Shown: piece after piece, positions 1-39,294 of the stretch
How the letters are laid out: every line of letters begins with the position of its first letter
How positions within the stretch are numbered: position 1 is the first letter of the stretch
From: a virus
Reading direction: 5' to 3' (one strand)
Length of the DNA stretch: 39,294 nucleotides
UHGV virus genome: UHGV-0210057
Position numbers and translations under genes: made by a program
The notes under the pieces: model-generated
Database searches by the model: none
What the model was told of the DNA's origin: nothing
Seen by the model: the letters and a program-made list of their open reading frames with translations, nothing else

Positions 1-12
1 ATTTCCATTTCA

Positions 13-25
13 CGCTCTTTAACAA
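13..25 (+). promoter_or_regulatory. BoxA-like antitermination element in the nutR position (downstream of cro across the window wrap)
   Basis: CGCTCTTTAACAA matches rrn BoxA (TGCTCTTTAACAA) at 12/13 and the lambda nut BoxA core CGCTCTT; no BoxB-like GC hairpin follows before the ATG at 70. Confidence 0.4.
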
Positions 26-69
26 TAAGCAATCAACTTAACAGTCAATTCAAACTAAAGGAGTCAATT

Positions 70-609
70 ATGCAACCACTTACATACCAACAGACTAGCG
101 GATTTAGCCCGACTGCGGTGATAAATCGTTCTCAAATAAAACAGGTGCCAGGCCACGAAAAAATCCGTGATGCCGTTCGCGCCTGGTCGGCTGCAGATAA
201 TCAGGATGTTGTTGCCGCACTCATTGTGAATGAGTATCGGGAGCAGGGCGGCGGCACCATCGATTTCCCTGATGATGTCAGCCGTGCACGCCAGAAGCTG
301 TTCCGCTTCCTCGATAACAAATTCGATTCTGAAAAATACCGAAATAACGTGCGTGAACTGACCCCGGCAATTCTGGCGGTACTACCGCTGGAATATCGCG
401 GCCACCTGGTTGAGCAGGATAGCTTCATGGCTCGGCTGGCTGAAATGGAAAAGGAACTCTGTGAGGCAAAGCAGGCGGTCATTCTCAACGCACCACGCCA
501 CCAGAAACTGAAGGAGATGAGTGAAGGCATTGTGTCGATGTTTCGAGTGGACCCGGATCTGGCTGGTCCATTGATGGCGATGGTCACCACCATGCTGGGG
601 GCAATATGA
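70..609 (+). CDS. Hypothetical early protein in the cII position, possibly YdaT-family
   Basis: 179-aa ORF with AAGGAG RBS 7 nt upstream; sits between cro (window end) and O; family assignment is from memory only. Confidence 0.5.
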   Translation: MQPLTYQQTSGFSPTAVINRSQIKQVPGHEKIRDAVRAWSAADNQDVVAALIVNEYREQGGGTIDFPDDVSRARQKLFRFLDNKFDSEKYRNNVRELTPAILAVLPLEYRGHLVEQDSFMARLAEMEKELCEAKQAVILNAPRHQKLKEMSEGIVSMFRVDPDLAGPLMAMVTTMLGAI

Positions 610-695
610 CAGGTTCAAAAATGGCGAAAGTCGGTCTGCGGGAACAGAACCGACTTTCAGGTGCAAATCGTAACACACTCATTGCGGGAGGAATT

Positions 696-1625
696 ATGGC
701 AAACACTGCTGAGATATTCAATTTTCCAGTGCCGGATGCGGCACAAAAGGAGCGGCGCGTGGCAGATCTCGATGATGGTTATACGCGCATTGCAAATGAG
801 TTGCTGGAAGCTGTGATGCTGGCCGGATTAACACAGCACCAGCTTCTGGTCTTCCTGGCTGTCATGCGCAAAACATATGGCTTTAATAAAAAACTGGATT
901 GGGTGAGCAACGAGCAACTTTCCGAGTTGACCGGGATATTGCCGCACAAGTGTTCTGCTGCAAAAAGTGTTCTGGTAAAGCGTGGGATTTTTATTCAGAG
1001 TGGGCGGAATATCGGCATTAATAATGTGGTCAGTGAATGGTCAACATTACCCGAATCAGGTAAGAAAAATAAAGTTTACCTGAAAGAGGTAAATTTACCT
1101 GAATCAGGTAAGAAAAGTTTACCCAAATCAGGTAAAGGCGTTTACCCGAATCAGGTAAACACAAAAGACAAACTAACAAAAGACAATATAAAACCTTTTT
1201 CGTCCGAGAATTCTGGCGAATCCTCTGACCAGCCAGAAAACGACTTTCCTGTGGAGAAACTGGATGCTGCAATTCAGAGCGGCAGCAAGTGGGGGACAGC
1301 AGAAGACCTGACCGCCGCAGAGTGGATGTTTGACATGGTGAAGACTATCGCGCCATCAGCCAGAAAACCGAATTTTGCAGGGTGGGCTAACGATATCCGC
1401 CTGATGCGTGAACGTGACGGACGTAACCACCGCGACATGTGCGTGCTGTTCCGCTGGGCATGCCAGGACAACTTCTGGTCTGGTAACGTGCTGAGCCCGG
1501 CCAAACTTCGCGATAAGTGGACCCAGCTCGAAATCAACCGTAACAAGCAACAGGCTGGCGTGACAGTCAGCAAACCAAAACTCGACCTGACAAACATTGA
1601 CTGGATTTACGGGGTGGATCTATGA
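696..1625 (+). CDS. O: Lambda O-like replication initiator
   Basis: From MANTAEIFNF the protein aligns with lambda O N-terminus (VADLDDGY..RKTYG..SEW); GGGAGG RBS before ATG at 696; iterons embedded in the linker; stop overlaps P start. Confidence 0.9.
   Translation: MANTAEIFNFPVPDAAQKERRVADLDDGYTRIANELLEAVMLAGLTQHQLLVFLAVMRKTYGFNKKLDWVSNEQLSELTGILPHKCSAAKSVLVKRGIFIQSGRNIGINNVVSEWSTLPESGKKNKVYLKEVNLPESGKKSLPKSGKGVYPNQVNTKDKLTKDNIKPFSSENSGESSDQPENDFPVEKLDAAIQSGSKWGTAEDLTAAEWMFDMVKTIAPSARKPNFAGWANDIRLMRERDGRNHRDMCVLFRWACQDNFWSGNVLSPAKLRDKWTQLEINRNKQQAGVTVSKPKLDLTNIDWIYGVDL
1047..1159. repeat. Origin iterons (ori-lambda-like) inside the O gene
   Basis: Five 17-19 bp repeats of TTTACC(C/T)GAATCAGGTAA(A/G), each an internal palindrome (TTACC..GGTAA), at about 1047-1063, 1075-1093, 1094-1112, 1118-1136, 1141-1159, followed by an AT-rich stretch; they encode the repeated LPESGKK motif. 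Confidence 0.8.
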
Positions 1626-2323
1626 AAAACATCGCCGTACAGATGGTTAACTTTGACCGTGAGCAGATGCGCCGGATCGCCAACAACATGCCGGAACATT
1701 ATGACGAAAAGCCGCAGGTACAGCAGGTAGCGCAGATCATCAACGGTGTGTTCAGCCAGTTGCTGGCAACTTTCCCGGCGAGCCTGGCTAACCGTGACCA
1801 GAACGAACTGAACGAAATTCGCCGCCAGTGGGTTCTGGCTTTCCGGGAAAACGGGATCACCACAATGGAACAGGTTAACGCAGGAATGCGCGTAGCCCGT
1901 CGGCAGAATCGACCATTCCTGCCATCACCCGGGCAGTTTGTCGCCTGGTGCCGGGAAGAAGCATCCGTTAACGCCGGGCTGCCAAACGTCAGCGAGTTGG
2001 TTGATATGGTTTACGAGTATTGCCGGAAGCGTGGCCTGTATCCGGATGCAGAGTCTTATCCGTGGAAATCGAACGCGCATTACTGGTTGGTTACCAACTT
2101 GTACCAGAACATGCGGGCCAATGCGCTGACTGACGCGGAATTACGGCGCAAGGCTGCCGATGAACTGACCTGTATGACAGCGCGAATTAACCGTGGTGAG
2201 ACGATACCTGAACCAGTAAAACAACTTCCTGTTATGGGCGGTAGACCTCTAAATCGTGCACAGGCTCTGGCGAAGATCGCAGAAATCAAAGCTAAGTTTG
2301 GGCTGAAAGGAGCAAGGGTATGA
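1622..2323 (+). CDS. P: Lambda P-like replication protein (DnaB helicase loader)
   Basis: 233 aa, near-identical along its length to lambda P as recalled (MKNIA.QMVNFDREQMRRIANNMPE...); ATGA overlap with O stop. Confidence 0.95.
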   Translation: MKNIAVQMVNFDREQMRRIANNMPEHYDEKPQVQQVAQIINGVFSQLLATFPASLANRDQNELNEIRRQWVLAFRENGITTMEQVNAGMRVARRQNRPFLPSPGQFVAWCREEASVNAGLPNVSELVDMVYEYCRKRGLYPDAESYPWKSNAHYWLVTNLYQNMRANALTDAELRRKAADELTCMTARINRGETIPEPVKQLPVMGGRPLNRAQALAKIAEIKAKFGLKGARV

Positions 2324-2622
2324 CGGGCAAAGAGGCAATTATTCATTACCTGGGGACTCATAAGAACTTCTGTGCGCAGGACGTTGCCGTGGTAACAGGC
2401 GCAACCGTAACCAGCATAAATCAGGCTGCGGCTAAAATGGCACGGGCAGGTCTTCTGGTTATCGAAGGTAAGGTCTGGCGAACGGTGTATTACCGGTTTG
2501 CTACTAGGGAAGAACGGGAAGGAAAGATGAGCACGAACCTGATTTTTAAGGAGTGTCGCCAGAGTGCCGCGATGAAACGGGTATTGAGGGTATATAAAAG
2601 AACATCAATGGGTACACAATGA
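2320..2622 (+). CDS. ren: Ren-like protein
   Basis: 100 aa beginning MTGKEAIIHYLGTH, matching lambda Ren as recalled; directly follows P with overlap. Confidence 0.85.
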   Translation: MTGKEAIIHYLGTHKNFCAQDVAVVTGATVTSINQAAAKMARAGLLVIEGKVWRTVYYRFATREEREGKMSTNLIFKECRQSAAMKRVLRVYKRTSMGTQ

Positions 2623-2689
2623 TGAAACAGATGAGTTGAGTTCAAACTGTAGTACAATTCTCTCCAGTTTGAACAGGAAAGAATATGCT

Positions 2690-3022
2690 ATGAATCCTTA
2701 TATTTATCTTGGTGGTGCAATACTTGCAGAGGTCATTGGTACAACCTTAATGAAGTTTTCAGAAGGTTTTACACGGTTATGGCCATCTGTTGGTACAATT
2801 ATTTGTTATTGTGCATCATTCTGGTTATTAGCTCAGACGCTGGCTTATATTCCTACAGGGATTGCTTATGCTATCTGGTCAGGAGTCGGTATTGTCCTGA
2901 TTAGCTTACTATCATGGGGATTTTTCGGCCAACGGCTGGACCTGCCAGCTATTATAGGCATGATGTTGATTTGTGCCGGTGTGTTGGTTATTAATTTATT
3001 TTCACGAAGCACACCACATTAA
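2690..3022 (+). CDS. emrE: SMR-family multidrug efflux transporter EmrE
   Basis: 110 aa from MNPYIYLGGAILAEVIGTTLMKFSEGF, four predicted TM helices; same position as emrE in the DLP12 prophage; AT-rich relative to neighbours. Confidence 0.85.
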   Translation: MNPYIYLGGAILAEVIGTTLMKFSEGFTRLWPSVGTIICYCASFWLLAQTLAYIPTGIAYAIWSGVGIVLISLLSWGFFGQRLDLPAIIGMMLICAGVLVINLFSRSTPH

Positions 3023-3055
3023 AAATAATTTCTTTTGAATCGAGTGAAATAGGTT

Positions 3056-3082
3056 AGCCCGCATAAGTGCGGGCTGCTTTTT
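3056..3082. terminator. Rho-independent terminator after emrE (bidirectional, shared with the convergent esterase gene)
   Basis: AGCCCGCA-TAAG-TGCGGGCT hairpin followed by GCTTTTT; the T-run overlaps the esterase stop codon. Confidence 0.6.
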
Positions 3083-4124
3083 ACAGGTCAGCGTTTGTTT
3101 TTTGTTGTTGGGTAGCGGTTTTTATGGGGGTTCCCAGTTTTTTAGTAAACCACTCAACAACTCTGTTTATAATAATTGGCTGATACCATGTATTATCGCC
3201 ATGCTCAGCCCCTTCTACCAGAACGTACTCAGCGTTATCGCCGTTCTTCTTCAACATCCTGAATAGTTTGGCGCTTTGCTCAGGTGAAACCAGAGTGTCT
3301 TTGCTACCATGCATAATAAGAAATGGGGGTTTTACTCCTTTCATATGTCCGATTGGACTGGCGTTTAGCGCTTTTTCTTTTGACGCTGTTATGGGGGCTC
3401 CCGCAAAACTTCTGAATGCAGGGCCATTGATCATTAAGGCTTCGGTTACGGCAGGAGATCGATGAACCTCCTGCACAGATTCAGGGAACCCCTCGCCAAT
3501 ATTCAACAAGTCAGAAATCCCATAAAGTGTGGCAACTGCCTGAACATCTGCTGATTGCTGAAGAAAGTCACCTTTATCAAAGGTTTTGTCACCATTTGTA
3601 GTTCCCATCATCTGGGCAAGCCATCCACCGGCAGAGTCACCCAGAACTCCGATTCTTTGAGGATCAATCCCATAATCGCTGGCATGTTCTCTCAAGTAAC
3701 GTATTGCAGCTTTCCCATCCTCAACTGGTGCTGGAAATGTATCAGGAATTGTTCTGTATTCTACAGCGGCCACAACAAAACCAGCTTCAGCCAGAGCCAT
3801 TCTCATTTCAATAAATTTGTCATGTTCAGAAGACATGAATCCGCCGCCGGGATAATAAATAATGGCTGGTTTTAAATCATTTGTTCGTGGGACAAGAACT
3901 GACATGTGAAGCTGTCTGACAGAACGAGTTCCTTTTATCTGGGAATAAACAACATCACCAATGAGATCGACCTGGTTTCTGGTCGGTGAAACACTAATGA
4001 TATCTGCACCCGGGGTGTAACCAGGAAGATTAGTCTGGACAGGTGTTGCACAACTCCCGACCGACATGGCCATTGACATACCATACAATAGTGTTGCAGA
4101 TGATAATATCTTGTTAATTTTCAT
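3081..4124 (-). CDS. Secreted or lipoprotein alpha/beta-hydrolase (esterase/lipase-like)
   Basis: 347 aa; N-terminal signal peptide with possible lipobox (MSMAMSVGSC); GDSAGG nucleophile motif and HGSKD; opposite strand to flanking phage genes with its own terminator (moron organisation). Confidence 0.75.
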   Translation of the reverse strand: MKINKILSSATLLYGMSMAMSVGSCATPVQTNLPGYTPGADIISVSPTRNQVDLIGDVVYSQIKGTRSVRQLHMSVLVPRTNDLKPAIIYYPGGGFMSSEHDKFIEMRMALAEAGFVVAAVEYRTIPDTFPAPVEDGKAAIRYLREHASDYGIDPQRIGVLGDSAGGWLAQMMGTTNGDKTFDKGDFLQQSADVQAVATLYGISDLLNIGEGFPESVQEVHRSPAVTEALMINGPAFRSFAGAPITASKEKALNASPIGHMKGVKPPFLIMHGSKDTLVSPEQSAKLFRMLKKNGDNAEYVLVEGAEHGDNTWYQPIIINRVVEWFTKKLGTPIKTATQQQKTNADL

Positions 4125-4571
4125 GTTTTACATGCCTTGACTTATCGGATGAAATTCTCTTACTGAATTTAACGGCAGTTTAATAGCCGTACAACTCGTG
4201 GTAGCTAGGGAAATATCCCAGTCGTGGTTAAGGTTGTACTTGACGGCTATTATTTCAACAATGCTTAAAGTGAGAGCTTAAGGTTATGCGTATGTTTTAC
4301 AGTCCGAGTAGATTCTGACCAATAGCTTCTTTGTATGATTCTGTCAGAAATAAATCTTGGCTTGCATGAAGTTTGAGACCTTATCTTGTTTGATTATGAA
4401 TAATCAATTCGCCATAATTGTATCACCGGAGCCTGAACAACTTCGGTGACTTCTGCGCTAAACGGGGACGTTTATGCGCACACACAATCCAAACTCTCTT
4501 CTCCCTTCACAGATGCAGAAATGCACCTGCGTTTTTTTGCATCCAGCGTCTGACCTCTGTGGAGGTGAAGC

Positions 4572-5027
4572 GTGAACCTACCACAAGATGGCATCAAACT
4601 GCATCGCGGTAACTTCACCGCTATCGGTCAGCAGATCCAGCCTTATCTGGAGGACGGCAAATGCTTTCGCATGGTGCTTAAACCGTGGCGCGAGAGACGC
4701 AGTCTTTCCCAGAATGCACTTAGCCACATGTGGTACAGCGAAATCAGTGAATACCTCATAAGCAGGGGGAAATCGTTCGCTACTGCAGCATGGGTAAAAG
4801 ATGCTCTCAAACACACATACCTCGGTTATGAAACCAAAGACCTGGTTGATGTCGTAACCGGTGAAATCACCACTATTCAGTCGTTACGCCATACCTCCGA
4901 TCTTGATACCGGAGAGATGTATGTCTTCCTGTGTAAGGTTGAAGCCTGGGCGATGAATATTGGCTGCCACCTGACTATTCCGCCGAGCTGCGAGTTCCAG
5001 CTGCTGCGCGACAAGCAGGAGGCGTAA
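4572..5027 (+). CDS. ybcN: NinB-family recombination protein (YbcN-like)
   Basis: 151 aa, GTG start with GGAGG RBS; [15 protein letters not shown]... and RSLSQN motif match DLP12 YbcN / lambda NinB as recalled. Confidence 0.8.
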
Positions 5028-5197
5028 TGGCTACACCGATTATTCGTGTCATGAACGGGCACATTTACAGAGTACCAAATCGTCGTAAGCGTAAACCTGA
5101 GCTGAAGCCTTCCGAAATACCAACACTGCTCGGATATACCGCCAGCCTGGTTGATAAAAAATGGTTGCGACTGGCAGCAAGGAGGAATCATGGCTGA
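5027..5197 (+). CDS. ninE: NinE-like protein
   Basis: 56-aa ORF (below the ORF-track cutoff) [32 protein letters not shown]..., translated by hand; TAATG overlap with ybcN stop. Confidence 0.7.
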   Translation: MATPIIRVMNGHIYRVPNRRKRKPELKPSEIPTLLGYTASLVDKKWLRLAARRNHG

Positions 5198-5480
5198 TTT
5201 GAGAAAAGCAGCGCGTGGTCGGGAATGCCAGGTAAGAATCCCTGGCGTATGTAATGGCAACCCTGAAACGTCTGTACTGGCACATATCCGGCTGGCTGGA
5301 TTGTGCGGCACCGGTATTAAACCGCCAGACCTTATTGCCACCATTGCCTGTTCTGCCTGTCACGACGAAATCGACCGCCGCACGCATTTTGTCGATGCTG
5401 AGTACGCAAAAGAATGCGCGCTGGAAGGTATGGCGAGAACGCAGGTTATCTGGCTGAAAGAGGGGGTAATCAAGGCGTGA
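5190..5480 (+). CDS. ybcO: YbcO-like (DUF1364) putative nuclease
   Basis: 96 aa from [23 protein letters not shown]... with Cys-rich motif; ATGGCTGA overlap with ninE stop. Confidence 0.75.
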
Positions 5481-5839
5481 ATACTTACCACATCACACTA
5501 CCCTGGCCGCCGAGCAATAACCGCTACTACAGGCATAATCGCGGGCGCACGCACATCAGCGCAGAAGGGCAGGCATACCGTGATAACGTCGCCCGAATCA
5601 TTAAAGGCTCAATGCTGGATATCGGTCTGGCTATGCCTGTGAAAATCCGCATTGAGTGCCACATGCCGGATCGCCGTCGCCGTGACCTGGATAATCTGCA
5701 AAAAGCCGCTTTTGACGCACTCACTAAAGCAGGTTTCTGGCTGGATGATGAGCTGGTCGTTGATTACCGCGTTGTGAAGATGCCTGTTACCAAAGGTGGG
5801 AAGCTGGAACTGACCACTACTGAACTGGGAGATGAATGA
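5477..5839 (+). CDS. rusA: RusA Holliday-junction resolvase
   Basis: 120 aa from a GTG start ([26 protein letters not shown]...), near-identical to E. coli RusA as recalled; GTGA overlap with ybcO stop. Confidence 0.85.
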
Positions 5840-5934
5840 TGTTTGAGTCTTATATGGCAGAACGTCTTCGCCGCCGCTGGGTGCGCCTGCGCTTATATCG
5901 TTTTATTGATTTTTGCTGGCAATTGGCGTGCTAG
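5836..5934 (+). CDS. Small YlcG-like ORF
   Basis: 32-aa [35 protein letters not shown] overlapping the rusA stop, in the DLP12 ylcG position; too short to be certain. Confidence 0.4.
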
Positions 5935-5957
5935 CCTGATTTTTGTGGGGAAAGTTG

Positions 5958-6341
5958 ATGCGTGATATTCAGATGGTTCTTGAGCGTTGGGGGGCATGGG
6001 CGGCTAATAACCACGAGGATGTAACCTGGTCATCCATTGCTGCCGGTTTTAAGGGATTAATTCCTTCAAAAGTAAAGTCTCGCCCACAATGCTGTGATGA
6101 TGACGCGATGATTGTTTGTGGATGTATGGCTCGCCTGAAAAAGAACAATAGCTATTTGCATGATTTACTAGTGGATTATTATGTCGGGGGTATGACATTT
6201 ATGTCACTGGCAAGTAAGCATTGTTGCTCTGATGGTTATATCGGGAAAAAGTTACAGAAGGCTGAGGGAATAATTGAAGGGATGTTAATGGCATTAGATA
6301 TACGGTTAGAGATGGATATCGTTGTTACTAAGTCTAATTAA
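5958..6341 (+). CDS. quuD: Late-gene antiterminator Q (phage 82/21 QuuD-like)
   Basis: 127 aa from [22 protein letters not shown]... with Cys-rich zinc-binding region; located after the nin genes and before the lysis genes. Confidence 0.8.
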
Positions 6342-6366
6342 TACGCTAATTATTTACTAAGTGTTA

Positions 6367-6393
6367 TTAAAAAAGGGGCGTAGAAACGCCCCC
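6367..6393 (-). terminator. Intrinsic terminator for the convergent porin transcript
   Basis: GGGGCG-TAGAAA-CGCCCC hairpin; on the minus strand it is followed by a TTTTTT run. Confidence 0.5.
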
Positions 6394-6482
6394 AAAAATA
6401 AAGGGTAATATATAACAGAAGGTTTATATAGTCAGAAGCAAGGTAGTGCTTCTAAAGGAAGTGGCTTGAGGGAGCCACTTAT

Positions 6483-6520
6483 ATGTTGGGGAGGCAAAGC
6501 CTCCCGCAACATATCTTTTT
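6483..6520 (+). terminator. Intrinsic terminator downstream of Q (tR'-like position)
   Basis: ATGTTGGGGAGGC-AAA-GCCTCCC(G)CAACAT extended hairpin followed by ATCTTTTT, about 140-180 nt after the Q stop, the spacing expected for a PR'-to-tR' leader. Confidence 0.5.
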
Positions 6521-6530
6521 CGTAACCAGA

Positions 6531-7628
6531 TTAGAACTGGTAAACCAGTCCTACGGCAACGATGTCGTCAGTGCTTACACCAAGTGCTTTAGTGAAGTCG
6601 TTTTTGTCAAGCAGGTTGATCTTGTAATCAACGAAAGTAGACATGTTTTTGTTGAAGTAATAAGTTGCACCTACATCAACATATTTGACTAAGTCCTGAT
6701 CGCCCCATACTCCAAGATCCTTACCTTTAGATTGCAGGTAAGCAACGGACGGACGCAGACCGAAATCGAACTGATATTGTGCAACAGCTTCGAAGTTTTG
6801 AGCTTTATTAGCAACGAAGTGATCAGCAAATACAGTCATATTCTGGGTTTCAGAATAGGTAGTGGCCAGGTAAATGTTGTTAGCGTCATATTTCAGACCT
6901 GCGGCCCAAATTTCTGCATTTTTACCGGAAGCAAATACTTCAGGAAGAACTTTGCCTGCATTGACTTGAGTGTCGGTACGATCAGATTTCGCATAAGTCG
7001 CACCAATGCCGAATCCTTCGTATTCATAGGTAGCAGAGAAACCGAATCCATCACCGTTACCTTCGGTGTAGTTATCGAAATCGCTACGATCGTTTTTACC
7101 TTGGTACTGAGCAGCAAAGTTCAGACCATCAACCAGACCAAAGAAGTCGTTGTTACGGTAAGTTGCAACACCAGTTGCACGTTGAGTCATGAACACGTCG
7201 GTTTGAGTCCAAGTATCACCACCGAATTCTGGCAGGACGTCAGTCCACGCACCGATGTCGTATGCTACACCGTAGTTACGACCGTAATCGATGGAACCGT
7301 AGTCACCGAATTTCAGGCCTGCAAATGCAAGACGGGTTTTGTCTTTGGCGGAACCTTGAGATTCAGCGCGGTTGCCTTTGAATTCATATTCCCACTGACC
7401 GAAACCAGTCAGTTGATCGTTGATTTGGGTTTCACCTTTGAAGCCCAGACGAACATAAGTAGTATCACCATCATCTGCATCGTTAGAGGAAAAGTAGTGC
7501 TTGGCATTAACTTTCCCGTACAGATCCAGCTTGTTACTGTCTTTATTATAAATTTCAGCTGCCTGAGCAGACATCGCCATCAGTACTGATGCAGCTACAG
7601 CAGAAATTGCCACTGTTAATTTTTTCAT
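6531..7628 (-). CDS. nmpC: OmpC-family general porin (NmpC/Lc-like), apparently intact
   Basis: 365 aa from [23 protein letters not shown] signal peptide; AEIYNKD..LDLYGK start, porin motifs and C-terminal ...VGLVYQF; same position and orientation as nmpC in DLP12. Confidence 0.9.
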
Positions 7629-7706
7629 CGTGAGCCCTTTTTTTGAACTATTATTAAAAAATGATGTCACTGCGCGATAAATATTCATCTAATCAATATG
7701 ATTATT

Positions 7707-8753
7707 TCAAGATGTTGTATGGGTCCACCACATATTGCAATTTTTATTCTCTTTTAAAATATATTCCACGGGCGTCATTAGTGCGAGCGCCTTGTGGGGT
7801 CTTTTGCTGTTATACAGCACCAGATATTCCGCCAGCTTCTGGTTAAATAGCGCCAGATCTTCAAAGAGTAAAATCTCATTAAATTCAATAAACTGCTCTC
7901 TTAACGTCCGGTTAAAACGTTCACAGATAGCGTTCATTTTTGGCGTGTAGGGATAGGTCCAGAGGTGTTTGATAGCGGCTTCCTGCAGCGTTTTGTCGAA
8001 GTTTCCCAGGAACTCTTTTCCGTTATCTGTGATTATCTGGCTGATACCGACCGGGAACAACCGGGCTGCGCGGCTGAAGAAGTGATTGACGATATCACTG
8101 TTGAGTGACGGCACAGCCAGCGCCAGCGCGTAATTGCTGCATTCGTCGATCATGGTGATGACATAGCGACGCAGTTCGCCCATTCTGAGCTCAATGGCGT
8201 CCATCCCAATGAGCTCACCTGTCTTTACCGGGCGGTAGTGCTTTGGCCTGCGGGGTTTGGCAGACCGCTTTTTGACAAGCAGTGCCTTCCCCCGCGATCC
8301 CAGACGCACAGGTATCATCCGCATTTTATCATGTGCGGCAGCGATCATTCTGCCGATGGTGGAAACACTCGGACAGGCCAGATAGCGCTGTTCGCACCAG
8401 GGCTTCAGGCGAACAAAAATCTGCTCTTTACCGAGGTTCGGCAGCTCTGTCCTGAGGCGTCGAATCTCTTTCAGCACATCGGGATGCCAGTGTTTTTTTC
8501 GTCGCACCAGAGGTGCCTTACTGTGCGGGATTAGCCCCTCAGGTCCTTCCTTGTTCAGTAACTGACGCCACCAGTAAAGCGTGCGGCAGGACACGCCAAA
8601 GGCTTCAGAAGCTGCAGAAATACCGTGTTTATCCCAGAAGTGCAGAGCCTTCATTCTCATTGTTGCTATATCAGCCATCACTGAAAGCCTCAACGCATAA
8701 TCGGCCGTTTGGTAGTACTTAGGATAGCCAACCATCAGATGCTGCATTTGCAT
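7707..8753 (-). CDS. IS transposase (single ORF with N-terminal HTH and rve/DDE integrase core; IS481-family-like)
   Basis: 348 aa; rve-type catalytic region (ITDNGKEF...YTPKMNAICERFNRTLREQ...YNSKRPHKAL); AAGGGGAG RBS before the start. Confidence 0.8.
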   Translation of the reverse strand: MQMQHLMVGYPKYYQTADYALRLSVMADIATMRMKALHFWDKHGISAASEAFGVSCRTLYWWRQLLNKEGPEGLIPHSKAPLVRRKKHWHPDVLKEIRRLRTELPNLGKEQIFVRLKPWCEQRYLACPSVSTIGRMIAAAHDKMRMIPVRLGSRGKALLVKKRSAKPRRPKHYRPVKTGELIGMDAIELRMGELRRYVITMIDECSNYALALAVPSLNSDIVNHFFSRAARLFPVGISQIITDNGKEFLGNFDKTLQEAAIKHLWTYPYTPKMNAICERFNRTLREQFIEFNEILLFEDLALFNQKLAEYLVLYNSKRPHKALALMTPVEYILKENKNCNMWWTHTTS

Positions 8754-8815
8754 AGTGCAATCTCCCCTTACTTATCCGGAGGCAATTGCAATATCTCTGT
8801 GAACTTACACAGATG
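7711..8815 (-). mobile_element. Insertion sequence (IS481-family-like), boundaries approximate
   Basis: Imperfect terminal inverted repeats with identical 11-bp core ATATTGCAATT at 7732-7742 and its reverse complement at 8784-8794; element about 1.1 kb with one transposase ORF; exact ends and target-site duplication not resolved. Confidence 0.55.
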
Positions 8816-9316
8816 TAAGTTTTAGTTTCTCATTTAATTTGTGAAGTAGATCTCTATTTTTATCTGAACTTTTTCTATCGAAACCTATTTATGGCTCTTA
8901 TTTGAACAAAAATAAACCTATTAGCTAATTTATATTAATGGCTGTTATTTATGGTGGTTCTATAATTCGGAAGTTTAATTTAAATCAACTAAAAATAACG
9001 TCGGAAATTATTTATTGGTTATTTGTTGAGGTTTTCTTATGTATTTGTGGTGGTGTTTTGAACACTCGGTAGCATTCTCATAAATATCATTCAGTGGTTT
9101 ACGTACGTAAAAAATTGGTTATGCTGTTAAGAGTGGTTACTTCGTCACACAGCTTAAACCCGCCGTCGAGCTGGTTTTTCCATTTTTTGAGTCTCGATAT
9201 TAGCTGATAACTCAATACCTGAGTTATTCATTGACTCCGAGTCTGTTACGTTTCTGCTTTTTTGCGATACGTTGTATTCCCTCAATTTACACCCGCTTTG
9301 TCTGCGAGGTGGGGTT

Positions 9317-9532
9317 ATGAAATCCATGGATAAGTTAACAACGGGTGTCGCCTATGGCACCTCAGCAGGTAGTGCCGGTTACTGGTTTTTACAGCTGCTC
9401 GATAAAGTCACGCCCTCACAGTGGGCAGCAATAGGTGTGCTGGGTAGCCTGGTATTTGGCCTGCTGACGTACCTGACAAACCTTTATTTCAAGATTAAAG
9501 AAGATAAGCGCAAGGCTGCGAGAGGTGAATAA
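9317..9532 (+). CDS. essD: Class II holin (pinholin, phage 21 S21-like) with dual-start motif
   Basis: 71 aa MKSMDK... with two TM segments; Met1 and Met4 give an antiholin/holin pair; GAGGTGGGG RBS; stop overlaps the endolysin start. Confidence 0.85.
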
Positions 9533-10029
9533 TGCCTCCATCATTACGAAAAGCCGTTGCTGCTGCTATTGGTGGCGGAGCAATTGCTATAGCATCAGTG
9601 TTAATTACTGGCCCAAGTGGTAACGATGGTCTGGAAGGTGTCAGCTACATACCATACAAAGATATTGTTGGTGTATGGACTGTATGTCACGGGCATACAG
9701 GAAAAGACATCATGCTCGGTAAAACGTATACCAAAGCAGAATGCAAAGCACTCTTGAATAAAGACCTTGCCACTGTCGCCAGACAAATTAACCCGTACAT
9801 CAAAGTCGATATACCGGAAACAACGCGCGGCGCTCTTTACTCATTCGTTTACAACGTGGGTGCTGGCAATTTCAGAACATCGACGCTTCTTCGCAAAATA
9901 AACCAGGGTGATATCAAAGGCGCATGTGATCAGCTACGTCGCTGGACATATGCTGGCGGTAAGCAATGGAAAGGTCTCATGACTCGTCGTGAGATTGAGC
10001 GTGAAATCTGTTTGTGGGGTCAGCAATGA
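9532..10029 (+). CDS. rrrD: SAR endolysin (T4-lysozyme-like, phage 21 R-like)
   Basis: 165 aa; N-terminal Gly/Ala-rich signal-anchor-release segment ([18 protein letters not shown]) followed by a lysozyme catalytic region (EG..Y.D..GV.T.C.GHT). Confidence 0.85.
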
Positions 10030-10463
10030 ACAGAGTAACCACGATTATCTCCGCTCTGGTTATCTGCATCATCGTCTGCCTGTCATGGGCTGTTAATCAT
10101 TACCGTGATAACGCCATCGCCTACAAAGAGCAGCGTGATAAGGCCGCATCCATTATCGCTGACATGCAGAAACGGCAACATGATGTAGCAGAACTCGACG
10201 CCAGATACACAAAGGAGCTTGCTGATGCTAACGCGACTATCGAAAGTCTCCGTGCTGATGTTTCTGCTGGTCGTAAACGCCTGCAAGTCGCCGCCACCTG
10301 TGCAAAGTCAACGACCGGAGCCAGCAGCATGGGCGATGGAGAAAGCCCAGGACTTACAGCAGATGCTGAACTCAATTATTACCGTCTCCGAAGTGGAATC
10401 GACAAGATAACCGCGCAGGTTAACTACCTGCAGGAATACATCAGGACGCAATGCCTGAAATAA
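10026..10463 (+). CDS. rzpD: Rz i-spanin
   Basis: 145 aa from [18 protein letters not shown] (N-terminal TM) with coiled-coil periplasmic region; ATGA overlap with the endolysin stop. Confidence 0.8.
10219..10410 (+). CDS. rzoD: Rz1 o-spanin lipoprotein, embedded in the +1 frame of Rz
   Basis: Small ORF wholly inside Rz with lipobox (LLVVNAC) and proline-rich segment ([13 protein letters not shown]); exact start codon uncertain. Confidence 0.65.
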
Positions 10464-10494
10464 TTTTTTTGCAAATCACAAAGTCCATTTAATG

Positions 10495-10517
10495 AGCCTC
10501 GCGATGCGGGGCTTTTT
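10495..10517 (+). terminator. Intrinsic terminator after the lysis cassette (first of a tandem pair)
   Basis: AGCCTCGC-GAT-GCGGGGCT hairpin (one G-U pair) followed by TTTTT. Confidence 0.55.
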
Positions 10518-10524
10518 GCAATAA

Positions 10525-10549
10525 ATGCGTACCGCAACGCATGTTTTTT
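10525..10549 (+). terminator. Intrinsic terminator (second of the tandem pair)
   Basis: ATGCGT-ACCGCA-ACGCAT hairpin followed by GTTTTTT. Confidence 0.55.
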
Positions 10550-10664
10550 ACACCGAACCTGCCCCTTTGGAATGGGCCTTTGAGGATACCAGTTAGTGCT
10601 GGCGAGCCTCGGTGGGCTGGTTTCCTGTGCGGCAAAGGTTCATTTCAAAGAGTAGGTACACGCT

Positions 10665-11435
10665 ATGAAATCATTAACCCTCTTCAATCAACCAATTCGT
10701 ATCGGTGAAGATGGCATGATCTGCCTCACTGATATGTGGAAAGCCAGTGGTAAAAGTGAATCTGAATCGCCTTACCACTACCTGCGAAACAAGCAGACCA
10801 AAGAGTTCTTAGCCGAGCTGGAGAAAAACCACGAATCTGTGGTTTTTACTGAGCGCGGTGTACACGGTGGAACATATGGCGGGAAGTTTGTTGCTTACGA
10901 TTATGCGGCTTGGTTAAACCCCGGGTTCAAGTACGCGGCCTATAAAGTCCTCGATGACTACTTCACCGGAGAACTTCAGCATCGCAACAGCTTAAGTGCG
11001 CAGCTCAACATGAAATGTCATGAGTTTGACCAGAAGAAAGACATGGCGAGCTTCTGCGGACAAGGGCTGGCAGCATGGCGCTATACGAAGCCAGTGTTGG
11101 TCGCTGAGATTAACTCCCTGGCTAACCAGCTGCAGATTACGATCCCCCGGGCTTCCGGGATGAGTGATCGTGTCATTGAATGCGCCTCCAGAGCGGGGCG
11201 CGACTTCTCAGAGTTCATGAAAGGCGAGAAGGGCATGATGGAAGCATTGGCCTCGGTGGATGAGTTTGGCGAGCAGCTGCGCCTCAACGGCTGTGTCAAT
11301 CATCACTTTGTTAGCTACATGATGCGGAACTCGATCATGCAGGCATTCATGGACATGGCAAAAGCCGAGAGGAAAGAAGAGCGCCGGCGTAAGCGAGCGG
11401 AAGCAAAAGCAAAAGCAAAAGCAAAAGTGAAGTAG
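10665..11435 (+). CDS. KilA-N domain protein (antirepressor-like) with C-terminal (AK)n tail
   Basis: 256 aa; N-terminal KilA-N-type motif (ICLTDMWKASGKS..PYHYLRNKQTKEFL); basic C-terminus ending AEAKAKAKAKVK. Confidence 0.7.
   Translation: MKSLTLFNQPIRIGEDGMICLTDMWKASGKSESESPYHYLRNKQTKEFLAELEKNHESVVFTERGVHGGTYGGKFVAYDYAAWLNPGFKYAAYKVLDDYFTGELQHRNSLSAQLNMKCHEFDQKKDMASFCGQGLAAWRYTKPVLVAEINSLANQLQITIPRASGMSDRVIECASRAGRDFSEFMKGEKGMMEALASVDEFGEQLRLNGCVNHHFVSYMMRNSIMQAFMDMAKAERKEERRRKRAEAKAKAKAKVK
11403..11426 (+). repeat. Tandem hexanucleotide repeat (GCAAAA)x4 at the 3' end of the KilA-N gene
   Basis: Four perfect GCAAAA units encoding AKAKAKAK; a 6-nt unit changes length in frame only. Confidence 0.85.
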
Positions 11436-11730
11436 CCATTACAAAGCCCATTTACGGGTGGGCTTGATAATGAAACCGGAATTTATTCTGGGCCACCAGT
11501 TAACGGCAGTACCACGAAACAACCCAAGCCAGTAAGTGGGGAAATAACACTGGCAGCCACTGAAAGATGAAGCTCCTGCCTTAAGGCAAAAAAGATTCTT
11601 TGTGGTGGCGGACTGATGGAAAGACATCGGTTATTGCAGAGGCCATTCAATGAGTGGTCTCGACAATGGCTTATACCCTACACGGGATAACTTAACTGAT
11701 ATCCCTTTTAACGGATAAACGGAGCCAACA

Positions 11731-11973
11731 ATGGCAGAGATTATTCCCATGACTGAAGAACAGAAATTCCAGTTAGAGATTTACAAACTGGTCATGAACC
11801 AGAACGCAGCCGCAGAGGAAGCATTTCAGTTCATTGGCACTGACGAACTGAAGCTTGAGCTATTCAAAATTCACTTCCAGTCAGGCGGCGCTAATTCAGA
11901 TATCACGACCCGTACTATCGAAGCGGTGCGTAAATCGAAGGAAGCGTTAGACCTGTTCACTACCGGAGCATGA
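11731..11973 (+). CDS. Hypothetical small protein
   Basis: 80-aa ORF with GGAG-type RBS (ACGGAGCCAACAATG); no family recognised. Confidence 0.5.
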   Translation: MAEIIPMTEEQKFQLEIYKLVMNQNAAAEEAFQFIGTDELKLELFKIHFQSGGANSDITTRTIEAVRKSKEALDLFTTGA

Positions 11974-11974
11974 T

Positions 11975-12154
11975 GTGAGCCGCGTAATCAATTTGGGTAA
12001 GGAGAAGAAATTCCCAATTACTCAAGAGCTATACGAGAGGCTGGAAAGCGTCATCCATGATTACGATGGTGAAATCAGTTTATGCGAGGCGATTGGTACA
12101 CTCGAATTGCTGAAGCAGTCACTGATTGAAGGCGCGAAAGAGTCCTTAACCTGA
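11975..12154 (+). CDS. Hypothetical small protein (GTG start)
   Basis: 59-aa ORF translated by hand (VSRVINLGKEKKFPITQELYERLESVIHDYDGEISLCEAIGTLELLKQSLIEGAKESLT) immediately after the previous ORF; a terminator follows. Confidence 0.35.
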   Translation: MSRVINLGKEKKFPITQELYERLESVIHDYDGEISLCEAIGTLELLKQSLIEGAKESLT

Positions 12155-12179
12155 AATAACGATTAAGTGAGATGAATAT

Positions 12180-12206
12180 GGCAGCACTCAACATGCTGCC
12201 TTTTAT
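12180..12206 (+). terminator. Intrinsic terminator
   Basis: GGCAGCA-CTCAACA-TGCTGCC hairpin followed by TTTTATCG. Confidence 0.5.
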
Positions 12207-12217
12207 CGTTGATTAGT

Positions 12218-12457
12218 TTAACCGCGAGCTTCACGACCGTTTTCGTCTTCAGGCACACGGAAACGCCAGTACTTGTCTGGCTTAACCCAAACGACATCAT
12301 TGCCACTATCAACTCTAAATGCATTTATAACTTTGGTTGAAAGTACTTGGTTGCCATCTGCATTTTCTTTCAGGTGCTGCTCATTACCTGTCTTTATCAG
12401 GTAATCGACAACATCTTGTTGATAAAGGCATCTGTCAGTTACTAATGCGGACATCAT
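12218..12457 (-). CDS. Hypothetical protein
   Basis: 79-aa ORF on the strand opposite the virion genes; no family recognised. Confidence 0.45.
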   Translation of the reverse strand: MMSALVTDRCLYQQDVVDYLIKTGNEQHLKENADGNQVLSTKVINAFRVDSGNDVVWVKPDKYWRFRVPEDENGREARG

Positions 12458-12501
12458 CCACTTTGTTATATCAGCAACTTTTAAATGAGACGCGCTTGGG
12501 C

Positions 12502-12714
12502 TTATGGCTTTGGGTTTGTGTCCGTTAAAGACTCTTCAGCAAAGTGTCCTTTCTCAAGTTTTTTCCCTGCAAACCATTGGCATGTGTATGTTCCAGTAAA
12601 AGAACCTCCGTATTCGTGGATTTCGTATACAGACATCTCAGGACCGCCTGATTTCAAATATACGGAATCGCCAATTTTAAATAACGCTTTTCTTACAGTT
12701 GAAGATTTGCTCAT
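12502..12714 (-). CDS. DUF2158 (YodC-like) small protein
   Basis: 70 aa with the motif GDSVYLKSGGPEMSV...C.WF.G characteristic of YodC/DUF2158 as recalled. Confidence 0.55.
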   Translation of the reverse strand: MSKSSTVRKALFKIGDSVYLKSGGPEMSVYEIHEYGGSFTGTYTCQWFAGKKLEKGHFAEESLTDTNPKP

Positions 12715-12740
12715 AACTAATCACCTTCATAAGAGAAAAC

Positions 12741-13268
12741 ATGGCACTCACCGACAAGCAAGAGATGTTCTGTCGCGAGTACCTCATCGATTTAAATGCC
12801 ACGCAAGCGGCTATTCGGGCGGGGTACAGCGCAAAGACAGCTAACCGTACCGCATCCGAAAACCTGTCAAAACCTGACATCAAGTTAAGAATCTCCGAAC
12901 TGAAAGCGCAACGCAATGATCTTGTTGGTATTAATGCAGAATATGTACTTAACCGCCTTATTGAAATCGACCAGATGGATGTGCTCGACATTCTCCTGCA
13001 AAACGGTGAGTTAAAGCCCATTAAAGACTGGCCTAAGGTATGGCGCACAACGCTATCAGGAATGGATGTCGTGGAGATGGTATCCGCAGATAGTGCCGCA
13101 CTTCTGAAGAAAATCAAATGGCCTGATAAGGTCAAAAACCTCGAACTTCTTGGTAAGCATGTTTCCGTTCAGGCATTTAAAGAACAAGCTTCTCACGAGC
13201 TAACCGGTAAAGACGGCGGCGCAATCCAGATTGAAACATCACCGATGAGCACTCTATTCGGAAAATGA
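12741..13268 (+). CDS. Terminase small subunit
   Basis: 175 aa; N-terminus MALTDKQEMFCREYLIDLNATQAAIRAGYS is the conserved terminase small-subunit HTH motif; ATGA overlap with TerL. Confidence 0.85.
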   Translation: MALTDKQEMFCREYLIDLNATQAAIRAGYSAKTANRTASENLSKPDIKLRISELKAQRNDLVGINAEYVLNRLIEIDQMDVLDILLQNGELKPIKDWPKVWRTTLSGMDVVEMVSADSAALLKKIKWPDKVKNLELLGKHVSVQAFKEQASHELTGKDGGAIQIETSPMSTLFGK

Positions 13269-14677
13269 CCTCGATTAATCCTATCTTTGAACCGTTCATT
13301 GAGGCGCATCGCTACAAAGTCGCCAAAGGCGGTCGAGGTAGCGGTAAGTCATGGGCAATTGCGAGGCTGCTTGTTGAAGCGGCGCGCCGGCAGCCTGTGC
13401 GCATCCTCTGTGCTCGTGAACTGCAAAACAGTATCAGCGATTCGGTAATCCGGTTGCTTGAAGACACCATAGAGCGGGAAGGGTATTCGGCTGAGTTTGA
13501 AATTCAGCGTTCCATGATTCGTCATCTCGGAACGAATGCCGAATTCATGTTCTACGGCATCAAAAACAACCCGACAAAGATTAAATCGCTCGAAGGTATT
13601 GATATCTGCTGGGTGGAGGAAGCGGAAGCGGTAACGAAGGAATCGTGGGATATCCTGATACCAACCATCCGTAAGCCGTTCTCTGAAATATGGGTAAGCT
13701 TCAACCCGAAAAACATCCTCGACGATACCTATCAGCGATTCGTCGTAAACCCTCCTGATGATATTTGTCTGCTGACGGTGAACTACACCGACAACCCGCA
13801 CTTTCCTGAAGTTCTCCGTCTGGAGATGGAAGAGTGTAAACGCAGAAATCCGACACTGTATCGTCACATCTGGCTTGGTGAGCCAGTAAGCGCAAGTGAT
13901 ATGGCAATCATCAAACGTGAATGGCTTGAAGCCGCAACCGATGCGCACAAGAAACTCGGATGGAAAGCGAAAGGCGCTGTTGTCTCTGCGCATGACCCGT
14001 CAGATACAGGACCAGATGCTAAAGGTTATGCATCGCGTCACGGTTCGGTAGTTAAGCGCATTGCCGAAGGTCTGCTGATGGACATCAACGAGGGTGCTGA
14101 CTGGGCTACTTCGCTGGCGATTGAAGACGGCGCTGACCACTACCTGTGGGATGGTGATGGTGTTGGTGCTGGGCTACGCAGACAGACAACGGAAGCGTTC
14201 TCCGGCAAGAAAATCACCGCCACGATGTTCAAGGGCAGCGAATCGCCATTCGATGAAGATGCTCCGTATCAGGCCGGAGCATGGGCTGATGAAGTCGTAC
14301 AGGGCGACAACGTTCGCACTATTGGCGATGTATTCCGCAATAAGCGAGCGCAATTCTATTACGCGCTCGCTGACAGGCTGTATCTGACATATCGGGCGGT
14401 TGTTCACGGTGAGTATGCAGACCCCGACGACATGCTGAGTTTCGACAAAGAAGCGATAGGCGAGAAGATGCTGGAGAAGCTGTTTGCAGAACTGACGCAG
14501 ATTCAGCGCAAATTCAATAACAACGGGAAGCTGGAGCTAATGACTAAGGTCGAAATGAAGCAGAAGCTCGGCATTCCATCTCCTAACCTGGCTGATGCGC
14601 TAATGATGTGTATGCATTGCCCGGCATTGGTCCGCGAAGAAACTGAAATATACGTTCCCTCATCCTCCGGTTGGTAA
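13265..14677 (+). CDS. Terminase large subunit
   Basis: 470 aa; Walker A ATPase motif KGGRGSGKS near the N-terminus; position between TerS and portal. Confidence 0.9.
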   Translation: MTSINPIFEPFIEAHRYKVAKGGRGSGKSWAIARLLVEAARRQPVRILCARELQNSISDSVIRLLEDTIEREGYSAEFEIQRSMIRHLGTNAEFMFYGIKNNPTKIKSLEGIDICWVEEAEAVTKESWDILIPTIRKPFSEIWVSFNPKNILDDTYQRFVVNPPDDICLLTVNYTDNPHFPEVLRLEMEECKRRNPTLYRHIWLGEPVSASDMAIIKREWLEAATDAHKKLGWKAKGAVVSAHDPSDTGPDAKGYASRHGSVVKRIAEGLLMDINEGADWATSLAIEDGADHYLWDGDGVGAGLRRQTTEAFSGKKITATMFKGSESPFDEDAPYQAGAWADEVVQGDNVRTIGDVFRNKRAQFYYALADRLYLTYRAVVHGEYADPDDMLSFDKEAIGEKMLEKLFAELTQIQRKFNNNGKLELMTKVEMKQKLGIPSPNLADALMMCMHCPALVREETEIYVPSSSGW

Positions 14678-14679
14678 AC

Positions 14680-16806
14680 ATGGCTGAGACATTAGAGAAA
14701 AAACATGAGCGGATCATGCTCAGGTTTGACCGCGCCTATTCTCCACAGCAGGAAGTGCGCGAAAAGTGCATTGAAGCTACGAGGTTTGCTCGTGTCCCCG
14801 GAGGTCAATGGGAAGGAGCAACGGCGGCTGGAACTAAGCTTGATGAGCAGTTCGAGAAGTATCCTAAGTTTGAAATCAATAAGGTAGCAACTGAACTTAA
14901 CCGCATCATTGCAGAATACCGCAATAACAGAATCACCGTTAAGTTTCGTCCTGGTGACAGAGAGGCAAGCGAAGAGTTAGCCAATAAATTAAATGGTCTG
15001 TTCCGTGCTGACTACGAAGAAACTGATGGCGGTGAGGCTTGCGATAATGCATTTGACGACGCTGCTACTGGTGGTTTCGGTTGCTTCCGTTTGACGTCGA
15101 TGCTGGTCAATGAATACGACCCCATGGACGATCGTCAGCGTATTGCTATTGAACCAATATACGACCCGTCGCGCTCTGTGTGGTTTGACCCTGACGCTAA
15201 GAAGTACGACAAATCTGACGCGTTGTGGGCGTTCTGCATGTATTCGTTGTCACCTGAAAAATATGAGGCTGAATACGGAAAGAAACCTCCTGCTTCTCTG
15301 GATGTAACGTCTATGACCAGTTGGGAATATGACTGGTTTGATGCAGATGTTATTTACATAGCGAAGTATTACGAAGTTCGTAAAGAGTCTGTTGACGTCA
15401 TCAGTTATCGACATCCAATCACTGGAGAGATTGCAACATACGACAGTGATCAGGTTGAAGATATTGAAGATGAACTGGCAATAGCTGGATTTCAGGAAGT
15501 GGCAAGGCGCTCAGTGAAGCGCCGTCGTGTGTATGTATCCGTAGTGGATGGTGATGGTTTCCTTGAGAAACCTCGACGTATTCCTGGTGAGCATATCCCC
15601 CTCATCCCGGTTTATGGAAAACGCTGGTTCATTGATGACATTGAGCGTGTCGAAGGACATATTGCAAAAGCAATGGATCCACAGCGTTTGTATAACCTTC
15701 AGGTATCAATGCTGGCTGATACTGCAGCGCAAGACCCCGGTCAGATCCCTATAGTTGGCATGGAGCAAATTCGTGGACTTGAGAAGCACTGGGAGGCTCG
15801 CAACAAGAAACGCCCAGCGTTCTTGCCGTTGCGCGAAGTGAGAGATAAATCTGGCAACATTATCGCTGGAGCTACCCCGGCAGGATATACACAGCCTGCG
15901 GTTATGAATCAGGCATTGGCTGCATTACTACAGCAAACCAGTGCTGATATTCAGGAGGTTACAGGCGGCAGTCAGGCCATGCAGCAGATGCCAAGTAATA
16001 TTGCTCAGGAAACGGTTAACAACTTGATGAACAGAGCAGATATGGCTTCGTTTATCTATCTGGACAATATGGCGAAAAGTCTTAAACGCGCTGGTGAAGT
16101 ATGGCTGTCAATGGCGCGTGAAGTGTACGGTTCAGAGCGTGAAGTGCGCATCGTTAACGAAGATGGAAGTGATGATATCGCTGTCCTGAGCGCACAGGTT
16201 GTTGACAGGCAAACAGGGGCTGTTGTTGCGTTAAATGACCTTTCTGTCGGTCGATACGATGTGACGGTTGATGTTGGACCAAGCTACACAGCACGACGTG
16301 ATGCAACGGTTTCTGTACTGACAAATGTCCTTAGCTCTATGCTTCCAACAGACCCAATGCGCCCGGCAATTCAGGGTATTATTCTGGACAATATCGATGG
16401 CGAAGGCCTTGATGACTTCAAAGAGTACAACCGAAACCAACTGCTGATATCTGGTATTGCAAAACCACGCAATGAGAAAGAGCAGCAGATTGTTCAACAG
16501 GCGCAAATGGCAGCACAAAGCCAGCCAAATCCTGAAATGGTTCTCGCTCAGGCGCAAATGGTAGCAGCGCAGGCAGAAGCGCAAAAAGCAACTAACGAAA
16601 CCGCTCAAACTCAAATCAAAGCATTTACTGCCCAGCAGGATGCGATGGAGAGTCAGGCAAACACTGTCTATAAACTGGCTCAAGCCAGAAACATCGATGA
16701 CAAAGCAGTGATGGAGGCAATACGCCTTCTGAAAGATGTCGCCGAGTCACAACAACAGCAATTCCAGTCACCACCACAGTCACCGGCAGACTTAATGCCG
16801 AGTTAA
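14680..16806 (+). CDS. Portal protein (P22 gp1-like)
   Basis: About 708 aa from MAETLEKK; KRRRVY...GEHIP.IPV.G block matches the P22 portal as recalled; Q/A-rich C-terminal tail. Confidence 0.9.
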   Translation: MAETLEKKHERIMLRFDRAYSPQQEVREKCIEATRFARVPGGQWEGATAAGTKLDEQFEKYPKFEINKVATELNRIIAEYRNNRITVKFRPGDREASEELANKLNGLFRADYEETDGGEACDNAFDDAATGGFGCFRLTSMLVNEYDPMDDRQRIAIEPIYDPSRSVWFDPDAKKYDKSDALWAFCMYSLSPEKYEAEYGKKPPASLDVTSMTSWEYDWFDADVIYIAKYYEVRKESVDVISYRHPITGEIATYDSDQVEDIEDELAIAGFQEVARRSVKRRRVYVSVVDGDGFLEKPRRIPGEHIPLIPVYGKRWFIDDIERVEGHIAKAMDPQRLYNLQVSMLADTAAQDPGQIPIVGMEQIRGLEKHWEARNKKRPAFLPLREVRDKSGNIIAGATPAGYTQPAVMNQALAALLQQTSADIQEVTGGSQAMQQMPSNIAQETVNNLMNRADMASFIYLDNMAKSLKRAGEVWLSMAREVYGSEREVRIVNEDGSDDIAVLSAQVVDRQTGAVVALNDLSVGRYDVTVDVGPSYTARRDATVSVLTNVLSSMLPTDPMRPAIQGIILDNIDGEGLDDFKEYNRNQLLISGIAKPRNEKEQQIVQQAQMAAQSQPNPEMVLAQAQMVAAQAEAQKATNETAQTQIKAFTAQQDAMESQANTVYKLAQARNIDDKAVMEAIRLLKDVAESQQQQFQSPPQSPADLMPS

Positions 16807-16819
16807 CCAGGAGTAATCA

Positions 16820-17704
16820 ATGGAAAACGAACTGATCATCGACGGTCAGGTTATTGACCTGTCTGAAACACAGGAAAATGCAGAAGAAACCATCATCCAA
16901 ACAGAGTCACAGCCTGAGAATGAAAGCCAGGATGACAACGGAAAAGAGATGGCAACTGATCCTGAAAAAACCGAAGAGACACCAGAAGATTACGCCTTGC
17001 GTATTGGTGATGAAGAAATTCAGCTTAACGCTGACGATGATGATCACATTGACGGGCAGCCTGCACCGCAATGGGTGAAAGATCTTCGCAAAGGCTTCAA
17101 AGAAACACAGAAAGAAAACCGTGAGTTGCGCCGCCAGCTTGAGGAAGCATTAGCCAAGCCTGCGGAACATCAGCAACCACAACCAGACGCTATTCCACCA
17201 AAACCGACTCTTGAGTCGTGTGATTATGACGAACAGGCGTTTGAACAGGCATTGACTGATTGGCATGAGAAAAAAGGCCGTGTCGAACAGCAGCAGCAAC
17301 AAAAACTACGTCAGCAACAGGAATACCAACAGCGTTTCCAGCAAAGGGTAGAAGCGCATAAACAACGGGCAGCCAAACTTCCTGTGAAAGATTATCAGGA
17401 AATGGAGGCCATTGTTCTTAGTGAGCTACCACCAATTCAGCAGGAAATCATCATTCACTGTGCAGATGAAGGCTCTGAACTACTCGCCTATGGCTTAGGT
17501 AAGAGCCAGCAATTACGCCAGCGTGTAGCCGCTGAGACAGATCCAATTCGCGCAGCATTCCTCTTGGGGCAGATTAGCAAACAGGTAAGCCTTGCTCCAA
17601 AACCAAAGAAAGCCATCAAGCCAGAGCCGGAAGTACGTGGTGGCGGTGCTGATGCGAAACAAGACGAATTCAACAAATTATGCCCCGGCGCAAAAATCGA
17701 ATAA
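16820..17704 (+). CDS. Scaffolding protein (P22 gp8-like)
   Basis: 294 aa, acidic N-terminus and Q/E-rich predicted coiled coil; position between portal and coat. Confidence 0.7.
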   Translation: MENELIIDGQVIDLSETQENAEETIIQTESQPENESQDDNGKEMATDPEKTEETPEDYALRIGDEEIQLNADDDDHIDGQPAPQWVKDLRKGFKETQKENRELRRQLEEALAKPAEHQQPQPDAIPPKPTLESCDYDEQAFEQALTDWHEKKGRVEQQQQQKLRQQQEYQQRFQQRVEAHKQRAAKLPVKDYQEMEAIVLSELPPIQQEIIIHCADEGSELLAYGLGKSQQLRQRVAAETDPIRAAFLLGQISKQVSLAPKPKKAIKPEPEVRGGGADAKQDEFNKLCPGAKIE

Positions 17705-17715
17705 GGAAAAGATAA

Positions 17716-29714: not shown

Positions 29715-30893
29715 TTACTGAAGTTTTCTTCTTGTGTATGTTAGTACATTAAATTTTTTAAACTTACTACACGGTGTCTCAATATATCTAAAACATAGCA
29801 ATGATATAAGCGTGATAAACCCAGAGAGGATTATAATAATAGCTGAAAATACAAGGCTGTTAATTTGATTAACATAGCTAACCGGAAGTATTATTTTAAA
29901 TGTTATAAAAAGTATAATGCCATGTAGAAGATACATGCTATATGTAGCTTCTCCAAAAACTTGACAGGTTTTTATCTTAAGAACTCCAAAAATATCGCAT
30001 CCATTTGATATCAGAATAAATGCAATACCACAGAGTGATATTGTTATTGGATTGTAAGGATTTGGAATTAAAAAACAAGTTACACATAAGATAACGATAA
30101 CGAATAAGCTTGATAATATTTTATTGAAAGGCAAGCTGTTAGGCAGTTTGTGATTTATTTTTGCTGCCAGATAACCAAAAACAAATGATAAAATATGTAT
30201 TTTTAATGATGGATAGAAAATAAAAGCAAATACACTCGCAATACTAAGAATTGTGTAAGTATTAAATTTGTCTCTTCTCATTATAAAAGCCATAAAAGGA
30301 AGAGATAAATAAAAAAACCATTCATAAACAAGTGACCACGGAACTCCGGCCATGATAAGCGACGTCTTGTGAAGACCGTTAACATCAGGCATTCCAAGGA
30401 AAGAAAAAGGAACCCATCTCGCCATAGATATTATGAGATTGGCAATTCCTGTGTTAATTTTCCAATCAGAAACATAGAACACAATTATGAATAGTAGAGA
30501 TAACGAAACCAGATACATAGGTGTTAGTCTCATTATTCTTGACCAAAATAAATCTTCCCAATTTACTGATTTATTCGAAATCAATTTCCCGAAGAACAAG
30601 AAGCCTGTAATCATAAAAAAGAAAATAACAGCTATTTTCCCAATATTAGTATAAAATAACGAATCAGGATCAGACCAAACTCCAGTATGTATGTATTGCC
30701 ACCAGAAACTGGAATGATGAAGGAAAACCATTAAAGCAAGAAATCCTCTAAGCCCATCAATTGATTCACTCCTTCCTTTGATAGGTGATAAGTGTGTTTC
30801 TGTGACAAATATTCTTGCAACCGAAAGTGAAGTAATCACCGATAAAGAAGCAATTAAAAAGCCATTAAATCCGTCAAACATAGAAATCTCCAT
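29715..30893 (-). CDS. Acyltransferase-3 family membrane protein (O-antigen acetyltransferase-like, Oac/OafA type)
   Basis: 392 aa, multiple TM helices, N-terminal motif R..S.DGLRGFLALMVFLHH typical of acyltransferase-3; strongly AT-rich; located between tailspike and integrase as in Sf6. Confidence 0.85.
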   Translation of the reverse strand: MEISMFDGFNGFLIASLSVITSLSVARIFVTETHLSPIKGRSESIDGLRGFLALMVFLHHSSFWWQYIHTGVWSDPDSLFYTNIGKIAVIFFFMITGFLFFGKLISNKSVNWEDLFWSRIMRLTPMYLVSLSLLFIIVFYVSDWKINTGIANLIISMARWVPFSFLGMPDVNGLHKTSLIMAGVPWSLVYEWFFYLSLPFMAFIMRRDKFNTYTILSIASVFAFIFYPSLKIHILSFVFGYLAAKINHKLPNSLPFNKILSSLFVIVILCVTCFLIPNPYNPITISLCGIAFILISNGCDIFGVLKIKTCQVFGEATYSMYLLHGIILFITFKIILPVSYVNQINSLVFSAIIIILSGFITLISLLCFRYIETPCSKFKKFNVLTYTRRKLQ

Positions 30894-31207
30894 TACCCCT
30901 GTGTTTTTTGTACAATCAAAGATTTTGTGGGCACTAAGAAAATTAGTGTATATAAACCATGCTTAAATTGCATAAATATTGAATATAGCATCGATGGCTC
31001 ACTATCCTTACGTTATCAAAAAAATGTGTATACCGTGATTATGCTTGATAATTATTTGACCGCAGTGTTGTATAGTCTACTGCTTTCTAATCTACAAGCA
31101 TCATGGCATAAATCCAGTATCTAGAACTAATAAGATTAACAATTGGATCACAAGTGATTGGCTTAGTTCACTGAGCCATGCATTGTTACCCTCTGATTAA
31201 AGATTAA

Positions 31208-32401
31208 TTACTCAGCCTTCCCATCAAGCCATTCCGCCCACCACTGCATCATTTCTCTGCGCTTATCTAGATACTGAGCATGGTTGTAAATCCCGCGCAC
31301 AGATCCGCCGTTGGCATGTGCCAGTTGCACTTCAATGGCGTCGGCAGGCCATTCGTGCTCGTTCATAATCGTGCTGAATTCATGCCTGAATCCGTGACCG
31401 CTTTCCAGCCCCTCATAGCCGATTTGTTTGATCACAAGCAATACCGCGTTCTCGCAGATTGGTTTCTTCTTATCGTTGCGCCCGGCAAAAACAAACTCTG
31501 AGACTGGTTTGGTGATTGAGCTTAGCGTAGTAAGAAGTTCAACCACCTGGTCTGACATAGGAACCACATGAATTTTGCGTCCCTTCATCACACTGGCGTC
31601 GATGGTGATAATCCTGTTTTCAAAATCGACGTTCTTCCATTGCATGGAACGAAGCTCTTTCGTTCTTAGGGCTGTGTAGCGTAAGACTTTGGTCGCAATG
31701 AGCGATACGATACTTCCTGAAAATGTTGCCAGTGCTTTGTTGAATGCAGGGATCTGGTCTGCTGGAAGAAACGGGAAGTTCTTCTTGCGGTATCCTTTCA
31801 TGGCGTCTGCAAGGTCAGGTGCCGGGTTATATTTAGCCCTTCCGGTGACAATAGCGTAACGAAAAACCTCGCCGCATCTTCTGCGGGCTTTATTGGCTCG
31901 CTCCATTGCACCGCGATCTTCAAATCTGCGGATTACTTCCAGCAGTTGCATCGGCTCAATATCCTGAATCTCAAGGCCGCCGATGATGGGTAAAATGTCG
32001 TCATCAAACATTTTTGCAAGTTCATTTGCATAGCCTACTGACCAGACTTGCTTCTTGTGCTCGTACCATTCCTTGTAAATGGCGCTAAAGGAATTGTTGT
32101 TAGACGAAGCCTTTTTCGCCTTTACCGGATCGATGCCAACCGAGATGTCTTTCCTCGCGGTCCATGCTTTATCCCTTGCCTCCTGCAAAGTCATAAGCGG
32201 ATATTTTCCGACAGTCAGGATTTTCTCCTTACCGTCAATCTTGTAGCGAAGCTGCCATACCTTTTTCCCTGATACAGGGACATAAAGGTACAGGCCATTA
32301 CCATCGAGAAGGCGGTATGGTTTTTCTTTCGGCTTTGCTGCTTCAATCTGCTTAACGGTGAGCATGGGTAAAAATCCGGTGGGTAAAATTATTTTATCCA
32401 C
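31208..32401 (-). CDS. int: Tyrosine integrase, P4-type (N-terminal DUF4102-like arm-binding domain)
   Basis: 397 aa; N-terminal LTVKQIEAAKPKEKPYRLLDGNGLYLYV..GKKVWQLRY motif, C-terminal catalytic region (HGFRHEF...LAHA......Y). Confidence 0.9.
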   Translation of the reverse strand: MDKIILPTGFLPMLTVKQIEAAKPKEKPYRLLDGNGLYLYVPVSGKKVWQLRYKIDGKEKILTVGKYPLMTLQEARDKAWTARKDISVGIDPVKAKKASSNNNSFSAIYKEWYEHKKQVWSVGYANELAKMFDDDILPIIGGLEIQDIEPMQLLEVIRRFEDRGAMERANKARRRCGEVFRYAIVTGRAKYNPAPDLADAMKGYRKKNFPFLPADQIPAFNKALATFSGSIVSLIATKVLRYTALRTKELRSMQWKNVDFENRIITIDASVMKGRKIHVVPMSDQVVELLTTLSSITKPVSEFVFAGRNDKKKPICENAVLLVIKQIGYEGLESGHGFRHEFSTIMNEHEWPADAIEVQLAHANGGSVRGIYNHAQYLDKRREMMQWWAEWLDGKAE

Positions 32402-32526
32402 TTTTTACCCGTCATGGAGTGCGGCTGTCAACGATCTGACGCGAACCATTACGAACTGTTAATCTACGGAAGACTTGATATTCAGGGGATTTTACGGACT
32501 GGTACGGATGGGAGCGAACTGATAAA

Positions 32527-32541
32527 TGGTGTCCCCTGCAG
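32527..32541 (-). other. Candidate attP core resembling a tRNA 3' end (argW-like)
   Basis: Minus strand reads CTGCAGGGGACACCA (acceptor-stem 3' strand, discriminator and CCA), matching my recollection of the argW tRNA-Arg(CCU) 3' end; lies in the 213-bp gap between alpA and int. Confidence 0.5.
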
Positions 32542-32614
32542 ACATCTACTTGAAGCAGCAGGGGATTGATTGGAATGGTGTTTTTTAGATGTGAAAAATA
32601 TTTTACCCGCTATT

Positions 32615-32815
32615 TTACCCATTGGCGCGGCTTAAGAGCTTATTTTTGAACTCACAATGGTCACGATATAACCATCTTGCTCGCCCGTGGATAACTTTGG
32701 CTTTAGGCAGGTCGCCGGACTTAATCCGGTCATAGATGAAGGTTTTACCAAAGCCAGTATCAGCCATGATGAATTTCAAATCAACCAGGGAATCAGGCTG
32801 TAGTTCGTGTTGCAT
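32615..32815 (-). CDS. alpA: AlpA-family excisionase / transcriptional regulator
   Basis: 66 aa with HTH motif LKFIMADTGFGKTFIYDRIKSGDLPKAKVIHGRARW typical of AlpA/Xis; immediately upstream of int on the same strand. Confidence 0.8.
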   Translation of the reverse strand: MQHELQPDSLVDLKFIMADTGFGKTFIYDRIKSGDLPKAKVIHGRARWLYRDHCEFKNKLLSRANG

Positions 32816-32833
32816 GAGTGCTATCTCCGAATA

Positions 32834-32849
32834 GGGAATCGAACCTGCA
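32834..32849 (-). other. tRNA T-arm-like fragment (degenerate att-related repeat?)
   Basis: Minus strand reads TTGCAGGTTCGATTCC (T-loop consensus GGTTCGATTCC); the 3' half of the T-stem is not complementary, so it is not a functional tRNA. Confidence 0.35.
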
Positions 32850-32857
32850 AATCAGGC

Positions 32858-32880
32858 AATAAAAAACCGCATTGATGCGG
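32858..32880 (-). terminator. Intrinsic terminator separating the early-left operon from alpA-int
   Basis: CCGCA-TTGA-TGCGG hairpin, followed on the minus strand by TTTTTT. Confidence 0.5.
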
Positions 32881-32937
32881 CGATGGTAGGTCTGGATATC
32901 TTGAGAAATGAACTGGCCTCATCGAGTGTGAGGCGGG

Positions 32938-33282
32938 TTAGTCCTTGCGTAGCTCGCTGATTCTTCTGTAAGTCTCTGGTGCTTTGTTCCCGTACGTCTT
33001 CATTTCAGACTTCAACAGAGCAACGAGGGAATCCCATTCGTTGAGGATGCCTTTGAATGCCGGAACGCGCTTTGCAACCTTGTCGAATGAATCCCTGATT
33101 TCTGGAATCTGCTCGACAAGCGCAACGCATCGCCGGAAGTCTGCTGCGTCATGGGGAGCGCCGAAGTGATGACCATAGATATTCTTTTTCAGTCCACATG
33201 CGATTGAGGCAAGAGTTGCGCTACTGATGCCAACATCGCCAGTCGATTGCCATTTCAAAACCTTCATAGCCAAATCTGACAT
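32938..33282 (-). CDS. Hypothetical protein
   Basis: 114-aa ORF with GGAG RBS; preceded by a terminator hairpin (GCCGCC..GGCGG plus T7); no family recognised. Confidence 0.5.
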   Translation of the reverse strand: MSDLAMKVLKWQSTGDVGISSATLASIACGLKKNIYGHHFGAPHDAADFRRCVALVEQIPEIRDSFDKVAKRVPAFKGILNEWDSLVALLKSEMKTYGNKAPETYRRISELRKD

Positions 33283-33383
33283 TTCTTGTCTCCAATAAAA
33301 AAACCGCCATCAGGCGGCTTGGTGTTCTTTCAGTTCTTCAATTCGAATATTGGTTACATTGTTTTCATATATGAATAAATAAA

Positions 33384-33596
33384 TTAGCTTTTTTCGTTGC
33401 CTTCGCTTTCTTTATTAATTTTAACAAACTCGTTTTTACCACGCTCTCCAAATGCGTCTTTAGAGTCGTTGTATCCGCAATCGCAGCACACATAATCATC
33501 AGACCATCCACGCATTGTTTTTTCTTTTGCAATATTTCCAGAACCGCATTTTGGACAAGACATATCACTACCTCCAAAGCATGAGAAAGATGACAA
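33384..33596 (-). CDS. Small zinc-ribbon protein
   Basis: Two CxxC pairs (CPKCG ... CCDCG); start may be Met1 or Met12. Confidence 0.5.
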   Translation of the reverse strand: MSSFSCFGGSDMSCPKCGSGNIAKEKTMRGWSDDYVCCDCGYNDSKDAFGERGKNEFVKINKESEGNEKS

Positions 33597-33659
33597 CGTA
33601 ACATTGATTGGAGATTAACAATAGATTGCTGATGTAAAAGATATGTATAAGCTTAGCTA

Positions 33660-34307
33660 TCAAAGGGGAGGTTCTGGTAGTTGCATCCAGTCGGTTACAT
33701 TGCGACTCTGTGTTTCGAAAAATTCATCACCATTGCGGACAATATCGAAAAACTCTCCGTCTCGATATTGCGCATAAAGAACGAATGCGCCATCACATAA
33801 AATAATTACGTGCTGACCATCATCTGGCATTAGCTCACTACAGCTTATCCAACCATCCGGAGTTACCGGATAGTTGCCGGGTTCTTTAATGTGCAAACGA
33901 GGCTCACCATCTTTTGGTTCAGGCCACTGGCGCTCCATGTTGATCTTCAATTTATTTTCCATAGCAGCGGTAATTTCAGCATCACTGATACCAGCACGGC
34001 GCTGTGCATCCCACAACAGGAACTGCATATCAGCCCACTCGCTGAGATCGTCAGGTTCGGCTGCGGCTTCCAGAGCCTCTTTTGAGAGGTGTTTCAGTGG
34101 ACCAATGGGGCCAACGCAGCCAAATGTGGAGTCAGACCATTTGGCATGCTCGTGGCGAACCCGCTCGCGTTCCAGTGAGGCGAGAGCGATTTTAAATGCT
34201 GTAAGCATGTGTGCTTGATCGTTGTCGAGTCCGAATGGCATTTCATCTCGTGCTGACTCAATACTGGTAATCGTATTTTGTAGCCATTCCATGGTAAAAG
34301 TGCTCAT
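33660..34307 (-). CDS. DUF550/DUF551-type prophage protein
   Basis: 215 aa; C-terminal DUF551-like motif (DGWISCSELMPDDGQHVIIL.DGAFVLYAQY) as recalled from lambdoid prophage proteins. Confidence 0.6.
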   Translation of the reverse strand: MSTFTMEWLQNTITSIESARDEMPFGLDNDQAHMLTAFKIALASLERERVRHEHAKWSDSTFGCVGPIGPLKHLSKEALEAAAEPDDLSEWADMQFLLWDAQRRAGISDAEITAAMENKLKINMERQWPEPKDGEPRLHIKEPGNYPVTPDGWISCSELMPDDGQHVIILCDGAFVLYAQYRDGEFFDIVRNGDEFFETQSRNVTDWMQLPEPPL

Positions 34308-34675
34308 CGTAAAATATCCTCTATACTGGTAAGCCCTTCATTATTTAGCCAGATCATTGCGTCATCCGGCAACTTGCTGTCTGGTTTTGCGTTTTTGAGA
34401 GAGGAACTCAGTCGCTTAATCCACATTGTCAGCTCAGTAATGCGCCTGTGTTTGCCTTCCAGCTCAACGCGCAGCTTCCCTACCGTTAGTGCAATATCCT
34501 CGTTCTCCTGGTCGCGGCGTTTGACGTATTGCTGGTTTCTTTCCCGTTCATCCAGCAGTGCCAGCACAATCGATGGTGTTACCAGCTCATGGAAAAGGTC
34601 CGCGTCAAATCCCCAGTTGTCATGCATTGCCTGCTCTGCCGCTTCACGCAGTGCCTGAGAGTTAATTTCGCTCAC
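34304..34675 (-). CDS. Ea22/Ead-like early protein
   Basis: 123 aa; N-terminus MSEINSQALREAAEQAMHDNWGFDADLFHELVTPSIV resembles the ead/Ea22-like family as recalled. Confidence 0.6.
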   Translation of the reverse strand: MSEINSQALREAAEQAMHDNWGFDADLFHELVTPSIVLALLDERERNQQYVKRRDQENEDIALTVGKLRVELEGKHRRITELTMWIKRLSSSLKNAKPDSKLPDDAMIWLNNEGLTSIEDILR

Positions 34676-34893
34676 TTCGAACCTCTCTGTTTACTGATAA
34701 GCTCCAGATCCTCCTGGCAACTTGCACAAGTCTGACAACCCTGAACGATCAGGCGTCTTCGTTCATCTATCGGATCGCCACACTCACAACAATGAGTGGC
34801 AGATACAGCCTGGTGGTTCAGACGACGCATTTTTATTGCTGTATTGCGCTGTAATTCTTCAATTTCTGATGCTGAATCAATGAGGTCTGCCAT
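34672..34893 (-). CDS. TraR/DksA-family C4 zinc-finger protein
   Basis: 73 aa with CCECGDPIDERRRLIVQGCQTCASC (C4 zinc finger of TraR/DksA type). Confidence 0.7.
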   Translation of the reverse strand: MADLIDSASEIEELQRNTAIKMRRLNHQAVSATHCCECGDPIDERRRLIVQGCQTCASCQEDLELISKQRGSK

Positions 34894-34991
34894 CTTCCAT
34901 TAATCCCTGAATTGTTGGTTAATACGCTTGAGGGTGAATGCGAATAATAAAAAAGGAGCCTGTAGCTCCCTGATGATTTTGCTTTTCATGT

Positions 34992-35273
34992 TCACCGTTC
35001 CTTAAAGACGCCGTTTAACATACCGATTGCCAGACTTAAGTGAGTCGGTGTGAATCCCATCAGCGTTACCGTTTCGCGGTGCTTCTTCAGTACGCTACGG
35101 CAAATGTCATCGACGTTTTTATCCGGAAACTGCTGTCTGGCATTTTTGATTTCAGAATTAGCCTGACGGGCAATGCTGCGAAGGGCGTTTTCTTGCTGAG
35201 GTGTCATTGAACAAGTTCCATGTCGGCAAGCATAAGCACACAGAATATGAAGCCCGCTGCCAGAAAAATGCAT
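34992..35273 (-). CDS. Hypothetical early protein
   Basis: ORF in the lambda orf61 region; the true start may be Met23 (35207). Confidence 0.4.
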   Translation of the reverse strand: MHFSGSGLHILCAYACRHGTCSMTPQQENALRSIARQANSEIKNARQQFPDKNVDDICRSVLKKHRETVTLMGFTPTHLSLAIGMLNGVFKER

Positions 35274-35283
35274 TCAGTGGTTG

Positions 35284-35475
35284 TCATACCTGGTCTCTCT
35301 CATCTGCTTCTGCTTTCGCCACCATCATTTCCAGCTTTTGTGAAAGGGATGTGGCTAACGTATGAAATTCTTCGTCTGTTTCTACTGGTATTGGCACAAA
35401 CCTGACTCCAATTTGAGCAAGGCTATGTGCCATCTCAATACTCGTTCTTAACTTAACAGGAGATGCTTTGTGCAT
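35284..35475 (-). CDS. Lambda orf63-like small protein
   Basis: 63 aa [23 protein letters not shown]...; size and position next to exo match lambda orf63 as recalled. Confidence 0.5.
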   Translation of the reverse strand: MHKASPVKLRTSIEMAHSLAQIGVRFVPIPVETDEEFHTLATSLSQKLEMMVAKAEADERDQV

Positions 35476-35636
35476 ATCGCCTCCCGTTTATTATTTATCT
35501 CCTCAGCCAGCCGCTGTGCTTTCAGTGGATTTCTGATAACAGAAAGGCCGGGAAATAACCAGCCTCGCTTTGTAATGGAGTAGACGAAAGTGATCGCGCC
35601 TACCCGGATATTATCGTGGGGATGCTTCATCGCCAT
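35448..35636 (-). CDS. Lambda orf60a-like small protein
   Basis: 62-aa ORF immediately downstream of exo on the same strand. Confidence 0.45.
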
Positions 35637-36307
35637 TGCTCCCCAAATACAAAACCAATTTCAGCCAGTGCCTCGTCCATTTTTTCGATGAACTCCGGCA
35701 CCATCTCGTCAAAACTCGCAATGTACTTTTCATCCCGCTCAACCACGACATAATGCAGTCCTTCACGCTTCATACGCGGGTCATAGTTGGCAAAGTACCA
35801 GGCATCTTTTCGTGTCACCCACATGCTGTACTGCACCTGGGCCATGTAAGCCGATTTTATGGCCTCGAAACCACCGAGCCGGAACTTCATGAAATCCCGG
35901 GAGGTAAACGGGCATTTCAGTTCAAGGCCGTTGCCGTCACTGCATAAACCATCGGGAGAGCAGGCGGTGCGCATACTTTCGTCGCGATAGATGATCGGGG
36001 ATTCAGTAACATTCACGCCGGAAGTAAACTCAAACAGGGCTCTGGCGTCATTCTCGTACTGTTTTCCCCAGGCCAGCGCCTTAGCGTTAACTTCCGGAGC
36101 CACACCGGTGCAAATCTCAGCCAGCAGGGTGTGAAAGTAGGACATTTTCATGTCAGGCCACTTTTTTCCGGAGCGGGGTTTTGCTATCACATTGTGAACT
36201 TCTGAAGCCGTAATGACGCCGAGTCGTAATTTGTTCCACGCATCATCTCCCTGTTCGACAGCTCTCACGTCGATCCCGGTACGCTGCAGGATAATGTCCG
36301 GTGTCAT
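35627..36307 (-). CDS. exo: Lambda exonuclease (Red-alpha)
   Basis: 226 aa, near-identical to lambda Exo as recalled ([63 protein letters not shown]). Confidence 0.95.
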
Positions 36308-37089
36308 GCAGCCACCTTCTGCTCAGAGGCTTTCTGTTTCAGGAATCCAAGAGCTTTCACTGCTTCGGCCTGTGTCAGTTCTGACGATGCGCGAATGTCG
36401 CGGCGAAATATCTGGGAACAGAGCGGCAATAAGTCGTCATCCCATGTTTTATCCAGGGCAATCAGCAGAGTGTTAATCTCCTGCATGGTTTCATCGTTAA
36501 CCGGAGTGATGTCGCGTTCCGGCTGACGTTCTGCAGTGTATGCGGTATTTTCGACAATGCGCTCGGCTTCATCCTTGTCATAGATACCAGCAAATCCGAA
36601 GGCCAGACGGGCACACTGAATCATGGCTTTATGACGTAACATCCGTTTGGGATGCGACTGCCACGGTCCCGTGATTTCTCTGCCTTCGCGGGTTTTGAAT
36701 GGTTCGCGGCGACATTCATCCATCCACTCGGTAACGCAGATCGGATGATTGCGGTCCTTGCGGTAAATCCGGCATGTACAGGATTCATTGTCCTGCTCAA
36801 AGTCCATGCCATCAAACTGCTGGTTTTCATTGATGATGCGGGACCAGCCATCAACGCCCACCACCGGAACGATGCCGTTCTGCTTATCAGGAAAGGCGTA
36901 AATTTCTTTCGTCCACGGATTAAGGCCGTACTGGTTGGCGACGATCAGCAATGCGATGAACTGCGCATCGCTGGCATCGCCTTTAAATGCCGTCTGGCGA
37001 AGAGTGGTGATCAGTTCCTGTGGGTCGACAGAATCCATGCCGACACGTTCAGCCAGCTTCCCTGCCAGCGTTGCGAGTGCTGTACTCAT
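36304..37089 (-). CDS. bet: Lambda Bet (Red-beta) single-strand annealing protein
   Basis: 261 aa, near-identical to lambda Bet as recalled ([59 protein letters not shown]). Confidence 0.95.
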
Positions 37090-37094
37090 TCGTT

Positions 37095-37391
37095 TTATAC
37101 CTCTGAATCAATATCAACCTGGTGGTGAGCAATGGTTTCAACCATGTACCGGATGTGTTCTGCCATGCGCTCCTGAAACTCAACATCGTCATCAAACGCA
37201 CGGGTAATGGCTTTTTTGCTGGCCCCGTGGCGTTGCAAATGATCGATGCATAGCGATTCAAACAGATGCTGGGGCAGGCCTTTTTCCATGTCGTCTGCCA
37301 GTTCTGCCTCTTTCTCTTCACGGGCGATCTGCTGGTAGTGACGCGCCCAGCTCTGAGCCTCAAGACGATCCTGAATGTAATAAGCGTTCAT
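37095..37391 (-). CDS. gam: Gam RecBCD inhibitor
   Basis: 98 aa, near-identical to the short form of lambda Gam as recalled ([59 protein letters not shown]). Confidence 0.95.
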
Positions 37392-37467
37392 GGCTGAACT
37401 CCTGAAAATGGCTGTGAAAATAGCGCCCGCGAAATGCCAGGCTGATTAGGAAAACAGGAAAGGGGGG

Positions 37468-37674
37468 TTAGTGATTCAGGCCTTTACCGCGTCCGTCGAG
37501 AAAAACTTCCACGAGCAAATCACGGGTATAAGTGCGCTCGATGCCGCGATGCAGATAAAGCCGTCCGCGTAAATTAGCTGATGCAGTCCAGGTACCATCT
37601 TTGTGTTTGACCAGCATTCCTGGCATGACCGCGCCGCGATTAACGGTCTGCGTTCCGTAATGTTGATGAACCAT
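37468..37674 (-). CDS. kil: Kil-like protein (Rac KilR-like FtsZ inhibitor)
   Basis: 68 aa from MVHQHYGTQ...; strong CAGGAG RBS 5-6 nt before this ATG; pattern (H.YGT......V.PG..V.H..G...ASAN..GR.LY.......T.D.LVEVFL.GRG) resembles KilR as recalled; the in-frame upstream extension to 37758 has only a weak RBS. Confidence 0.6.
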   Translation of the reverse strand: MVHQHYGTQTVNRGAVMPGMLVKHKDGTWTASANLRGRLYLHRGIERTYTRDLLVEVFLDGRGKGLNH

Positions 37675-37945
37675 AAAAACTCCTGCCCGTAAGCTGGGCT
37701 GCTGAACATATAGAGACTTCTGCGCGTATTCAGGCGGTGGATGGCCGCCGGTTGCCATAACTAAGCCGCCTCGTTGAAGCGACTAAGGTATGAAATGTTG
37801 AGTTGATTTCAGCTGGTCACACCGACGTTCACGCGTCCGTTTCACCCCTCGCACTCCCCGAAGCCTGCTGAAATTCAAACTGCGGATCTAAGCGGTCATC
37901 GCAACGGTGAATCAGGTGGTTGCCGTATCGTTGTGTTGTTGCGAT
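37675..37945 (-). promoter_or_regulatory. Long (about 270 nt) untranslated, potentially structured PL leader; no N gene
   Basis: No RBS-associated ORF between PL and kil; 9-bp perfect inverted repeat CATCGCAAC/GTTGCGATG (plus coordinates 37897-37905 and 37938-37946) and an 8-bp inverted repeat (37806-37813 / 37867-37874) enclosing GC-rich sub-stems. Confidence 0.4.
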
Positions 37946-37951
37946 GAACTT

Positions 37952-38030
37952 ATTTAAAACTATAGTTGTTTTATCGTCAACAACAAAAGTTGTTTTATTG
38001 GTTGTTTTAGATATAACTGGTTGTATTTAG
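37952..38030 (-). promoter_or_regulatory. PL promoter with OL operators
   Basis: On the minus strand TTGACG-17 bp-TTAAAT, parallel to PR (TTGACT-17 bp-TAATCT); repeated GTTGTT/AACAAC operator half-sites. Confidence 0.5.
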
Positions 38031-38120
38031 GATGGATTTATTTTGTGACTTGAATCGCATAGCGATAACTGAAGCGAGGTTATGGTGGTTTTTTTAACGG
38101 TGTGTGTGATGAGGGGAGGG

Positions 38121-38148
38121 CAAAAGAAAACCCGGCACGGTGACCGGG
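38121..38148 (-). terminator. Intrinsic terminator downstream of cI
   Basis: CCCGG-CACGGTGA-CCGGG hairpin followed on the minus strand by TTTTCTTTT. Confidence 0.5.
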
Positions 38149-38269
38149 ATTCTTACGCCGTTAGGTAAAGATATTATTGCGGTGGCTTAATATTACTACC
38201 TAGAGCAAAGATAGGAATTAGTTCTTTACTGAATGAGCACAATGCCCAGTTGATAATTTTTAATTGGTA

Positions 38270-38959
38270 CTACCCATGCTTCCTATATGTCTGCGGCATG
38301 CTCCCAATAACCTTACCGAAGATGAACACCCGGTTCATCTCGTCTTTCTCGATCGGGTCCCACGGTGAGTAGCTTTTGTTATCAGAGATGACCAGCAGCT
38401 TATCCTTCATCATTTGCAGGCGCTTTACATGGGCTGTGTCGTCGTACAGAAACGCATAGATACCATCACCGTCGAAAGATTTAACTGTGATATCAACGAA
38501 CAGCAGATCACCTGGTTCGATCGTTCCTGACATGCTGTCACCACGCACGTTAATGATGCGGATATTTTCCGCCTTCCTACCATCGAACATGTGACGAGCA
38601 TCGTCAAACGAGTACTCAACCGAGCGTAGAACTTCTACAAACTCACGGTTGATGACTCCCGGCCCAGCACTGACTTCTATATCAAGAACGTCAATCTTAA
38701 AGTATTTGGAATGGCTGACAGTTGATAGTATTGGTTGCACTGTACTGTCTGACATATTTCCAACGCCAGAAGATAACCATTCTGCGCGCACACCCAAAGC
38801 GTTCGCGATCTCCACGATTTTAGTTGTTTGGTTAGCTTTCCCTGTTTCGATTTTCTGAATAGCAGCTTGGCTAACCCCGACCAAATCCCCAAGCGCCTTT
38901 TGTGTAAGGCCTCGCGCTAATCTGGCTTCTTTAAGTCTTTCTGAGAGTGTTGTTTTCAT
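38270..38959 (-). CDS. cI: CI-type prophage repressor (HTH-XRE plus S24 LexA-like peptidase domain)
   Basis: 229 aa from MKTTLSERLKEARLARGLTQKALGDLVGVSQAAIQKIETGK (HTH); C-terminal S24 autocleavage motifs (VRGDSM ... GD.L.VD ... K.L); divergent from cro. Confidence 0.85.
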   Translation of the reverse strand: MKTTLSERLKEARLARGLTQKALGDLVGVSQAAIQKIETGKANQTTKIVEIANALGVRAEWLSSGVGNMSDSTVQPILSTVSHSKYFKIDVLDIEVSAGPGVINREFVEVLRSVEYSFDDARHMFDGRKAENIRIINVRGDSMSGTIEPGDLLFVDITVKSFDGDGIYAFLYDDTAHVKRLQMMKDKLLVISDNKSYSPWDPIEKDEMNRVFIFGKVIGSMPQTYRKHG

Positions 38960-39000
38960 AGTCCAAATGTACAACCAAGGTTTTATTCCATCAAACGAAA

Positions 39001-39036
39001 ATGGTTGTTGACTAAAAACAACCATAGTTTTAATCT
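39001..39036 (+). promoter_or_regulatory. OR operator palindrome overlapping the PR promoter
   Basis: Perfect 9-7-9 palindrome ATGGTTGTT-GACTAAA-AACAACCAT at 39001-39025; -35 TTGACT (39008-39013), 17-bp spacer, -10 TAATCT (39031-39036); GGAGG RBS before the cro ATG at 39064. Confidence 0.6.
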
Positions 39037-39063
39037 TGATTCAAATTAACCACGGAGGTTGTT

Positions 39064-39294
39064 ATGAACCCAGCTATCAAAACAGCGATCAATATCGTTG
39101 GTTCACAAAAGAAACTGGGCGCTGCCTGCGAAGTTTCACAGCAGGCCGTCTATAAGTGGCTTCACAACAAAGCAAAGGTATCCCCTGAACATGTCGGCAG
39201 CATTGTTACGGCTACTGGTGGAGTAGTGAAGGCATACCAGATTCGCCCGGATCTTCCGAAGTTGTTTCCACACACCGAAAAGAACGCAGCTTAA
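39064..39294 (+). CDS. cro: Cro-like repressor (Cro/YdaS-type HTH)
   Basis: 76 aa; HTH motif GSQKKLGAACEVSQQAVYKWL; divergent from cI across the operator; the window ends at its stop codon. Confidence 0.8.
   Translation: MNPAIKTAINIVGSQKKLGAACEVSQQAVYKWLHNKAKVSPEHVGSIVTATGGVVKAYQIRPDLPKLFPHTEKNAA

Follow-up and report, generated by a model that had tools for sequence, protein, structure and literature searches.

The window, that is, the whole stretch of 39,294 nucleotides analysed here, was given a preliminary description as the complete, circularly permuted genome of a mosaic temperate phage whose immunity and replication region is split across the two ends. This raises the questions of whether the ends truly adjoin and what kind of phage the resulting circle represents.

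Circular closure of the window

As described, the Cro-equivalent ORF (39064-39294, plus strand, 76 aa) runs to the last base of the window, which is closed by its TAA stop codon. At the other end, the intergenic region between cro and the gene in cII position (1-69, plus strand, the nutR position) contains the proposed BoxA at 13-25 as an exact copy of the consensus CGCTCTTTAACAA, and is followed by the cII-position gene (70-609), O (606-1625), and P (1622-2323) in the order originally read. This is the sole exact BoxA in the window, for which 0.9 matches at up to two mismatches are expected by chance; no boxB-like hairpin was found after it.

The suggested search for a terminal repeat revealed no end-to-end repeat within the window and no 8-mer common to its first and last 300 nt, so that closure depends on external data. 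The Logan contig SRR8653234_1379, reassembled by joining four overlapping loci, is 39,323 bp long, and its two ends carry a direct repeat of 29 nt. Without this repeat, its 39,294 bp agree with the window at every position (100%) after a rotation by 7,716 nt. The join of window end and start (cro stop, BoxA, ydaT-type gene) lies internally in this contig and in SRR8653235_60, both at 100% identity. A join-crossing query of 673 nt was recovered with at least 80% coverage in 1,506 complete E. coli genomes, with 100% identity in two records, and with at least 97% identity in five phage records. No base is missing or doubled at the 39294/1 join, and no ORF of at least 40 aa spans it. As the identical public contig is opened elsewhere, at window position 7717, the cro stop at the last base is an artefact of arbitrary linearisation, not biology.

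The cut point of SRR8653234_1379 deserves care. An IS481-family insertion sequence of 1,095 bp occupies 7716-8810 on the minus strand (Pfam rve/HTH; NCBIfam transpos_IS481); the contig starts at its second base, and the 29-nt repeat corresponds to IS bases 2-30. By chance alone, a break would fall within ~30 nt of an IS edge in roughly 0.15% of cases, and 100% identical copies of the element are found at many other places in E. coli genomes. Since break and repeat coincide with the left IS edge, a repeat-induced graph feature is possible in this one contig. It could accordingly be argued that a chromosomal segment, such as a tandem array or a phage bracketed by two copies of the IS481-family element, was falsely closed by the assembler via the repeat. 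We consider this very improbable, as SRR8653234_1379 itself crosses the right IS edge and SRR8653235_60 crosses both. Furthermore, a target duplication of 6 bp (AGATGT) borders the element on either side (7710-7715 and 8811-8816), and the DLP12/Rb-50 sequence around it, whose alignments set the IS boundaries, is uninterrupted, which indicates a simple insertion. None of the other sequences compared had an insertion at this site. The intact int-attP-torI arrangement, and an independently assembled argW copy whose two arms stop at the core, the pattern to be expected of a circularising 39.3-kb unit, likewise speak against false closure.

The window is thus, with high confidence, one complete, circularly closed genome unit of a temperate Sf6-type podovirus of Escherichia coli. 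All modules of P22-like temperate phages are present with full-length ORFs, and at 39.3 kb the genome is close in size to Sf6 (39.0 kb) and HK620 (38.3 kb), both annotated as circles in which int and the torI homologue lie on either side of attP. The evidence also supports the unintegrated form, without host flanks, rather than an integrated prophage: the int-attP-xis order is the unintegrated configuration. In agreement with the earlier reading, no tRNA, rRNA, or core host genes were found in the window; emrE, the nmpC-like porin, the alpha/beta hydrolase, and the acyltransferase are prophage cargo, not core host genes.

Integration at argW

Integrase, excisionase, and attP are internal, as had been noted. 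The integrase (31208-32365, minus strand, 385 aa; Pfam Arm-DNA-bind_3, Phage_int_M, Phage_integrase) was first described as P4-type, which holds for its domain architecture. More specifically it is an IntS-type tyrosine integrase, with 98.7% aa identity to K-12 IntS and 98.2% to Sf6 Int, compared to 19-20% for P22 and lambda Int. The TorI-type excisionase (32615-32815, minus strand) is identical on the protein level to K-12 TorI and HK620 HkaC (100% aa); TorI acts as a recombination directionality factor (PMC3509656). Between the two genes, with attP arms at roughly 32366-32614, a three-way attP/attL/attR alignment placed the attP core ATGGTGTCCCCTGCAG at 32526-32541. This core is the reverse complement of the 16-nt KplE1 core, equals the published KplE1 core sequence (PMC2951348), and matches the 3' end of argW exactly.

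The check proposed at the outset, a search for the same sequence at argW in other genomes, was successful. In GCA_044249515.1 the same phage is integrated at argW with 3 mismatches in 26.7 kb, the host junctions lying exactly at the attP core. One contig leads from host emrY/dsdA/csc through the core into window positions 32527 to 39294 and on from 1 to 4689 (2 mismatches in 11,457 nt); the second covers 17319-32541, followed by argW/yfdC/mlaA (1 mismatch in 15,223 nt). Relatives in 18KM2445 and Rb-50 show identical junction positions and switch to host DNA exactly at the core.

These observations also bear on the idea of an extrachromosomal phage-plasmid, kept as an episome instead of integrating. 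Among the circular 'plasmid' records of complete E. coli assemblies there are similar P22-like genomes, such as NZ_CP081786.1 (39,448 bp). However, no partition or plasmid-replication genes were found in the window, the IntS/TorI/attP module is complete, and the same phage is seen integrated at argW, which makes this idea extremely improbable. The phage type is confirmed as an ordinary mosaic P22-like (Sf6-type) temperate coliphage with the argW tRNA gene as its insertion target.

Mosaic gene content

The genome was initially interpreted as a four-way mosaic of lambda early genes, a DLP12/phage-21 nin-Q-lysis block, a P22/Sf6 virion module, and a P4-type integrase. All four components exist, but the integrase is not a separate fourth source, as Sf6 and HK620 have the same IntS/TorI/attP module (96-97% nt; TorI 100% aa; attP between int and the directionality factor gene). 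By alignment, two types of argW prophage, lambda-like as in Rb-50 and P22-like as in 18KM2445, together cover 89% of the genome.

The Rb-50 prophage (NZ_AP025682.1), a lambda-like siphovirus prophage with the same att core and argW site, matches window 32525 to 39294 and on from 1 to 10289 at 96.6-98.7% nt, except for the IS, which it lacks, and one 0.5-kb patch. The shared stretch contains torI, the early-left genes, cI, cro, ydaT, O, P, ren, emrE, the hydrolase, nin, Q, porin, and lysis genes. Beyond it, Rb-50 carries lambda-type Nu1/A terminase, head, and long-tail genes, whereas the window has Sf6-type podovirus genes. Together with the Rb-50 prophage, phages PhiR34_1 and Turner are among the closest known counterparts of the window.

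The lambda ancestry of the early genes is correct in part. The 3' part of O, P, and ren (window 1159-2595, 94.4% nt) and the segment from ea22 through gam (34457-37474, 96.7% nt) are shared with lambda. The O protein (Pfam Phage_rep_O; ori iterons at 1047-1163) is 60.8% identical overall, and P (Pfam Phage_lambda_P) 96.6%; both, like ren (2320-2622; PHROG Ren), are on the plus strand. The early-left operon (32938-37758, minus strand; Pfam, PHROGs) encodes ea-type genes, a dATP/dGTP pyrophosphohydrolase-DUF551 protein, Ea22-like and TraR-like proteins, orf61/63/60a homologues, exo (35627-36307), bet (36304-37089), gam (37095-37391), and a KilR-type division inhibitor (37468-37758; NCBIfam FtsZ inhibitor), the last four likewise on the minus strand. 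The immunity region, N, Q, lysis and virion genes, and int of lambda are all missing.

Judged by its protein families, the immunity region is composed of an S24-type repressor with YdaS/YdaT-type Cro/CII equivalents and not of lambda's cI, cro, and cII, and here the preliminary description did not hold (~22% aa for cI and cro). The CI-type repressor (38270-38959, minus strand; Pfam Peptidase_S24, HTH_3) comprises 229 aa from the RefSeq-type start, as do its RefSeq homologues, and is 21.9% identical to lambda cI. The Cro equivalent belongs to the YdaS family (Pfam YdaS; weak P22_Cro match) and the cII-position protein (plus strand) to the YdaT family (Pfam YdaT_toxin, E 2.6e-29); a YdaT-type protein is a functional CII equivalent (PMC9986795). 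In the OR/PR/PRM region (38960-39063; sequence and palindrome search), a 25-bp palindromic operator at 39001-39025 overlaps the PR -35 hexamer. Direct reading of the OL/PL region (37960-38150, minus strand) revealed repeated AACAAC/GTTGTT operator half-sites and TTGACG-17-TTAAAT, and a terminator scan placed a terminator after cI at 38131-38148. Neither an N gene nor a nutL BoxA was detected downstream of OL/PL by BoxA search and in the ORF list.

The attribution of the nin-Q-lysis block to DLP12 and phage 21 was borne out: K-12 DLP12 shares emrE, ybcN-ninE-ybcO-rusA-ylcG-quuD, nmpC, and essD-rrrD-rzpD at 90-98% nt. In the window, emrE (2690-3022, plus strand; Pfam; region 95.6% nt to DLP12) is followed by an alpha/beta hydrolase of the BD-FAE family (3081-4124, minus strand; Pfam), which the Rb-50 prophage has too, and by the nin region with ybcN, ninE, ybcO, rusA, ylcG, and Q (4572-6341, plus strand; Pfam; 90.8-93.9% nt). 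The late antiterminator Q (5958-6341, plus strand) shares 93.7% aa with QuuD and 11% with lambda Q. The nmpC-like outer-membrane porin (6531-7628, minus strand; Pfam Porin_1, E 2.5e-156; 97.2% nt to DLP12 nmpC) is found, as the same protein, in many lambda-like prophages. The lysis cassette on the plus strand consists of a phage-21-type holin (9317-9532; Pfam Phage_holin_2_1; 100% aa to DLP12 EssD), a lysozyme (9532-10029; Pfam Phage_lysozyme; 99.4% aa to RrrD), Rz (10026-10463; Pfam Phage_lysis), and an embedded Rz1 lipoprotein (10222-10410) with a lipobox in the +1 frame. DLP12, and also CPS-53/KplE1 of K-12 (intS and torI at 95-96% nt, same 16-nt core), are defective remnants.

A complete map may still belong to a defective or poorly inducible element, one that can excise or be carried along but has lost the ability to form plaques. 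The IS481-family insertion lies between Q/porin and holin, in the late-operon leader, and N-type antitermination appears to be missing. On the other hand, every ORF for structure, lysis, replication, and recombination is intact in length and shows 97-100% identity to its counterpart in functional phages, IS elements in the genome do not prevent Sf6 and HK022 from being viable, and isolated phages such as PhiR34_1 and Turner have the same N-less YdaS/YdaT early region. The attP form was moreover assembled in two sequencing runs, implying excision or virion DNA. A defect is therefore unlikely, and we infer a viable phage.

Between lysis and packaging, an accessory block (10665-12714) encodes a KilA-N/ORF11CD3 protein (10665-11435) and a DUF2560 protein (11731-11973; both Pfam, PHROGs), a 59-aa ORF, and two small genes on the minus strand (12218-12457, 12502-12714). 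Apart from a weak PDC-S22 stretch, its genes gave no match to defence systems.

The virion module was ascribed to P22/Sf6; the similarity is to Sf6, not to P22 itself. P22 shares the overall architecture and patches of eaG, orf80, and gp10, but its TerL, portal, and coat proteins are 17-32% and its integrase 19% identical, and its att site is different. The terminase genes (12741-14677, plus strand; Pfam; NCBIfam PBSX family terminase large subunit) encode a small subunit of the Terminase_2 family (175 aa) and a large subunit (470 aa); TerL is 100% identical to Sf6 gp2, while TerS is merely 23% identical to those of Sf6 and HK620 and belongs to another family. The Sf6-type virion genes (14680-26360, plus strand; Pfam; PHROG DNA transfer protein) comprise portal, scaffold, coat, gp4-, gp10-, gp26- (Sf6 needle knob), and gp14-like proteins, and the ejection proteins gp7, gp20, and gp16. 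Window 13197-23759 is 97.1% identical to Sf6 (nt; portal 99.3% and coat 98.8% aa), and the module reaches 97.5% with HK620.

Downstream are a gene of unknown function in sieA position (26375-26896, minus strand; PHROG of unknown function, position compared to P22) and a Mnt/Arc-type repressor (26931-27230, minus strand; Pfam Arc and Repressor_Mnt, in P22 mnt position). In the tailspike (27319-29655, plus strand; Pfam Head_binding; 98.1% nt to the 18KM2445 prophage), residues 1-125 form a P22-type head-binding domain; past residue 125 there was no PDB match, leaving the receptor-binding part without a solved relative. A membrane acyltransferase (29715-30893, minus strand; Pfam Acyl_transf_3) of low GC content (32-36% in the GC profile) occupies the position of Sf6 oac and is a predicted O-antigen modification (lysogenic conversion) gene.

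Sf6 and HK620 (Lederbergvirus; P22-like, integrating at argW) share the circular gene order with the window, including a serotype-conversion gene between tailspike and int. Nevertheless, the alignable part amounts to only some 35% of the window for each of them (13.7 kb and 14.3 kb, respectively). The entire early, immunity, replication, nin, Q, and lysis half is different, as is the receptor-binding part of the tailspike (28-31% aa overall), and further differences are the type of acyltransferase, the IS481-family element of the window, and its lack of tRNA genes. The P22-like argW prophage of 18KM2445 (NZ_CP151004.1) matches 11652-26204 and 27305-32541 at 97-98% nt, with small terminase, tailspike, acyltransferase, intS, and the attL junction with argW in common. 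Its early, immunity, and replication regions, in contrast, are P22/HK620-like (CII family, DnaB-type helicase, Erf, Abc2, lambda-type holin).

Proposed life cycle

In the integrated prophage, intS and torI would lie at opposite ends. Lysogeny would be kept by the S24-type CI repressor at OL and OR, with the YdaS/YdaT-type proteins putatively in the Cro/CII roles. Upon induction, the circle would be excised by IntS and TorI and replicated by lambda-type O and P, starting at the iterons within O. The DLP12-type Q would then activate the late operon, which passes the porin gene, the IS, and the phage-21-type lysis cassette before reaching the Sf6-type packaging and virion genes.

The identity of TerL to Sf6 gp2 points to headful packaging, the mechanism by which P22-like terminases produce permuted and redundant DNA (PMC10345575). 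Terminally redundant, circularly permuted virion DNA would assemble as a circle, and so would the excised replicating form; the circle may reflect either of the two. The choice of O-antigen receptor and its later modification presumably depend on the tailspike and the adjoining acyltransferase.

Closure of the genome into a circle

The final open reading frame (ORF) of the window (39064-39294, plus strand, 76 aa) has its TAA stop codon at the last base, and no ORF of at least 40 aa was found across the end-to-start join (39294|1). The preliminary description had proposed a search for terminal redundancy; no terminal repeat was found within the window itself, and one was found instead on a public Logan assembly contig, SRR8653234_1379 (39,323 bp). 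This contig, reached by an exact-protein look-up of the tailspike that it encodes, was fully rebuilt, without conflicts, from four overlapping loci. Its ends share a 29-nt direct terminal repeat; minus the repeat it measures 39,294 bp and, apart from a rotation by 7,716 nt, matches the window exactly (100%), with the join internal. A contig of the neighbouring run, SRR8653235_60, spans window 33842 to 39294 and on from 1 to 20219 at 100% identity, also with the join inside. As the trimmed contig is identical and the join is internal to contigs, the window is exactly one turn of the assembled circle: the ends of SRR8653234_1379 overlap and each position occurs once per unit. The claim of a complete, circular genome of a mosaic temperate phage was thus upheld.

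The join is also common in related sequences. A query of 673 nt (the last 341 nt plus the first 332 nt of the window) was covered to at least 80% in 1,506 of the 5,426 complete E. coli genomes, with gapless 100% identity in two records. Against phage records, the same query was contiguous in PhiR34_1, PhiR5_1, IdasGreatGrand, PhiR47_2, and PhiR26_1. The ending of the window at the cro stop codon is a product of re-cutting the circle and not biology. SRR8653234_1379 is cut at the second base of an IS481-family insertion sequence (IS; window 7717), and its overlap is 29 nt, not 30 nt. Both cuts, that of the window after a stop codon and that of the Logan contig at 7717, are data-handling or assembly features. 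As a methodological caution, the coincidence of a gene end with a window end comes from circle cutting.

The break of SRR8653234_1379 and its 29-nt overlap at IS bases 2-30 hint that the assembly graph branched at this edge of the IS, and hence at a false circle created there by the assembly. We consider such an artefact highly improbable, since SRR8653234_1379 extends across the right IS edge and SRR8653235_60 across both, the 6-bp target duplication AGATGT indicates a simple insertion, and the sequences of the K-12 cryptic prophage DLP12 and of the prophage in E. coli Rb-50 (NZ_AP025682.1) are uninterrupted around the insertion point. Moreover, an integrated copy of the phage, assembled independently, stops at the att core on both arms.

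Headful packaging has reportedly been described for Sf6, by Casjens et al. in 2004. P22-like terminases package by the headful mechanism, with 2-10% terminal redundancy and circular permutation (PMC10345575), and the large terminase (TerL) of the window is 100% identical in amino acid sequence to Sf6 gp2; for these reasons the phage is predicted to package by headfuls and would have terminally redundant, circularly permuted virion DNA. A circular assembly would be expected alike from headful virion DNA or from an excised, replicating circle. Within complete E. coli assemblies, two sequences deposited under a plasmid label are whole circular phage genomes, namely a P22-like phage of 39,448 bp (NZ_CP081786.1) and a contractile-tailed phage of 44,831 bp carrying Avs2 (NZ_CP172337.1), and represent the same assembly phenomenon as the window.

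Attachment site and integration at argW

The integrase gene (31208-32365, minus strand) encodes a protein with 98.7% amino acid identity to K-12 IntS, and the product of the excisionase gene (32615-32815, minus strand) matches both K-12 TorI and HK620 HkaC at 100%. Read from the host dsd/csc side, integrated relatives have torI, then the early and the virion genes, the tailspike, the acyltransferase, and intS, after which come argW and yfdC; attP therefore lies between intS and torI. The attP sites of HK620 and Sf6 are annotated in the same place, between int and the gene of the recombination directionality factor (RDF). When three sequences were aligned, the window and the attL and attR sites of the argW prophage in E. 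coli 18KM2445 (NZ_CP151004.1), the switch points fell around TGGTGTCCCCTGCAG. Together with the preceding A this sequence is ATGGTGTCCCCTGCAG, the attP core at window 32526-32541, which is the reverse complement of the published 16-nt core of the KplE1 prophage, CTGCAGGGGACACCAT, the 3' end of argW (PMC2951348). The preliminary description had correctly placed integrase, excisionase, and attP in the interior of the window.

It had also suggested looking for the same sequence at argW, and this was found in the assembly GCA_044249515.1, which carries the phage split at the core with arms 99.98% identical to the window. A literature search gave no match for the SRA runs or for this assembly accession. 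One contig runs from host emrY/dsdA/csc through the core into window 32527 to 39294 and on from 1 to 4689 (2 mismatches in 11,457 nt), thereby also crossing the join between the cro and ydaT genes. A second contig covers window 17319-32541, followed by argW, yfdC, mlaA, and fadL (1 mismatch in 15,223 nt). The core-flanked copies in GCA_044249515.1, 18KM2445, and Rb-50 all have intS beside argW/yfdC and torI on the dsd/csc side. Integrase type, the TorI RDF, the position of the 16-nt core, and the core-flanked integrated copies thus all correspond to the IntS-TorI argW module, and both an excised or circular form and an argW-integrated form of the phage exist in public data.

An integrated prophage with trimmed host flanks was rejected because int, attP, and xis are contiguous and the window ends join each other. 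A phage-plasmid was likewise rejected, as plasmid maintenance genes are absent and an integrated copy exists. Separately, the contiguous, unintegrated arrangement intS-attP-torI was observed in three complete E. coli chromosomes (e.g., NZ_CM135826.1, 2301942-2304044), which could be due to tandem argW prophages or to integration by another route.

The preliminary description had named a P4-type integrase as a fourth source of the mosaic. The domain architecture is indeed of this type, with Pfam matches (domains only) to Arm-DNA-bind_3 (DUF4102; E 2.3e-25), the central SAM-like Phage_int_M, and Phage_integrase. A separate origin was not borne out, since Sf6 and HK620 carry the same module; window 31216-32881 is 96.8% identical to Sf6 at the nucleotide level, and 31210-32934 is 95-96% identical to the K-12 prophage CPS-53/KplE1.

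Gene content and the early region

No tRNA genes, Rfam families, or core host genes were found in the window, in agreement with the earlier statement that host housekeeping genes are lacking. Every ORF is full length compared to its homologues, and the genome size of 39,294 bp is similar to that of Sf6 (39,043 bp) and HK620 (38,297 bp). The gene order is lambdoid: int/xis, recombination, PL/OL, repressor, OR/PR, cro, cII-position gene, replication, nin, Q, lysis, and virion genes.

The ORFs, the Pfam matches, and an exact BoxA agree with the placement of cro at the last base and of BoxA, the cII-position gene, O, and P at the start. In Pfam, the product of the final ORF falls into the YdaS family and weakly matches P22_Cro, and the gene in the cII position (70-609, plus strand) encodes a YdaT-family protein of 179 aa. 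In some lambdoid prophages, YdaS and YdaT are known to fill the functional places of Cro and CII (PMC9986795), and the cautious term "cII-position gene" was therefore apt. Lambda-type O (606-1625, plus strand), with three 22-nt iterons at 1047-1163, and lambda-type P (1622-2323, plus strand) are followed by ren, emrE, and an alpha/beta hydrolase. This BD-FAE-type hydrolase (3081-4124, minus strand) replaces ybcK-ybcL-ybcM of DLP12 between emrE and ybcN; the Rb-50 prophage and several "Lambda_4C10"-type phages carry it too. Next are ybcN-ninE-ybcO-rusA-ylcG, a QuuD-type Q (93.7% amino acid identity), an nmpC-like porin, the IS481-family element, and the lysis genes for a phage-21-type holin (100% identical to EssD), a lysozyme (99.4% identical to RrrD), and Rz with an embedded Rz1. 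A KilA-N protein and small accessory genes separate these from the virion genes.

The virion module has the canonical P22-like order and is colinear with Sf6 and HK620. It comprises a small terminase of the Terminase_2 family, the large terminase, portal (99.3% identical to Sf6), scaffold, coat (98.8% identical to Sf6), gp4-, gp10-, needle (gp26)-, and gp14-like proteins, and the three ejection proteins gp7, gp20, and gp16. Pfam matches were P22_portal, P22_CoatProtein, P22_Tail-4, Phage_stabilise, Phage_tail_NK, P22_gp7, Inj_translocase, and Head_binding, and a PHROG match to a DNA transfer protein was obtained. Two small minus-strand genes (12218-12714; DUF6953 and YodC/DUF2158 families) lie just upstream of the small terminase, a position at which they are conserved in many P22-like prophages. 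Upstream of orf80, P22 has a stretch without annotation (40745-40990) that is 74% identical to the 5' part of the small terminase gene (12742-12991); it may be what is left in P22 of another TerS gene. The small terminase and porin proteins are common, and look-ups with them return other prophages.

After a sieA-position gene and mnt follow the tailspike (27319-29655, 778 aa) and a low-GC acyltransferase; intS, attP, torI, ea-type genes, exo-bet-gam, a KilR-type division inhibitor, OL/PL, an S24-type repressor, OR/PR, and the Cro equivalent complete the circle. Only residues 1-125 of the tailspike, a P22-type head-binding domain, match solved structures, and no solved relative of the receptor-binding part of ~650 residues was found by sequence. 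The 18KM2445 prophage has a tailspike gene with 98% nucleotide identity, and GCA_044249515.1 encodes the identical protein. The acyltransferase, a membrane protein of the Acyl_transf_3 family (29715-30893, GC 32-36%), occupies the position of Sf6 oac. It probably acetylates the O-antigen in lysogenic conversion, and its gene probably came from a source of lower GC content. The acyltransferase, emrE, the nmpC-like porin, and the alpha/beta hydrolase are prophage cargo; DLP12 of K-12 carries emrE and the porin. Among ORFs without assigned function, PADLOC returned no match to a defence system except one weak partial one.

Judging from homologues, IntS and TorI would drive integration and excision, as in the recombination of the KplE1-type module (PMC2951348, PMC3509656). 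Similarly, O and P would replicate the genome from the iterons, and Q-dependent late transcription would reach the lysis and virion genes.

The exact BoxA consensus CGCTCTTTAACAA occurs once in the window, at 13-25. This perfect, rrn-like copy is at the nutR position just after the cro equivalent and has no boxB hairpin; no nutL BoxA was found in the stretches 1-69 and 37760-38270. Pfam, PHROGs, NCBIfam, and the ORF list gave no match to an N-like gene, and no family could be assigned to a 31-aa, arginine-rich ORF (37783-37878, minus strand). A lambdoid N/nut antitermination system was thus not detected in the early region. An HK022-like put RNA or structured PL leader was rejected, as 37765-37960 (minus strand) folds no better than shuffled sequences (z = -0.09). 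N is not universal in lambdoid phages, and HK022 is not known to have it. Early antitermination might be dispensed with here, or might proceed in a way that resembles neither lambda N nor HK022 put, for instance with only BoxA and the Nus factors of the host. The early region is present at a coverage of at least 80% in ~1,500 of the 5,426 complete E. coli genomes.

The IS481-family element (7716-8810, 1,095 bp) is flanked by AGATGT duplications at 7710-7715 and 8811-8816, and lies between the porin gene and the holin, within the leader of the Q-dependent late operon. Copies identical to this IS are frequent in E. coli. The exact 36-mer of the IS junction had no match in IMG/VR and JGI metagenomes, and no locus in the 5,426 complete E. 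coli genomes covered at least 80% of a right-junction query (window 8450-9250). An IS in the late leader together with the absence of N casts some doubt on the viability of the phage, but Sf6 and HK022 tolerate IS elements and this N-less early region also occurs in isolated phages.

Probable parental phages and module exchange

Lambda shares large tracts of 94-97% nucleotide identity with the window, namely 1159-2595 (94.4%) and 34457-37474 (96.7%). The earlier attribution of the early genes to lambda stands for these tracts and fails for the immunity core, which is of YdaS/YdaT type, with cI and cro only ~22% identical to the lambda proteins and no N. The proposed DLP12/phage-21 nin-Q-lysis block was corroborated by 90-98% nucleotide identity to DLP12 (2012-3051, 4389-7715, and 8811-10274) and by the phage-21-type holin. 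The virion module had been assigned to P22/Sf6; it is Sf6-type in sequence (13197-23759, 97.1%), whereas P22 aligns in patches only and shares 17-32% amino acid identity with the window in TerL, portal, and coat. The phage is a temperate, P22-like coliphage of Sf6 type whose non-structural half is of lambda/DLP12 type.

ICTV practice uses ~70% whole-genome nucleotide similarity for a genus and 95% for a species. Only 13.7-14.3 kb of the 39.3 kb align to Sf6 or HK620, at 96-97%. Among phage records (including INPHARED) and the 5,426 complete E. coli genomes, none covered at least 80% of any of the parts searched (1-25000, 24000-39294, and 25000-39294).

Two argW prophages jointly cover 34,852 of the 39,294 nt. 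The lambda-like siphovirus prophage of Rb-50 shares 32525 to 39294 and on from 1 to 10289 at 96.6-98.7%, except for the IS and a 0.5-kb patch, and the P22-like prophage of 18KM2445 shares 11652-26204 and 27305-32541 at 97-98%. The joints of the hybrid are the Rz region and the shared int/att/torI module. The genome looks like a recent hybrid with two parents, one a siphovirus and the other a podovirus, both carrying the argW IntS/TorI module. Whole morphotype modules might then be exchanged when such prophages reside together, or are integrated in tandem, at one att site. That a YdaS/YdaT early module with non-N, non-put (or no) antitermination and att-mediated morphotype exchange both apply is, as a joint reading, rather unlikely in our estimation.

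The particular module combination is of a thoroughly familiar kind and leaves current understanding unchallenged. Its practical value is modest, consisting of a verified complete Sf6-type coliphage genome in which attP and the site of integration are exactly placed; studies of O-antigen receptors and seroconversion may benefit from the pair of tailspike and acyltransferase. The genome is a clean case of lambdoid module exchange, in which a lambda/DLP12-type half with early, late-regulatory, and lysis genes is combined with an Sf6-type virion half.

Follow-up and report, generated by a model that had tools for sequence, protein, structure and literature searches.

A conserved structured RNA in the PL leader of an N-less lambdoid phage, a candidate put-like anti-termination element

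The window, the whole stretch of 39,294 nucleotides analysed here (UHGV-0210057), represents a lambdoid phage genome in circular permutation that lacks N; its immunity is of the YdaS/YdaT (Rac-type) kind, its Red genes are lambda-type and its virion is P22-like. The leader of the PL transcript holds a structured element of about 90-95 nt (37902-37803, minus strand; core about 37897-37806). Matching our covariance model R2 at 126 bits (E 9e-27), this leader core is, as judged by comparative sequence analysis, a member of a new RNA family. We tentatively propose, at somewhat less than an even chance, that the element is a cis-acting anti-termination RNA, put-like in action without being a member of the put family. 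The RNA would act in cis on the polymerase making it and would let PL transcription pass the intrinsic terminators that lie farther along the operon in the absence of a phage N, resembling the HK022/HK639 put RNA and possibly aided by host Nus factors; RNAP binding and suppression of termination are both steps that we infer for the element. It is a candidate new RNA-based means to override terminators; of 5426 complete E. coli genomes, 2210 (about 40%) contain the leader, and the element is unannotated there. Rather more doubtful is the wider proposal that it constitutes a second class of processive antiterminator RNA, unrelated in structure, that binds RNAP and acts independently of protein, a PL-leader cassette interchangeable with putL/nutL and carried by roughly 40% of E. 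coli genomes.

The promoter could be read directly from the minus strand (37980-37952), with the -35 hexamer TTGACG (37980-37975), a 17-nt spacer and the -10 hexamer TTAAAT (37957-37952), exactly as initially annotated; a generic promoter scan fails to detect it, as its -10 has no A at position 2. PL is surrounded by AACAAC/GTTGTT operator repeats and matches the core of PR, ahead of cro, almost exactly. Homology to phages of other immunity types starts at TCGCAAC (37944), just downstream of PL, and +1 is therefore placed at about 37945. The conserved transcript start, CATCGCAACAACACAACGATACGG (37946-37923, minus strand), represents a variant form of a motif, CATCGAAAC.AAACA.CGA, that is common to other lambdoid phages: the best local alignments, with S9-5 (24 nt; 0/300 shuffles as good) and HK639, fall on it, as do weaker ones with phi80 and CobraSix, and the motif is present by eye in phiEt88 and ENT1. 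Some 270 nt separate +1 from the kil ATG at 37674, in agreement with the long leader proposed earlier. The kil gene itself (37674-37468, minus strand; 68 aa; PHROG 294, E 2e-38) has an AGGAG ribosome binding site and is followed in the ORF list by gam, bet and exo. The statement that no RBS-led ORF precedes it is doubtful, as an in-frame ATG at 37758 yields the 96-aa form that is the usual Kil annotation.

Regarding the lack of an N gene, the initial annotation held up. About 25 early ORFs were scanned against PHROGs and Pfam, recovering Kil, YdaS/YdaT-type cro/cII, Q, a DksA-like protein and others, and no N homolog. Searches including tblastn likewise returned no N or gp24 homolog, the tblastn matches being to the same leader element only, and the window encodes no N protein with the N-terminal arginine-rich motif of the lambda-type N/nut system. 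A scan of the window at no more than one mismatch also found the PL leader to be free of BoxA.

The element lies at about +44 to +142 from the inferred transcript start. In hairpin P1 (37885-37858), residues 37885-37879 pair with 37864-37858 around a central C.N mismatch (37882/37861), and the 14-nt loop so closed, UUGAAUUUCAGCAG, is invariant except for two singly polymorphic positions. P1 is paired in 99.4% of alignment cells, with two pairs changing on both sides (A-U to C-G and G-C to A-U) and one shifting from U.G to C-G. A G-rich linker, GGAGUGCGAGGGGUGAA (37857-37841), nearly invariant in all types (alignment A3), leads to hairpin P3 (37840-37821), where 37840-37834 pairs with 37827-37821, including a G.G mismatch, beneath a variable 6-8-nt loop. 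P3 is flanked by an invariant A (37841) and G (37820); its pair 63-82 is seen as A-U, G.U and G-C and its pair 67-78 as A-U and G-C, and its apical part is replaced in type C. RNAalifold predicts P1 and P3 independently. The 3' tail, GCUGAAAU (37813-37806), is complementary to the P1 loop at 37874-37867, thereby forming the second inverted repeat of the leader, and the two may form a pseudoknot. This putative pairing is kept in 96.9% of cells with G.U-type variation only and zero double changes, and RNAalifold prefers other, competing invariant helices.

Across the whole element, 97.7% of helix cells are paired, as compared to 17-39% when the partners are slid. Compensatory double changes affect four pairs over three to four sequence types, and 21 cells are changed on both sides versus 5.3+/-1.8 in shuffles (0/500 reach 21); on the present alignment, this covariation represents three to four lineages and hence few independent events. 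Diversity is 0.025 in the part of the leader comprising P1 and the linker (37905-37846), lower than the 0.04-0.05 seen for kil, gam and bet at their third codon positions; this constraint supports the anti-termination reading. Conservation of leader structure in related phages, on which the original proposal depended, is thus borne out by core hairpins with compensatory changes. Both of the inverted repeats described initially are present, at 37896-37905/37938-37947 (10 nt, 100% complementary) and 37806-37816/37864-37874 (11 nt, 91%), but the long 5' repeat falls outside the conserved element. The fold of the whole leader is no better than that of shuffled sequence (z 0.16), and the thermodynamic stability of the element is ordinary (z -0.17 to -1.57). 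Searches of the whole window with Rfam 15 gave zero matches at gathering threshold, and with E relaxed to 10 the leader yielded chance-level matches only. Rfam likewise had no match on the put loci of HK022 and HK639, and put itself is therefore apparently absent from Rfam.

The location of the element adds to the structural picture. HK639 and two element-bearing loci (L174 and L151) are identical over about 60 nt of the 5' leader and over the 3' flank, as far as the start of the HK639_45 homolog; between these flanks lies putL in HK639, as annotated in its record, and the element in L174/L151. In phi80, the annotated nutL boxA/boxB takes the corresponding place, preceded by most of this 5' leader. 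Put RNAs allow read-through of both intrinsic and Rho-dependent terminators, an activity blocked by mutations in the zinc-binding domain of rpoC. Those of HK022 (putL and putR) and HK639 (putL) are cis-acting, protein-independent antiterminators that bind the zinc-binding domain of RNAP beta' (PMC9378689, citing King et al. 2011, J Bacteriol 193:5784). We built a covariance model (R1) from 8 put RNAs, with stem I CGGCG/CGUCG and a stem II core of GGCGGG..AGGA.GA.CGGCAAU as consensus, which found the untrained putR copies of UPF_BP1 and phiEt88 at 55-57 bits. In the window its best score was 10.9 bits (E 0.32) at an irrelevant site, 13111, while the PL and PR leaders gave no match; the possibility that the leader is an HK022-type put RNA was rejected, as it has neither sequence nor structure homology to put by this model. 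Zero put-model matches were obtained in 38 element-bearing loci (472 kb): the element and put are mutually exclusive. Like put, the element belongs to a lambdoid phage without N, where it closely follows PL, folds into two hairpins (about 90 nt versus about 70 nt) and has strong terminators downstream, and the (G/U)AACGG at the 5' base of its A...G-flanked hairpin recalls put stem I, as a resemblance only. The element hairpins are however 17 nt apart, compared to 1 nt in put, and a search with model R2, filters off, found no second copy in the window, the PR side included, whereas HK022 has putR and the HK639 record putL only. One copy per locus was also the rule in 22 other loci. Without a PR-side copy, Q expression is not explained by the element.

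The window carries a type A element, and homologs of types A', B and C were found on IMG/VR contigs and in one Enterobacter genome. The genes directly downstream differ completely among types A, B, C1 and C2. In 11 of 13 scanned type B/C loci, ORFs spanning 0.7-1.9 kb come after the element and perfect GC-stem/T-run terminators come next, and this placement upstream of very strong terminators is identical to the architecture of HK639. On the PL-transcribed strand of the window, three intergenic terminator-like sites, with stems of 6-8 pairs and runs of 5-6 T (34971-34953, 33320-33301 and 32881-32866), fall between exo and xis. A pre-kil module (37795-37727, minus strand) consists of CATACCTTAG, a hairpin at 37784-37764 with GAGG in its 3' arm, the ATG at 37758 and the hairpin GGCGG-CCAUCCA-CCGCC (37749-37733), and encodes M(A/T)TGGHPPP...; it stands after strong tL1-type terminators in phi80, HK225, HK639, ENT1, S9-5, CobraSix and 14 Enterobacter/Citrobacter/Scandinavium loci. 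The module of the window has no terminator ahead of it, and none lies between the element and the kil to exo genes, which therefore need no anti-termination in type A. Collectively, the slot shared with putL, the corresponding nutL in phi80, the exclusivity with put, the absence of N and the downstream terminators support an anti-termination role as far as sequence comparison reaches, while the ordinary fold stability, the single-sided occurrence, the few covarying lineages and the lack of a post-element terminator in type A limit it. The RNA-based, put-like mechanism suggested at the outset thereby survives in part: a conserved, covarying element occupies the right slot of a phage lacking N, yet it is no put homolog.

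Contrary to the statement that no Arg-rich ORF lies between cI and kil, the leader contains a 20-codon micro-ORF, GTG to TAG (37845-37783, minus strand), encoding MKRTRERRCDQLKSTQHFIP* and beginning MKRTRERR, with GGGGAG 8 nt upstream of the GTG. It is very improbable that the leader is translated into this peptide as a minimal or remnant N-like arginine-rich motif of 20 aa, or, in variants with CAG in place of the stop, into a 125-aa in-frame Kil fusion. The lambda N motif is TRRRERR, which KRTRERR resembles, the nucleotides CGYGAACGTCG being common to both; the start varies between GTG and ATG (ATG in 8 of 79 variants), and the long form is annotated as Kil in some records. Diversity in the type A frame, 0.083 at third positions versus 0.021 at the other two (p 0.015, one frame), is likewise as expected of a translated frame and limits the anti-termination reading; upstream, the sites of largest diversity coincide with a wobble pair and a mismatch of P1. 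Nevertheless, the frame is broken by TAA at codon 2 in type C and by TGA at codon 5 in type B, types in which the RNA helices persist, type A itself is polymorphic for TAG/CAG (stop replaced in 53 of 79 variants) and for a 5-nt indel, and the Arg codons coincide with the CG-rich arms of P3. PHROGs and Pfam gave no match, tblastn recovered the same element only, and in 5.8 billion clusters the ORF was carried by deletion-fusion artefacts only. As the ORF does not survive in related variants of the element, it is probably incidental, and as far as conservation shows the leader is untranslated, congruent with the initial view. A related reading, in which the element is a nut-like site that recruits an unrecognised phage protein (an N analog without detectable homology) or strictly needs host factors rather than acting alone, appears improbable as well, if less so. 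Lambda/phi80 anti-termination employs boxA and boxB RNA, an N with an arginine-rich motif and host Nus factors, and the phi80 nutL in the corresponding place is protein-dependent. Divergence among N proteins is notorious, several of the small early ORFs lack a known function, and a protein could bind at the G-rich linker, which is invariant and single-stranded. Against this, no Arg-rich or N-like ORF is common to the different contexts, where the downstream genes differ wholly, and the sole Arg-rich ORF is specific to type A and not conserved. The window further resembles the N-nut system in having terminators before Q and before xis/int, but has BoxB at neither the PL nor the PR site.

The strongest competitor to the proposed role in PL anti-termination, although in our estimate still unlikely, is that the element is a 5'-UTR device, acting on mRNA stability or processing, kil translation, Rho-dependent attenuation or as a small-RNA sponge, with the terminators being tolerated or bypassed by internal promoters. 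The terminator-free stretch to exo, the ordinary stability and the lack of a PR-side copy fit such a device, and the leader opens with 40 nt that are C/A-rich and G-poor (about 15 C and 5 G, hand count) and resemble a Rho-loading site. Control of the toxic Rac gene kilR runs through Rho/NusG, and its expression is the subject of published papers. However, a 5'-UTR device leaves unexplained why putL and the element exchange so precisely within the same flanking sequence, why the element and put never occur together and why types B and C have the HK639-identical placement upstream of very strong terminators.

On the PR side, an rrn-type BoxA, CGCTCTTTAACAA (13-25, plus strand), is situated at the nutR position; 12 nt separate it from the preceding cro stop and 44 nt from the YdaT-type cII-like gene that comes next. 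It matches the rrn consensus GCUCUUUAACAA at 12/13 and is the sole match in the window at no more than one mismatch, with a chance expectation estimated at about 0.05. No hairpin follows (-3.7 kcal/mol, z -0.44), confirming the earlier description of a BoxA without BoxB; the BoxA plus BoxB arrangement of nut in both early operons is not found, BoxA being present after cro only. A strong intrinsic terminator (3055-3076, plus strand) separates the PR-proximal genes from Q (5943-6341) and is followed by an esterase gene on the opposite strand. PR transcripts must cross 3023-5413, a region that holds this esterase gene and has no family-supported plus-strand gene, to reach rusA and Q. Such a region is an ideal Rho target. 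BoxA-only anti-termination of the PR operon, via NusB/NusE and an rrn-type complex acting against Rho, is plausible and compatible with the role proposed for the PL element, and we hold it with lower confidence than the latter. Loading of the host Nus complex at the BoxA is probable and would shield the PR transcript from Rho over about 2.4 kb before Q; this is the weaker part of the explanation. As in the rrn system, neither BoxB nor a phage protein would be needed, and the motif likewise stands ahead of a long stretch without a supported gene on the transcribed strand. Here, however, it is in a phage early operon, close to a translated gene and in one immunity type only. Moreover, rrn-type BoxA complexes are known to counter Rho and are not known to bypass strong intrinsic terminators efficiently, and the terminator at 3055-3076 is not expected to yield to them. 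The BoxA could also be a relic of an N-using ancestor, or may modulate translation, as its GCUCUUU can pair with the AAGGAGU of the cII-like gene. Anti-termination by BoxA and Nus factors (NusB/E, NusA, NusG, SuhB) is also described for suhB and CRISPR arrays (PMC5725501, PMC7665894). The BoxA is identical in six phages of this immunity type, while 4A7, Perceval and HK639, which share the leader or the cII type, have cro-cII gaps of 29-30 nt without it; from these sequences, BoxA goes with the immunity type and not with the leader. Window positions 1-110, including the BoxA, are matched at a coverage of at least 80% in about 1515 complete E. coli genomes.

The PL leader of this phage contains a structured RNA that represents a widespread family, hitherto without annotation, and that takes the place of putL and nutL, the cis-acting antiterminator RNA of HK022 and HK639 and the N-dependent site of phi80 and lambda, respectively. 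The element is not a member of the put family, and that it acts like put is something we only infer. The window represents a circularly permuted lambdoid phage of 39.3 kb, in which cro (39064-39294, plus strand) overruns the window end and resumes at position 1. Its immunity region is of the Rac type, with an S24/HTH repressor, a YdaS-type cro and a 179-aa YdaT-type 'cII'. The leftward operon is ordered kil-gam-bet-exo, small ORFs and xis-int, and the rightward operon comprises O, P, ren, accessory genes (morons), rusA and the Q antiterminator. The nearest phages, PhiR34_1 and Turner, are ~99% identical across the compared PL-kil region.

As proposed in the initial annotation, PL is composed of TTGACG (37980-37975), a 17-nt spacer and TTAAAT (37957-37952) amid AACAAC/GTTGTT operators, kil starts at 37674 with AGGAG ahead, both inverted repeats are present in the leader, and the early ORFs yield no match to the N family. 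The PL core is almost the same sequence as the PR core upstream of cro; a generic promoter scan does not detect PL, as its -10 hexamer lacks an A at position 2. In 4A7, Perceval and others, PL and the operators are unrelated, yet 97% identity to the window prevails from TCGCAAC (37944) on, thus placing the transcript start at ~37945. Two of the original statements required revision, namely that neither an RBS-led ORF precedes kil nor an Arg-rich ORF lies between cI and kil: an in-frame ATG at 37758 opens a 96-aa 'Kil', the form annotated by most gene callers, and the leader has an Arg-rich frame from GTG 37845 (MKRTRERRCDQLKSTQHFIP, then a stop). Two in-frame TAGs (37890-37888 and 37785-37783, minus strand) break a frame otherwise open from ATG 37899 to kil, and some GenBank records have a 128-139-aa 'Kil' starting at GTG, even ATC, within the RNA element.

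Of 5426 complete E. coli genomes, 2210 carry the 157-nt leader at 95-100% identity, none with an annotation. This divergence is too low for structure work, and blastn with the leader returned no deep homologs, only 95-99% relatives. Searching with a leader-core HMM led to prophage locus L151 of Enterobacter intestinihominis, whose copy has diverged (E 1.6e-21), and a pattern scan of IMG/VR, the common type excluded, yielded 22 further stretches. Together with the copy of the window, the diverged ones define sequence types A (window), A', B and C; additional scans revealed no further element types.

Structure was read from a 28-sequence alignment. Hairpin P1 pairs 37885-37879 with 37864-37858, keeping a central C.N mismatch and a 14-nt loop variable at only two positions, each singly polymorphic, and hairpin P3 pairs 37840-37834 with 37827-37821, with a G.G mismatch kept, invariant A and G flanks and a top that is replaced in type C. 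Compensatory changes on both sides are found in four pairs (A-U to C-G, G-C to A-U, A-U via G.U to G-C, and A-U to G-C). Paired cells amount to 97.7%, against 17-39% with the partners slid by one to three columns, and both-side changes occur in 21 cells, compared to 5.3+/-1.8 in shuffles (0 of 500 reach 21). P1 and P3 were also both predicted independently by RNAalifold. Diversity of the leader at 37905-37846, spanning P1 and the linker to P3, is about half that of kil, gam and bet at third codon positions. For the entire 272-nt leader, the predicted fold is no more stable than that of shuffled sequence (z 0.16), and the fold stabilities of the element are ordinary. Of the two inverted repeats, the first overlaps the conserved element only in small part; some type A variants carry a different sequence in place of its 5' arm, and in types A', B and C the 5' leader is another one. 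The second corresponds to the P1 loop and the 3' tail, a possible pseudoknot that is neither supported nor contradicted, as the variation is G.U-compatible only.

The Arg-rich micro-ORF, whose codons coincide with the CG-rich arms of P3, is probably incidental. It is broken by TGA at codon 5 in type B and TAA at codon 2 in type C, with the helices persisting. In type A one third of the variants have TAG as its stop (37785-37783), the others reading CAG, and some differ by 5-nt indels. Protein database matches to the micro-ORF are deletion fusions only, and its candidacy as N was rejected given the breaks in types B and C and PHROGs, Pfam and tblastn searches that returned nothing beyond the same locus. 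The Arg-rich frame has a codon-like third-position pattern (p 0.015); the two commonest polymorphisms upstream of its start affect a U.G/C-G pair (37879) and the P1 mismatch position (37861), which would give part of this pattern an RNA-level reason.

Considering that Rfam, which gave no match, does not appear to contain put, we built our own covariance model from eight RNAs: putL and putR of HK022 and putL of HK639, phiEt88, UPF_BP1, CobraSix, S9-5 and PdC23. This model recovers putR copies outside the training set at 55-57 bits, and in the window it gives chance matches only, the best (10.9 bits) inside the terminase region, excluding an HK022-type put. The anti-sRNAs AgvB and AsxR, considered for the near-match of the 5'-end CACAACG to their CACAACA motif, were ruled out by their location at the PR' moron site and their length of 51-60 nt. 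Descent from the lambda N leader was likewise dismissed, the local match being only 18/22 and equalled by 3.4% of 500 shuffles. The KilS small RNA, annotated in RefSeq just upstream of kilR in the Rac prophage of E. coli K-12 (L153, 4406-4503), is another, unrelated non-coding element ahead of a kil gene: it is unlike the leader by eye, and the leader HMM reached only E 5.9 on the Rac locus. Comparison of the early leaders with each other gave only a 12/13 AATCAACT(C/T)AACA coincidence.

The genomic setting of the element points towards a function. HK639 and the element-bearing loci L174 and L151 agree in their 5' leader, ~60 nt long, and in their 3' flank as far as the beginning of the HK639_45 homolog; between these flanks, HK639 has its annotated putL, whereas L174 and L151 have the element. 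Similarly, phi80 has most of the HK639/L174 5' leader, followed by the annotated nutL boxA and boxB. ENT1 represents a third variant and a possible further cassette, opening with a BoxA-like TGCTCATTAAGAA as in phi80. The put model found no match in 38 element-bearing loci (472 kb), and the element is thus exclusive with put. A covariance model of the element, R2, detects a single copy per locus, both in the window and in the 22 other loci matched, and a PL-type leader directly precedes the element wherever the flanks were read. Of 13 type B and C loci scanned, 11 have variable ORFs (0.7-1.9 kb) after the element and perfect GC-stem/T-run terminators beyond these; in nine of them a conserved module comes next, equivalent to the HK639 architecture. 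A perfect 12-bp long-range stem (AGCAGCAAATCA/TGATTTGCTGCT) closes the ENT1 cassette (L008, 1320-1500), which occupies the PL slot over ~170 nt and is neither put nor the element.

Aggregated, the position in the putL slot and nutL region, the exclusivity with put, the single copy, the downstream terminators and the constraint make the element a candidate anti-termination RNA. On the PL side of the window, the downstream sites are three terminator-like ones located between exo and xis (34971-34953, 33320-33301 and 32881-32866). Two other readings, a nut-like site working with an unrecognised protein and an unrelated 5'-UTR role, are less probable. Against anti-termination, the folds are ordinary, the covariation is drawn from few lineages, R2 finds no PR-side copy in the window, and type A has lost the adjacent terminator. 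Owing to that loss, transcription in type A can reach kil to exo without the element. A 5'-UTR role would be congruent with the first 40 nt of the leader, which are C/A-rich and resemble a Rho-loading site, and Rac kilR is kept in check by Rho/NusG.

To our knowledge, no phage RNAs other than the put RNAs of HK022-like phages have been shown to confer terminator resistance on RNA polymerase by themselves; put is blocked by rpoC zinc-binding-domain mutations such as Y75N. If the element indeed anti-terminates, an unrelated second RNA in the putL slot would indicate that the same solution evolved more than once, and would provide a new natural elongation-complex ligand of use to structural and synthetic biology. 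Early-gene expression, including that of toxic kil and of the genes for recombination and excision, would also be accounted for in a very large set of E. coli prophages without N, among them Bievrevirus phages (4A7, Perceval), PhiR isolates and P22-like chimeras such as the window. The natural cassette series of phi80 nutL, HK639 putL and the L174 element renders the question open to direct test by swaps.

The leader as a whole is a mosaic of three pieces, a 5' start motif, the central element and a 3' module. The opening 24 nt (37946-37923) show a variant of the start motif CATCGAAAC.AAACA.CGA, common to the PL transcripts of phi80, HK639, S9-5 and CobraSix and, by eye, also of phiEt88 and ENT1. 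In the form CCATCGAAACGAAACATCGA.. the motif opens the PL transcript in many lambdoid phages whose repressors and operators are unrelated (window 37923-37946; L004, L008, L009, L010, L012, L014, L151, L155-L176), and the homology extends over 50-60 nt in HK639, phi80, ENT1 and types B and C. It may either form a small hairpin at the 5' terminus or mark a recombination boundary. The last ~70 nt ahead of the kil RBS region (37795-37727) are a module shared with phi80, HK225, HK639, ENT1, S9-5, CobraSix and 14 Enterobacter, Citrobacter and Scandinavium loci. In these other phages and loci it lies directly 3' of a strong intrinsic terminator, in phi80 tL1A, just after N, whereas the module of the window has no preceding terminator. 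A module-anchored scan with one genome per species gave 15 loci, with a terminator ahead in all but one truncated locus; one of the 15, L151, proved to carry the divergent element. This 'post-tL1' module (minus strand; also in L004, L008-L011, L014 and L138-L152) reads CATACCTCAG, a hairpin, TTAGTTATG and GGCGG-CCAUCCA-CCGCC, the hairpin displaying clear compensatory changes and a GAGG in its 3' arm. It encodes a short peptide, M(T/A)TGGHPPP..., of variable C-terminus, whose PPP is a potential EF-P-dependent stall; its diversity of 0.0185 is below that of synonymous sites, and it has no codon periodicity. The module looks like a structured translation-control or leader-peptide device before kil or other genes.

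On the right-hand side, the rrn BoxA noted initially, CGCTCTTTAACAA at 13-25, is the sole match with at most one mismatch in the window, and the lack of a BoxB likewise holds, the 72 nt from the cro end to the next start codon containing no real hairpin (-3.7 kcal/mol, z -0.44). Matches covering at least 80% of window 1-110, with BoxA inside, are found in ~1515 complete E. coli genomes. BoxA is tied to the immunity module, independent of the leader; 4A7, Perceval and HK639 have cro-cII gaps of 29-30 nt, without BoxA. The path from PR to rusA and Q includes a terminator (3055-3076) and ~2.4 kb without a family-supported plus-strand gene, partly antisense to an esterase gene. A Nus/BoxA complex would shield the PR transcript from Rho across this stretch, and would not be expected to overcome the intrinsic terminator. 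The BoxA GCUCUUU (14-20) is complementary to the Shine-Dalgarno region AAGGAGU (58-64) of the YdaT-type cII-like gene, and Nus-factor binding and cII-like translation could thus be coupled.

The nin/Q region (2636-8753) is crowded with accessory genes, all in the path of early or late transcription: an SMR/QacE-like transporter (2636-3022), the esterase gene (3081-4124, opposite strand to rightward transcription) and, beyond Q, two ORFs of 385 aa (6531-7688, with a signal peptide) and 348 aa (7707-8753), porin-like and IS-transposase-like, respectively, by eye only. Furthermore, window 622-721 likely encodes an oop-type antisense RNA. Its promoter (721-693, minus strand; TTGAAT-17-CATAAT, extended TG) overlaps an inner ATG of O, and its hairpin (665-633; arms GAAAGUCGGU/ACCGACUUUC, then GCCAUUUUU) has compensatory changes relative to CobraSix. 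At the equivalent cII-O junction, the HK639 record carries an annotated 'M3-like RNA'.

Follow-up and report, generated by a model that had tools for sequence, protein, structure and literature searches.

An emrE efflux gene as a probable functional cargo module after ren in a complete-looking HK620-like phage genome

The gene at positions 2690 to 3022 of the virus genome UHGV-0210057 is very probably a functional emrE cargo module, placed after ren in a complete-looking HK620-like phage and deliverable to new hosts by lysogeny (the window, here and below, is the whole stretch of 39,294 nucleotides that we analysed). Phage carriage of emrE after ren is already known, and is ordinary. The novelty implied in an earlier note on this DNA does not hold, since emrE has already been published in functional temperate coliphages; only two details look new, namely the HK620-type virion chassis and an IS481-family element in the late-operon leader. 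The region around the gene reads:

606..1625, replication gene O
1622..2323, replication gene P, ahead of ren
2320..2622, plus strand, ren, the last gene of the replication block
2623..2689, plus strand, emrE leader of 67 bp with the Shine-Dalgarno sequence AGGAAAG at 2675-2681
2690..3022, plus strand, emrE coding sequence, 110 amino acids and a stop codon, an SMR-family proton/drug antiporter
3055..3082, plus strand, intrinsic terminator after emrE (stem 3055..3076, T-run 3078..3082)
3081..4124, minus strand, BD-FAE-type alpha/beta hydrolase, a cargo gene convergent with emrE

The open reading frame runs on the plus strand from an ATG at 2690 to a TAA at 3020-3022, and its product begins MNPYIYLGG. 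A phmmer search of PDB chains matched it to EmrE (3b5d and others) over residues 1-110 with E = 3.8e-69, and 108 of the 110 residues are identical to those of crystallised E. coli EmrE, the only differences being I100V and L104F. The protein scored 121.5 bits with the Pfam model Multi_Drug_Res (PF00893; threshold 23.7, E = 2.1e-35), 239 bits with NCBIfam SMR_efflux_EmrE, for which the curated cut-off is 226, and 238.8 with the EmrE subfamily model (cut-off 162); with the NCBIfam Qac, SugE and MdtIJ models it stayed far under every cut-off (for QacE, 87 bits against 185). As size criterion for EmrE we used about 105-120 amino acids with four transmembrane helices; the product has 110, and its hydropathy profile contains four hydrophobic segments, at about residues 3-21, 32-54, 58-80 and 83-106. 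The gene had been described, from its letters alone, as encoding a four-helix EmrE of this length, and this description is borne out. Glu14, whose conservation had been proposed as a check, is present (...GGAILAEVIG...), and G17, T18, Y40, F44, L47, Y60, W63, G65, G67, G90, G97 and H110 are also kept. We take Glu14 to be the membrane-embedded residue of TM1 that binds proton and substrate, Y40, Y60 and W63 to be aromatic residues of the binding pocket, and G90 and G97 to form the glycine packing motif of TM4. EmrE is an antiparallel homodimer in which protons and one cationic substrate bind in alternation to the two Glu14 residues; it exports cationic aromatic or quaternary-ammonium substrates from the cytoplasm to the periplasm, driven by the proton gradient; the tolerance phenotype is well established for K-12 EmrE. 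Judged by its sequence, the emrE of the window is an intact and presumably functional copy of the E. coli gene and, because of the 98% identity to the characterised protein, efflux of and tolerance to ethidium, methyl viologen and quaternary ammonium compounds would be expected.

The gene occupies a variable position immediately behind ren, on the left border of the nin region in the lambdoid early-right operon. The upstream gene is about 96% identical at the nucleotide level to the P-ren region of phages 434 and 21, where the corresponding gene is annotated as Ren and where the match to the window stops at ren, and this identity upholds the earlier placement of emrE after ren, as in the DLP12 prophage of K-12. 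The ren protein, which matched no Pfam or NCBIfam model, is 100% identical to the product of the gene preceding emrE in prophages. The HK620-like prophages TB06053 and 13TMH22, with the same replication genes, are without emrE; as cargo behind ren, one has a TagO-like gene and the other two hypothetical genes. As it is absent after ren in phages 434 and 21 and in these HK620-like prophages, emrE is, by this comparison, a dispensable insert. In one of the ten contexts read for the exact allele (L009) an outer-membrane-protein gene is inserted ahead of emrE. It is already known that lambdoid phages exchange membrane and defence cargo at the site following ren, and equally known that cargo modules cross virion types through the shared early region. 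The composition of the gene is also as had been claimed, AT-rich compared with the replication genes: emrE has a GC content of 0.402 and a GC3 of 0.315, against 0.536 and 0.598 for P and 0.509 and 0.592 for ybcN, with a GC content of 0.488 for ren and of 0.464 for the whole window.

A second natural allele group has an emrE of about 92% DNA identity and 98% protein identity to that of the window, and in 2284 complete genomes the best emrE match falls in the 90-95% identity band. In FORC_043 (L015, 7001..8860), the sole example inspected, the gene belongs to a three-gene island, emrE-ybcL-ybcM, that is flanked by fliE and yedF and holds no phage genes. The window and the 92% allele differ at 25 synonymous and two non-synonymous positions (dN/dS 0.02), and the EmrE protein is, by this measure, under strong purifying selection in whatever context. 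V100 is the common state and the I100 of K-12 the exception, while F104, at the end of TM4, is confined to the allele of the window. Upstream of the ATG, the homology between the fliE-island allele and the window extends for about 70 bp only, from the position of the ren stop codon, with other DNA further upstream. Because this homology begins at the ren stop codon, we take the mobile unit to consist of the 67-bp leader, the coding sequence and the terminator-bearing tail, and emrE is, as aligned here, a self-contained cargo module of about 460 bp. The leader is also conserved in K-12, in Rb-50 and in phage 4A7.

The terminator hairpin that had been attributed to the gene was found at its 3' side, as a 9-bp GC-rich stem followed by CTTTTT, of about -17 kcal/mol, with the U-run on the plus strand only. 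It lies within the 58-bp spacer between emrE and the convergent hydrolase gene, the stop codon of which (3081-3083) overlaps the T-run. A diverged copy of the same hairpin and T-run element follows emrE in K-12 and in phage 4A7. The terminator belongs with emrE, since an element of about 60 bp spans from the last emrE codons through the hairpin and the T-run. This element starts with CCNCATTAA, and the window (3014..3082) has the single-copy form; in 4A7 (L016) two diverged copies, at 9325..9420 and 11400..11484, flank a ylcJ-ybcK (serine recombinase) segment. In both 4A7 and K-12, ylcJ-ybcK stands between emrE and the following genes; the flanking copies in 4A7, beside the single copy in the window, suggest that it is an insertion or deletion unit at this site. 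The hydrolase (Pfam BD-FAE, 1.5e-44) has a signal- or lipobox-like sequence at its N-terminus (…SVGSC).

How common the arrangement is can be read from several collections. We found emrE in 12 phage records at 98.2-98.8% nucleotide identity, several of them annotated as EmrE or QacE: 4A7 (two records), Lambda_4C10, 1W, 3W, D2 (truncated), Perceval, Turner, PhiR34_1, PhiR47_2, PhiR68_2 and PhiR70_1. EmrE was described by Mathieu et al. 2020 in two lambda-like phages that form plaques (PMC6969025), and a survey of intact prophages in urinary E. coli ranked emrE first among resistance genes by frequency, with 47 prophages (PMC10101464). In the assembly collection, 276 blocks contain the exact EmrE protein allele of the window; all ten contexts that were read have an O-P-(ren)-emrE-hydrolase cassette, with the hydrolase adjoining emrE, attached to packaging genes of the lambda or HK97 type. 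In IMG/VR, 26 contigs contain the first 45 bases of the gene. Among 5426 complete E. coli genomes, 3693 (68%) carry emrE, in up to three copies, and one only of the 4162 places in which it stands is on a plasmid. None of the 11 phage records with an HK620-type coat gene is among the 12 emrE records, and P22-like TerL, portal or coat genes were seen near emrE in none of the 36 fetched loci, which is weak evidence of rarity because the flanks were short. Recombination in the shared early region has been demonstrated for lambda and DLP12 (PMC3945230), and the HK620-type chassis for emrE is a minor extension, readily explained by such recombination. The finding of emrE here thus adds little, as the same position is documented in functional coliphages and some two in three complete E. 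coli genomes already have the gene; screens of viromes for resistance genes will go on flagging emrE as 'phage-encoded resistance', with a low clinical weight.

The carrier is a mosaic in which a DLP12-type early-right arm is joined to the virion genes of an HK620/Sf6-like podovirus. Its main modules outside the emrE region are:

12741..29655, plus strand, packaging, head, ejection and tailspike genes of the HK620/Sf6 type (P22-like), all full length
31208..32815, minus strand, integrase (31211..32365), attP core of 16 bp (32526..32541) and TorI-like excisionase (32618..32815)
38270..39294, immunity region, with CI (38270..38959, minus strand) and a YdaS/Cro-like gene (39064..39294, plus strand)

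Positions 1..10289 and 33826..39294 are 98% identical to the lambda-type prophage of Rb-50, and the first 10 kb or so match phage 4A7 at 94%. Among phage records and complete E. coli genomes, none matches as much as 80% of the first 25 kb. On the right the genes stand in the order YdaT-O-P-ren-emrE-hydrolase-ybcN-ninE-ybcO-rusA-Q-porin-lysis, and on the left in the order exo-bet-gam-kil-CI-cro; the window closes with the cro stop codon, and its beginning leads into YdaT (70..609), in an order that matches Rb-50. When HK620 proteins were searched by tblastn, TerL, portal, scaffold and coat matched end to end at 99%, gp4 at 99%, gp10 at 98.5% and gp14 at 96.7%. The genes for gp26, gp7, gp20, gp16 and the tailspike are intact and of normal length but match HK620 over their N-terminal parts only, gp26, gp7, gp20 and gp16 being more diverged, and TerS is present (Pfam Terminase_2). 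The tailspike (27319..29655, plus strand) has in common with HK620 only the head-binding domain, residues 1-115, and its receptor specificity therefore differs. Between the tailspike and int stands an Acyl_transf_3 membrane acyltransferase gene (29715..30893, minus strand), a candidate O-antigen-modifying (serotype-converting) gene. At 10665..11435 the HK620 genes hkbK (KilA-N) and hkbL are fused into one open reading frame of 256 amino acids.

The segment from int through attP to torI is colinear with HK620 at 96.3%, with int 98% and TorI 100% identical. In TB06053, a relative that is integrated, this segment is split: one half is found at attR beside a tRNA-Arg gene and the other at attL, and the 16 bp in which they overlap served to place the attP core. 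As int, attP and xis stand in the unintegrated arrangement, the window is the excised, circularly permuted form. A tRNA scan of the whole window found none. The CI protein is of the cleavable type, with a Peptidase_S24 domain (Pfam, 1.2e-18) and HTH_3, the cro gene product matches YdaS_toxin/P22_Cro, and a palindromic operator overlaps TTGACT at 39001..39025. We found no plausible N-like antiterminator reading frame between kil and CI. This kil-CI slot (37760..38270) is empty in the window; in close relatives (L003, L004, L005, L017) it holds SIR2_2, HipA-like and DUF3037, a PP2C phosphatase with a Ser/Thr kinase, or DUF6414. With its 39,294 bp the genome is similar in size to those of HK620, Sf6, Gally and HF4s (38.3-39.4 kb), and from its gene content the carrier looks like a complete, argW-integrating, SOS-inducible temperate phage of the HK620 type.

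Downstream of Q the window contains:

6531..7628, minus strand, OmpC/NmpC-like porin, an intact cargo gene (Pfam Porin_1, 2.1e-156; NCBIfam porin OmpC subfamily)
7716..8810, minus strand, IS481-family insertion sequence of 1095 bp, with the transposase at 7707..8753
9317..10463, plus strand, lysis cassette, with an essD-like holin (9317..9532), endolysin (9532..10029) and spanin (10014..10463)

The porin gene corresponds to K-12 nmpC, but is whole where nmpC is interrupted by IS5. The IS481-family element, the ends of which were read directly, is bounded by a 6-bp target duplication (AGATGT at 7710-7715 and 8811-8816) and lies 88 bp upstream of the porin start codon, in the late-operon leader between Q and the holin gene. 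It breaks otherwise colinear alignments and is absent in all relatives compared (Rb-50, K-12 and L007); its transposase scored 221.6 bits with the NCBIfam IS481 model, for which the cut-off is 224, and has rve domains. The exact junction of the element gave no match in IMG/VR. The element may alter porin expression or reduce late transcription. The lysis cassette has 98.7% gap-free identity to essD-rrrD-lysis of the Rb-50 prophage, with intact reading frames. That the phage is apparently complete and potentially inducible, as had been proposed, is a fair reading: the structural genes, int-attP-xis, the S24 CI and the lysis genes are intact and the IS481-family element is the sole irregularity. 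On these grounds the phage is likely viable.

Lysogeny would deliver emrE, together with the esterase, the porin and the O-antigen acyltransferase, to a new host. On induction emrE would be transcribed with the early operon, by read-through from pR, and in the lysogen a low level of transcription would probably start from a weak promoter in the leader. The terminator would insulate the convergent hydrolase gene, and is probably one of the nin-region terminators ahead of Q. Since 68% of complete E. coli genomes already carry emrE, lysogeny would often merely add a second copy; the gain in tolerance would be modest and would count chiefly where emrE is missing, as in a third of complete E. coli genomes, or through gene dosage. 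Of this scheme we infer the expression in the lysogen, the modest gain in tolerance and the viability of the phage.

The point at which this reading is most exposed is the promoter. A strict sigma-70 scan of the gap between ren and emrE found no match at 9 or more of the 12 consensus positions, and a strong promoter of its own for emrE was rejected on that result. The best candidate of a relaxed scan was ATGAGT-16-TACAAT, a weak one with 8 of 12 positions, which ends at 2658 inside a perfect 10-bp palindrome. The arms of this palindrome, GTTCAAACTG (2640-2649) and CAGTTTGAAC (2665-2674), stand around TACAAT (2653-2658) and before the ribosome-binding site of emrE. They are kept in K-12 and phage 4A7, and one arm has an uncompensated mismatch in the 92% allele. 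As an RNA structure the palindrome was rejected, both for this mismatch and for a fold energy no better than that of shuffled sequences (z = -0.6); it may serve as an operator. Since guanidine riboswitches often control SMR genes, Rfam was searched over 2200..4700 at a permissive E-value; only sub-threshold noise came back, with MicC as the best hit (25 bits against 90), and a riboswitch or other leader RNA was discarded. The term moron, which the earlier note had used for emrE, is thus apt in part: the foreign composition, the terminator and the absence from the same site in relatives support it; as a promoter of its own, the conserved leader, which accompanies the gene into a non-phage context, offers one weak candidate with 8 of 12 positions. 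One may then ask whether emrE is a true moron or simply the tail of the pR operon, without its own promoter and transcribed during lytic growth or induction, so that a stable lysogen would gain no tolerance. We consider this unlikely, even if emrE is co-directional with cro-YdaT-O-P-ren and 67 bp from ren, no consensus promoter precedes it, and a genomic-SELEX paper writes '(renD-emrE)' for the K-12 unit and places H-NS binding close by (PMC3946193), so that emrE may need upstream transcription and may be silenced. The allele of the fliE-yedF island keeps the same leader of about 70 bp with unrelated DNA upstream and no ren, and is under strong purifying selection, which implies expression without pR. 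In addition, EmrE figures among the morons that Misson et al. 2023 report as expressed from prophage Perceval, and was induced in DMEM in an LF82 lysogen (PMC9928086). The movement of the leader with the gene into a context without ren and the report on Perceval argue for some autonomous expression of emrE.

Delivery by lysogeny also presupposes a working phage. It is quite improbable that the phage is defective or crippled, by the insertion sequence in the late leader or by an unseen lesion, and that emrE is inherited vertically or moves only by recombination with other phages. The 1095-bp element between Q/pR' and the holin gene has no counterpart in any compared relative, insertion sequences usually accumulate in resident prophages, and there is no N-like reading frame between kil and cI even though a terminator stands between emrE and Q. 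Against this, the order of the window is the excised, attP-containing, circularly permuted one and not that of a prophage; the homologues of HK620 structural genes, int, xis, CI, Cro, O, P, Q and the lysis genes are all full length; and the genome length suits an HK620-type capsid. In lambda, Q-modified polymerase normally reads through inserted DNA, and the functional phage 4A7 has the same order CI-cro-YdaT-O-P-ren-emrE-Q. Another question is what the pump is kept for. Retention for other physiology, such as export of betaine, choline or other natural cations under osmotic or alkaline stress, with resistance as a side effect, is conceivable if somewhat unlikely. The RefSeq product name in K-12 is 'multidrug/betaine/choline efflux transporter EmrE', the gene is strongly conserved and present in 68% of complete E. 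coli genomes regardless of source, and the induction in DMEM reported for Perceval was not by drugs. Such a role is, on the other side, compatible with the tolerance phenotype established for K-12 EmrE, and the sequence does not discriminate between them. To the preferred reading, that of a functional cargo module delivered by lysogeny, we add a bolder form only tentatively: that the module moved by early-region recombination from a siphovirus chassis of the lambda or HK97 type, the sole kinds on which it has so far been recorded, to an O-antigen-using, headful-packaging podovirus of the HK620/Sf6 type, and that it is driven by its leader in the repressed prophage and confers a measurable gain in tolerance to cationic biocides even beside a chromosomal emrE. 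If true, the pump would gain a wider host range and further routes of spread, by lysogeny and generalised transduction.

Among known systems, the DLP12 prophage of K-12 resembles the window in its emrE region. There emrE (b0543) has 98% protein identity, a ren gene upstream and an identical 67-bp leader, in the order peaD-renD-emrE, and ybcN-ninE-ybcO-rusA-Q-porin-lysis follows downstream as in the window; identity is near perfect from inside ren to about 30 bp past the emrE stop codon. In contrast to the window, DLP12 is defective, with renD interrupted by IS3 and nmpC by IS5 and without the structural genes, and ylcJ-ybcK-ybcL-ybcM follows emrE where the window has the hydrolase gene directly. 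In the window, ren and the porin gene are intact, the HK620-type virion module is full, and EmrE has the substitutions I100V and L104F.

Phage 4A7 shares the order CI-cro-YdaT-O-P-ren-emrE...hydrolase...Q-porin-lysis and an early-right arm of about 94% identity, but has ylcJ-ybcK between emrE and the hydrolase gene. The emrE-bearing coliphages (4A7, Lambda_4C10, 1W and others) are 44.6-50.1 kb long and, unlike the window, are without an HK620-type coat gene, a direct emrE-hydrolase junction or the insertion sequence. HK620, Sf6 and Gally (Lederbergvirus, integrating at argW) resemble the window in packaging, head, tail and ejection genes (96-99%), in int-attP-torI (96%) and in genome size, whereas HK620 has a DnaB-type P, a lambda-type immunity with N and another nin region, and is without emrE, hydrolase and porin. 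The Rb-50 prophage (NZ_AP025682.1) matches emrE at 100% of its nucleotides, ren-emrE-hydrolase at 99.8% and the early arms at 98%; the structural modules of Rb-50 and of the exact-allele blocks are, however, of the lambda type (Nu1/A) or HK97 type (HNH/TerS/TerL) and not P22-like, and no insertion sequence stands upstream of the porin. Near its left end the Rb-50 prophage (L001, 10422..11868) encodes a further exporter, a multidrug/biocide efflux transporter of the PACE family accompanied by a LysR regulator, so that one prophage bears two small biocide pumps. The plasmid- and integron-borne genes qacE, qacEdelta1, qacF/L and sugE share the family (PF00893) and the mechanism with the emrE of the window, but have specific NCBIfam cut-offs far above its scores, and emrE is almost never plasmid-borne.

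Follow-up and report, generated by a model that had tools for sequence, protein, structure and literature searches.

A moron-borne esterase of temperate Escherichia coli phages: predicted lipid anchoring and a functional lead from its relatives

The esterase gene and its place in the phage genome

The window considered here, the 39,294-nucleotide virus genome UHGV-0210057 taken at its full length, carries on its minus strand, at 3081-4124, a gene encoding a 347-residue protein, while the flanking early genes (O, P, ren, emrE, ylcH and ybcN) all lie on the plus strand, an opposition that a sequence-only reading of the same DNA had already remarked upon. The profile search that this reading had proposed places the protein well inside Pfam family PF20434 (BD-FAE), with a score of 152.5 bits (E 1.5e-44) against a curated cut-off of 26.8 bits and with profile positions 7-214 of 215 matched; the protein also falls within PHROG 3341, 'esterase' (3.7e-129), and an AF2 model agrees with its designation as a BD-FAE / Abhydrolase_3 alpha/beta-hydrolase. 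Membership of the hormone-sensitive-lipase family (Abhydrolase_3, GDSAG subfamily) was considered and rejected: the GDSAG motif is present, but the oxyanion motif reads PGGG rather than HGGG, and the corresponding NCBIfam subfamily models score only 32-55 bits against cut-offs of 380-430. NCBIfam models for acetyl esterase, acetylxylan esterase and pectin acetylesterase likewise gave weak matches, all far under their cut-offs. The gene is already annotated and is not new, its RefSeq names being "alpha/beta hydrolase" or "esterase"; literature searches by protein accession, or by prophage together with feruloyl esterase, returned no publication on it.

Among 5,426 complete E. coli genomes the gene is present in 680 (12.5%), always within the nin region of a DLP12-type prophage, and it is found as well in eight sequenced phages, phage 4A7 among them. 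The earlier proposal that it represents phage cargo is borne out by this distribution, as is the exclusion of its opposite, a conserved chromosomal gene with the same flanks. Within the phage lineage its dN/dS is 0.10-0.13, and the gene is under purifying selection. In K-12 the same site holds ybcL-ybcM, the shared flanks running up to 3051 and resuming at 4389, such that the cargo is exchanged at a single site between conserved neighbours. The sequence-only reading had stated that the esterase replaces ybcK-ybcM, which is correct for this window, but in most carriers (including E. coli SE15 and phage 4A7) only ybcL-ybcM is replaced and ylcJ-ybcK is kept. In SE15-type prophages the 3' flank of emrE (3002-3051, plus strand) is found in two copies, one after emrE and one after ybcK. 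The GC content is approximately 0.39-0.41 in 4125-4388, versus 0.50-0.55 in the backbone. The esterase gene is a moron, carried as non-essential cargo by a temperate E. coli phage within its nin region. Elsewhere, the same phage carries a porin gene (6531-7688) and a gene for an Acyl_transf_3 (Oac-like) acyltransferase (29715-30893). A role in anti-phage defence was also considered and set aside, PADLOC having given no match.

The emrE and esterase genes converge on a GC-rich hairpin (3055-3076), which begins 5 nt past the esterase stop codon and has folding energies of -17.5 and -14.8 kcal/mol (z -2.6 and -3.2). On the plus strand it is called as a terminator, with 9 pairs and the tail CTTTTTAC, and is canonical for emrE; the tail on the esterase strand is ACCTATTT, a weak T-tract at which the scan made no terminator call. 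The 'own bidirectional terminator' previously ascribed to the gene exists as a hairpin and as a plus-strand terminator, and the cassette has the terminator of its own that is expected of a moron, but the call does not extend to the esterase strand. The stem is identical in a diverged copy of the cassette (L017), where changes are confined to the loop, and the hairpin accompanies the esterase in SE15; the emrE gene of K-12 carries a different hairpin. Transcription of the esterase would end at this hairpin, which it has in common with emrE.

Upstream sequence and expression

The sequence-only reading had described 450 bp of non-coding, structured sequence upstream of the esterase. An AT-rich stretch of approximately 264 bp (4125-4388, minus strand) is indeed specific to the cassette and always travels with the gene, being found at 95% identity or more in the 680 E. 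coli genomes and never elsewhere, but the remainder of the proposed region includes RefSeq gene ylcH (33 aa, 4474-4575), and from about 4389 onward, where K-12 homology resumes, it belongs to the DLP12 backbone; homology to L017 stops near 4366. Within the cassette-specific part lies an imperfect inverted repeat (4181-4252), TAATAGCCG-TACAAC ... GTTGTA-cttga-CGGCTATTA, with 9 + 6 paired positions and a 5-nt bulge, that encloses two copies of TCGTGGT (4196-4202 and 4222-4228) and the near-palindrome GGGAAATATCCC (4208-4219), in which only 10 of 12 positions match. By our own estimate the 7-nt direct repeat is close to what chance predicts, and it is not conserved in L017.

These elements, which had been read as signs of structure, do exist in the sequence, but comparison among copies lends them no support as a structure. 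It is very improbable that the inverted repeat acts as a functional structured RNA (a leader, sRNA or attenuator) or as a recombination end or the end of a mobile element, with a part in controlling or moving the cassette. A pattern of 9 + 9 arms arose in none of 100 shuffles of the window, a 96-nt plus-strand fold has a z-score of -2.3, and the serine recombinase gene ybcK adjoins the cassette in most carriers, all of which would suit such a role; against this, the 176-nt fold in the esterase sense has a z-score of only -0.5, and across eight distinct variants no pair has changed on both sides, and five substitutions in the arms are uncompensated. The divergence of the repeat from L017 (0.19) is no lower than the synonymous rate (dS 0.13). 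An Rfam search of the window gave no relevant match at an E-value of 1 or better, its one hit, a sub-threshold MicC-like match at 2980-3090 (25 bits versus 90, E 0.9), corresponding to the terminator region. The repeat sits 137-208 nt inside the cassette rather than at its ends, and no copy of the upstream element away from the esterase was found in E. coli genomes or plasmids; matches with other spacings in viral contigs are unrelated sequences, by estimate about as numerous as chance would produce. The inverted repeat would be at most a protein-binding site, and not a conserved RNA structure.

The best candidate for an esterase promoter (4249-4276, minus strand) consists of CTCTCA, a 16-nt spacer and TG-n-AATAAT (an extended -10), and was the top minus-strand site of our own scan; it matches at only 3 of 6 positions at -35, and a stricter tool scan, even at its relaxed threshold, yielded no sigma-70 promoter for the esterase strand. 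The candidate lies in a run identical between the window and L017 (approximately 4246-4276), and the interval 4253-4281 contains 2 differences in 29 nt. In a lysogen, leftward transcription of the esterase may begin at its own weak promoter within the 264-bp AT-rich region, with this extended -10 as the best candidate, and in the lytic cycle early transcription running rightward would pass antisense through the gene.

Predicted export and active site

The first codons of the gene specify a putative signal peptide (4050-4124, minus strand) that ends in a lipobox, V22-G23-S24-C25 (codons 4050-4061), with alanine at position +2. The N-terminus, MKINKILSSATLLYGMSMAMSVGS followed directly by Cys25 and containing K2 and K5, fits a PROSITE PS51257-type rule, which calls for a cysteine at positions 15-35, six uncharged residues preceding it, and a lysine or arginine within the first 7 residues. 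The cysteine codon is TGT in all 680 E. coli carrier genomes, upholding the signal peptide and possible lipobox of the sequence-only reading. The cluster representative (P0001) has tyrosine at this position, but a common Cys/Tyr polymorphism at the lipobox can be rejected: because a probe for the Tyr variant (TAT) matched none of the 5,426 complete E. coli genomes, Tyr25 is either uncommon or erroneous. The lipobox is found also in L017 and in a plasmid copy, and the closest relatives (P0002, P0003 and P0005) likewise have [AT]GC, while more distant ones have signal peptides free of cysteine. By the established +2 rule, the residue that follows a lipoprotein's cysteine decides its sorting by the Lol system, alanine directing the protein to the outer membrane. 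By these sequence rules the esterase is predicted to be a lipid-anchored, outer-membrane-sorted lipoprotein: Sec would export it, Cys25 would receive the lipid, and Lol, given the alanine at +2, would pass it to the outer membrane.

The GDSAGG nucleophile elbow (residues 162-167; 3624-3641, minus strand), read directly from the sequence, contains the putative nucleophile Ser164 (codon 3633-3635), which is invariant in 35 homologues and aligns with Ser128 of BD-FAE. The catalytic acid and base, Asp276 (3297-3299) and His308 (3201-3203), both family-invariant, align with Asp237 and His269, such that the three residues, invariant in 34-35 homologues, correspond one for one to the crystallographic triad S128/D237/H269 of that enzyme (PMC8165983). 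A PGGGF oxyanion motif is present, and Glu228, invariant among homologues, aligns with BD-FAE Glu197, a residue suggested by the authors of that study to be important for feruloyl esterase activity (PMC8165983). The AF2 model (pLDDT 80.8, pTM 0.79) has the alpha/beta-hydrolase fold, and its best PDB matches by Foldseek are 6nkf (E 1e-26), followed by 6xyc/6tkx (E approximately 1e-19) and 6mly; the triad was mapped by alignment with BD-FAE. The structure prediction and triad mapping once proposed for this gene leave the Ser-Asp-His triad intact, and Pfam, PHROG, fold and triad all agree with the earlier description of a GDSAGG alpha/beta-hydrolase esterase, whose secretion is predicted.

Relatives and the probable substrate

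Homologues of the esterase number 2,383. The closest relatives, at 72-80% identity, adjoin a phenolic acid decarboxylase (pad) gene in two different arrangements. In one, represented by P0002, P0004, P0005 and the E. coli plasmid pSCU-105-1, the pad gene lies 12-34 nt upstream and is co-directional, with a divergent LysR gene; in the other (P0010) it is convergent with the esterase on a Tn3-type element. Two further close relatives (P0003 and P0012) have no pad linkage, and a scan of a genome collection returned nine loci, none of them the pad-linked relatives found earlier. Similarity between the phage copy and the pad loci ends at 4134, and the phage copy is without the decarboxylase and the LysR regulator; a remnant of the decarboxylase gene upstream was sought and rejected, blastn at word size 7 finding similarity only from 4134 downward. 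As judged from sequence comparison, these relationships show that the esterase descends from a lineage that adjoins pad genes in plasmids, transposons and other enterobacterial contigs.

At greater distance, two proteins of Dickeya aquatica, both annotated 'Ferulate esterase', display 66% (SLM61953.1) and 42% (SLM61950.1) identity to the phage protein. The Dickeya enzymes FaeD and FaeT are reportedly feruloyl esterases of family CE10, and the LysR-type regulator faeR mediates ferulate induction of the Dickeya feruloyl esterases. Both FaeD and FaeT are listed for D. aquatica in its genome paper. The adjacent LysR regulator that marks genes of this type is absent from the phage cassette, the neighbours of which are emrE and ylcH/ybcN. 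We know of no enzyme assay for the phage esterase or for any relative above 66% identity.

The reading that we favour, with somewhat better than even confidence, is that the moron specifies a serine carboxylesterase from the BD-FAE / CE10-like branch of the alpha/beta-hydrolases, exported and anchored by lipid, that would cleave hydroxycinnamoyl esters. Because its closest relatives adjoin pad genes, and because of the Dickeya 'Ferulate esterase' relatives, its substrates would most likely be plant hydroxycinnamate esters of the ferulate or chlorogenate type. Hydroxycinnamoyl esters of a size that can pass into the periplasm (chlorogenic acid, or feruloylated and p-coumaroylated oligosaccharides) would be hydrolysed to free phenolic acids, and some acetyl esters would probably be hydrolysed too. 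The role of the phage copy may, nevertheless, have shifted, because the decarboxylase and the LysR regulator have been lost.

That same loss fits a less probable account, to which we give a distinctly smaller though appreciable weight, in which the protein is a broad short-chain carboxyl/acetyl esterase whose relevant substrates in the E. coli cell are other than hydroxycinnamates, for instance xenobiotic esters or acetylated oligosaccharides of the periplasm, and in which pad linkage reflects the biology of the relatives rather than that of the phage copy. The BD-FAE enzyme has activity on both acetyl xylan and feruloyl esters (PMC8165983), and the sub-threshold NCBIfam matches to the three acetylesterase models point in the same direction; on the other side, the closest relatives have pad as a neighbour in two arrangements that are independent of each other, and Glu228, the counterpart of the residue proposed for feruloyl activity, is invariant.

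The sequence-only reading had instead suggested deacetylation of surface glycans, lipid modification or a virulence function, from which the neighbourhoods of the relatives lead away, toward plant hydroxycinnamate esters. Lysogenic conversion of the envelope, by removal of acyl or acetyl groups from O-antigen, ECA, LPS or phospholipid with consequences for phage receptors, serum resistance or virulence, would accord with the predicted envelope location of the lipoprotein, with the porin and acyltransferase genes of this phage, and with the 'lipase' label of the closest solved structure (6nkf). It is nonetheless improbable: in the neighbourhoods examined, glycan and LPS genes accompany none of the relatives, PADLOC gave no match, the esterase occurs also in lambda-like phages with other late regions such that linkage to the acyltransferase is not seen, and the characterised members of the family act upon plant esters.

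If the favoured hydroxycinnamoyl esterase activity is correct, an enzyme able to release ferulic, caffeic or p-coumaric acid from plant esters in the diet would have been brought by phage into roughly one sequenced E. coli strain in eight (680 of 5,426 complete genomes), the commensal SE15 included, and phages would be moving a function in plant-polymer or polyphenol processing rather than a toxin or a defence system. A testable gene would then be at hand for a gut-microbiome biotransformation to which, to our knowledge, none has been assigned in E. coli. Three E. coli strains are described as hydrolysing chlorogenic acid (Couteau et al. 2001, as cited in PMC10340781), and we advance, as a tentative and rather unlikely extension, that the esterase could be a cinnamoyl esterase, variable among strains, through which some E. 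coli isolates from the human gut hydrolyse this compound, the trait having been spread by phage after capture from a plasmid-borne decarboxylase-esterase operon. Should the activity prove otherwise, the gene would be one more uncharacterised esterase moron; overall, the moron is unremarkable apart from a sharper lead on its function.

Set against known systems, the cassette occupies the same slot as the DLP12 cargo ybcL-ybcM of K-12, between emrE(-ybcK) and ylcH-ybcN, and shares with lambdoid phage morons a terminator of its own and a lower GC content, but it differs from ybcL-ybcM in its opposite strand and unrelated protein. The best solved match to the protein, Lip_vut4 (PDB 6NKF), a lipase from a goat-rumen metagenome, is similar in sequence (9e-37) and in fold (TM-score 0.73/0.84), with 33% identity in the structural alignment. 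BD-FAE (PDB 6TKX/6XYC), from a polysaccharide utilization locus of Bacteroidetes and with both feruloyl and acetyl-xylan esterase activity, shares PF20434, the alpha/beta fold, the triad and the aligned glutamate, at only about 25% identity; it resides in a xylan utilization locus, whereas the phage-borne lipoprotein adds an N-terminal extension of approximately 50 residues and has a conserved C-terminal tail. The authors of the BD-FAE study noted that substrate is not confidently predictable from family or fold (PMC8165983).

The FaeD/FaeT-type proteins of Dickeya have motifs in common with the esterase, which most resembles the first of the D. aquatica pair, but they are chromosomal, lie near LysR genes and have signal peptides free of cysteine, FaeD being exported by the Out type II system; the phage esterase is a predicted lipoprotein with no regulator nearby. 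The closest lineage remains that of the pad-esterase operon on pSCU-105-1 (NZ_CP051739.1), in which the co-directional operon members possess the same type of lipobox as the phage protein and are accompanied by the divergent LysR gene, and of whose upstream sequence the phage cassette keeps only 10 nt, with the unrelated 264-bp region in its place.

Phage context and cargo status of the esterase gene

Taken in full, the window appears to be the complete and circularly permuted genome of a P22-like (Sf6/HK620/Gally-type) temperate podophage: it encodes terminase, portal, coat and ejection proteins, a tailspike, an integrase and a cI-like repressor, and its late region shares approximately 96% identity with phages Gally, N7, Sf6 and HK620. 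It is also a mosaic, with a DLP12/lambda-like early-right region in which a DLP12-like lambdoid module comprising O (606-1625), P (1622-2323), ren (2320-2622) and emrE (2690-3022), all on the plus strand, is followed by the minus-strand, 347-amino-acid esterase reading frame (3081-4124). Beyond the esterase the plus strand resumes with the 33-codon ylcH (4474-4575) and ybcN (4572-5027), and then with ninE, ybcO, rusA, ylcG and quuD.

The esterase is phage cargo. The sequence-only reading had regarded it as a cargo gene rather than a conserved chromosomal one, and this was borne out by its linkage to prophages in E. coli, its presence in sequenced phages and the occupation of its place in K-12 DLP12 by ybcL-ybcM, where homology to K-12 ends at 3051 on the left and restarts at 4389 on the right. 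The region spanning 2600-5100 is covered to at least 80% in 668 of 5,426 complete E. coli genomes, and ylcH-ybcN-ninE always come next after the gene in the matching genomes. Eight sequenced phages (among them 4A7, Lambda_4C10, D2, 1W, 3W, Perceval and PhiR47_2) carry the protein at 98.8% identity; the order in 4A7 (genus Bievrevirus) is ren-emrE-ylcJ-ybcK-esterase-ybcN...Q-porin-holin, and lambda-like siphophages such as this one host the same esterase cassette as the P22-like window phage. The further proposal that the gene replaces ybcK-ybcM is correct for the window, which lacks ylcJ-ybcK; most carriers, such as SE15 and 4A7, retain ylcJ-ybcK and have lost only ybcL-ybcM to the esterase. 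The GC fraction is 0.39-0.47 in the cassette versus 0.50-0.55 in the replication and nin genes. Coding-sequence comparisons show that selection maintains the gene: the dN/dS ratio is 0.10 for the SE15 copy, which differs by 4 nonsynonymous and 12 synonymous changes, 0.13 for the Escherichia sp. MOD1-EC7003 copy, which is 96% identical, and 0.04-0.10 for relatives linked to pad, the phenolic acid decarboxylase gene.

In the window, emrE is joined straight to the esterase cassette without ylcJ-ybcK, a junction shared by only two genomes (H1 and H2) among the E. coli listed, and also found in the diverged MOD1-EC7003 locus (L017). SE15-type prophages have two copies of the approximately 50-bp emrE 3' flank (window 3002-3051), about 90% alike and placed one on each side of ylcJ-ybcK (SE15 locus 6916-6965 and ~9001-9040; compare L017 5045-5110). 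Because the flank is doubled in those prophages and the junction is direct in L017, the ylcJ-ybcK (serine recombinase) module may be a later insertion, rather than a deletion in the window. L017 itself (1-9041) has the esterase copy, emrE and a few other reading frames flanked by a class-III aminotransferase gene on one side and a pectinesterase-family gene on the other, surroundings that resemble bioA and ybhC at the lambda attachment site, and may be a decayed prophage that retained emrE and the esterase.

Further genes of the phage were also noted. An OmpC/NmpC-type porin gene (6531-7688, minus) downstream of the Q-like antiterminator gene is intact, unlike the IS5-disrupted nmpC of K-12. 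The interval from the porin gene to the lysis cassette contains an inserted IS transposase gene (7707-8753, minus; rve/rve_3 integrase core and HTH domain); from porin to holin the spacer measures approximately 1.7 kb, versus 574 bp in the otherwise similar NZ_OY754409.1 prophage, and the insertion could affect late transcription. A 392-residue acyltransferase of the Acyl_transf_3 family (29715-30893, minus) lies between tailspike and integrase, the position of the O-antigen acetylase gene oac in Sf6, and is likely a second lysogenic-conversion gene of the same phage.

Terminator and upstream region

A hairpin at 3055-3076, flanked by the stop codons of the convergent emrE and esterase genes, had been described as a bidirectional terminator; only on the plus strand does it have the canonical form of an intrinsic terminator, and termination on the esterase strand is plausible but weak. 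The diverged copy has the same stem and a different loop, and in SE15 the hairpin stays with the esterase, with ybcK lying between it and emrE.

Within the 450-bp non-coding upstream region originally delineated, 4125-4388 proved to be cassette-specific, whereas sequence from 4389 onward is DLP12 backbone, including ylcH and a plus-strand promoter-like site. The cassette-specific segment occurs at no less than 95% identity in the same 680 E. coli genomes as the esterase and never elsewhere, and its similarity to the pad loci extends no further than the 10 nt preceding the ATG. Just right of the boundary, the sigma-70-like site (4390-4418, plus; TTGATT-17-CATAAT) has both hexamers kept in K-12 DLP12 upstream of ylcH-ybcN, and a terminator-like hairpin (4511-4534, plus) lies within ylcH.

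The inverted repeat at 4181-4252, on which the suggestion of a structured upstream region was based, is present and improbable by chance; structural conservation was not seen. Comparison with approximately 80 more copies from viral and metagenome contigs and with the diverged Escherichia sp. copy yielded eight distinct variants, among which no pair showed changes in both partners and five outer-arm substitutions disrupted pairing without compensation. Against L017, 12 of 72 positions differ (Jukes-Cantor distance 0.19), a divergence that equals or exceeds the gene's synonymous value (0.13) and the average for the upstream region (0.15), and both TCGTGGT copies are changed. No relevant Rfam match was found, and folding gave z = -2.3 for the plus strand and z = -0.5 for the esterase-sense leader. 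In L017, both the gene-proximal arm (4181-4195) and a run at ~4246-4276 are unchanged; the latter contains the best minus-strand promoter candidate (CTCTCA-16-TGaAATAAT, with an extended -10). The upstream region probably provides a weak promoter for the esterase, and the repeat would be no more than a protein-binding site that overlaps the start region, or else a relic.

The enzyme and its predicted export

The protein matches Pfam BD-FAE (PF20434, 1.5e-44), with overlapping weaker matches to Abhydrolase_3 and Peptidase_S9, and is assigned to phrog_3341 ('esterase'); an NCBIfam search returned no equivalog at cut-off. Its closest solved relatives by sequence are the rumen metagenome lipase Lip_vut4 (6nkf, 9e-37), a Bacteroides GH43-CE (6mly) and BD-FAE (6tkx/6xyc), and an AlphaFold2 model built from 34 homologues (pLDDT 80.8, pTM 0.79; disordered at residues 1-28 and 340-347) ranked them identically by fold. 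The predicted alpha/beta-hydrolase with a catalytic triad is confirmed, because Ser164 (GDSAGG), Asp276 and His308 align with the crystallographic BD-FAE triad Ser128/Asp237/His269 (phmmer and Smith-Waterman) and are invariant, together with a PGGGF motif and Glu228, across 34-35 homologues. The low-complexity C-terminal tail (residues ~331-347; window 3084-3134), disordered in the model and absent from a 328-residue Dickeya paralogue, has a conserved [DN]-A-[NSD]-L at its end, where at least 90% of family sequences keep the terminal Leu, and could have a sorting or autoregulatory role.

The N-terminus fits the PROSITE rule for lipoproteins, since it has K2, K5 and a hydrophobic core followed by V-G-S-C25 (Cys codon at 4050-4052, minus). 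In two database relatives, the cluster representative P0001 and P0004, a single G-to-A change places Tyr at this position, which would make the lipoprotein a soluble periplasmic protein. Because the representative has Tyr25, 37-mer probes with TGT or TAT at codon 25 were run against the full set of 5,426 complete E. coli genomes, of which 680 matched the TGT probe and none the TAT probe. The lipobox is common to the closest relatives (P0002, P0003, P0005, a plasmid copy and L017) and signal peptides at 72% identity or below are mostly Cys-free; it thus seems that the lineage from which the phage gene came acquired lipid anchoring as a derived trait. The residue after the lipobox Cys governs Lol sorting (the +2 rule), and the Ala in this position predicts that Lol sorts the protein to the outer membrane.

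Relatives, probable substrate and known systems

Among 2,383 homologues, the named ones that fall outside the E. coli cluster, at 60-72% identity, come largely from plant-associated Enterobacterales (Dickeya, Pectobacterium, Pantoea, Kosakonia, Kluyvera, Klebsiella), with Rhizobium and Variovorax also represented. D. aquatica carries two paralogues three genes apart, each annotated 'Ferulate esterase', to which the window protein is 66% and 42% identical. The pad gene lies 12-34 nt upstream of the esterase gene in P0002 (80% identity), P0004 (75%), P0005 (74%) and the E. coli IncF plasmid pSCU-105-1, preceded by a divergent LysR gene in the latter three, whose contigs reach that far; in P0010 (72%) the esterase is convergent to pad, on a Tn3-type element. 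No pad linkage was found in the contexts of P0003 and P0012. The 80%-identical P0003 adjoins genes for a serine-protease autotransporter (Peptidase_S6) and a PerC-family regulator, a pathogenicity-island or plasmid-like setting rather than a pad operon.

Adjacency to pad in two arrangements argues for functional linkage, and an esterase releasing hydroxycinnamic acids would form with the decarboxylase a coherent two-step pathway; on these grounds the protein is predicted, with moderate confidence, to be a hydroxycinnamoyl (feruloyl, caffeoyl or p-coumaroyl) esterase. The glycan, lipid or virulence roles proposed earlier gained no specific support, and PADLOC returned no match. The authors of the BD-FAE study warned that substrate cannot be confidently read from family or fold, and suggested that Glu197, which aligns with Glu228 of the esterase (Smith-Waterman), is important for feruloyl esterase activity (PMC8165983). 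The prediction is also tempered by the loss, in the phage copy, of both the decarboxylase and the regulator seen at the pad loci.

A literature search found no paper on the esterase protein, and neither its origin from a decarboxylase-linked lineage nor a lipoprotein state fixed in E. coli was found in the literature searched. We know of no gene assigned to chlorogenic-acid hydrolysis in E. coli. That activity has long been known in some isolates, as indicated in PMC10340781, and a possible link to the esterase was likewise not found in the searched literature. RefSeq genomes and phage records already annotate the gene itself, which also falls within a PHROG, and the identical protein has been deposited both as 'alpha/beta hydrolase fold domain-containing protein [Escherichia coli]' and as 'Esterase/lipase [Caudoviricetes sp.]'. 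Morons that encode exported enzymes are a familiar kind of gene.

Follow-up and report, generated by a model that had tools for sequence, protein, structure and literature searches.

A close described counterpart of the locus studied here is nmpC in the DLP12 prophage of Escherichia coli K-12, a prophage gene for an Lc/NmpC-type porin that lies between Q and the lysis genes and has been struck by an insertion sequence (IS). Comparison with K-12 bore out the statement of the original prediction that IS5 lies in the 3′ end of nmpC; it breaks the coding sequence after codon 346, and the protein is destroyed. The insertion of an IS beside a promoter is a known and ordinary kind of event. IS insertions occur in the promoters of ompK36 and ompK35 in Klebsiella and of ompC and ompF in E. 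coli, and the activation of bgl by IS1 or IS5 is an example of IS-mediated promoter rewiring. In these cases, as at the present locus, the IS lies within the promoter or between the promoter and its upstream control, and the coding sequence is untouched. They are backed by phenotype and expression data. The present allele appears to keep its core promoter exactly intact.

Two related porin genes provide further comparisons. The lc gene of phage PA-2 (J02580; Blasband et al. 1986) encodes a protein with 98% identity to the porin described here and shares its upstream region with two CRP sites and its 3′ UTR (93%), but it carries no IS, and therefore its CRP sites are contiguous with the promoter. 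The ompD genes of Salmonella, Citrobacter and Enterobacter (75-78% protein identity) share a CRP-like site, a conserved block upstream of the -35 hexamer and the -35 motif TTGAA(A/C), and their G start is at the equivalent position; in contrast, they are chromosomal, their 5′ UTR is 69 nt rather than about 46 nt, and their CRP site is about one helical turn farther from the -35 hexamer.

Here, we analysed a 39,294-nt stretch of viral DNA (UHGV-0210057, hereafter the window), in which the porin upstream region is near-identical to that of K-12 nmpC over the proximal 135 nt. Unlike nmpC::IS5, the inserted element belongs to another IS family and lies outside the gene, at the edge of the putative -35 hexamer, and the porin protein is intact (Table 1).

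Table 1. Features of the porin-holin region, in window coordinates
Feature	Position	Strand	Details
Late antiterminator Q gene (QuuD-like), adjoining the porin cassette on its upstream side	5943..6341	+	Pfam Phage_antitermQ, E 1.6e-53
Porin 3′ UTR	6366..6530	-	Intrinsic terminator at its end: stem 6393-6374 plus T run (terminator scan)
Lc/NmpC/OmpD-type porin gene, intact	6531..7628	-	365 aa; signal peptide; Porin_1 full length
Putative porin 5′ UTR, ~45-47 nt	7629..7675	-	Start G 7675 or G 7673; ompD alignment
Putative -10 hexamer GAATAT	7681..7686	-	Score 7.2; aligns with A/T-rich -10 of ompD orthologues
Putative -35 hexamer TTGAAA	7705..7710	-	Homology, promoter score, primer placement
Transposase ORF, 348 aa	7707..8753	-	HTH and rve domains; co-oriented with and upstream of porin
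Target-site duplication AGATGT, porin-side copy	7710..7715		Empty-site comparison; -82 to -87 from start codon
IS481-family insertion sequence, 1,095 bp	7716..8810	-	Empty-site comparison; identical copies elsewhere
Terminal inverted repeat TGTATGGGTCCACCACATATTGCAATT	7716..7742		At 3′ end of transposase gene
Terminal inverted repeat AATTGCAATATCTCTGTGAACTTACAC	8784..8810		At 5′ end of transposase gene
Target-site duplication AGATGT, distal copy	8811..8816		Empty-site comparison
AT-rich intergenic region, original porin upstream region displaced by the IS	8817..9316		25-40% GC; collinear with Rb-50, K-12, PA-2
Proximal CRP-binding site ATAGAGATCTACTTCACAAAT	8837..8857	-	misc_binding in PA-2 record J02580; 0 mismatches in window
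Distal CRP-binding site CTGTGTGACGAAGTAACCACT	9132..9152	-	J02580 annotation; 0 mismatches in window
Holin gene (EssD / phage 21 S type); the first of the lysis genes, following the IS on the late-operon strand	9317..9532	+	Pfam Phage_holin_2_1, E 2e-35

The porin gene and the inserted element

The porin open reading frame (6531-7688, minus strand) matches Pfam Porin_1 over positions 1-337 of 337 (E = 2.5e-156) and scores 530 bits against the NCBIfam model of the OmpC porin subfamily (cut-off 484). The start at 7688 is an artefact of ORF calling that places 20 extra codons before the annotated gene; the true start is the ATG of MKKL at 7628, in agreement with the RefSeq and PA-2 record annotations. 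The protein is 100% identical to the porin of E. coli Rb-50 and ends in VYQF, with an aromatic last residue, and it can be assigned as a predicted full-length 16-strand general porin of the Porin_1 or OmpC/OmpF/PhoE superfamily. Its gene is an accessory gene of lambdoid-phage type, placed antisense between the Q and holin genes, a layout shared by DLP12, Rb-50, PA-2, phage 434 and others, and the order of Q and the porin gene equals that of DLP12 and Rb-50.

Downstream of the coding sequence, the porin 3′ UTR has 93% identity to the K-12 and PA-2 sequence following nmpC and lc, and its predicted fold is strongly structured (-63.9 kcal/mol). We take it to correspond to the region where ipeX was mapped in K-12 and PA-2; the link between ipeX and the nmpC/lc 3′ UTR is said to go back to Castillo-Keller et al. 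in 2006. IpeX was not recovered as an Rfam family, with no meaningful Rfam match within 5800-9600. It is named among the regulators of ompC (PMC5745476).

The ends of the IS were set against the empty site of Rb-50, TTTCA-AGATGT-AAGTTT. The window and Rb-50 are collinear (98.7% over 3400-7715 and 8811-10289), the sole structural difference is a 1,101-bp insert, and the single AGATGT of the empty site is present twice in the window. IS481 itself makes a 6-bp target duplication, and perfect 6-bp duplications were found at nine other sites of the same IS. A 3-bp duplication, in which the right-hand AGA would be part of the IS, was ruled out by the 6-bp duplications ATACTC and ACACAG elsewhere, which lack AGA. 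The element is bounded by imperfect terminal inverted repeats of about 27 bp, which contain a perfect 11-bp core, ATATTGCAATT. IS481-family ends start with TGT, which is found at the very tip of one end of this IS and one base inside the tip of the other.

The transposase matches the Pfam families rve, rve_3 and HTH_32/28, and its top NCBIfam model by far is transpos_IS481 (221.6 bits, E = 1.5e-65), a score just under the curated cut-off of 224. An identical transposase is labelled “IS481 family transposase” by RefSeq, and the length of 1,095 bp fits the size class of this family (about 1-1.3 kb with terminal inverted repeats). The transposase ORF has no stop codon inside the IS; its TGA (7707-7709) is flanking sequence that overlaps the putative -35 hexamer. 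ISKpn28, also of the IS481 family, has the same length class and a single transposase with HTH and DDE domains, and the two elements align over their full length. However, the nucleotide identity is only about 75%, and the IS in the window is therefore distinct from ISKpn28. The 75%-identical element is tagged “IS481-like element ISKpn28 family transposase” by RefSeq.

Identical copies of the IS (0 mismatches over 1,095 bp) are found at unrelated sites, in five E. coli chromosome or plasmid loci and in one viral contig, which indicates that the insertion is recent. Copies that span at least 80% of the element are present in 1,073 genomes, at up to 38 places per genome (for example, NZ_CM130730.1), and judging by its copies the element is currently active. 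The target-site duplication and the IS-free allele support the view that the insert is a bona fide IS481-family IS.

These results agree with much of the original prediction. It had placed an IS481-like element at about 7711-8815, some 80-100 bp upstream of the start of an apparently full-length porin gene, and had proposed comparison with IS-free alleles; the exact ends are 7716 and 8810, between AGATGT repeats and 87 nt from the ATG, the porin is complete by its Porin_1 match, its YQF end and its identity to Lc, and the comparison yielded the Rb-50 empty site with collinear sequence on both sides. It had also taken the AT-rich non-coding DNA at 8820-9316, beyond the IS, as plausibly the original regulatory region of the porin gene, and this is borne out by the low GC content, both CRP sites and collinearity with Rb-50. 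The insertion, the intactness of the porin and the separation of its upstream DNA are not a chance pattern.

The porin promoter and its displaced upstream DNA

A strict promoter scan found no promoter upstream of the porin gene in the IS-bearing or the IS-free allele, and a custom position-weight matrix scan was therefore used. The top score in the proximal region (7.2) was that of TTGAAA-18-GAATAT; an equal or better score occurs about 0.3 times per 100 nt. We also aligned 19 upstream regions, that of the window and those of 18 chromosomal ompD orthologues. In the alignment, a conserved TTGAA(A/C) is separated by about 18 nt from an A/T-rich -10, and a G follows; TTGAA(A/C) is kept in 18 of the 19 regions (the exception is a Klebsiella outlier). 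In one Salmonella ompD the distance from the homologous G to the ATG is exactly 69 nt, which equals the published length of the Salmonella ompD 5′ UTR (-69 to +3; PMC3333887).

The published account of the nmpC promoter, PnmpC, gives its start as a “G” and classes it as a typical sigma-70 promoter; primer PnmpC-T-P1 served there to insert a terminator “downstream of PnmpC” (PMC11677980). The homology arm of this primer maps to -90 to -40 and includes the -10 GAATAT. The porin start was placed by homology and primer design rather than by primary mapping, and the core promoter appears to sit between the IS and the ATG. The end of the IS is 5 nt from the putative -35 hexamer, and TTGAAA is unbroken because the target duplication ends with the T that opens the hexamer. 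The IS would split an alternative promoter that has a -10 AATAAT at -78 to -73 and starts at G -66; this model is disfavoured by the ompD alignment and by the primer arm ending at -40, and under it the annotated CRP site would fall at -52.5, a non-canonical position.

The non-coding DNA at 8817-9316 carries both CRP sites annotated in PA-2. In the IS-free allele, the proximal site is centred at about -71.5 from the putative start, and it is now 1.1 kb farther away. A block homologous to the proximal site, GATCnnGATCACA, is conserved upstream of ompD. PnmpC is stated to be activated by CRP and repressed by OmpR, IHF and MprA, with the degree of CRP dependence taken from a secondary statement (PMC11677980). 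The IS separates the porin gene from most of the regulatory DNA that lay upstream of it, and both CRP sites are on the far side.

Probable effect on porin expression

The explanation that we favour, and hold to be probable as a whole, is a recent IS insertion that spared the core promoter and uncoupled the porin gene from CRP. In a P22-like temperate phage or prophage, an IS481-family element recently transposed between the porin and holin genes. It duplicated AGATGT and came to lie at the upstream edge of the putative -35 hexamer of the porin promoter. The coding sequence and its structured 3′ UTR remain joined to the putative core promoter and 5′ UTR, while all sequence upstream of the -35 hexamer is shifted by 1.1 kb, with GC-richer IS DNA in its place. 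The shifted DNA comprises a CRP site in a class I position, the second CRP site and the AT-rich region. With CRP activation lost, porin transcription would be reduced and no longer under catabolite control, RNA from the 3′ UTR of the same transcript would fall together with the porin, and weak read-through from the transposase gene may add a low constitutive component. The likely outcome is weaker, CRP-uncoupled expression of the porin, and of IpeX from the 3′ UTR, rather than silencing.

The original prediction had proposed IS-mediated silencing or rewiring of the porin gene, a view with which a promoter lying wholly within 7629-7710 would conflict. The insertion is independent of the K-12 IS5 event and cuts off the upstream DNA, as proposed, and the IS lies within or next to the porin control region. 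However, the core promoter (-35, -10 and G start) lies wholly in that interval, being retained at 7673-7710, and as placed here it is neither disrupted nor replaced by the IS. Silencing is unsupported, and a loss of activation, or rewiring, fits better because these elements are still attached to the gene. The displaced AT-rich region could also have had a silencing role, and the insertion would then increase porin expression.

The original prediction also offered an outward promoter carried by the IS. In the broader form of this reading, which we regard as unlikely, transcription from the transposase promoter or from an outward promoter at the IS end continues into the porin gene, whose expression is kept or raised without CRP. 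Such promoters are known for IS481 in Bordetella. The transposase and porin genes lie on the same strand, the transposase ORF exits the IS to its stop codon in the flank, and the terminator scan found no terminator-like site between the two genes, so that read-through into the porin gene is possible. The outward matches at the IS end, TTGCAA-17-CAACAT (5.8) and TGGACC-15-AATAAT (5.2), are weak; scores of this size occur at chance frequency, about 0.9-1.3 per 100 nt. In addition, no convincing sigma-70 promoter for the transposase gene was found at 8754-8810, and IS transposase promoters are generally weak.

Somewhat less probable again is a neutral insertion, in which the core promoter gives near-normal expression and the IS is a recent, selectively irrelevant hitch-hiker that used a preferred target sequence. 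The insertion leaves the core promoter, UTRs and coding sequence untouched, and since the site obeys the CAA(N5) target rule of the IS, it can be explained without selection; the absence of the allele from 5,426 genomes is as expected of a young allele that is neutral or mildly deleterious. However, the spacing of the CRP site is conserved, a block directly upstream of the -35 hexamer, GAAACTTAnTTATTGAA, is conserved in the ompD orthologues, and the promoter is reportedly activated by CRP (PMC11677980).

The main effect could instead fall on the phage, since the order Q, porin (minus strand), IS, holin-lysozyme-Rz places the IS in the late-operon leader from Q and pR′ to the holin gene. The IS could then reduce or delay expression of the lysis genes on induction, an effect compatible with the other readings, and it would also be met by transcription from a plus-strand start seen in K-12 (at about 7661 in the window). 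A terminator-like hairpin (8796-8813, plus strand) is built from the IS end and the duplication, and a strong Cappable-seq plus-strand start in K-12 lies at U00096.2 position 576081. By our own arithmetic conversion between genome versions, this is 33 nt upstream of the start codon of nmpC, on the other strand. We regard this reading as improbable: in lambdoid phages, Q-modified RNA polymerase passes terminators, and even in IS-free relatives it crosses an antisense porin cassette of about 1.9 kb.

Rarity, target preference and significance

The IS-porin junction was found in none of 5,426 complete E. coli genomes, in no metagenome contig or phage record, and at none of the 41 copies of the IS in viral contigs. 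The porin promoter site is uninterrupted in nearly all E. coli records that carry it (3,122 of 3,134). These results show that the insertion is rare and not recurrent. E. coli B was considered as a precedent for an IS at the porin promoter and was rejected, as the site is intact in BL21(DE3).

The target rule of the IS, CAA(N5), is orientation-specific, 5′-CA|A(N5)-3′. On the transposase strand it reads N5-cTTG(A/C)(A/C)A, mimicking the -35 hexamer of sigma-70 promoters. A doubtful but wider idea is that the position of the insertion is no accident and that the IS docks repeatedly at the upstream edges of -35 hexamers, co-oriented with the downstream gene, with the porin as one example. If so, the stop-less transposase ORF would borrow the TGA of TTGA, and promoters would be systematically uncoupled from their upstream activators and left downstream of a transposase gene. 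The target rule itself, if true, predicts the landing sites of a widespread E. coli IS and is the more general by-product of this work.

Porins of the Lc/NmpC type are lysogenic-conversion genes that alter outer-membrane permeability and the available phage receptors, and IpeX, the 3′ UTR RNA of these porins, lowers OmpC and OmpF. An allele with the core promoter and without adjacent CRP sites would be a natural promoter-dissection mutant, and its contrast with the 99.8%-identical IS-free allele would give the share of porin and IpeX output owed to the upstream region. The allele is a further example of IS traffic in the accessory regions of prophages.

Insertion site and porin gene

E. coli strain Rb-50 carries an IS-free allele of this phage region and is collinear with the window, with 98.7% identity over window positions 3400-7715 and 8811-10289. 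The sole structural difference is the presence of 1,101 additional bases in the window. The empty site in Rb-50 reads TTTCA-AGATGT-AAGTTT, and the occupied site reads TTTCA-AGATGT-[1,095 bp]-AGATGT-AAGTTT; therefore, the IS extends from 7716 to 8810 and is flanked by a 6-bp target duplication (7710-7715 and 8811-8816). This comparison, together with the Pfam match of the porin described below, confirmed the original prediction of an intact porin next to an IS, whose coordinates had been off by no more than 5 bp. Inverted repeats of ~27 bp bound the IS; they match imperfectly overall but share a perfect 11-bp core, ATATTGCAATT. The top NCBIfam match of the transposase is the IS481 transposase model (221.6 bits; cut-off 224), and identical proteins are named 'IS481 family transposase' in RefSeq, while the closest named relative of the IS is ISKpn28 (~75% nucleotide identity). 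Over its 1,095 bp, the IS is matched without a mismatch by copies in one viral contig and five E. coli chromosomes or plasmids, all at unrelated sites. Among 5,426 complete genomes of E. coli, 1,073 contain the IS or a close variant. Taken together, the empty site, the duplication and the identical copies elsewhere show that the insertion is real, recent and due to an active element. A variant of the IS (93-94%) is fixed at a single place in the chromosome, 70 nt upstream of yegH, and also occurs on many F-type plasmids; frequently labelled a pseudogene, it supplies most of the 1,118 records with 90-95% identity.

The porin ORF matched the Pfam porin domain over its whole length (1-337 of 337, E 2.5e-156). 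As in RefSeq and the record of phage PA-2, the porin starts at the MKKL ATG at 7628 and has 365 aa; the 20 further N-terminal codons of the ORF are a product of ORF calling. The protein shows 100% identity to the Rb-50 porin and 98% to PA-2 Lc, and matches the K-12 NmpC fragment at 343 of 346 positions; judged from its sequence, the gene is intact. Its 165-nt 3' UTR is highly structured, with four or five hairpins (-63.9 kcal/mol), is closed by an intrinsic terminator, had no Rfam match, and is 93% identical to K-12 and PA-2 sequence. Castillo-Keller et al. in 2006 reportedly mapped the porin-inhibiting RNA IpeX to the K-12/PA-2 counterpart of this 3' UTR. IpeX is named among the regulators of ompC (PMC5745476).

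The window represents the genome of a P22-like temperate phage (P22 coat protein, portal, tailspike with head-binding domain, integrase) with a late-control region of the lambdoid type. Apart from the transposase gene, the gene order of this late-control region is also that of the K-12 cryptic prophage DLP12, Rb-50, PA-2 and many lambdoid phages. An accessory BD-FAE/alpha-beta hydrolase gene lies in the nin region (3081-4124, minus strand), as one does in Rb-50, and an accessory Acyl_transf_3 acyltransferase gene adjoining the tailspike (29715-30893, minus strand) is likely an O-antigen-modifying conversion gene.

Coordinates of features in the window and of the places at other loci (L handles) where an IS copy has a toxin gene nearby
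Feature	Coordinates	Strand	Remarks
rusA	5414-5839
Antiterminator Q	5943-6341
Porin 3' UTR	6366-6530	minus
Intrinsic terminator	6393-6374	minus	closes 3' UTR
Porin ORF	6531-7688	minus	after Q
Inferred start G	7675 or 7673	minus	homology to ompD
Inferred -10 GAATAT	7681-7686	minus	homology to ompD
Inferred -35 TTGAAA	7705-7710	minus	homology to ompD
Transposase ORF	7707-8753	minus	between porin and holin; single ORF, 348 aa, HTH and integrase-core domains
Phage-21-type holin	9317-9532
Lysozyme	9532-10029
Rz			after lysozyme
IS-toxin gene, L131	1495-1617
IS-toxin gene, L132	1495-1651
IS-toxin gene, L133	1495-1665
IS-toxin gene, L088	~1405-1564
IS-toxin gene, L134	1495-1810

Porin promoter and displaced control DNA

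How the insertion is to be read depends on the position of the porin promoter. The 200 nt upstream of the porin ATG were aligned with chromosomal ompD orthologues from Salmonella, Citrobacter, Enterobacter and relatives. In all of them, a CRP-like GATCnnGATCACA block is followed by a GAAACTTAnTTATTGAA block, strongly conserved, that ends in the -35 hexamer TTGAA(A/C); after a spacer of ~18 nt come an A/T-rich -10 and then a G. The promoter architecture of ompD is the same as that of the window porin. At the Salmonella ompD locus, the aligned G lies exactly 69 nt ahead of the ATG, which equals the published ompD 5' UTR of -69 to +3 (PMC3333887). The nmpC promoter, PnmpC, is described as a typical sigma-70 promoter with a G as its 5'-RACE start, and primer PnmpC-T-P1 served to put a terminator 'downstream of PnmpC' (PMC11677980). 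The homology arm of this primer, acttacatcttgaaataatcacattgattagatgaatatttatcgcg..agtg, spans -90 to -40, which places the promoter within that stretch. Our weight-matrix scan ranks TTGAAA-18-GAATAT first among the sigma-70 matches of the proximal region, with a score of 7.2 (scores as high occur ~0.3 times per 100 nt in the window). Since the ompD homology, the PnmpC publication and the promoter score agree, we infer that the core promoter lies between the IS and the porin gene. The IS would therefore abut the -35 hexamer, which is left intact because the last base of the duplicated target is the first T of TTGAAA, and the core promoter, 5' UTR, coding sequence and 3' UTR appear still to be one unit. 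Cappable-seq of K-12 lists a strong start on the plus strand (U00096.2 position 576081). By our arithmetic, this start is 33 nt ahead of the nmpC ATG but on the other strand, and it corresponds to A 7661 of the window, which is preceded by a -10 TATTAT (7649-7654); a transcript from ~7661 heads to the holin and in the window would meet the IS after ~55 nt.

Two CRP-binding sites are annotated upstream of lc in the PA-2 GenBank record, and both recur in the window with zero mismatches on the far side of the IS (8837-8857 and 9132-9152). In the allele lacking the IS, the centre of the proximal site is at ~-71.5 relative to the inferred start, a standard class I activating position for CRP. CRP activates PnmpC through two operators, and OmpR, IHF and MprA repress it (PMC11677980). 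The conserved block just upstream of the -35 is broken by the IS, with 6 bases given back by the duplication, and the GC-richer IS end takes the place of native A-rich DNA at -36 to -60. The 20-mer CTTACATCTTGAAATAATCA (window 7691-7710 and 8817-8820, minus strand; -90 to -71 in the IS-free allele) crosses the insertion point and overlaps the block conserved upstream of all ompD orthologues; it is likewise broken, 6 of its bases being restored by the duplication, and it matches the ompC C1 OmpR-binding site at 15 of 20 positions. The proposed separation of the porin from its regulatory region thus holds for the upstream control DNA with the CRP sites but not for the core promoter, which is still joined to the gene; because the proposed core promoter falls within 7629-7710, a location named beforehand as one that would refute the prediction, silencing is not supported.

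Expected effect on porin expression

It is nearly certain that a recent transposition left the porin gene and core promoter intact and shifted all upstream control DNA 1.1 kb away. That the native start now lacks CRP activation and porin output is lower is, on balance, probable, the direction and size of the effect being less sure than the structure. Porin transcription would still begin at the native start with CRP activation lost, and the porin and 3' UTR RNA, which share a transcript, would be made at a reduced, glucose-insensitive level. Transposase transcripts may contribute a little porin RNA, because the terminator scan found no terminator between transposase and porin.

It is unlikely that the IS itself drives the porin: the two genes are co-oriented and the transposase ORF extends beyond the IS to a TGA at 7707-7709, but promoter-like sequences facing outward in the IS end score 5.8 and 5.2, values reached at chance frequency, and the transposase has no clear promoter of its own in the scan, which leaves the IS-borne promoter suggested earlier unsupported. 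That porin expression is unaffected by the IS is less probable still. A chief effect on the late operon, although compatible with the other readings, is improbable. The IS does separate Q from the holin, and a plus-strand terminator-like hairpin is formed by the right IS end together with the duplication, but Q-modified polymerase should ignore such a hairpin.

Target preference and rarity of the allele

Among 26-27 distinct left junctions of the IS, which include that of the window (IS ends at 7702-7716 and 8810-8816), 20 have CAA at -8 to -6 from the IS end, as do 10 of 10 sites with a perfect 6-bp duplication, where the duplication is A plus five bases with CA just before. Read along the transposase strand, the flank is N5-cTTG(A/C)(A/C)A, with A or C as the first base after TTG in 18 of 20 and as the second in 15 of 20, and A as the third in 11 of 20; as a motif, it resembles a sigma-70 -35 hexamer. 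These junctions provide solid support for an orientation-specific sequence preference. No stop codon of the transposase ORF lies within the IS, and targets reading TTGA supply TGA, which in the window overlaps the porin -35 hexamer; the annotated transposase extends further at L084 and L088, which have TTGC in the flank.

Several copies of the IS lie 47-104 nt upstream of the co-oriented starts of the porin, an O-antigen ligase gene, yhjE, cvi, mepK, yegH and an SdiA-regulated gene. The opposite end of four copies adjoins a divergent type I toxin gene (ldr, hok, hokD, timP), with the transposase-5' end 7-15 nt from the toxin start codon for ldr, hok/gef and hokD and ~190 nt for timP, a pattern suggesting that control regions of toxin-antitoxin RNAs have been hit repeatedly. 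Docking of the IS at promoters is only a lead. Six of the sites were picked by BLAST with the window flank in the query, which biases them to the window's own flank, and in the viral-contig sample a co-oriented ORF start lies within ~120 nt at only 3-4 of 16 distinct junctions, two of these being doubtful (one junction apparently rearranged, one inside an open frame).

None of the 5,426 complete E. coli genomes has the IS at the porin site (at least 80% coverage of a 3-kb or 311-nt junction query at one place), and the 301 nt spanning the insertion site occur in 3,134 E. coli records, 3,122 of which have them unbroken. The junction 30-mer gave zero matches among the metagenome contigs searched, the porin-site flank was found at 0 of 41 viral-contig copies of the IS, and the porin-IS junction was absent from the phage records searched. 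The IS-bearing porin allele is rare and non-recurrent. In K-12 nmpC::IS5, the same gene family is affected, but by a different IS and inside the coding sequence, and PA-2 lc, with its annotated CRP sites, is the IS-free prototype. IS insertions in porin and other promoters are a well-known class; the allele is new, and the type of event is already known. The insertion would gain significance if its effect on expression were unexpected or if the target rule reflected a general promoter-docking behaviour.

Follow-up and report, generated by a model that had tools for sequence, protein, structure and literature searches.

The window analysed here, i.e., the whole stretch of 39,294 bp of viral DNA recorded as UHGV-0210057, carries an insertion sequence (IS) that lies physically between the gene for the antiterminator Q and the holin gene, with its transposase gene antisense to the late genes and a porin gene between it and Q. 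In this placement between Q and the lysis genes (7716-8811, with Q at 5943-6341 and the holin at 9272-9532) the initial annotation was correct. The features on which the account draws are the following:

5414-5839, plus strand: RusA (open reading frame [ORF] list and profile matches)
5943-6341, plus strand: antiterminator Q (PF06530; identity of 76-79% with Q from 933W and further Stx phages)
6531-7628, minus strand: Lc/NmpC-type porin gene, 365 aa from MKKLTV (Pfam Porin_1, 337 of 337 profile positions)
7707-7710, plus strand: target motif TCAA, adjoining the duplicated pentamer on its 5' side (CAA in all 12 copies)
7707-8753, minus strand: transposase ORF, 348 aa, helix-turn-helix and rve/DDE core (ORF list and profile matches)
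7711-7715, no strand assigned: left target-site duplication GATGT (ev099 empty site; 5-bp duplication in 10 of 12 copies)
7716-8811, minus strand: IS481-family insertion sequence, 1,096 bp, ends 5'-TGT...ACA-3' (boundaries from 12 copies and empty sites)
7732-7742, plus strand: subterminal 11-bp core ATATTGCAATT, left inverted repeat (motif count and shuffles)
8784-8794, minus strand: subterminal 11-bp core ATATTGCAATT, right inverted repeat (motif count and shuffles)
8812-8816, no strand assigned: right target-site duplication GATGT (empty-site comparison and 12 copies)
8840-8855, no strand assigned: CRP/CAP site TGTGAAGTAGATCTCT of the PA-2 porin gene lc, mapped to the window (J02580 annotation; L006, 1434-1454)
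9098-9125, plus strand: putative late promoter pR', TTTACG, 16-nt spacer, TATGCT (homology to the 933W pR', annotated 'putative')
9131-9181, plus strand: qut-like initial transcribed region, then a tR'-like hairpin (933W homology; hairpin weakened, GCTGG for GCGGG)
9272-9532, plus strand: phage-21-type holin, first gene of the late operon (profile match)
9532-10029: lysozyme gene, followed by an Rz-like ORF (ORF list and profile matches)
29715-30893, minus strand: O-acetyltransferase, a reverse-oriented accessory gene beside the tailspike

The IS runs from TGTATGGG on the left to CTTACACA on the right, and its span of 7716-8811 (1,096 bp) follows from the comparison of 12 copies with differing flanks and of empty sites: each of the 11 further copies, set in unrelated flanks, measures exactly 1,096 bp between the same two termini. 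The extent first given, 7711-8815, captured a real IS and took in, besides the element, the duplication on the left and four of the five bases of that on the right. The terminal repeats are imperfect, with 9 of 13 terminal bases matching, and are followed by a perfect 11-bp core that is offset by one base. This core had been noticed from the outset as an inverted sequence near both ends, and it was found exactly where it had been placed: ATATTGCAATT occurs twice and only twice in the 39-kb window, at 7732-7742 (plus strand) and 8784-8794 (minus strand), against a chance expectation of 0.05, and two or more matches were seen in 0 of 100 shuffles.

A single uninterrupted ORF, running from 8753 to 7707 on the minus strand, spans the element. 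Its 348-aa product, already described as a transposase with an rve/DDE core, does match Pfam rve (E 5e-11) and rve_3 (E 3e-14), together with HTH_32/HTH_28 at its N-terminus. Members of the IS481 family are about 1-1.3 kb long and have terminal inverted repeats that begin 5'-TGT. The element agrees with the family in its length and ends (1,096 bp, TGT...ACA, 11-bp perfect subterminal core), in encoding a DDE (rve) transposase with an N-terminal helix-turn-helix, in doing so in one 348-aa ORF without the programmed frameshift of IS3-type elements, and in its short direct target duplication (GATGT here; 5 bp in 10 of the 12 copies). The best NCBIfam match of the transposase is the IS481 model NF033577, whose cut-off of 224 bits it narrowly misses with 221.6 bits; IS3, the next family, scores 98 bits. 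Identical proteins bear the RefSeq name 'IS481 family transposase' (WP_001178386/WP_016238417). Literature searches for an ISfinder name of the element gave nothing usable. It is an already known and very common E. coli IS481-family IS, of which only the insertion site is new and private to this phage.

Uninterrupted empty sites are found in phages ev099, Turner, PhiR29, PA-2 and 434B. The ev099 site reads TTTCAAGATGTAAGTTT, with one GATGT only (in wider context, ...ATTATTTCAAGATGTAAGTTTTAG...), and the ev099-type IS-free junction is TTTCAAGATGTAAG; the window has ...TTTCAAGATGT directly followed by TGTATGGG... at the left and ...CTTACACA directly followed by GATGTAAGTTT... at the right. In records of the phage collection the two flanks lie directly side by side (251 bp matched in two pieces), with an identity of 99.2% in Turner and ev099, 98.8% in PhiR29, and about 94-95% in PA-2, 434B and others. 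The search for a direct-repeat target duplication that the initial annotation had proposed thus returned GATGT at 7711-7715 and 8812-8816, a pentamer that is single in the empty-site phages. A perfect 5-bp duplication accompanies 10 of the 12 IS copies compared. Terminal inverted repeats, with their 11-bp core, and a target-site duplication, either of whose absence had been named as grounds for giving up the initial reading, are both present.

The sites used by the element also resemble one another. In each of the 12 copies, the three bases that adjoin the duplicated pentamer on its 5' side (-8 to -6, counted leftwards from the IS) are CAA, and in nine of them T precedes at -9; a clear preference for TCAA-N5 targets is apparent from these alignments. 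The transposase ORF has no stop codon inside the IS and reads through the left terminus (...CAT ACA / ACA TCT TGA, the slash marking the IS end) into target DNA, where an in-frame TGA (7707-7709) lies two codons past the end of the element. Thus, the complement of the target TCAA, i.e., TTGA, supplies the transposase stop codon, and IS copies without T at -9 have longer ORFs in RefSeq.

These junctions also bear on the possibility of a faulty assembly, in which a copy of the IS from elsewhere in a genome was attached to the phage contig by mistake. The IS is 100% identical to chromosomal and plasmid copies, and repeats of this kind are typical sites of misassembly; however, both IS junctions are present in the window, the empty-site phages join the flanks with exactly the one GATGT that is duplicated here, and the site obeys the element's own TCAA-N5 rule. 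Since a correct target duplication is not expected from a chimera, an assembly artefact is exceedingly improbable.

The insertion is a recent one, because the copy is identical to many E. coli copies and its site is unique. Nine of the 11 other sampled copies are 100% identical to that of the window, and the remaining two differ from it at one base. By megablast, the IS is present at a query coverage of at least 80% in 1,054 of 5,426 complete E. coli genomes, in up to 39 places per genome, roughly 5,900 places in all, and on both chromosomes and plasmids. This particular insertion with its flanks was absent from the 5,426 complete E. coli genomes, from 50,697 phage records and from IMG/VR, the best E. 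coli match to IS plus flanks (83% coverage) being the IS alone. In agreement with these observations, the suggestion that the IS is a marker of recent activity holds well.

The genome that received the IS had been regarded as a prophage in a lysogen, a premise that is doubtful for a circularly closed genome in the attP configuration. E. coli records contain, without interruption and at 100% identity, the 900-nt sequence obtained by placing the start of the window directly after its end. The window is therefore a complete, circularly closed 39,294-bp genome of the Sf6/HK620-like (P22-like) type, IS included, in its attP form. The 39.3 kb fall within the 38.3-39.4 kb range of the closest listed relatives, N7, Sf6, HF4s, Gally and HK620. 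The genes for tailspike, O-acetyltransferase and integrase adjoin one another, as in the attP form; the split at att and the host flanks of an integrated prophage were not found in the window, whose end joins its start and which holds no host genes. Genes for large terminase, portal, coat, tailspike, O-acetyltransferase, integrase and repressor are intact, and the window also encodes an O-like replication protein, nin-region genes, Q, lysis genes and injection proteins. The integrase gene (31208-32401, minus strand) is followed by the early-left genes and that of a CI-like repressor. A further reverse-oriented accessory gene, esterase-like, lies in the nin region (3081-4124, minus strand). That the IS-bearing genome assembled as a free circle argues against its being defective, a circle not being in itself proof of virion production. 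Additionally, NZ_CP172337.1, a small separate record of 44,831 bp, the size of a replicon, from E. coli CE-O153H30, has an immunity region 100% identical to that of the window phage and may represent a related phage assembled as an extrachromosomal circle.

Before an IS in the interval from Q to the lysis genes is interpreted as a polar mutation, the late promoter pR' has to be located. The Q protein of the window is 92-94% identical to Q of porin-carrying lambdoid phages (mEp332, ev099 and the PhiR series) and is distant from the solved Q21 (35.7 bits). The record of 933W, whose Q is 76% identical, annotates pR' (TTTACG-16-TATCAT), qut and a terminator directly after Q. When the 933W segment from Q to +900 was compared with the whole window by blastn, two matches only were obtained, one to the Q gene (5956-6290, 75%) and the other to the pR'-qut-terminator block (9097-9179, 76% identity, E 2e-10), in which the alignment continues past the -10 as AAGAGTGGTTAC... 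and then AACCCGCCG...GGTTTTT. The pR' of the window is thus assigned to 9098-9125 by homology to a 933W feature that is itself annotated as 'putative'. This pR'-qut-tR' block is the most conserved part of the porin-holin spacer, with 9105-9224 essentially invariant among the window, ev099, PA-2 and 434B, and the middle of the spacer is its least conserved part. The -35 of pR' lies 286 bp from the end of the IS, and the block ends up about 90 bp upstream of the holin ORF. Compared with 933W, the -10 (TATGCT) and the pause-like element (TTACTTCGTC) match less well. In the tR'-like hairpin (9156-9181), the counterpart of the first 933W terminator, a G has been replaced by T, as it has in ev099 and PA-2; the 933W sequence folds at -21.9 kcal/mol (z = -2.9), and this stable fold is lost in the window through the replacement.

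The 933W homology was used to place pR' because the window is without the motif of phage 82, whose late promoter combines an extended -10-like element with GCC at +15-17 and a pause at +25 (PMC5001585); these features, absent from the window, fit 933W loosely. Q21-type binding elements are repeats of TGAGCA (PMC6606751), and a site of this type was rejected for the window, where TGAGCA occurs only as isolated copies, none of them near a promoter. TATAAT at 8961-8966 scores better against the consensus but was set aside as a candidate for pR', since conservation of the spacer is lowest there and PA-2 has the element in mutated form; it, too, is downstream of the IS. Directly after Q, neither a homologue of the pR' block nor a promoter of matching quality was detected. 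That position holds only the minus-strand terminator of the porin gene (6393-6374) and a short TTTAC remnant, and a promoter there was rejected. All 36 phage records that match the Q-downstream segment at the DNA level also carry the porin gene and the same holin-proximal spacer, which points to a module order of Q, reverse-oriented porin moron, pR'-qut-tR' and holin. Thus, in the Q-porin-holin module of PA-2, DLP12, 434B, ev099 and their relatives, pR' would be expected after the porin moron and not directly after Q.

Two further elements of this spacer deserve mention. The second 'CRP site' of the 1986 PA-2 record (L006, 1730-1750) corresponds to 9132-9152 of the window. An inverted repeat of qut-like character, GTGGTTAC...GTCAC, falls at the same place, where transcription from the putative pR' would begin, and the CRP label may have been given in error to a Q or pause element. 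The stretch between the IS and pR' also has, at 8886-9064, an AT-rich sequence of about 23 nt in three direct copies, TATTTATGGCTCTTATTTGAACA and two variants of it.

The position of pR' is at odds with the initial annotation, according to which the IS lies inside the late operon and could be polar on the holin, endolysin and virion genes, leaving the phage partly defective unless Q antitermination overcomes the block. Physically, the IS does lie in the interval from Q to the holin, in antisense orientation to the late genes, and its right end has a hairpin and a T-rich run on the plus strand (8796-8813). However, a member of the late transcription unit would be found beyond the point where transcription from pR' begins, to be read by Q-modified polymerase, and the end of the IS, at 8811, is upstream of the sole homologue of the 933W pR'/qut/terminator block at 9097-9179; no pR'-like block follows Q, two other phages (434B and KpF5) carry an IS in the same interval, and the genome is circularly closed and otherwise intact. 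Even a transcribed IS would be met by Q-modified RNA polymerase, which resists terminators, as has been established for lambdoid Q proteins (PMC6606751). Polarity of the IS on late genes is, in view of this evidence, very improbable. Since the pR' homologue is downstream of the element, the IS would lie outside the Q-dependent late transcript, within the reverse-oriented porin moron. The mechanism of lambdoid Q proteins is well established (PMC6606751, PMC4914094), and from it one would expect Q to act in trans at pR', in which case it should make no difference how far the Q gene is from pR'.

The course of events that best accommodates these observations would be the recent transposition of an intact, widespread E. 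coli IS481-family IS into the complete genome of a temperate, Sf6/HK620-like phage, where it took a TCAA-N5 target in non-coding DNA upstream of an Lc/NmpC-type porin gene. With pR'-qut-tR' at about 9098-9181 and Q acting there in trans, the IS would be outside the Q-dependent late transcript, and no polarity on holin, endolysin or virion genes would be expected. That the IS is a recent insertion in the DNA upstream of the porin gene, outside the late transcript, and that the porin is likelier to be affected than lysis, is regarded here as a probable reading, with good confidence. The phage should not be scored as defective on account of the IS.

A different route by which the IS could touch lysis is a host-controlled promoter of the sigma-E type, starting at about 7677, that would add to the expression of the lysis cassette; the transcript would cross the IS insertion point at +39 and be interrupted there, with Q-dependent growth untouched. 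The regulatory region of the DLP12 lysis cassette was cloned as a segment from -121 to +650 (Pasqua et al., PMC7918800), and the primer coordinates of that study place the DLP12 +1 at window position 7677. A rightward sigma-E-like motif, GAACTA-N16-TCACT, precedes this position at 7645-7671, and the region 7645-7677 is invariant among four phages. This conservation may equally reflect an overlapping divergent porin promoter, however, and a transcript from 7677 would still meet the tR'-like region before reaching the holin gene. A contribution of this kind is unlikely, if somewhat less so than polarity on the late genes.

The porin gene was listed as an ORF at 6531-7688, and its likely start is the MKKLTV codon at 7628, with which its length equals that of PA-2 lc. 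Transposase and porin genes point the same way, the porin gene lying 78 nt downstream of the transposase stop and its ATG 87 bp from the end of the IS, and no terminator or stable hairpin was predicted between the two genes. Measured from the centre of the CRP site, a feature that in PA-2 is a sequence-based annotation of 1986, the insertion point lies 31 bp towards the porin gene. The CRP site and the porin gene are now on opposite sides of the IS, separated by 1.1 kb. Wherever transcription starts, a CRP site has to be about 41 bp or more upstream of the start; the IS would therefore either split the core promoter or part it from the CRP site. Candidate core elements left on the porin side are TTGAAA (7710-7705) and an extended -10-like sequence, TGAAATAAT, ending at 7701. 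The porin gene would thus be expected to lose CRP-dependent control and to be left with residual core-promoter elements and with read-through from the co-oriented transposase gene. Altered porin regulation by either means, loss of CRP control or read-through from the transposase promoter, is plausible, and we infer that the likely casualty of the insertion is the porin and not lysis.

Beyond this, it is possible, though doubtful, that the IS has rewired a lysogenic-conversion porin gene, coupling its expression to transcription of the transposase, and that a packaging-competent temperate phage also spreads the IS between strains. Any phenotype would more likely concern the porin, i.e., lysogenic conversion of the outer membrane, and the phage could carry an active IS between hosts. 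On the other side of the porin gene, the Q-to-porin spacer (6342-6530) is highly conserved among porin-carrying phages and has several hairpins on the porin strand. The DLP12 sRNA IpeX is reported at this position. Rfam gave no family match anywhere in the window, for IpeX or for other known RNAs.

Other phages carry IS elements in the same interval. In the DLP12-type module of phage 434B, the porin gene, which lies between Q and the holin gene (S), is interrupted by an IS5 of 1,195 bp. Like the window, DLP12 and 434B (nmpC::IS5) thus have an IS in the porin moron of a Q-porin-holin module, ahead of the lysis cassette; the IS5 inactivates or affects the porin and not lysis. In nmpC::IS5, however, the coding sequence is cut near codon 346, whereas in the window an IS481-family element occupies the upstream regulatory DNA and the porin ORF is intact. 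The Klebsiella phage KpF5 (OR327748.1), a wastewater isolate, carries a 1,096-bp relative of the IS (75% nucleotide identity) between Q and the holin gene. The two elements agree in all 27 nt of the left terminus and almost fully in the right one; that of KpF5 spans the circular junction of the record, which is linearised exactly at an IS end (L017, 1-1096; L018, 1-150), and no clean target duplication is visible at the record ends. Host and phage differ from those of the window, and the KpF5 element is co-directional with the late genes. Taken together, 434B and KpF5 indicate that an IS in the interval between Q and holin is tolerated.

The element itself is alike in all respects to the unnamed E. 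coli IS481-family element that encodes WP_001178386/WP_016238417, i.e., in its 1,096-bp sequence, its termini, its single HTH-rve ORF and its 5-bp duplication, and the window copy differs from it in nothing but the insertion site. As for late control, the region of 933W and other Stx phages has a homologous Q (76-79%) and a homologous promoter-qut-terminator block, as does the window. In 933W, the block follows Q directly and morons such as stx lie downstream of it, whereas in the window about 2.8 kb, comprising the 3' end of Q, the porin moron and the IS, separate the homologous Q segment from the block.

Follow-up and report, generated by a model that had tools for sequence, protein, structure and literature searches.

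The DNA analysed here, referred to throughout as the window, is a 39,294-nucleotide stretch of the viral genome UHGV-0210057, and as a whole it is a P22/HK620-like lambdoid temperate phage, whose gene content includes O, P, NinB, RusA and Q, a porin gene and an IS transposase. Downstream of its holin, lysozyme and Rz genes lies an open reading frame encoding 256 amino acids, which is followed by a DUF2560 gene, a 59-aa ORF, two small genes on the minus strand and the small and large terminase subunits. The location in the gap between Rz and the small terminase subunit, given in a first-pass annotation made from the sequence alone, is thus correct. The features of the locus, from 5' to 3', are the following.

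10014-10463: Rz, the gene directly 5' of the fused ORF
10464-10664, plus strand: leader from the Rz stop to the ATG, with two terminator-like hairpins and then a long conserved hairpin abutting the ribosome-binding site
about 10489-10520 and about 10525-10548, plus strand: the two terminator-like hairpins, from a terminator scan
10665-11435, plus strand: fused hkbK-hkbL ORF, 256 aa, with ATG at 10665 and TAG at 11433-11435
10689-10967, plus strand: KilA-N domain (aa 9-101), a predicted DNA-binding module
10989-11147, plus strand: ORF11CD3 domain (aa 109-161; PF10549, E 1.5e-15), modelled as a single long helix
11144-11148, plus strand: C5 homopolymer, one C more than the C4 (or CCCA or ACCC) of all relatives, from alignment with HK620 and PhiR49_1
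11160-11163, plus strand: ATGA, in which the hkbL start (11160-11162) overlaps the ancestral hkbK stop TGA (11161-11163)
11160-11435, plus strand: HkbL-homologous part (aa 166-256), three helices with a basic C-terminal helix
11403-11426, plus strand: (GCAAAA)x4 microsatellite, perfect and in frame, encoding AKAKAKAK and followed by GTG AAG TAG (VK and stop)
11444-11465, plus strand: 7-bp hairpin AAGCCCA...TGGGCTT just 3' of the stop, without a U-tract, read from the sequence
12741-13268: small terminase subunit, 3' of the fused ORF

The start codon is preceded by the ribosome-binding site TAGGT, and the protein opens with the KilA-N domain that the first-pass annotation had recognised as a motif, since the Pfam family (PF04383) matches at 56.6 bits against a gathering cutoff of 23.8. 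This domain has the APSES-like alpha/beta DNA-binding fold of a family that includes P1 KilA and yeast Mbp1, with an identity to the latter (1bm8) of only 13%. C-terminal to it, the ORF11CD3 profile is covered over its full length (1-54) at 57.5 bits against a cutoff of 25; the earlier annotation had not listed this domain. The PHROG families divide the protein in two, phrog_129/10441 taking aa 1-179 and phrog_875 taking aa 166-250, with phrog_875 matched end to end (1-85 of 85 positions). Searches against NCBIfam and against PDB sequences returned no match, and neither Pfam nor NCBIfam detected a nuclease domain in either part. The C-terminus is highly basic, as had been claimed, given a net charge of about +9 over the last 24 residues.

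A structure model of the fused protein reached a pTM of 0.40, with the ORF11CD3 helix (110-156) at pLDDT 52-75 and the linker (165-181) below 50, and it places the HkbL part relative to the HkbK part without confidence. The modelled arrangement of domains is unreliable because the underlying alignment had depth for the HkbK part and none for the HkbL part, MAFFT having misplaced blocks of the joint two-family alignment. Twice, MAFFT set the ORF11CD3 region of homologues on the N-terminal half of HkbL.

The hkbK-hkbL cassette of lambdoid and P22-like phages was first annotated in HK620. There, hkbK (NP_112071, a KilA-N domain protein of 165 aa) and hkbL (NP_112072, 85 aa) lie in the same slot after Rz and encode the same domains, and both the homology of the two parts and the post-Rz position identify the locus in the window as a cassette of this type. 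The pair is also found in PhiR49_1, ECP1 and the Stx phages 1717 and 2851, with DNA 95-99% identical to that of the window. The HK620-type pair consists of two cistrons with an ATGA overlap, one perfect GCAAAA unit and the tail AKAK, whereas the window has one ORF by the addition of a single C, four GCAAAA units and a VK end. For HK620 and PhiR49_1, which are 97-99% identical to the window and in which hkbK (165 aa) and hkbL (85 aa) are annotated as overlapping genes, the alignment contains two differences, namely CCCCC for CCCC and 18 additional bases in the repeat.

Lying 16 nt 5' of the hkbK stop, the extra C brings translation of hkbK into the reading frame of hkbL, leaving the ancestral TGA out of frame. 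The ending IPGLPG* is converted into IPRASG, which runs directly into Met1 of HkbL, and HkbK loses four residues only (GLPG to RASG). The single 256-aa frame therefore exists only because of the extra C. In every relative examined, hkbK (165 aa, KilA-N plus ORF11CD3) and hkbL (about 85 aa) are two genes: the two are separate cistrons in 208 of the 208 other HkbL-encoding loci, in 165 of which the upstream ORF is 165 aa long and ends 4 nt beyond the hkbL start. An open upstream frame occurs in five of the 213 loci fetched, these five being the window plus four assemblies with an identical sequence. It can be said with high confidence that, anatomically, the ORF is a fusion of hkbK and hkbL whose HkbL tail is polymorphic. 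The earlier view of a KilA-N protein bearing an Ala-Lys tail as one product accordingly describes the frame in the window, while elsewhere the tail belongs to a separate HkbL of about 85 aa.

How rare the five-base form is becomes evident from large sequence collections. No fusion emerged when 5.8 billion protein clusters were searched by word index, coverage among the 30 matches listed being at most 64% of the 256 aa, and the typical relative there is a protein of 165 aa with the C-terminus IPGLPG. Among the 21 HkbL matches of a HMMER search of 1.84 billion representatives, none is naturally fused to KilA-N. The junction is present in 477 of 5,426 complete E. coli genomes, in none of which the exact C5 80-mer was matched (the best hit, at 98.8%, differs by one gap). 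The C4 pattern has at least 120 matches in IMG/VR and occurs in 28 JGI metagenome contigs, while neither collection contains the exact C5 pattern; all 120 of the IMG/VR contigs listed carry a four-base form (CCCC, CCCA or ACCC) at the junction. An absence from other lineages is also what would be expected if the fusion were mildly deleterious.

A one-base difference in a homopolymer is a classic site of error, and the absence of C5 from other database sequences could likewise be taken to mean that the true sequence is C4, with no single ORF, and that the window holds a sequencing or assembly artefact. However, the exact 256-aa protein is present in four Logan assemblies from two different run series (SRR8653234, SRR8653235, SRR12122253 and SRR12122256), which match the window at 100% DNA identity along as much as 12.7 kb, IS element included, and a one-off error is unlikely given the same protein and DNA in four assemblies. 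A run of five bases is, moreover, short for a systematic error on short-read platforms. An artefact is thus highly improbable, and the C5 fusion allele is real and restricted to one phage lineage. If all four read sets come from one strain lineage, as may be the case, they are evidence that the allele is real and not that it is successful. One of the Logan contigs measures 39,323 nt, 29 nt more than the window, a length suggestive of a circular assembly of the complete genome and so, perhaps, of an active phage.

The fused frame could also have been produced in all relatives, to some extent, by programmed -1 ribosomal frameshifting at the C-run, the window then being a hard-wired version of it, and the frame of the window is exactly what would result if tRNA-Pro slipped back by one on C-CCC. 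Yet the site reads C-CCC-GGG and offers no X-XXY-YYZ heptamer, synonymous changes (CCCA in 10, ACCC in 1) break the run in 11 of the 120 IMG/VR contigs listed, modules with P63C or ANT partners have a 2-nt gap and other frame relations, and the fused product has neither been annotated nor observed elsewhere, which together leave this mechanism extremely improbable.

The repeat is exactly where the first-pass annotation had placed it and is translated in frame as described. Tandem Repeats Finder reports it at 11401-11427 with a period of 6, 4.5 copies and 100% matches, as the sole perfect hexanucleotide array in the window, and no such array arose in 100 shuffles of the window that preserved its dinucleotides. 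Across de-duplicated loci with HkbL identity above 90%, the number of perfect GCAAAA copies is 0 in 3 loci, 1 in 90, 2 in 17, 3 in 14, 4 in 8, 5 in 3, 6 in 1 and 9 in 1; an independent metagenome set ranges from one to four copies in similar proportions. The proposed in-frame variation of copy number, and with it of tail length, is therefore borne out, relatives having between 1 and 9 copies. Haplotypes otherwise identical over about 780 nt differ in copy number (3 vs 4 or 4 vs 5, for example), a pattern that speaks for repeated slippage. GTGAAG closes nearly all of the alleles that have at least two copies, and GCGAAG closes the one-copy allele. In every lineage except that of the window, the (AK)n tail is carried by HkbL and not by the KilA-N protein.

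As a tandem repeat within a gene whose copy number is polymorphic among close relatives, the array is a simple-sequence locus and resembles the contingency loci of bacteria, which likewise consist of a slippage-prone coding repeat with copy-number polymorphism between close relatives. It differs from them in that its unit is a multiple of three, which changes length only, and in that it bears no sign of selection on length. The idea that selection on the number of (AK) units tunes the tail adaptively draws on the range of one to nine copies, on the unequal numbers in otherwise identical haplotypes and on the variable tails of Enterobacter homologues (...AETKAKAK and ...AEVKAKAKAKAK). Against it, the 6-nt unit keeps all alleles in frame, so that tail length varies and no on/off switching takes place; one copy dominates and the spectrum falls monotonically (90, 17, 14, 8, 3, 1), which looks like neutral stepwise mutation by slippage; and, in more distant homologues, the tail varies freely and is not encoded by a repeat. 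An adaptive role of this kind seems hardly likely.

HkbL itself belongs to a narrow enterobacterial family, with stand-alone homologues of about 83-105 aa (in one search 138 clusters, nearly all of 83-92 aa) that share the nearly invariant motifs ECASRAGRDFSEF and GCVNHHF. Its dN/dS against eight diverged homologues is 0.05-0.31, a sign of purifying selection and hence of a real, constrained protein. AlphaFold2 predicts three helices for it (pLDDT 92, pTM 0.70), the third extending into the basic tail, and Foldseek searches of the PDB and BFVD yielded no fold neighbour at E <= 0.001, the hits being generic helical bundles only. A reading of HkbL as a diverged second copy of ORF11CD3 was rejected, as the profile-profile comparison gave a probability of 0.15 and one of 24 members touched PF10549, at E 0.12.

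The company that hkbL keeps is more telling with regard to its role. The gene always lies directly 3' of a Bro-network gene, which it overlaps by ATGA or by 8 nt or from which it is separated by 2 nt, although the architecture of the partner comes in three types. KilA-N with ORF11CD3 is found in E. coli phages and in an Enterobacter siphovirus (L217), between the tape-measure and Dit genes. KilA-N with P63C is found in Klebsiella, Raoultella, Scandinavium and Trabulsiella and at a further locus (L216), in a Mu-F/capsid region, and pRha with ANT in a Rouxiella P22-like prophage, in an arc/ant-like operon ahead of the tailspike. The module of a Bro-type gene and hkbL thus occupies four different genome positions, and at one locus just the last eight codons of the partner are retained before hkbL. 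HK97, with HK97p60 (a KilA-N protein of 242 aa) and HK97p61, and mEp234, mEp235 and HK446, with proteins annotated 'KilA-N-P63C', use the same slot between Rz and the terminase or HNH gene and have the HkbL homologue next to it; there, in distinction to the window, the large protein ends in P63C and not in ORF11CD3, a 2-nt gap replaces the overlap, and the two genes are unfused. HK97 probably belongs with the KilA-N plus P63C type, judging from the length of 242 aa, the position and the mEp234-type annotation. A scan of one genome per species gave seven HkbL loci, too few for statistics. Such swapping of partners is the best evidence that HkbL works with Bro-type proteins and suggests a conserved partner; since it directly follows three different architectures, HkbL is probably a dedicated partner of Bro-network proteins. 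The fused ORF of the window agrees with such cooperation without proving it.

Upstream of the cassette, the leader RNA is predicted to fold at -74.4 kcal/mol, with z = -3.5. Relatives provided 46 distinct leader sequences, and nine representatives of these share a consensus hairpin of 20 pairs with 7 compensatory pairs, in which 89% of the cells are paired as against 36-50% when the partners are slid. The covariation evidence is modest, because the nine sequences stem from a handful of independent lineages. Rfam has no family in the window at gathering thresholds, and the sole match around the gene is at chance level (E 0.99). A scan for consensus sigma-70-like sites found none on the plus strand between 9200 and 12800, that is, from holin to terminase. 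Presumably lacking a promoter of its own, the cassette would depend on the late promoter and on antitermination by Q, in line with the HK620 annotation, the transcript reading through the terminator-like hairpins and the structured leader. The small hairpin 3' of the stop, for which the terminator scan made no call, is kept in HK620 and PhiR49_1, a C-to-T change in the latter turning one stem pair into a G-U wobble.

Overall, hkbK-hkbL is an ordinary and widespread accessory cassette. In near-identical P22-like prophages the same slot is filled by a GIY-YIG nuclease or a Rha-family regulator, and in phage Dewey by an HNH gene, so that the cassette is exchangeable and presumably non-essential. 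No functional study of the pair was found in the literature. Host-killing activity has been reported for P1 KilA. Bro-network proteins swap domains and are often regulatory (PMC10111431), and the antirepressors among them, such as P22 Ant in immI and GfoA/GfhA of Gifsy phages (PMC3121763), belong to the same domain-shuffling network as HkbK (PMC10111431). The suggestion of an antirepressor or regulator, made in the first-pass annotation, is circumstantially favoured by the HkbL homologue that lies within an arc/ant-like operon of arc, Bro-N-P22_AR_C and pRha-ANT genes. On the other side, the window protein differs from these antirepressors in having no Pfam match to ANT, AntA or P22_AR at E <= 1, and the scan for consensus sigma-70-like sites turned up neither an Arc/Mnt- or LexA-type control region nor a repressor-controlled promoter; the sole antirepressor-related match is to phrog_20738 ('anti-repressor', E 0.0027), on the ORF11CD3 region. 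The tentative assignment offered here is a regulator or antirepressor-like protein that binds DNA, is expressed late, works with a small partner of its own and has its targets outside the morphogenesis genes of the phage itself.

A different function could be imagined from the variability of the slot and from BstA, a prophage-encoded abortive-infection protein that is located by the repressor and has a KilA-N-like N-terminal domain (PMC8585504); the gene might then serve in anti-phage defence or superinfection exclusion, or in anti-defence. The part of the first-pass annotation that called the gap a defence hotspot is not borne out for this gene, however, as PADLOC identified neither BstA nor any other system in HkbK, in HkbL or among the four small genes beside them, and its single weak local match, to the candidate PDC-S22 (30.6 bits), is confined to aa 60-90 in the KilA-N core. 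The C-terminal half is unlike that of BstA, there is no BstA family match, and the genome position differs too: BstA is encoded next to the repressor (PMC8585504), but here the gene is part of the late operon, flanked by Rz and the small terminase subunit, and the scan showed no promoter-like site that could express it in a lysogen. A defence function is quite unlikely on these grounds. The exchange of the cassette for GIY-YIG or HNH nuclease genes in near-identical phages, the scatter of the Bro-type gene and hkbL module over four late-operon positions in unrelated phage types, and the links of Bro-network proteins to nuclease domains in the literature (PMC10111431) would also fit a selfish mobile cassette without benefit to the phage, the KilA-N protein being a DNA-targeting remnant or relative of homing-endonuclease-type elements. 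This is very unlikely, considering that no nuclease domain was detected in the two proteins and that HkbL is under purifying selection across genera. Further, an HNH gene beside the terminase of HK97-like phages has a role in packaging, so that the presence of HNH need not mean homing.

A more serious question is whether the fusion is simply a lesion, in which termination-reinitiation would no longer yield free HkbL, the C-terminus of HkbK would be tied up, an accessory gene would be decaying and selection would maintain no role for the 256-aa product. No other lineage examined has the C5 allele, hkbK is sporadically frameshifted or split elsewhere (P0031, L131, L132), the lineage of the window also carries an IS insertion not seen in eight relatives, and the cassette is dispensable enough to be replaced by other genes in near-identical phages. 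Nevertheless, the damage is close to the minimum that a frameshift can cause, with four residues changed and both domains and all of HkbL kept in frame; the flanking lysis and terminase genes are intact, their lengths equal to those in relatives, which speaks against general gene decay; and the 39,323-nt contig, if it does reflect a circular genome, may point to an active phage. Loss of function is, on this evidence, plausible but rather unlikely.

The explanation that best accommodates these observations, and that is probably right as a whole, is an accessory hkbK-hkbL cassette fused by C5, with a polymorphic HkbL tail and a presumed role as a late regulator or antirepressor-like pair. The extra C in the C4 run takes the ribosome into the hkbL frame and appends the whole of HkbL, giving one 256-aa chain, and each GCAAAA step adds or removes one Ala-Lys of tail length and charge without ever switching the gene off, replication slippage being the likely source of the variation. 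The KilA-N domain would bind DNA, with HkbL as the dedicated small partner that it appears to be for Bro-network proteins at large. Non-essential and acting late, the pair may serve as a regulator or as an antirepressor-like factor on the DNA of the host, of a co-resident prophage or of a satellite, and not in virion production, and the fusion would most likely be a tolerated or near-neutral single-chain version of it.

It is evident that what is notable at this locus is a lineage-specific one-base fusion, a polymorphic in-frame microsatellite and HkbL as a conserved companion of the Bro network. For annotation, the lesson is that a 256-aa 'KilA-N protein' is hkbK and hkbL joined by a frameshift, and that the basic repeat tail is not attributable to KilA-N proteins generally. 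Three leads emerge, namely HkbL, a small, conserved and previously unnamed family that travels with three kinds of Bro-type protein and is probably their partner; a natural in-frame series of tail lengths, from 1 to 9 AK units, which is usable for tests of function; and a structured leader with compensatory changes upstream of the cassette. These are modest leads, and current understanding stays as it is unless the partner hypothesis gains experimental confirmation. A bolder and unlikely reading would make HkbL an obligate small subunit or a built-in antagonist of three Bro-network architectures, the fusion a natural 'Rosetta-stone' by which the two proteins are revealed as a single working unit, the (AK)n helix a tunable contact to nucleic acid and the leader hairpin a regulatory RNA of its own. 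Few uncharacterised accessory genes are as common in temperate phages, Stx phages and satellites as those of the Bro network, KilA-N included, and the obligate-subunit or antagonist reading, if true, would provide the first functional handle on this very common class.

By sequence comparison, the slot between Rz and DUF2560, in which the hkbK-hkbL cassette lies, is a site of cassette exchange. In phages that match the window at 96-99% identity in the flanks, namely at loci from NZ_CP151004 (L218) and NZ_LR134152 (L219) and in phage Dewey (PQ850600), it is instead filled by the gene for a GIY-YIG nuclease, for a regulator of the Rha family or for an HNH nuclease. Further aberrant alleles of the cassette occur in public data. 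One homologous protein (P0031) carries a different frameshift that likewise runs into HkbL, and another (P0036) is an HkbL-Rz chimera with its junction at an RRKR/GRKR motif common to both partners, while hkbK is split at two loci (L131 and L132), one in a Leclercia genome and one in a contig mislabelled as Nanosynbacter.

The stretches on either side of the cassette contain the following features:
10464-10664, 5' of the gene: leader with two terminator-like hairpins and one long conserved hairpin
12218-12457 and 12502-12714, minus strand: a pair of small genes, DUF6953 and DUF2158/YodC

The leader is unusually stable in its fold (z = -3.5), and its long hairpin is kept across nine representative leader sequences of relatives, with seven compensatory pairs. 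No Rfam family matched the leader, which may serve the cassette as a cis-regulatory RNA. The two small genes, retained in relatives and without a match in PADLOC, face against the late operon immediately 5' of the small terminase subunit.

Within the fused ORF, MAFFT repeatedly paired residues 120-161, the ORF11CD3 region of HkbK, with residues 166-207, the N-terminal half of HkbL, and the two have the pattern A-S..G...K....QL.I in common. Profile-profile comparison of these two regions gave no support for the likeness, which is probably a chance similarity between helices.

Further features lie upstream:
1047-1186: tandem repeats of 19-43 nt inside the O replication gene
2636-3022, plus strand: SMR-family small multidrug efflux protein
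3081-4124, minus strand: BD-FAE/alpha-beta-hydrolase esterase
6531-7688, minus strand: OmpD/NmpC-like porin
about 7689-9271: IS element between the porin gene and the holin
7707-8753, minus strand: rve-type IS transposase, 348 aa

The efflux, esterase and porin genes are cargo of the early-right and Q-S regions. The IS element lies on the route that the late transcript takes, and its insertion is specific to the lineage of the window, since in eight relatives carrying an identical porin the porin-holin interval is a 587-nt gap without it.

Finally, the tandem repeats in O are probably origin iterons. The Logan read-set contig SRR8653234_1379 (L124) measures 39,323 nt against 39,294 nt for the window, and because an excess of 29 nt would be expected from circular assembly of the entire phage genome, it suggests replicating or packaged phage DNA in that sample.

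Follow-up and report, generated by a model that had tools for sequence, protein, structure and literature searches.

The window analyzed here, a whole stretch of 39,294 nt from virus genome UHGV-0210057, belongs to an HK620/Sf6-type (P22-like) temperate podophage of Escherichia coli that integrates at argW. Between its tailspike gene (27319..29655, plus strand), which encodes a Head_binding domain (PF09008), and its minus-strand tyrosine integrase gene lies a minus-strand gene for an acyltransferase-3 (AT3) protein (Table 1). A preliminary description of the locus, made from the sequence alone, had named these neighbors and had likened their arrangement to that of phage Sf6, and both points are borne out: the Sf6 order of tailspike (+), terminator, oac (-), promoter, int (-) and attP recurs in the window on the same strands. 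The 392-aa open reading frame given in that description is exact at 29715..30893 on the minus strand, and the probability of 392 open codons arising by chance at this composition is ~6e-13. Translation is more likely to start at the second ATG, at 30881, than at 30893, because GGAG lies 6 nt upstream of the second ATG and the RefSeq call is 388 aa long (WP_157924437.1); residue numbers below follow the 392-aa form. The gene is also as AT-rich as had been remarked, with a GC content of 0.316 and a GC3 of 0.263 vs. 0.464 for the GC content of the window and 0.477 for that of the integrase gene.

Table 1. Features of the tailspike-integrase region; coordinates are those of the window.
Feature	Coordinates	Strand	Remarks
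Tailspike N-terminal head-binding domain	27319..27659	+	PF09008, 221 bits; P22-like backbone
Tailspike receptor-binding part	27660..29655	+	Predicted right-handed beta-helix depolymerase-type fold; first half of low-GC cassette
Convergent spacer with two hairpins	29656-29714	.	59 bp; terminators for tailspike (+) and acyltransferase (-)
Hairpin 2	about 29653-29682		Convergent spacer; GC-rich, A/T-flanked
Hairpin 1	about 29691-29714		Convergent spacer
AT3 (AT3-only) gene	29715..30881	-	388 aa from preferred start; upstream alternative ATG at 30893 gives 392 aa
AT-rich non-coding spacer, integrase/acyltransferase	30894..31207	-	314 bp; GC 0.331
IntS-type tyrosine integrase gene	31208..32401	-	PF00589, PF22022, PF13356; annotated intS in lysogen
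attP core ATGGTGTCCCCTGCAG	32526..32541	.	Matches 3' end of tRNA-Arg argW

The bidirectional terminator that was said to flank the gene is plausible as far as its bidirectionality goes, and it lies on the 3' side of the gene only, not on both flanks. The RNA of the convergent spacer folds at -26.9 kcal/mol on the minus strand (z -4.0) and at -27.7 kcal/mol on the plus strand (z -6.6), values that none of 200 shuffles equaled, and one of the hairpins could plausibly act in both directions because it is flanked by an A-run and a T-run. A simple scan for consensus terminators called neither spacer hairpin; its four sites, vs. ~1 expected, are all inside coding sequence. At the other end of the gene, the spacer that separates it from the co-directional integrase gene upstream presumably carries the acyltransferase gene's own promoter. 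Matches to a sigma-70-like promoter in the search were at background (11 found vs. 9.0 ± 2.8 in shuffles) and none was convincing, and no terminator-like site was called in this spacer, which is common neither to Sf6 and Sf101 nor to the relatives L010 and L012. The paired GATC sites that mark phase variation in gtr operons were absent upstream of the gene, where a single GATC occurs at 31146, and an Rfam scan of the whole window gave no match. The integrase, for which the RefSeq call of 385 aa implies an ATG near 32365, is 97-99% identical to that of Sf6, with 97% DNA identity from 31216 onward. The attP core is identical to the annotated Sf6 core, and identity to the prophage junction of the lysogenic E. 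coli strain 18KM2445 ends at 32541, inside the tRNA-Arg gene.

The protein family suggested by the preliminary description was confirmed by a Pfam search, in which residues 44-361 matched PF01757 at 100.7 bits (cutoff 31; E 1.1e-28; profile positions 3-318 of 326), and by a match to the phrog_3333 'O-acetyltransferase' family at 5e-53. The signature that had been pointed out is present as G-R-S-E-S-I-D46-G-L-R49-G...H59-H60. Within it, R49-X10-H60 is invariant in alignments of 13 and 68 sequences and aligns with R47/H58 of OacB and R11/H22 of Sf6 Oac; an R/K-X10-H motif is found in the first core transmembrane helix of AT3 proteins, with R14/H25 as its equivalents in OafA (PMC9558356). R119-I-M-R122 shows no variation either and is aligned with R116/R119 of OacB and R73/R76 of Oac; an RXXR motif on the cytoplasmic side is essential to Oac, OafA, OafB, and OacB (PMC8952252, PMC4413052). 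The sequence FFMITG and the W-x-L-x-x-E-W core of the WSLVYEW segment, which contains E191, are also invariant in both the 13- and the 68-sequence alignments.

Hydropathy and an AlphaFold model agree with the earlier claim of a polytopic membrane protein and predict 11 membrane helices. In the AF2 model (pLDDT 92.5, pTM 0.92), a predicted N-terminal helix precedes ten more membrane helices, and after the third core helix there appears to be a short re-entrant segment, an arrangement that has been described for models of AT3 proteins (PMC9833829). A Foldseek search of viral protein models returned one significant structural match (TMq 0.61), and the search against solved structures returned none, its best match being weak (8jkv/8jl4, TMq 0.38). 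Sequence matches to the protein were also absent from the PDB. To our knowledge, no AT3 structure has been solved so far, with which the absence of PDB matches is consistent. An AT3-SGNH architecture like that of OafA, OafB/GtrC family 2, and OatA, in which an eleventh TM helix leads into a C-terminal periplasmic SGNH domain, was rejected: there is no second Pfam domain, and the chain ends at residue 392, shortly after the last membrane helix, in a short basic tail. OpgC/MdoC and WecH were rejected as orthologues because no curated equivalog matched in NCBIfam, where a 30-bit partial match to VanT (cutoff 900) was obtained and no other family was found at E <= 0.01. By sequence criteria, the protein is classed as an AT3-only enzyme of an OacB-like subfamily, although not as an orthologue of OacB.

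Disruption of the gene, which would have spoken against the preliminary description, was not seen in a full-length alignment with 67 homologues, in which the gene is intact and all AT3 hallmark residues are invariant. Comparison with a 67% relative gave a dN/dS of ~0.15, by which measure the gene is under strong purifying selection. The copy in the window is complete, as are those of 10 of the 11 distinct contigs sampled elsewhere; the remaining copy, in viral contig L027, is shifted in frame twice (-1 and +1), each time within a homopolymer run, and 52 codons are scrambled as a result.

Sf6 Oac and OafA, which had been offered as comparators, did not prove to be the proper ones. The closest characterized relative is OacB of phage Sf101, which is 40% identical over 376 aa, and no characterized relative exceeds that identity. 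OacB is likewise an AT3-only protein of ~390 aa with 11 predicted transmembrane helices, one of them N-terminal to a 10-helix core; both proteins contain the motifs DGxRGxLAxxVxxHH, FFxITG(F/Y)LF, SRxxR, WxLxYEWxFY, and YSxYLLHG, and both genes lie between tailspike and int on a Lederbergvirus. Mutagenesis of OacB identified R47, H58, W71, F98, R116, R119, and S146 as essential (PMC8952252), and six of these seven align with identical residues here (R49, H60, W73, F100, R119, R122). The seventh, S146, is replaced by G149 in a variable periplasmic loop, and the alignment column itself differs among family members (GNGTSSSSPGPSF). OacB was shown by NMR to O-acetylate the O-antigen of Shigella flexneri (PMC4159516), its acceptors being the 3/4-O of RhaIII and the 6-O of GlcNAc. 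The two phages differ in the receptor-binding parts of their tailspikes, which are unrelated; in host O-antigen, which has a Rha3-GlcNAc backbone in S. flexneri and is of O48 genotype in the lysogen here; and in integrase and att site, sbcB in Sf101 vs. argW here. The acceptor sugar and position are not transferable from OacB because of these differences in tailspike, O-antigen, and att site, together with the 40% identity and the S146-to-G149 exchange.

Other characterized O-antigen modifiers are more distant. Sf6 Oac was rejected as the closest relative, since it is 30% identical over 107 aa, gave no tblastn match at 1e-3, and is 19% identical in the multiple alignment. Its R...H and RxxR motifs are common to both proteins, but Oac is shorter (333 aa), has neither the additional N-terminal helix nor a counterpart of W73, and belongs to another AT3 subfamily. 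The documented role of Oac is to block the endorhamnosidase tailspike of Sf6 (PMC9558356). OafA and OafB of Salmonella (GtrC family 2, e.g., in the BTP1 prophage) have the essential arginines and histidine of their AT3 membrane domain in common with the acyltransferase; they consist of two domains (AT3-SGNH, ~640 aa), the second being a periplasmic SGNH transferase domain, whereas the acyltransferase of the window ends after the membrane domain. GtrC of BTP1, a prophage O-antigen acetylase, protects the O-antigen of the lysogen from the prophage's own tailspike (PMC4413052). The gtrABC operons of P22-like and other prophages serve the same receptor-modifying role, but they consist of three genes, act by glucosylation through Und-P-Glc, and have no sequence relationship to the acyltransferase.

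Homology to the Sf6 and Sf101 backbones, at 87-94% DNA identity in the head-binding part of the tailspike, stops at 27659 and resumes at ~31210. The low-GC block of 3.5 kb between these points (27660-31209) contains the receptor-binding part of the tailspike and the acyltransferase gene. The modeled receptor-binding part has its best matches among lyases, epimerases, and glycosidases, and an esterase-type (deacetylating, SGNH) tailspike was rejected on the basis of the predicted beta-helix. In an Enterobacter locus (L012), the receptor-binding part, the spacer, and the acyltransferase gene align with the window as a single continuous tract (28102-30895, 64%). Wherever the acyltransferase is at least 88% identical (13 loci on 11 distinct contigs), the tailspike part is the same, and acyltransferase relatives of 65-67% identity are paired with a tailspike part of 55% identity on a non-P22 backbone. 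A scan of genome contigs with the tailspike part gave 48 pattern matches, of which none was confirmed.

The slot behind the tailspike is occupied differently in other relatives. At four loci (L024, L025, L041, L042), gtrA-gtrB-gtrC-like genes fill the convergent slot downstream of a related tailspike gene, and a different AT3 gene does so in E. coli 2017.17.01CC, so that three variants were found in this position: the AT3 clade of the window, an Oac-like AT3, and gtrABC. Such loci occur on at least three architectures: that of a P22-like podophage, that of an Enterobacter phage whose tail genes are lambda-like, and that of a prophage encoding internal proteins of the T7_gp14 type. It is possible, and we suggest it tentatively, that the receptor-binding part and the acyltransferase gene constitute a cassette of receptor specificity plus receptor masking, which has moved as one unit among at least three temperate phage architectures and whose masking half is swappable. 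The pairing of tailspike and modifier is not universal: locus L043 has no modifier within the 1.6 kb available, and lytic phages with the same tailspike part have no modifier gene.

The one complete lysogen, E. coli 18KM2445, on which a literature search found no publication, has a rare O48 O-antigen genotype. Its O-antigen cluster, which is present in only 3 of 5426 complete genomes, consists of rfbBDAC, four glycosyltransferase genes, wzx, wzy, and gne/galE and has no acetyltransferase gene of its own. One of the three genomes with this cluster was typed as O48:H45 (PMC13534694), and the O48 assignment rests on a wzx-wzy identity of 99% to that one typed strain. Another of the three is 2017.17.01CC, in which a different prophage carries a related tailspike and an AT3 gene; besides 18KM2445 and this strain, no complete E. 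coli genome was identified with a tailspike of this 43-member family.

The position of the acyltransferase gene, directly behind the tailspike and near int and att, its separate termination, and its atypical composition constitute the layout that has been stated for serotype-converting genes of the genus Lederbergvirus (PMC10408124). [quoted passage not shown] We consider it probable that the gene encodes a functional single-domain, OacB-like AT3 O-acyltransferase of lysogenic conversion, which would acetylate the O-antigen and probably hinder the phage's own tailspike. Blocking of the phage's own tailspike by a modifier has been stated as a general property of Lederbergviruses (PMC10408124). 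The presumed donor in a lysogen is cytoplasmic acetyl-CoA, from which the inner-membrane protein with its 11 helices would accept an acyl group with the participation of arginines R49, R119, and R122 at the cytoplasmic face and histidine H60 in TM1. The acyl group, which is most likely acetyl judging from the subfamily, would then cross the membrane and be attached, in the periplasm, to a sugar of the host's O-antigen. This O-antigen is most likely of the O48 type, which would contain rhamnose, GlcNAc, and GalNAc. Such a modification would alter the epitope, leading to serotype conversion, and would probably hinder binding or cleavage by the beta-helix depolymerase tailspike of the phage and by related tailspikes. 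The expected outcome is superinfection exclusion at the level of the receptor and protection of the lysogen's O-antigen from released tailspike.

The gene adds a further entry to the well-known class of serotype-converting genes. Prophage O-antigen acetylases alter serotype, vaccine epitopes, and phage susceptibility; those of Shigella and Salmonella have received thorough study, those of commensal and pathogenic E. coli far less. Should the proposed function be correct, lysogens would display the rare O48 O-antigen in an acetylated form that is invisible to in silico serotyping by wzx/wzy. If the cassette proves to be a general arrangement, one could predict from the gene that follows a prophage tailspike which hidden O-antigen subtypes genotyping has missed, here an acetylated form of O48, and which phages a lysogen excludes. 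The AT3 clade occurs together with the tailspike family across different backbones, and gtrABC or another AT3 can take its place in the slot; this provides a workable guide for deducing receptor specificity and exclusion from the sequence of a prophage, for use in the prediction of host range in phage therapy and in tailspike engineering, and the underlying principle has already been published.

The strongest alternative, which we nevertheless regard as unlikely, accepts that the O-antigen is acetylated and places the benefit elsewhere, in evasion of immunity or antiserum, in keeping out other phages, or in a defense against grazers, or supposes that the acetyl group is neutral to the tailspike or even required by it. 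Some tailspikes are said to deacetylate the O-antigen or to require its acetylated form; in the window, the tailspike part is predicted to have a beta-helix depolymerase fold rather than that of an SGNH esterase. The OacB-type modification in Shigella is partial, at 30-70% for position 3 and 15-30% for position 4 (PMC4159516), and may therefore not exclude a phage. Against these points, modifier and receptor-binding part are tightly linked, both physically and in their evolution, on three backbones, a pattern that is best explained if they act on one glycan, and Sf6 (PMC9558356) and BTP1 (PMC4413052) offer direct precedents for interference with a phage's own tailspike.

It is distinctly improbable that the acceptor is a polymer other than the O-antigen, e.g., ECA or periplasmic glucans, and that the gene lies beside the tailspike only because accessory genes are usually inserted there. 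Such a reading would suit P0006, a relative of 44% identity in an ordinary chromosomal context, and phage ZL19, whose tailspike part is 47% identical and whose recorded host is BL21, a strain that lacks O-antigen. The family alone does not fix the substrate, since AT3-only enzymes act on O-antigen, ECA, periplasmic glucans, PNAG, Nod factors, and antibiotics (PMC9558356). No curated NCBIfam equivalog was matched, however, and the nearest characterized relatives are all O-antigen acetylases. The slot is moreover interchangeable with gtrABC, an O-antigen-specific system; the gene co-diverges with a depolymerase-type tailspike part, and both E. coli genomes with this tailspike family have the same rare O-antigen cluster.

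Transfer of another acyl group, such as succinyl or propionyl, is very unlikely: although the donor is not readable from sequence and AT3 proteins of the IcaC and OpgC types have been linked to succinylation (PMC9558356), OacB, OacC, Oac1b, and OacD, the characterized members of the nearest subfamily, are all acetyltransferases and have the motifs DGxRGxLAxxVxxHH, FFxITG, and SRxxR in common with the acyltransferase. Hardly any weight attaches to the last alternative, in which the gene is a silent or decaying passenger, unexpressed or inactive in lysogens, for which one could cite the background level of promoter matches, a very low GC content that might attract silencing, and the two frameshifts of L027, since the gene is intact nearly throughout, keeps six of the seven critical OacB residues and all AT3 hallmark residues, is under strong purifying selection, and has its own Shine-Dalgarno sequence and terminator, while the L027 indels, which fall in T- and A-runs and restore the frame, follow the pattern expected of homopolymer sequencing errors.

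The gene between the tailspike and the integrase probably encodes a working OacB-like O-acetyltransferase that, judging from comparative sequence evidence, would convert the O48-type O-antigen of lysogens. The 392-aa open reading frame (ORF) of the preliminary description is present, uninterrupted, on the minus strand; the chance of 392 open codons at the local base composition is about 6e-13. Of two candidate ATG starts, the second, at 30881, is preceded by GGAG at a distance of 6 nt and agrees with the start chosen for an identical 388-aa RefSeq protein (WP_157924437.1), and the gene is taken to begin there. The enzyme is new and uncharacterised, the same protein being already in NCBI under the unspecific name ‘acyltransferase [Escherichia coli]’. 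The marked AT-richness described earlier is borne out by a GC content of 0.316 (GC3 0.263), against 0.464 for the whole window and 0.477 for both the integrase and the capsid gene. The quoted motif, R-S-E-S-I-D-G-L-R-G ... H-H, is found in the protein, and the proposed search of Pfam gave a nearly complete match to PF01757 (Acyl_transf_3; 100.7 bits, cutoff 31, profile positions 3-318 of 326), with a further match in PHROGs to phrog_3333, ‘O-acetyltransferase’ (5e-53). NCBIfam holds no curated equivalog, its sole match being a partial VanT (30 bits), and the protein is thus no orthologue of a named housekeeping acyltransferase-3 (AT3) enzyme. An AT3-SGNH enzyme like OafA or OafB was ruled out because the second domain is absent, which makes this an AT3-only protein. 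Its AlphaFold2 model, built from 68 homologues (pLDDT 92.5, pTM 0.92), consists of one N-terminal membrane helix followed by ten more; behind the third core helix comes a short re-entrant stretch, also helical. Published AT3 models agree with this layout (PMC9833829). Sequence search of the PDB found no AT3 structure; the closest fold resemblance in the structure search was weak (8jkv/8jl4, TMq 0.38), and one viral structure model matched significantly (TMq 0.61).

Conservation was read from two alignments, of 13 and 68 sequences. The positions invariant in both include D46, R49 and H60 (392-aa numbering), of which R49 and H60 make up the R-X10-H motif in the first helix of the core. FFMITG and R119-x-x-R122 do not vary either, nor does E191, which sits in WSLVYEW as part of the equally constant core W-x-L-x-x-E-W; the same holds for Y321, L322, H324 and G325 of YSMYLLHG. 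Site-directed mutagenesis of Shigella OacB identified R47, H58, W71, F98, R116, R119 and S146 as essential (PMC8952252), which scripted column mapping places at R49, H60, W73, F100, R119, R122 and G149. Six of the seven are kept, and the exception, S146 to G149, lies in a long periplasmic loop at a column that varies across the family, so that the chemistry-related residues are intact and the part that differs is likeliest the one that reads the acceptor. A protein-level search of 50,697 phage records likewise had OacB of phage Sf101 as its best match, at 40% identity and 95% query coverage. The comparison with Sf6 Oac and OafA first put forward was less apt: Oac did not reach E = 1e-3 in that search, was rejected as closest characterised relative at only 30% pairwise identity over 107 aa, and OafA has two domains. 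Among other proteins, the next identities are 67%, 65% (Enterobacter hormaechei), 50% and 49%, followed by a large set from many proteobacteria at about 35-45%. At the DNA level the gene is missing from all 50,697 phage records and occurs in 1 of 5,426 complete E. coli genomes, that of the lysogen 18KM2445 (dog, Switzerland). One side observation concerns the 50% relative, P0004: its gene lies immediately downstream of one for a 509-aa protein of the sulfatase family (PF00884, which includes phosphoethanolamine transferases), next to phage holin and endolysin genes; P0004 and the sulfatase-family gene are possibly a two-gene LPS-modifying accessory unit.

The window has structural genes 96-97% identical to those of HK620 and Sf6, which makes it a Lederbergvirus-type genome; its early region is lambdoid. 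In local BLAST, homology to the Sf6/Sf101 backbone stops where the head-binding domain does, at 27659, and restarts at 31210-31216, the last codons of int; the intervening 3.5 kb coincides exactly with a low-GC block (receptor-binding part 0.395, acyltransferase gene 0.316, spacer 0.331). The 67% relative (loci L010/L011, from an enterobacterium with thrS 87% identical to that of E. coli) and the 65% relative (L012, E. hormaechei) belong to another phage backbone, with an 825-834-aa tail protein (phrog_469), NlpC/P60 and DUF1833 and without the P22 head-binding domain or IntS. Their acyltransferase genes, too, converge on a tailspike, one with 55% identity in the receptor-binding part over ~650 residues. 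L012 matches the window in one continuous tract of 64% DNA identity (28102 to 30895), which takes in the tailspike part and the intergenic region and reaches the start codon of the acyltransferase gene. Wherever the acyltransferase is at least 88% identical (13 sampled loci on 11 distinct contigs), the tailspike part is the same one, at 99-100%; acyltransferase relatives of 50% identity or less stand among unrelated neighbours. The simplest reading of these sequence comparisons is that the two genes would have been inherited together. One copy, L027, has four substitutions relative to the window and two indels: a T-run has lost one base (-1, nt 577) and an A-run has gained one (+1, nt 732). 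As a result 52 codons are scrambled, with stops among them, until the original frame returns. The copy is a pseudogene or else reflects homopolymer sequencing error, and its adjoining tailspike part is 100% identical.

The receptor-binding family is a rare one, with 43 members at E <= 1e-10 in 5.8 billion proteins, and its N-terminal adaptors include the P22 head-binding domain, the T7 tail-fibre N-terminus and a tail-collar domain, among others. In four loci of Enterobacter-type, non-P22 backbone (L024, L025, L041, L042), the acyltransferase is replaced by a three-gene operon, convergent to the tailspike, of gtrA (PF04138), gtrB (GT2) and a gene for a 518-545-aa GtrC-like protein (PF19528), in the position of the L012 acyltransferase, between the tailspike and a umuD-like gene; a umuD/umuC pair follows. 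A prophage in E. coli 2017.17.01CC is of a third kind: its internal proteins are of T7_gp14 type, the receptor-binding part of its tailspike is 54% identical and, convergent to that tailspike, it has a 352-aa AT3 gene of a separate lineage (28% identity over 204 aa to the window's). An O-antigen modifier lies directly behind the tailspike in 5 of 6 temperate contexts examined, the sixth, L043, having none within its 1.6 kb of sequence. No acyltransferase relative occurs in the lytic phages that have the tailspike part, namely TR3 and ZL19 of E. coli and two phages of Enterobacter. By its gene content this place appears to be an O-antigen-modification slot, and there is evidence that acyltransferase, gtr operon and other AT3 are interchangeable in it.

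Coordinates of the acyltransferase, its neighbours and related loci
Feature	Location	Remark
Acyltransferase gene as taken	window 29715-30881	minus strand
392-aa ORF	window 29715..30893	minus strand; upstream ATG
Tailspike receptor-binding part, structure-modelled	window 27715-29655	
attP core	window 32526-32541	ATGGTGTCCCCTGCAG; identical to Sf6 attP core
gtrA-gtrB-GtrC-like operon	L024:8041-10955, L025:8044-10958, L041:8244-11158, L042:8244-11209	
2017.17.01CC tailspike and AT3	L038:8001-11559	AP027822.1 1285569-1289127
Sulfatase-family and P0004 genes	L020:1822-4592	
Acyltransferase copy with indels	L027:1487-2650	contig shared with L022; IMGVR_UViG_2534682160_000015
Match to Sf101	window 31210-31265; L013:3275-3330	56 bp, 87.5% identical
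Other accessory genes	window 3081-4124, 6531-7688, 7707-8753	minus strand; early/late regulatory region
Q antiterminator gene	window 5943-6341	
173-aa ORF	window 26375-26896	minus strand

The O-antigen cluster of 18KM2445 comprises rfbBDAC, four glycosyltransferases, wzx, wzy and galE/gne, with no acetyltransferase among its genes. Its wzx-wzy segment was found in only 3 of 5,426 complete genomes, one of which, JNEC-KY203, has been typed O48:H45 (PMC13534694), and another, 2017.17.01CC (wzzB annotated as a pseudogene), carries the second E. coli tailspike of the receptor-binding family; E. coli genomes were surveyed for the family by DNA similarity and database names. The presence of related tailspike parts in two unrelated prophages, in two of three genomes with this rare genotype, suggests that E. 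coli members of the family would recognise the O48 O-antigen, on which the adjoining modifiers would then act. This O-antigen contains one GlcNAc and one GalNAc (PMC7685785), and the gene cluster implies rhamnose as well.

The top structural neighbours of the tailspike model are mostly enzymes acting on uronic-acid polymers, including alginate epimerases and lyases, K5 and K1 lyases and polygalacturonases. An SGNH-esterase tailspike was ruled out, and from the model the spike is judged to be of depolymerase type, with a hint of a lyase-type mechanism. Next after the O-antigen region of 18KM2445 come ugd and a gene for an NAD-dependent epimerase; the spike could conceivably cleave a uronate-containing O-antigen by a lyase-type reaction. 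A depolymerase-type spike fits a model in which the OacB-like enzyme would O-acetylate the O48-type O-antigen of the lysogen and the added acetyl group would hinder binding or cleavage by the phage's own tailspike. Precedents for such hindrance are Sf6 Oac, by acetylation (PMC9558356), and GtrC of BTP1, by O-antigen modification (PMC4413052). Protection against the phage's own tailspike is somewhat favoured. That the O-antigen is acetylated for some other benefit is the strongest competing account, though an improbable one, and another envelope glycan as acceptor is less probable again. Sf101 OacB O-acetylates the S. flexneri O-antigen, as demonstrated by NMR (PMC4159516), and transfer of a group other than acetyl by its relative here seems very unlikely. 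The sequence analysis itself establishes the family, the intact gene, the conserved residues, the predicted fold, the cassette boundaries, the linkage to the tailspike part and the equivalence of the slots; we infer acyl donor, acceptor and acetylated position, as well as lysogen expression and exclusion. Sf6 and Sf101 already have this architecture, and the underlying biology is textbook material; of moderate interest are the assignment to a rare O48 genotype, a modifier and receptor-binding part travelling as one cassette across phage backbones, and an apparently interchangeable modifier slot behind the tailspike.

The gene order is tailspike (+), terminators, acyltransferase (-), a 314-bp AT-rich spacer, integrase (-), attP and early genes, which reproduces the annotated Sf6 layout and upholds the claim of a place beside int like that of oac. 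Identity between the window and the 18KM2445 prophage stops at the attP core, inside the tRNA-Arg gene adjoining yfdC, which puts int and the acyltransferase, co-directional, at the argW end of the prophage. Between the acyltransferase gene and the convergent tailspike gene, a 59-bp spacer forms two stable hairpins (-26.9 kcal/mol, z = -4.0, minus strand; -27.7 kcal/mol, z = -6.6, plus strand; 0 of 200 shuffles fold as well), both missed by a simple consensus terminator scan. One, rich in GC, lies between an A-run and a T-run and so plausibly terminates in both directions; the gene had been described as flanked by a bidirectional terminator, which holds for this 3' side and is too strong for the 5' side, where none is present. 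Sigma-70-like matches in the 314-bp spacer are no commoner than in shuffled sequence, and the consensus scan found no terminator between int and the acyltransferase gene, whose transcription could come from its own promoter or from read-through from int. Comparison with the 67% relative (dN ~0.23, dS ~1.5, the latter near saturation) indicates purifying selection, and a silent gene is the least probable of the alternatives.

Sf101 has a different integrase and integrates at sbcB; its 56-bp match to the window is a remnant of the 3' end of an IntS-type int, just upstream of oacB, which suggests that its oacB cassette derives from an argW-integrating Sf6-like phage. In the window, three other minus-strand accessory genes surround the Q antiterminator gene and include an alpha/beta-hydrolase of the BD-FAE esterase family, an IS-type rve transposase and, adjoining the latter, a full-length Gram-negative porin (PF00267, 520 bits) that is likely a second lysogenic-conversion gene affecting the cell surface. 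The 173-aa ORF between the DNA-injection genes and a Mnt/Arc-like repressor gene has no Pfam match; its position varies between the window and its closest prophage relatives, and near the matching position locus L003 has a SocA_Panacea-domain gene.
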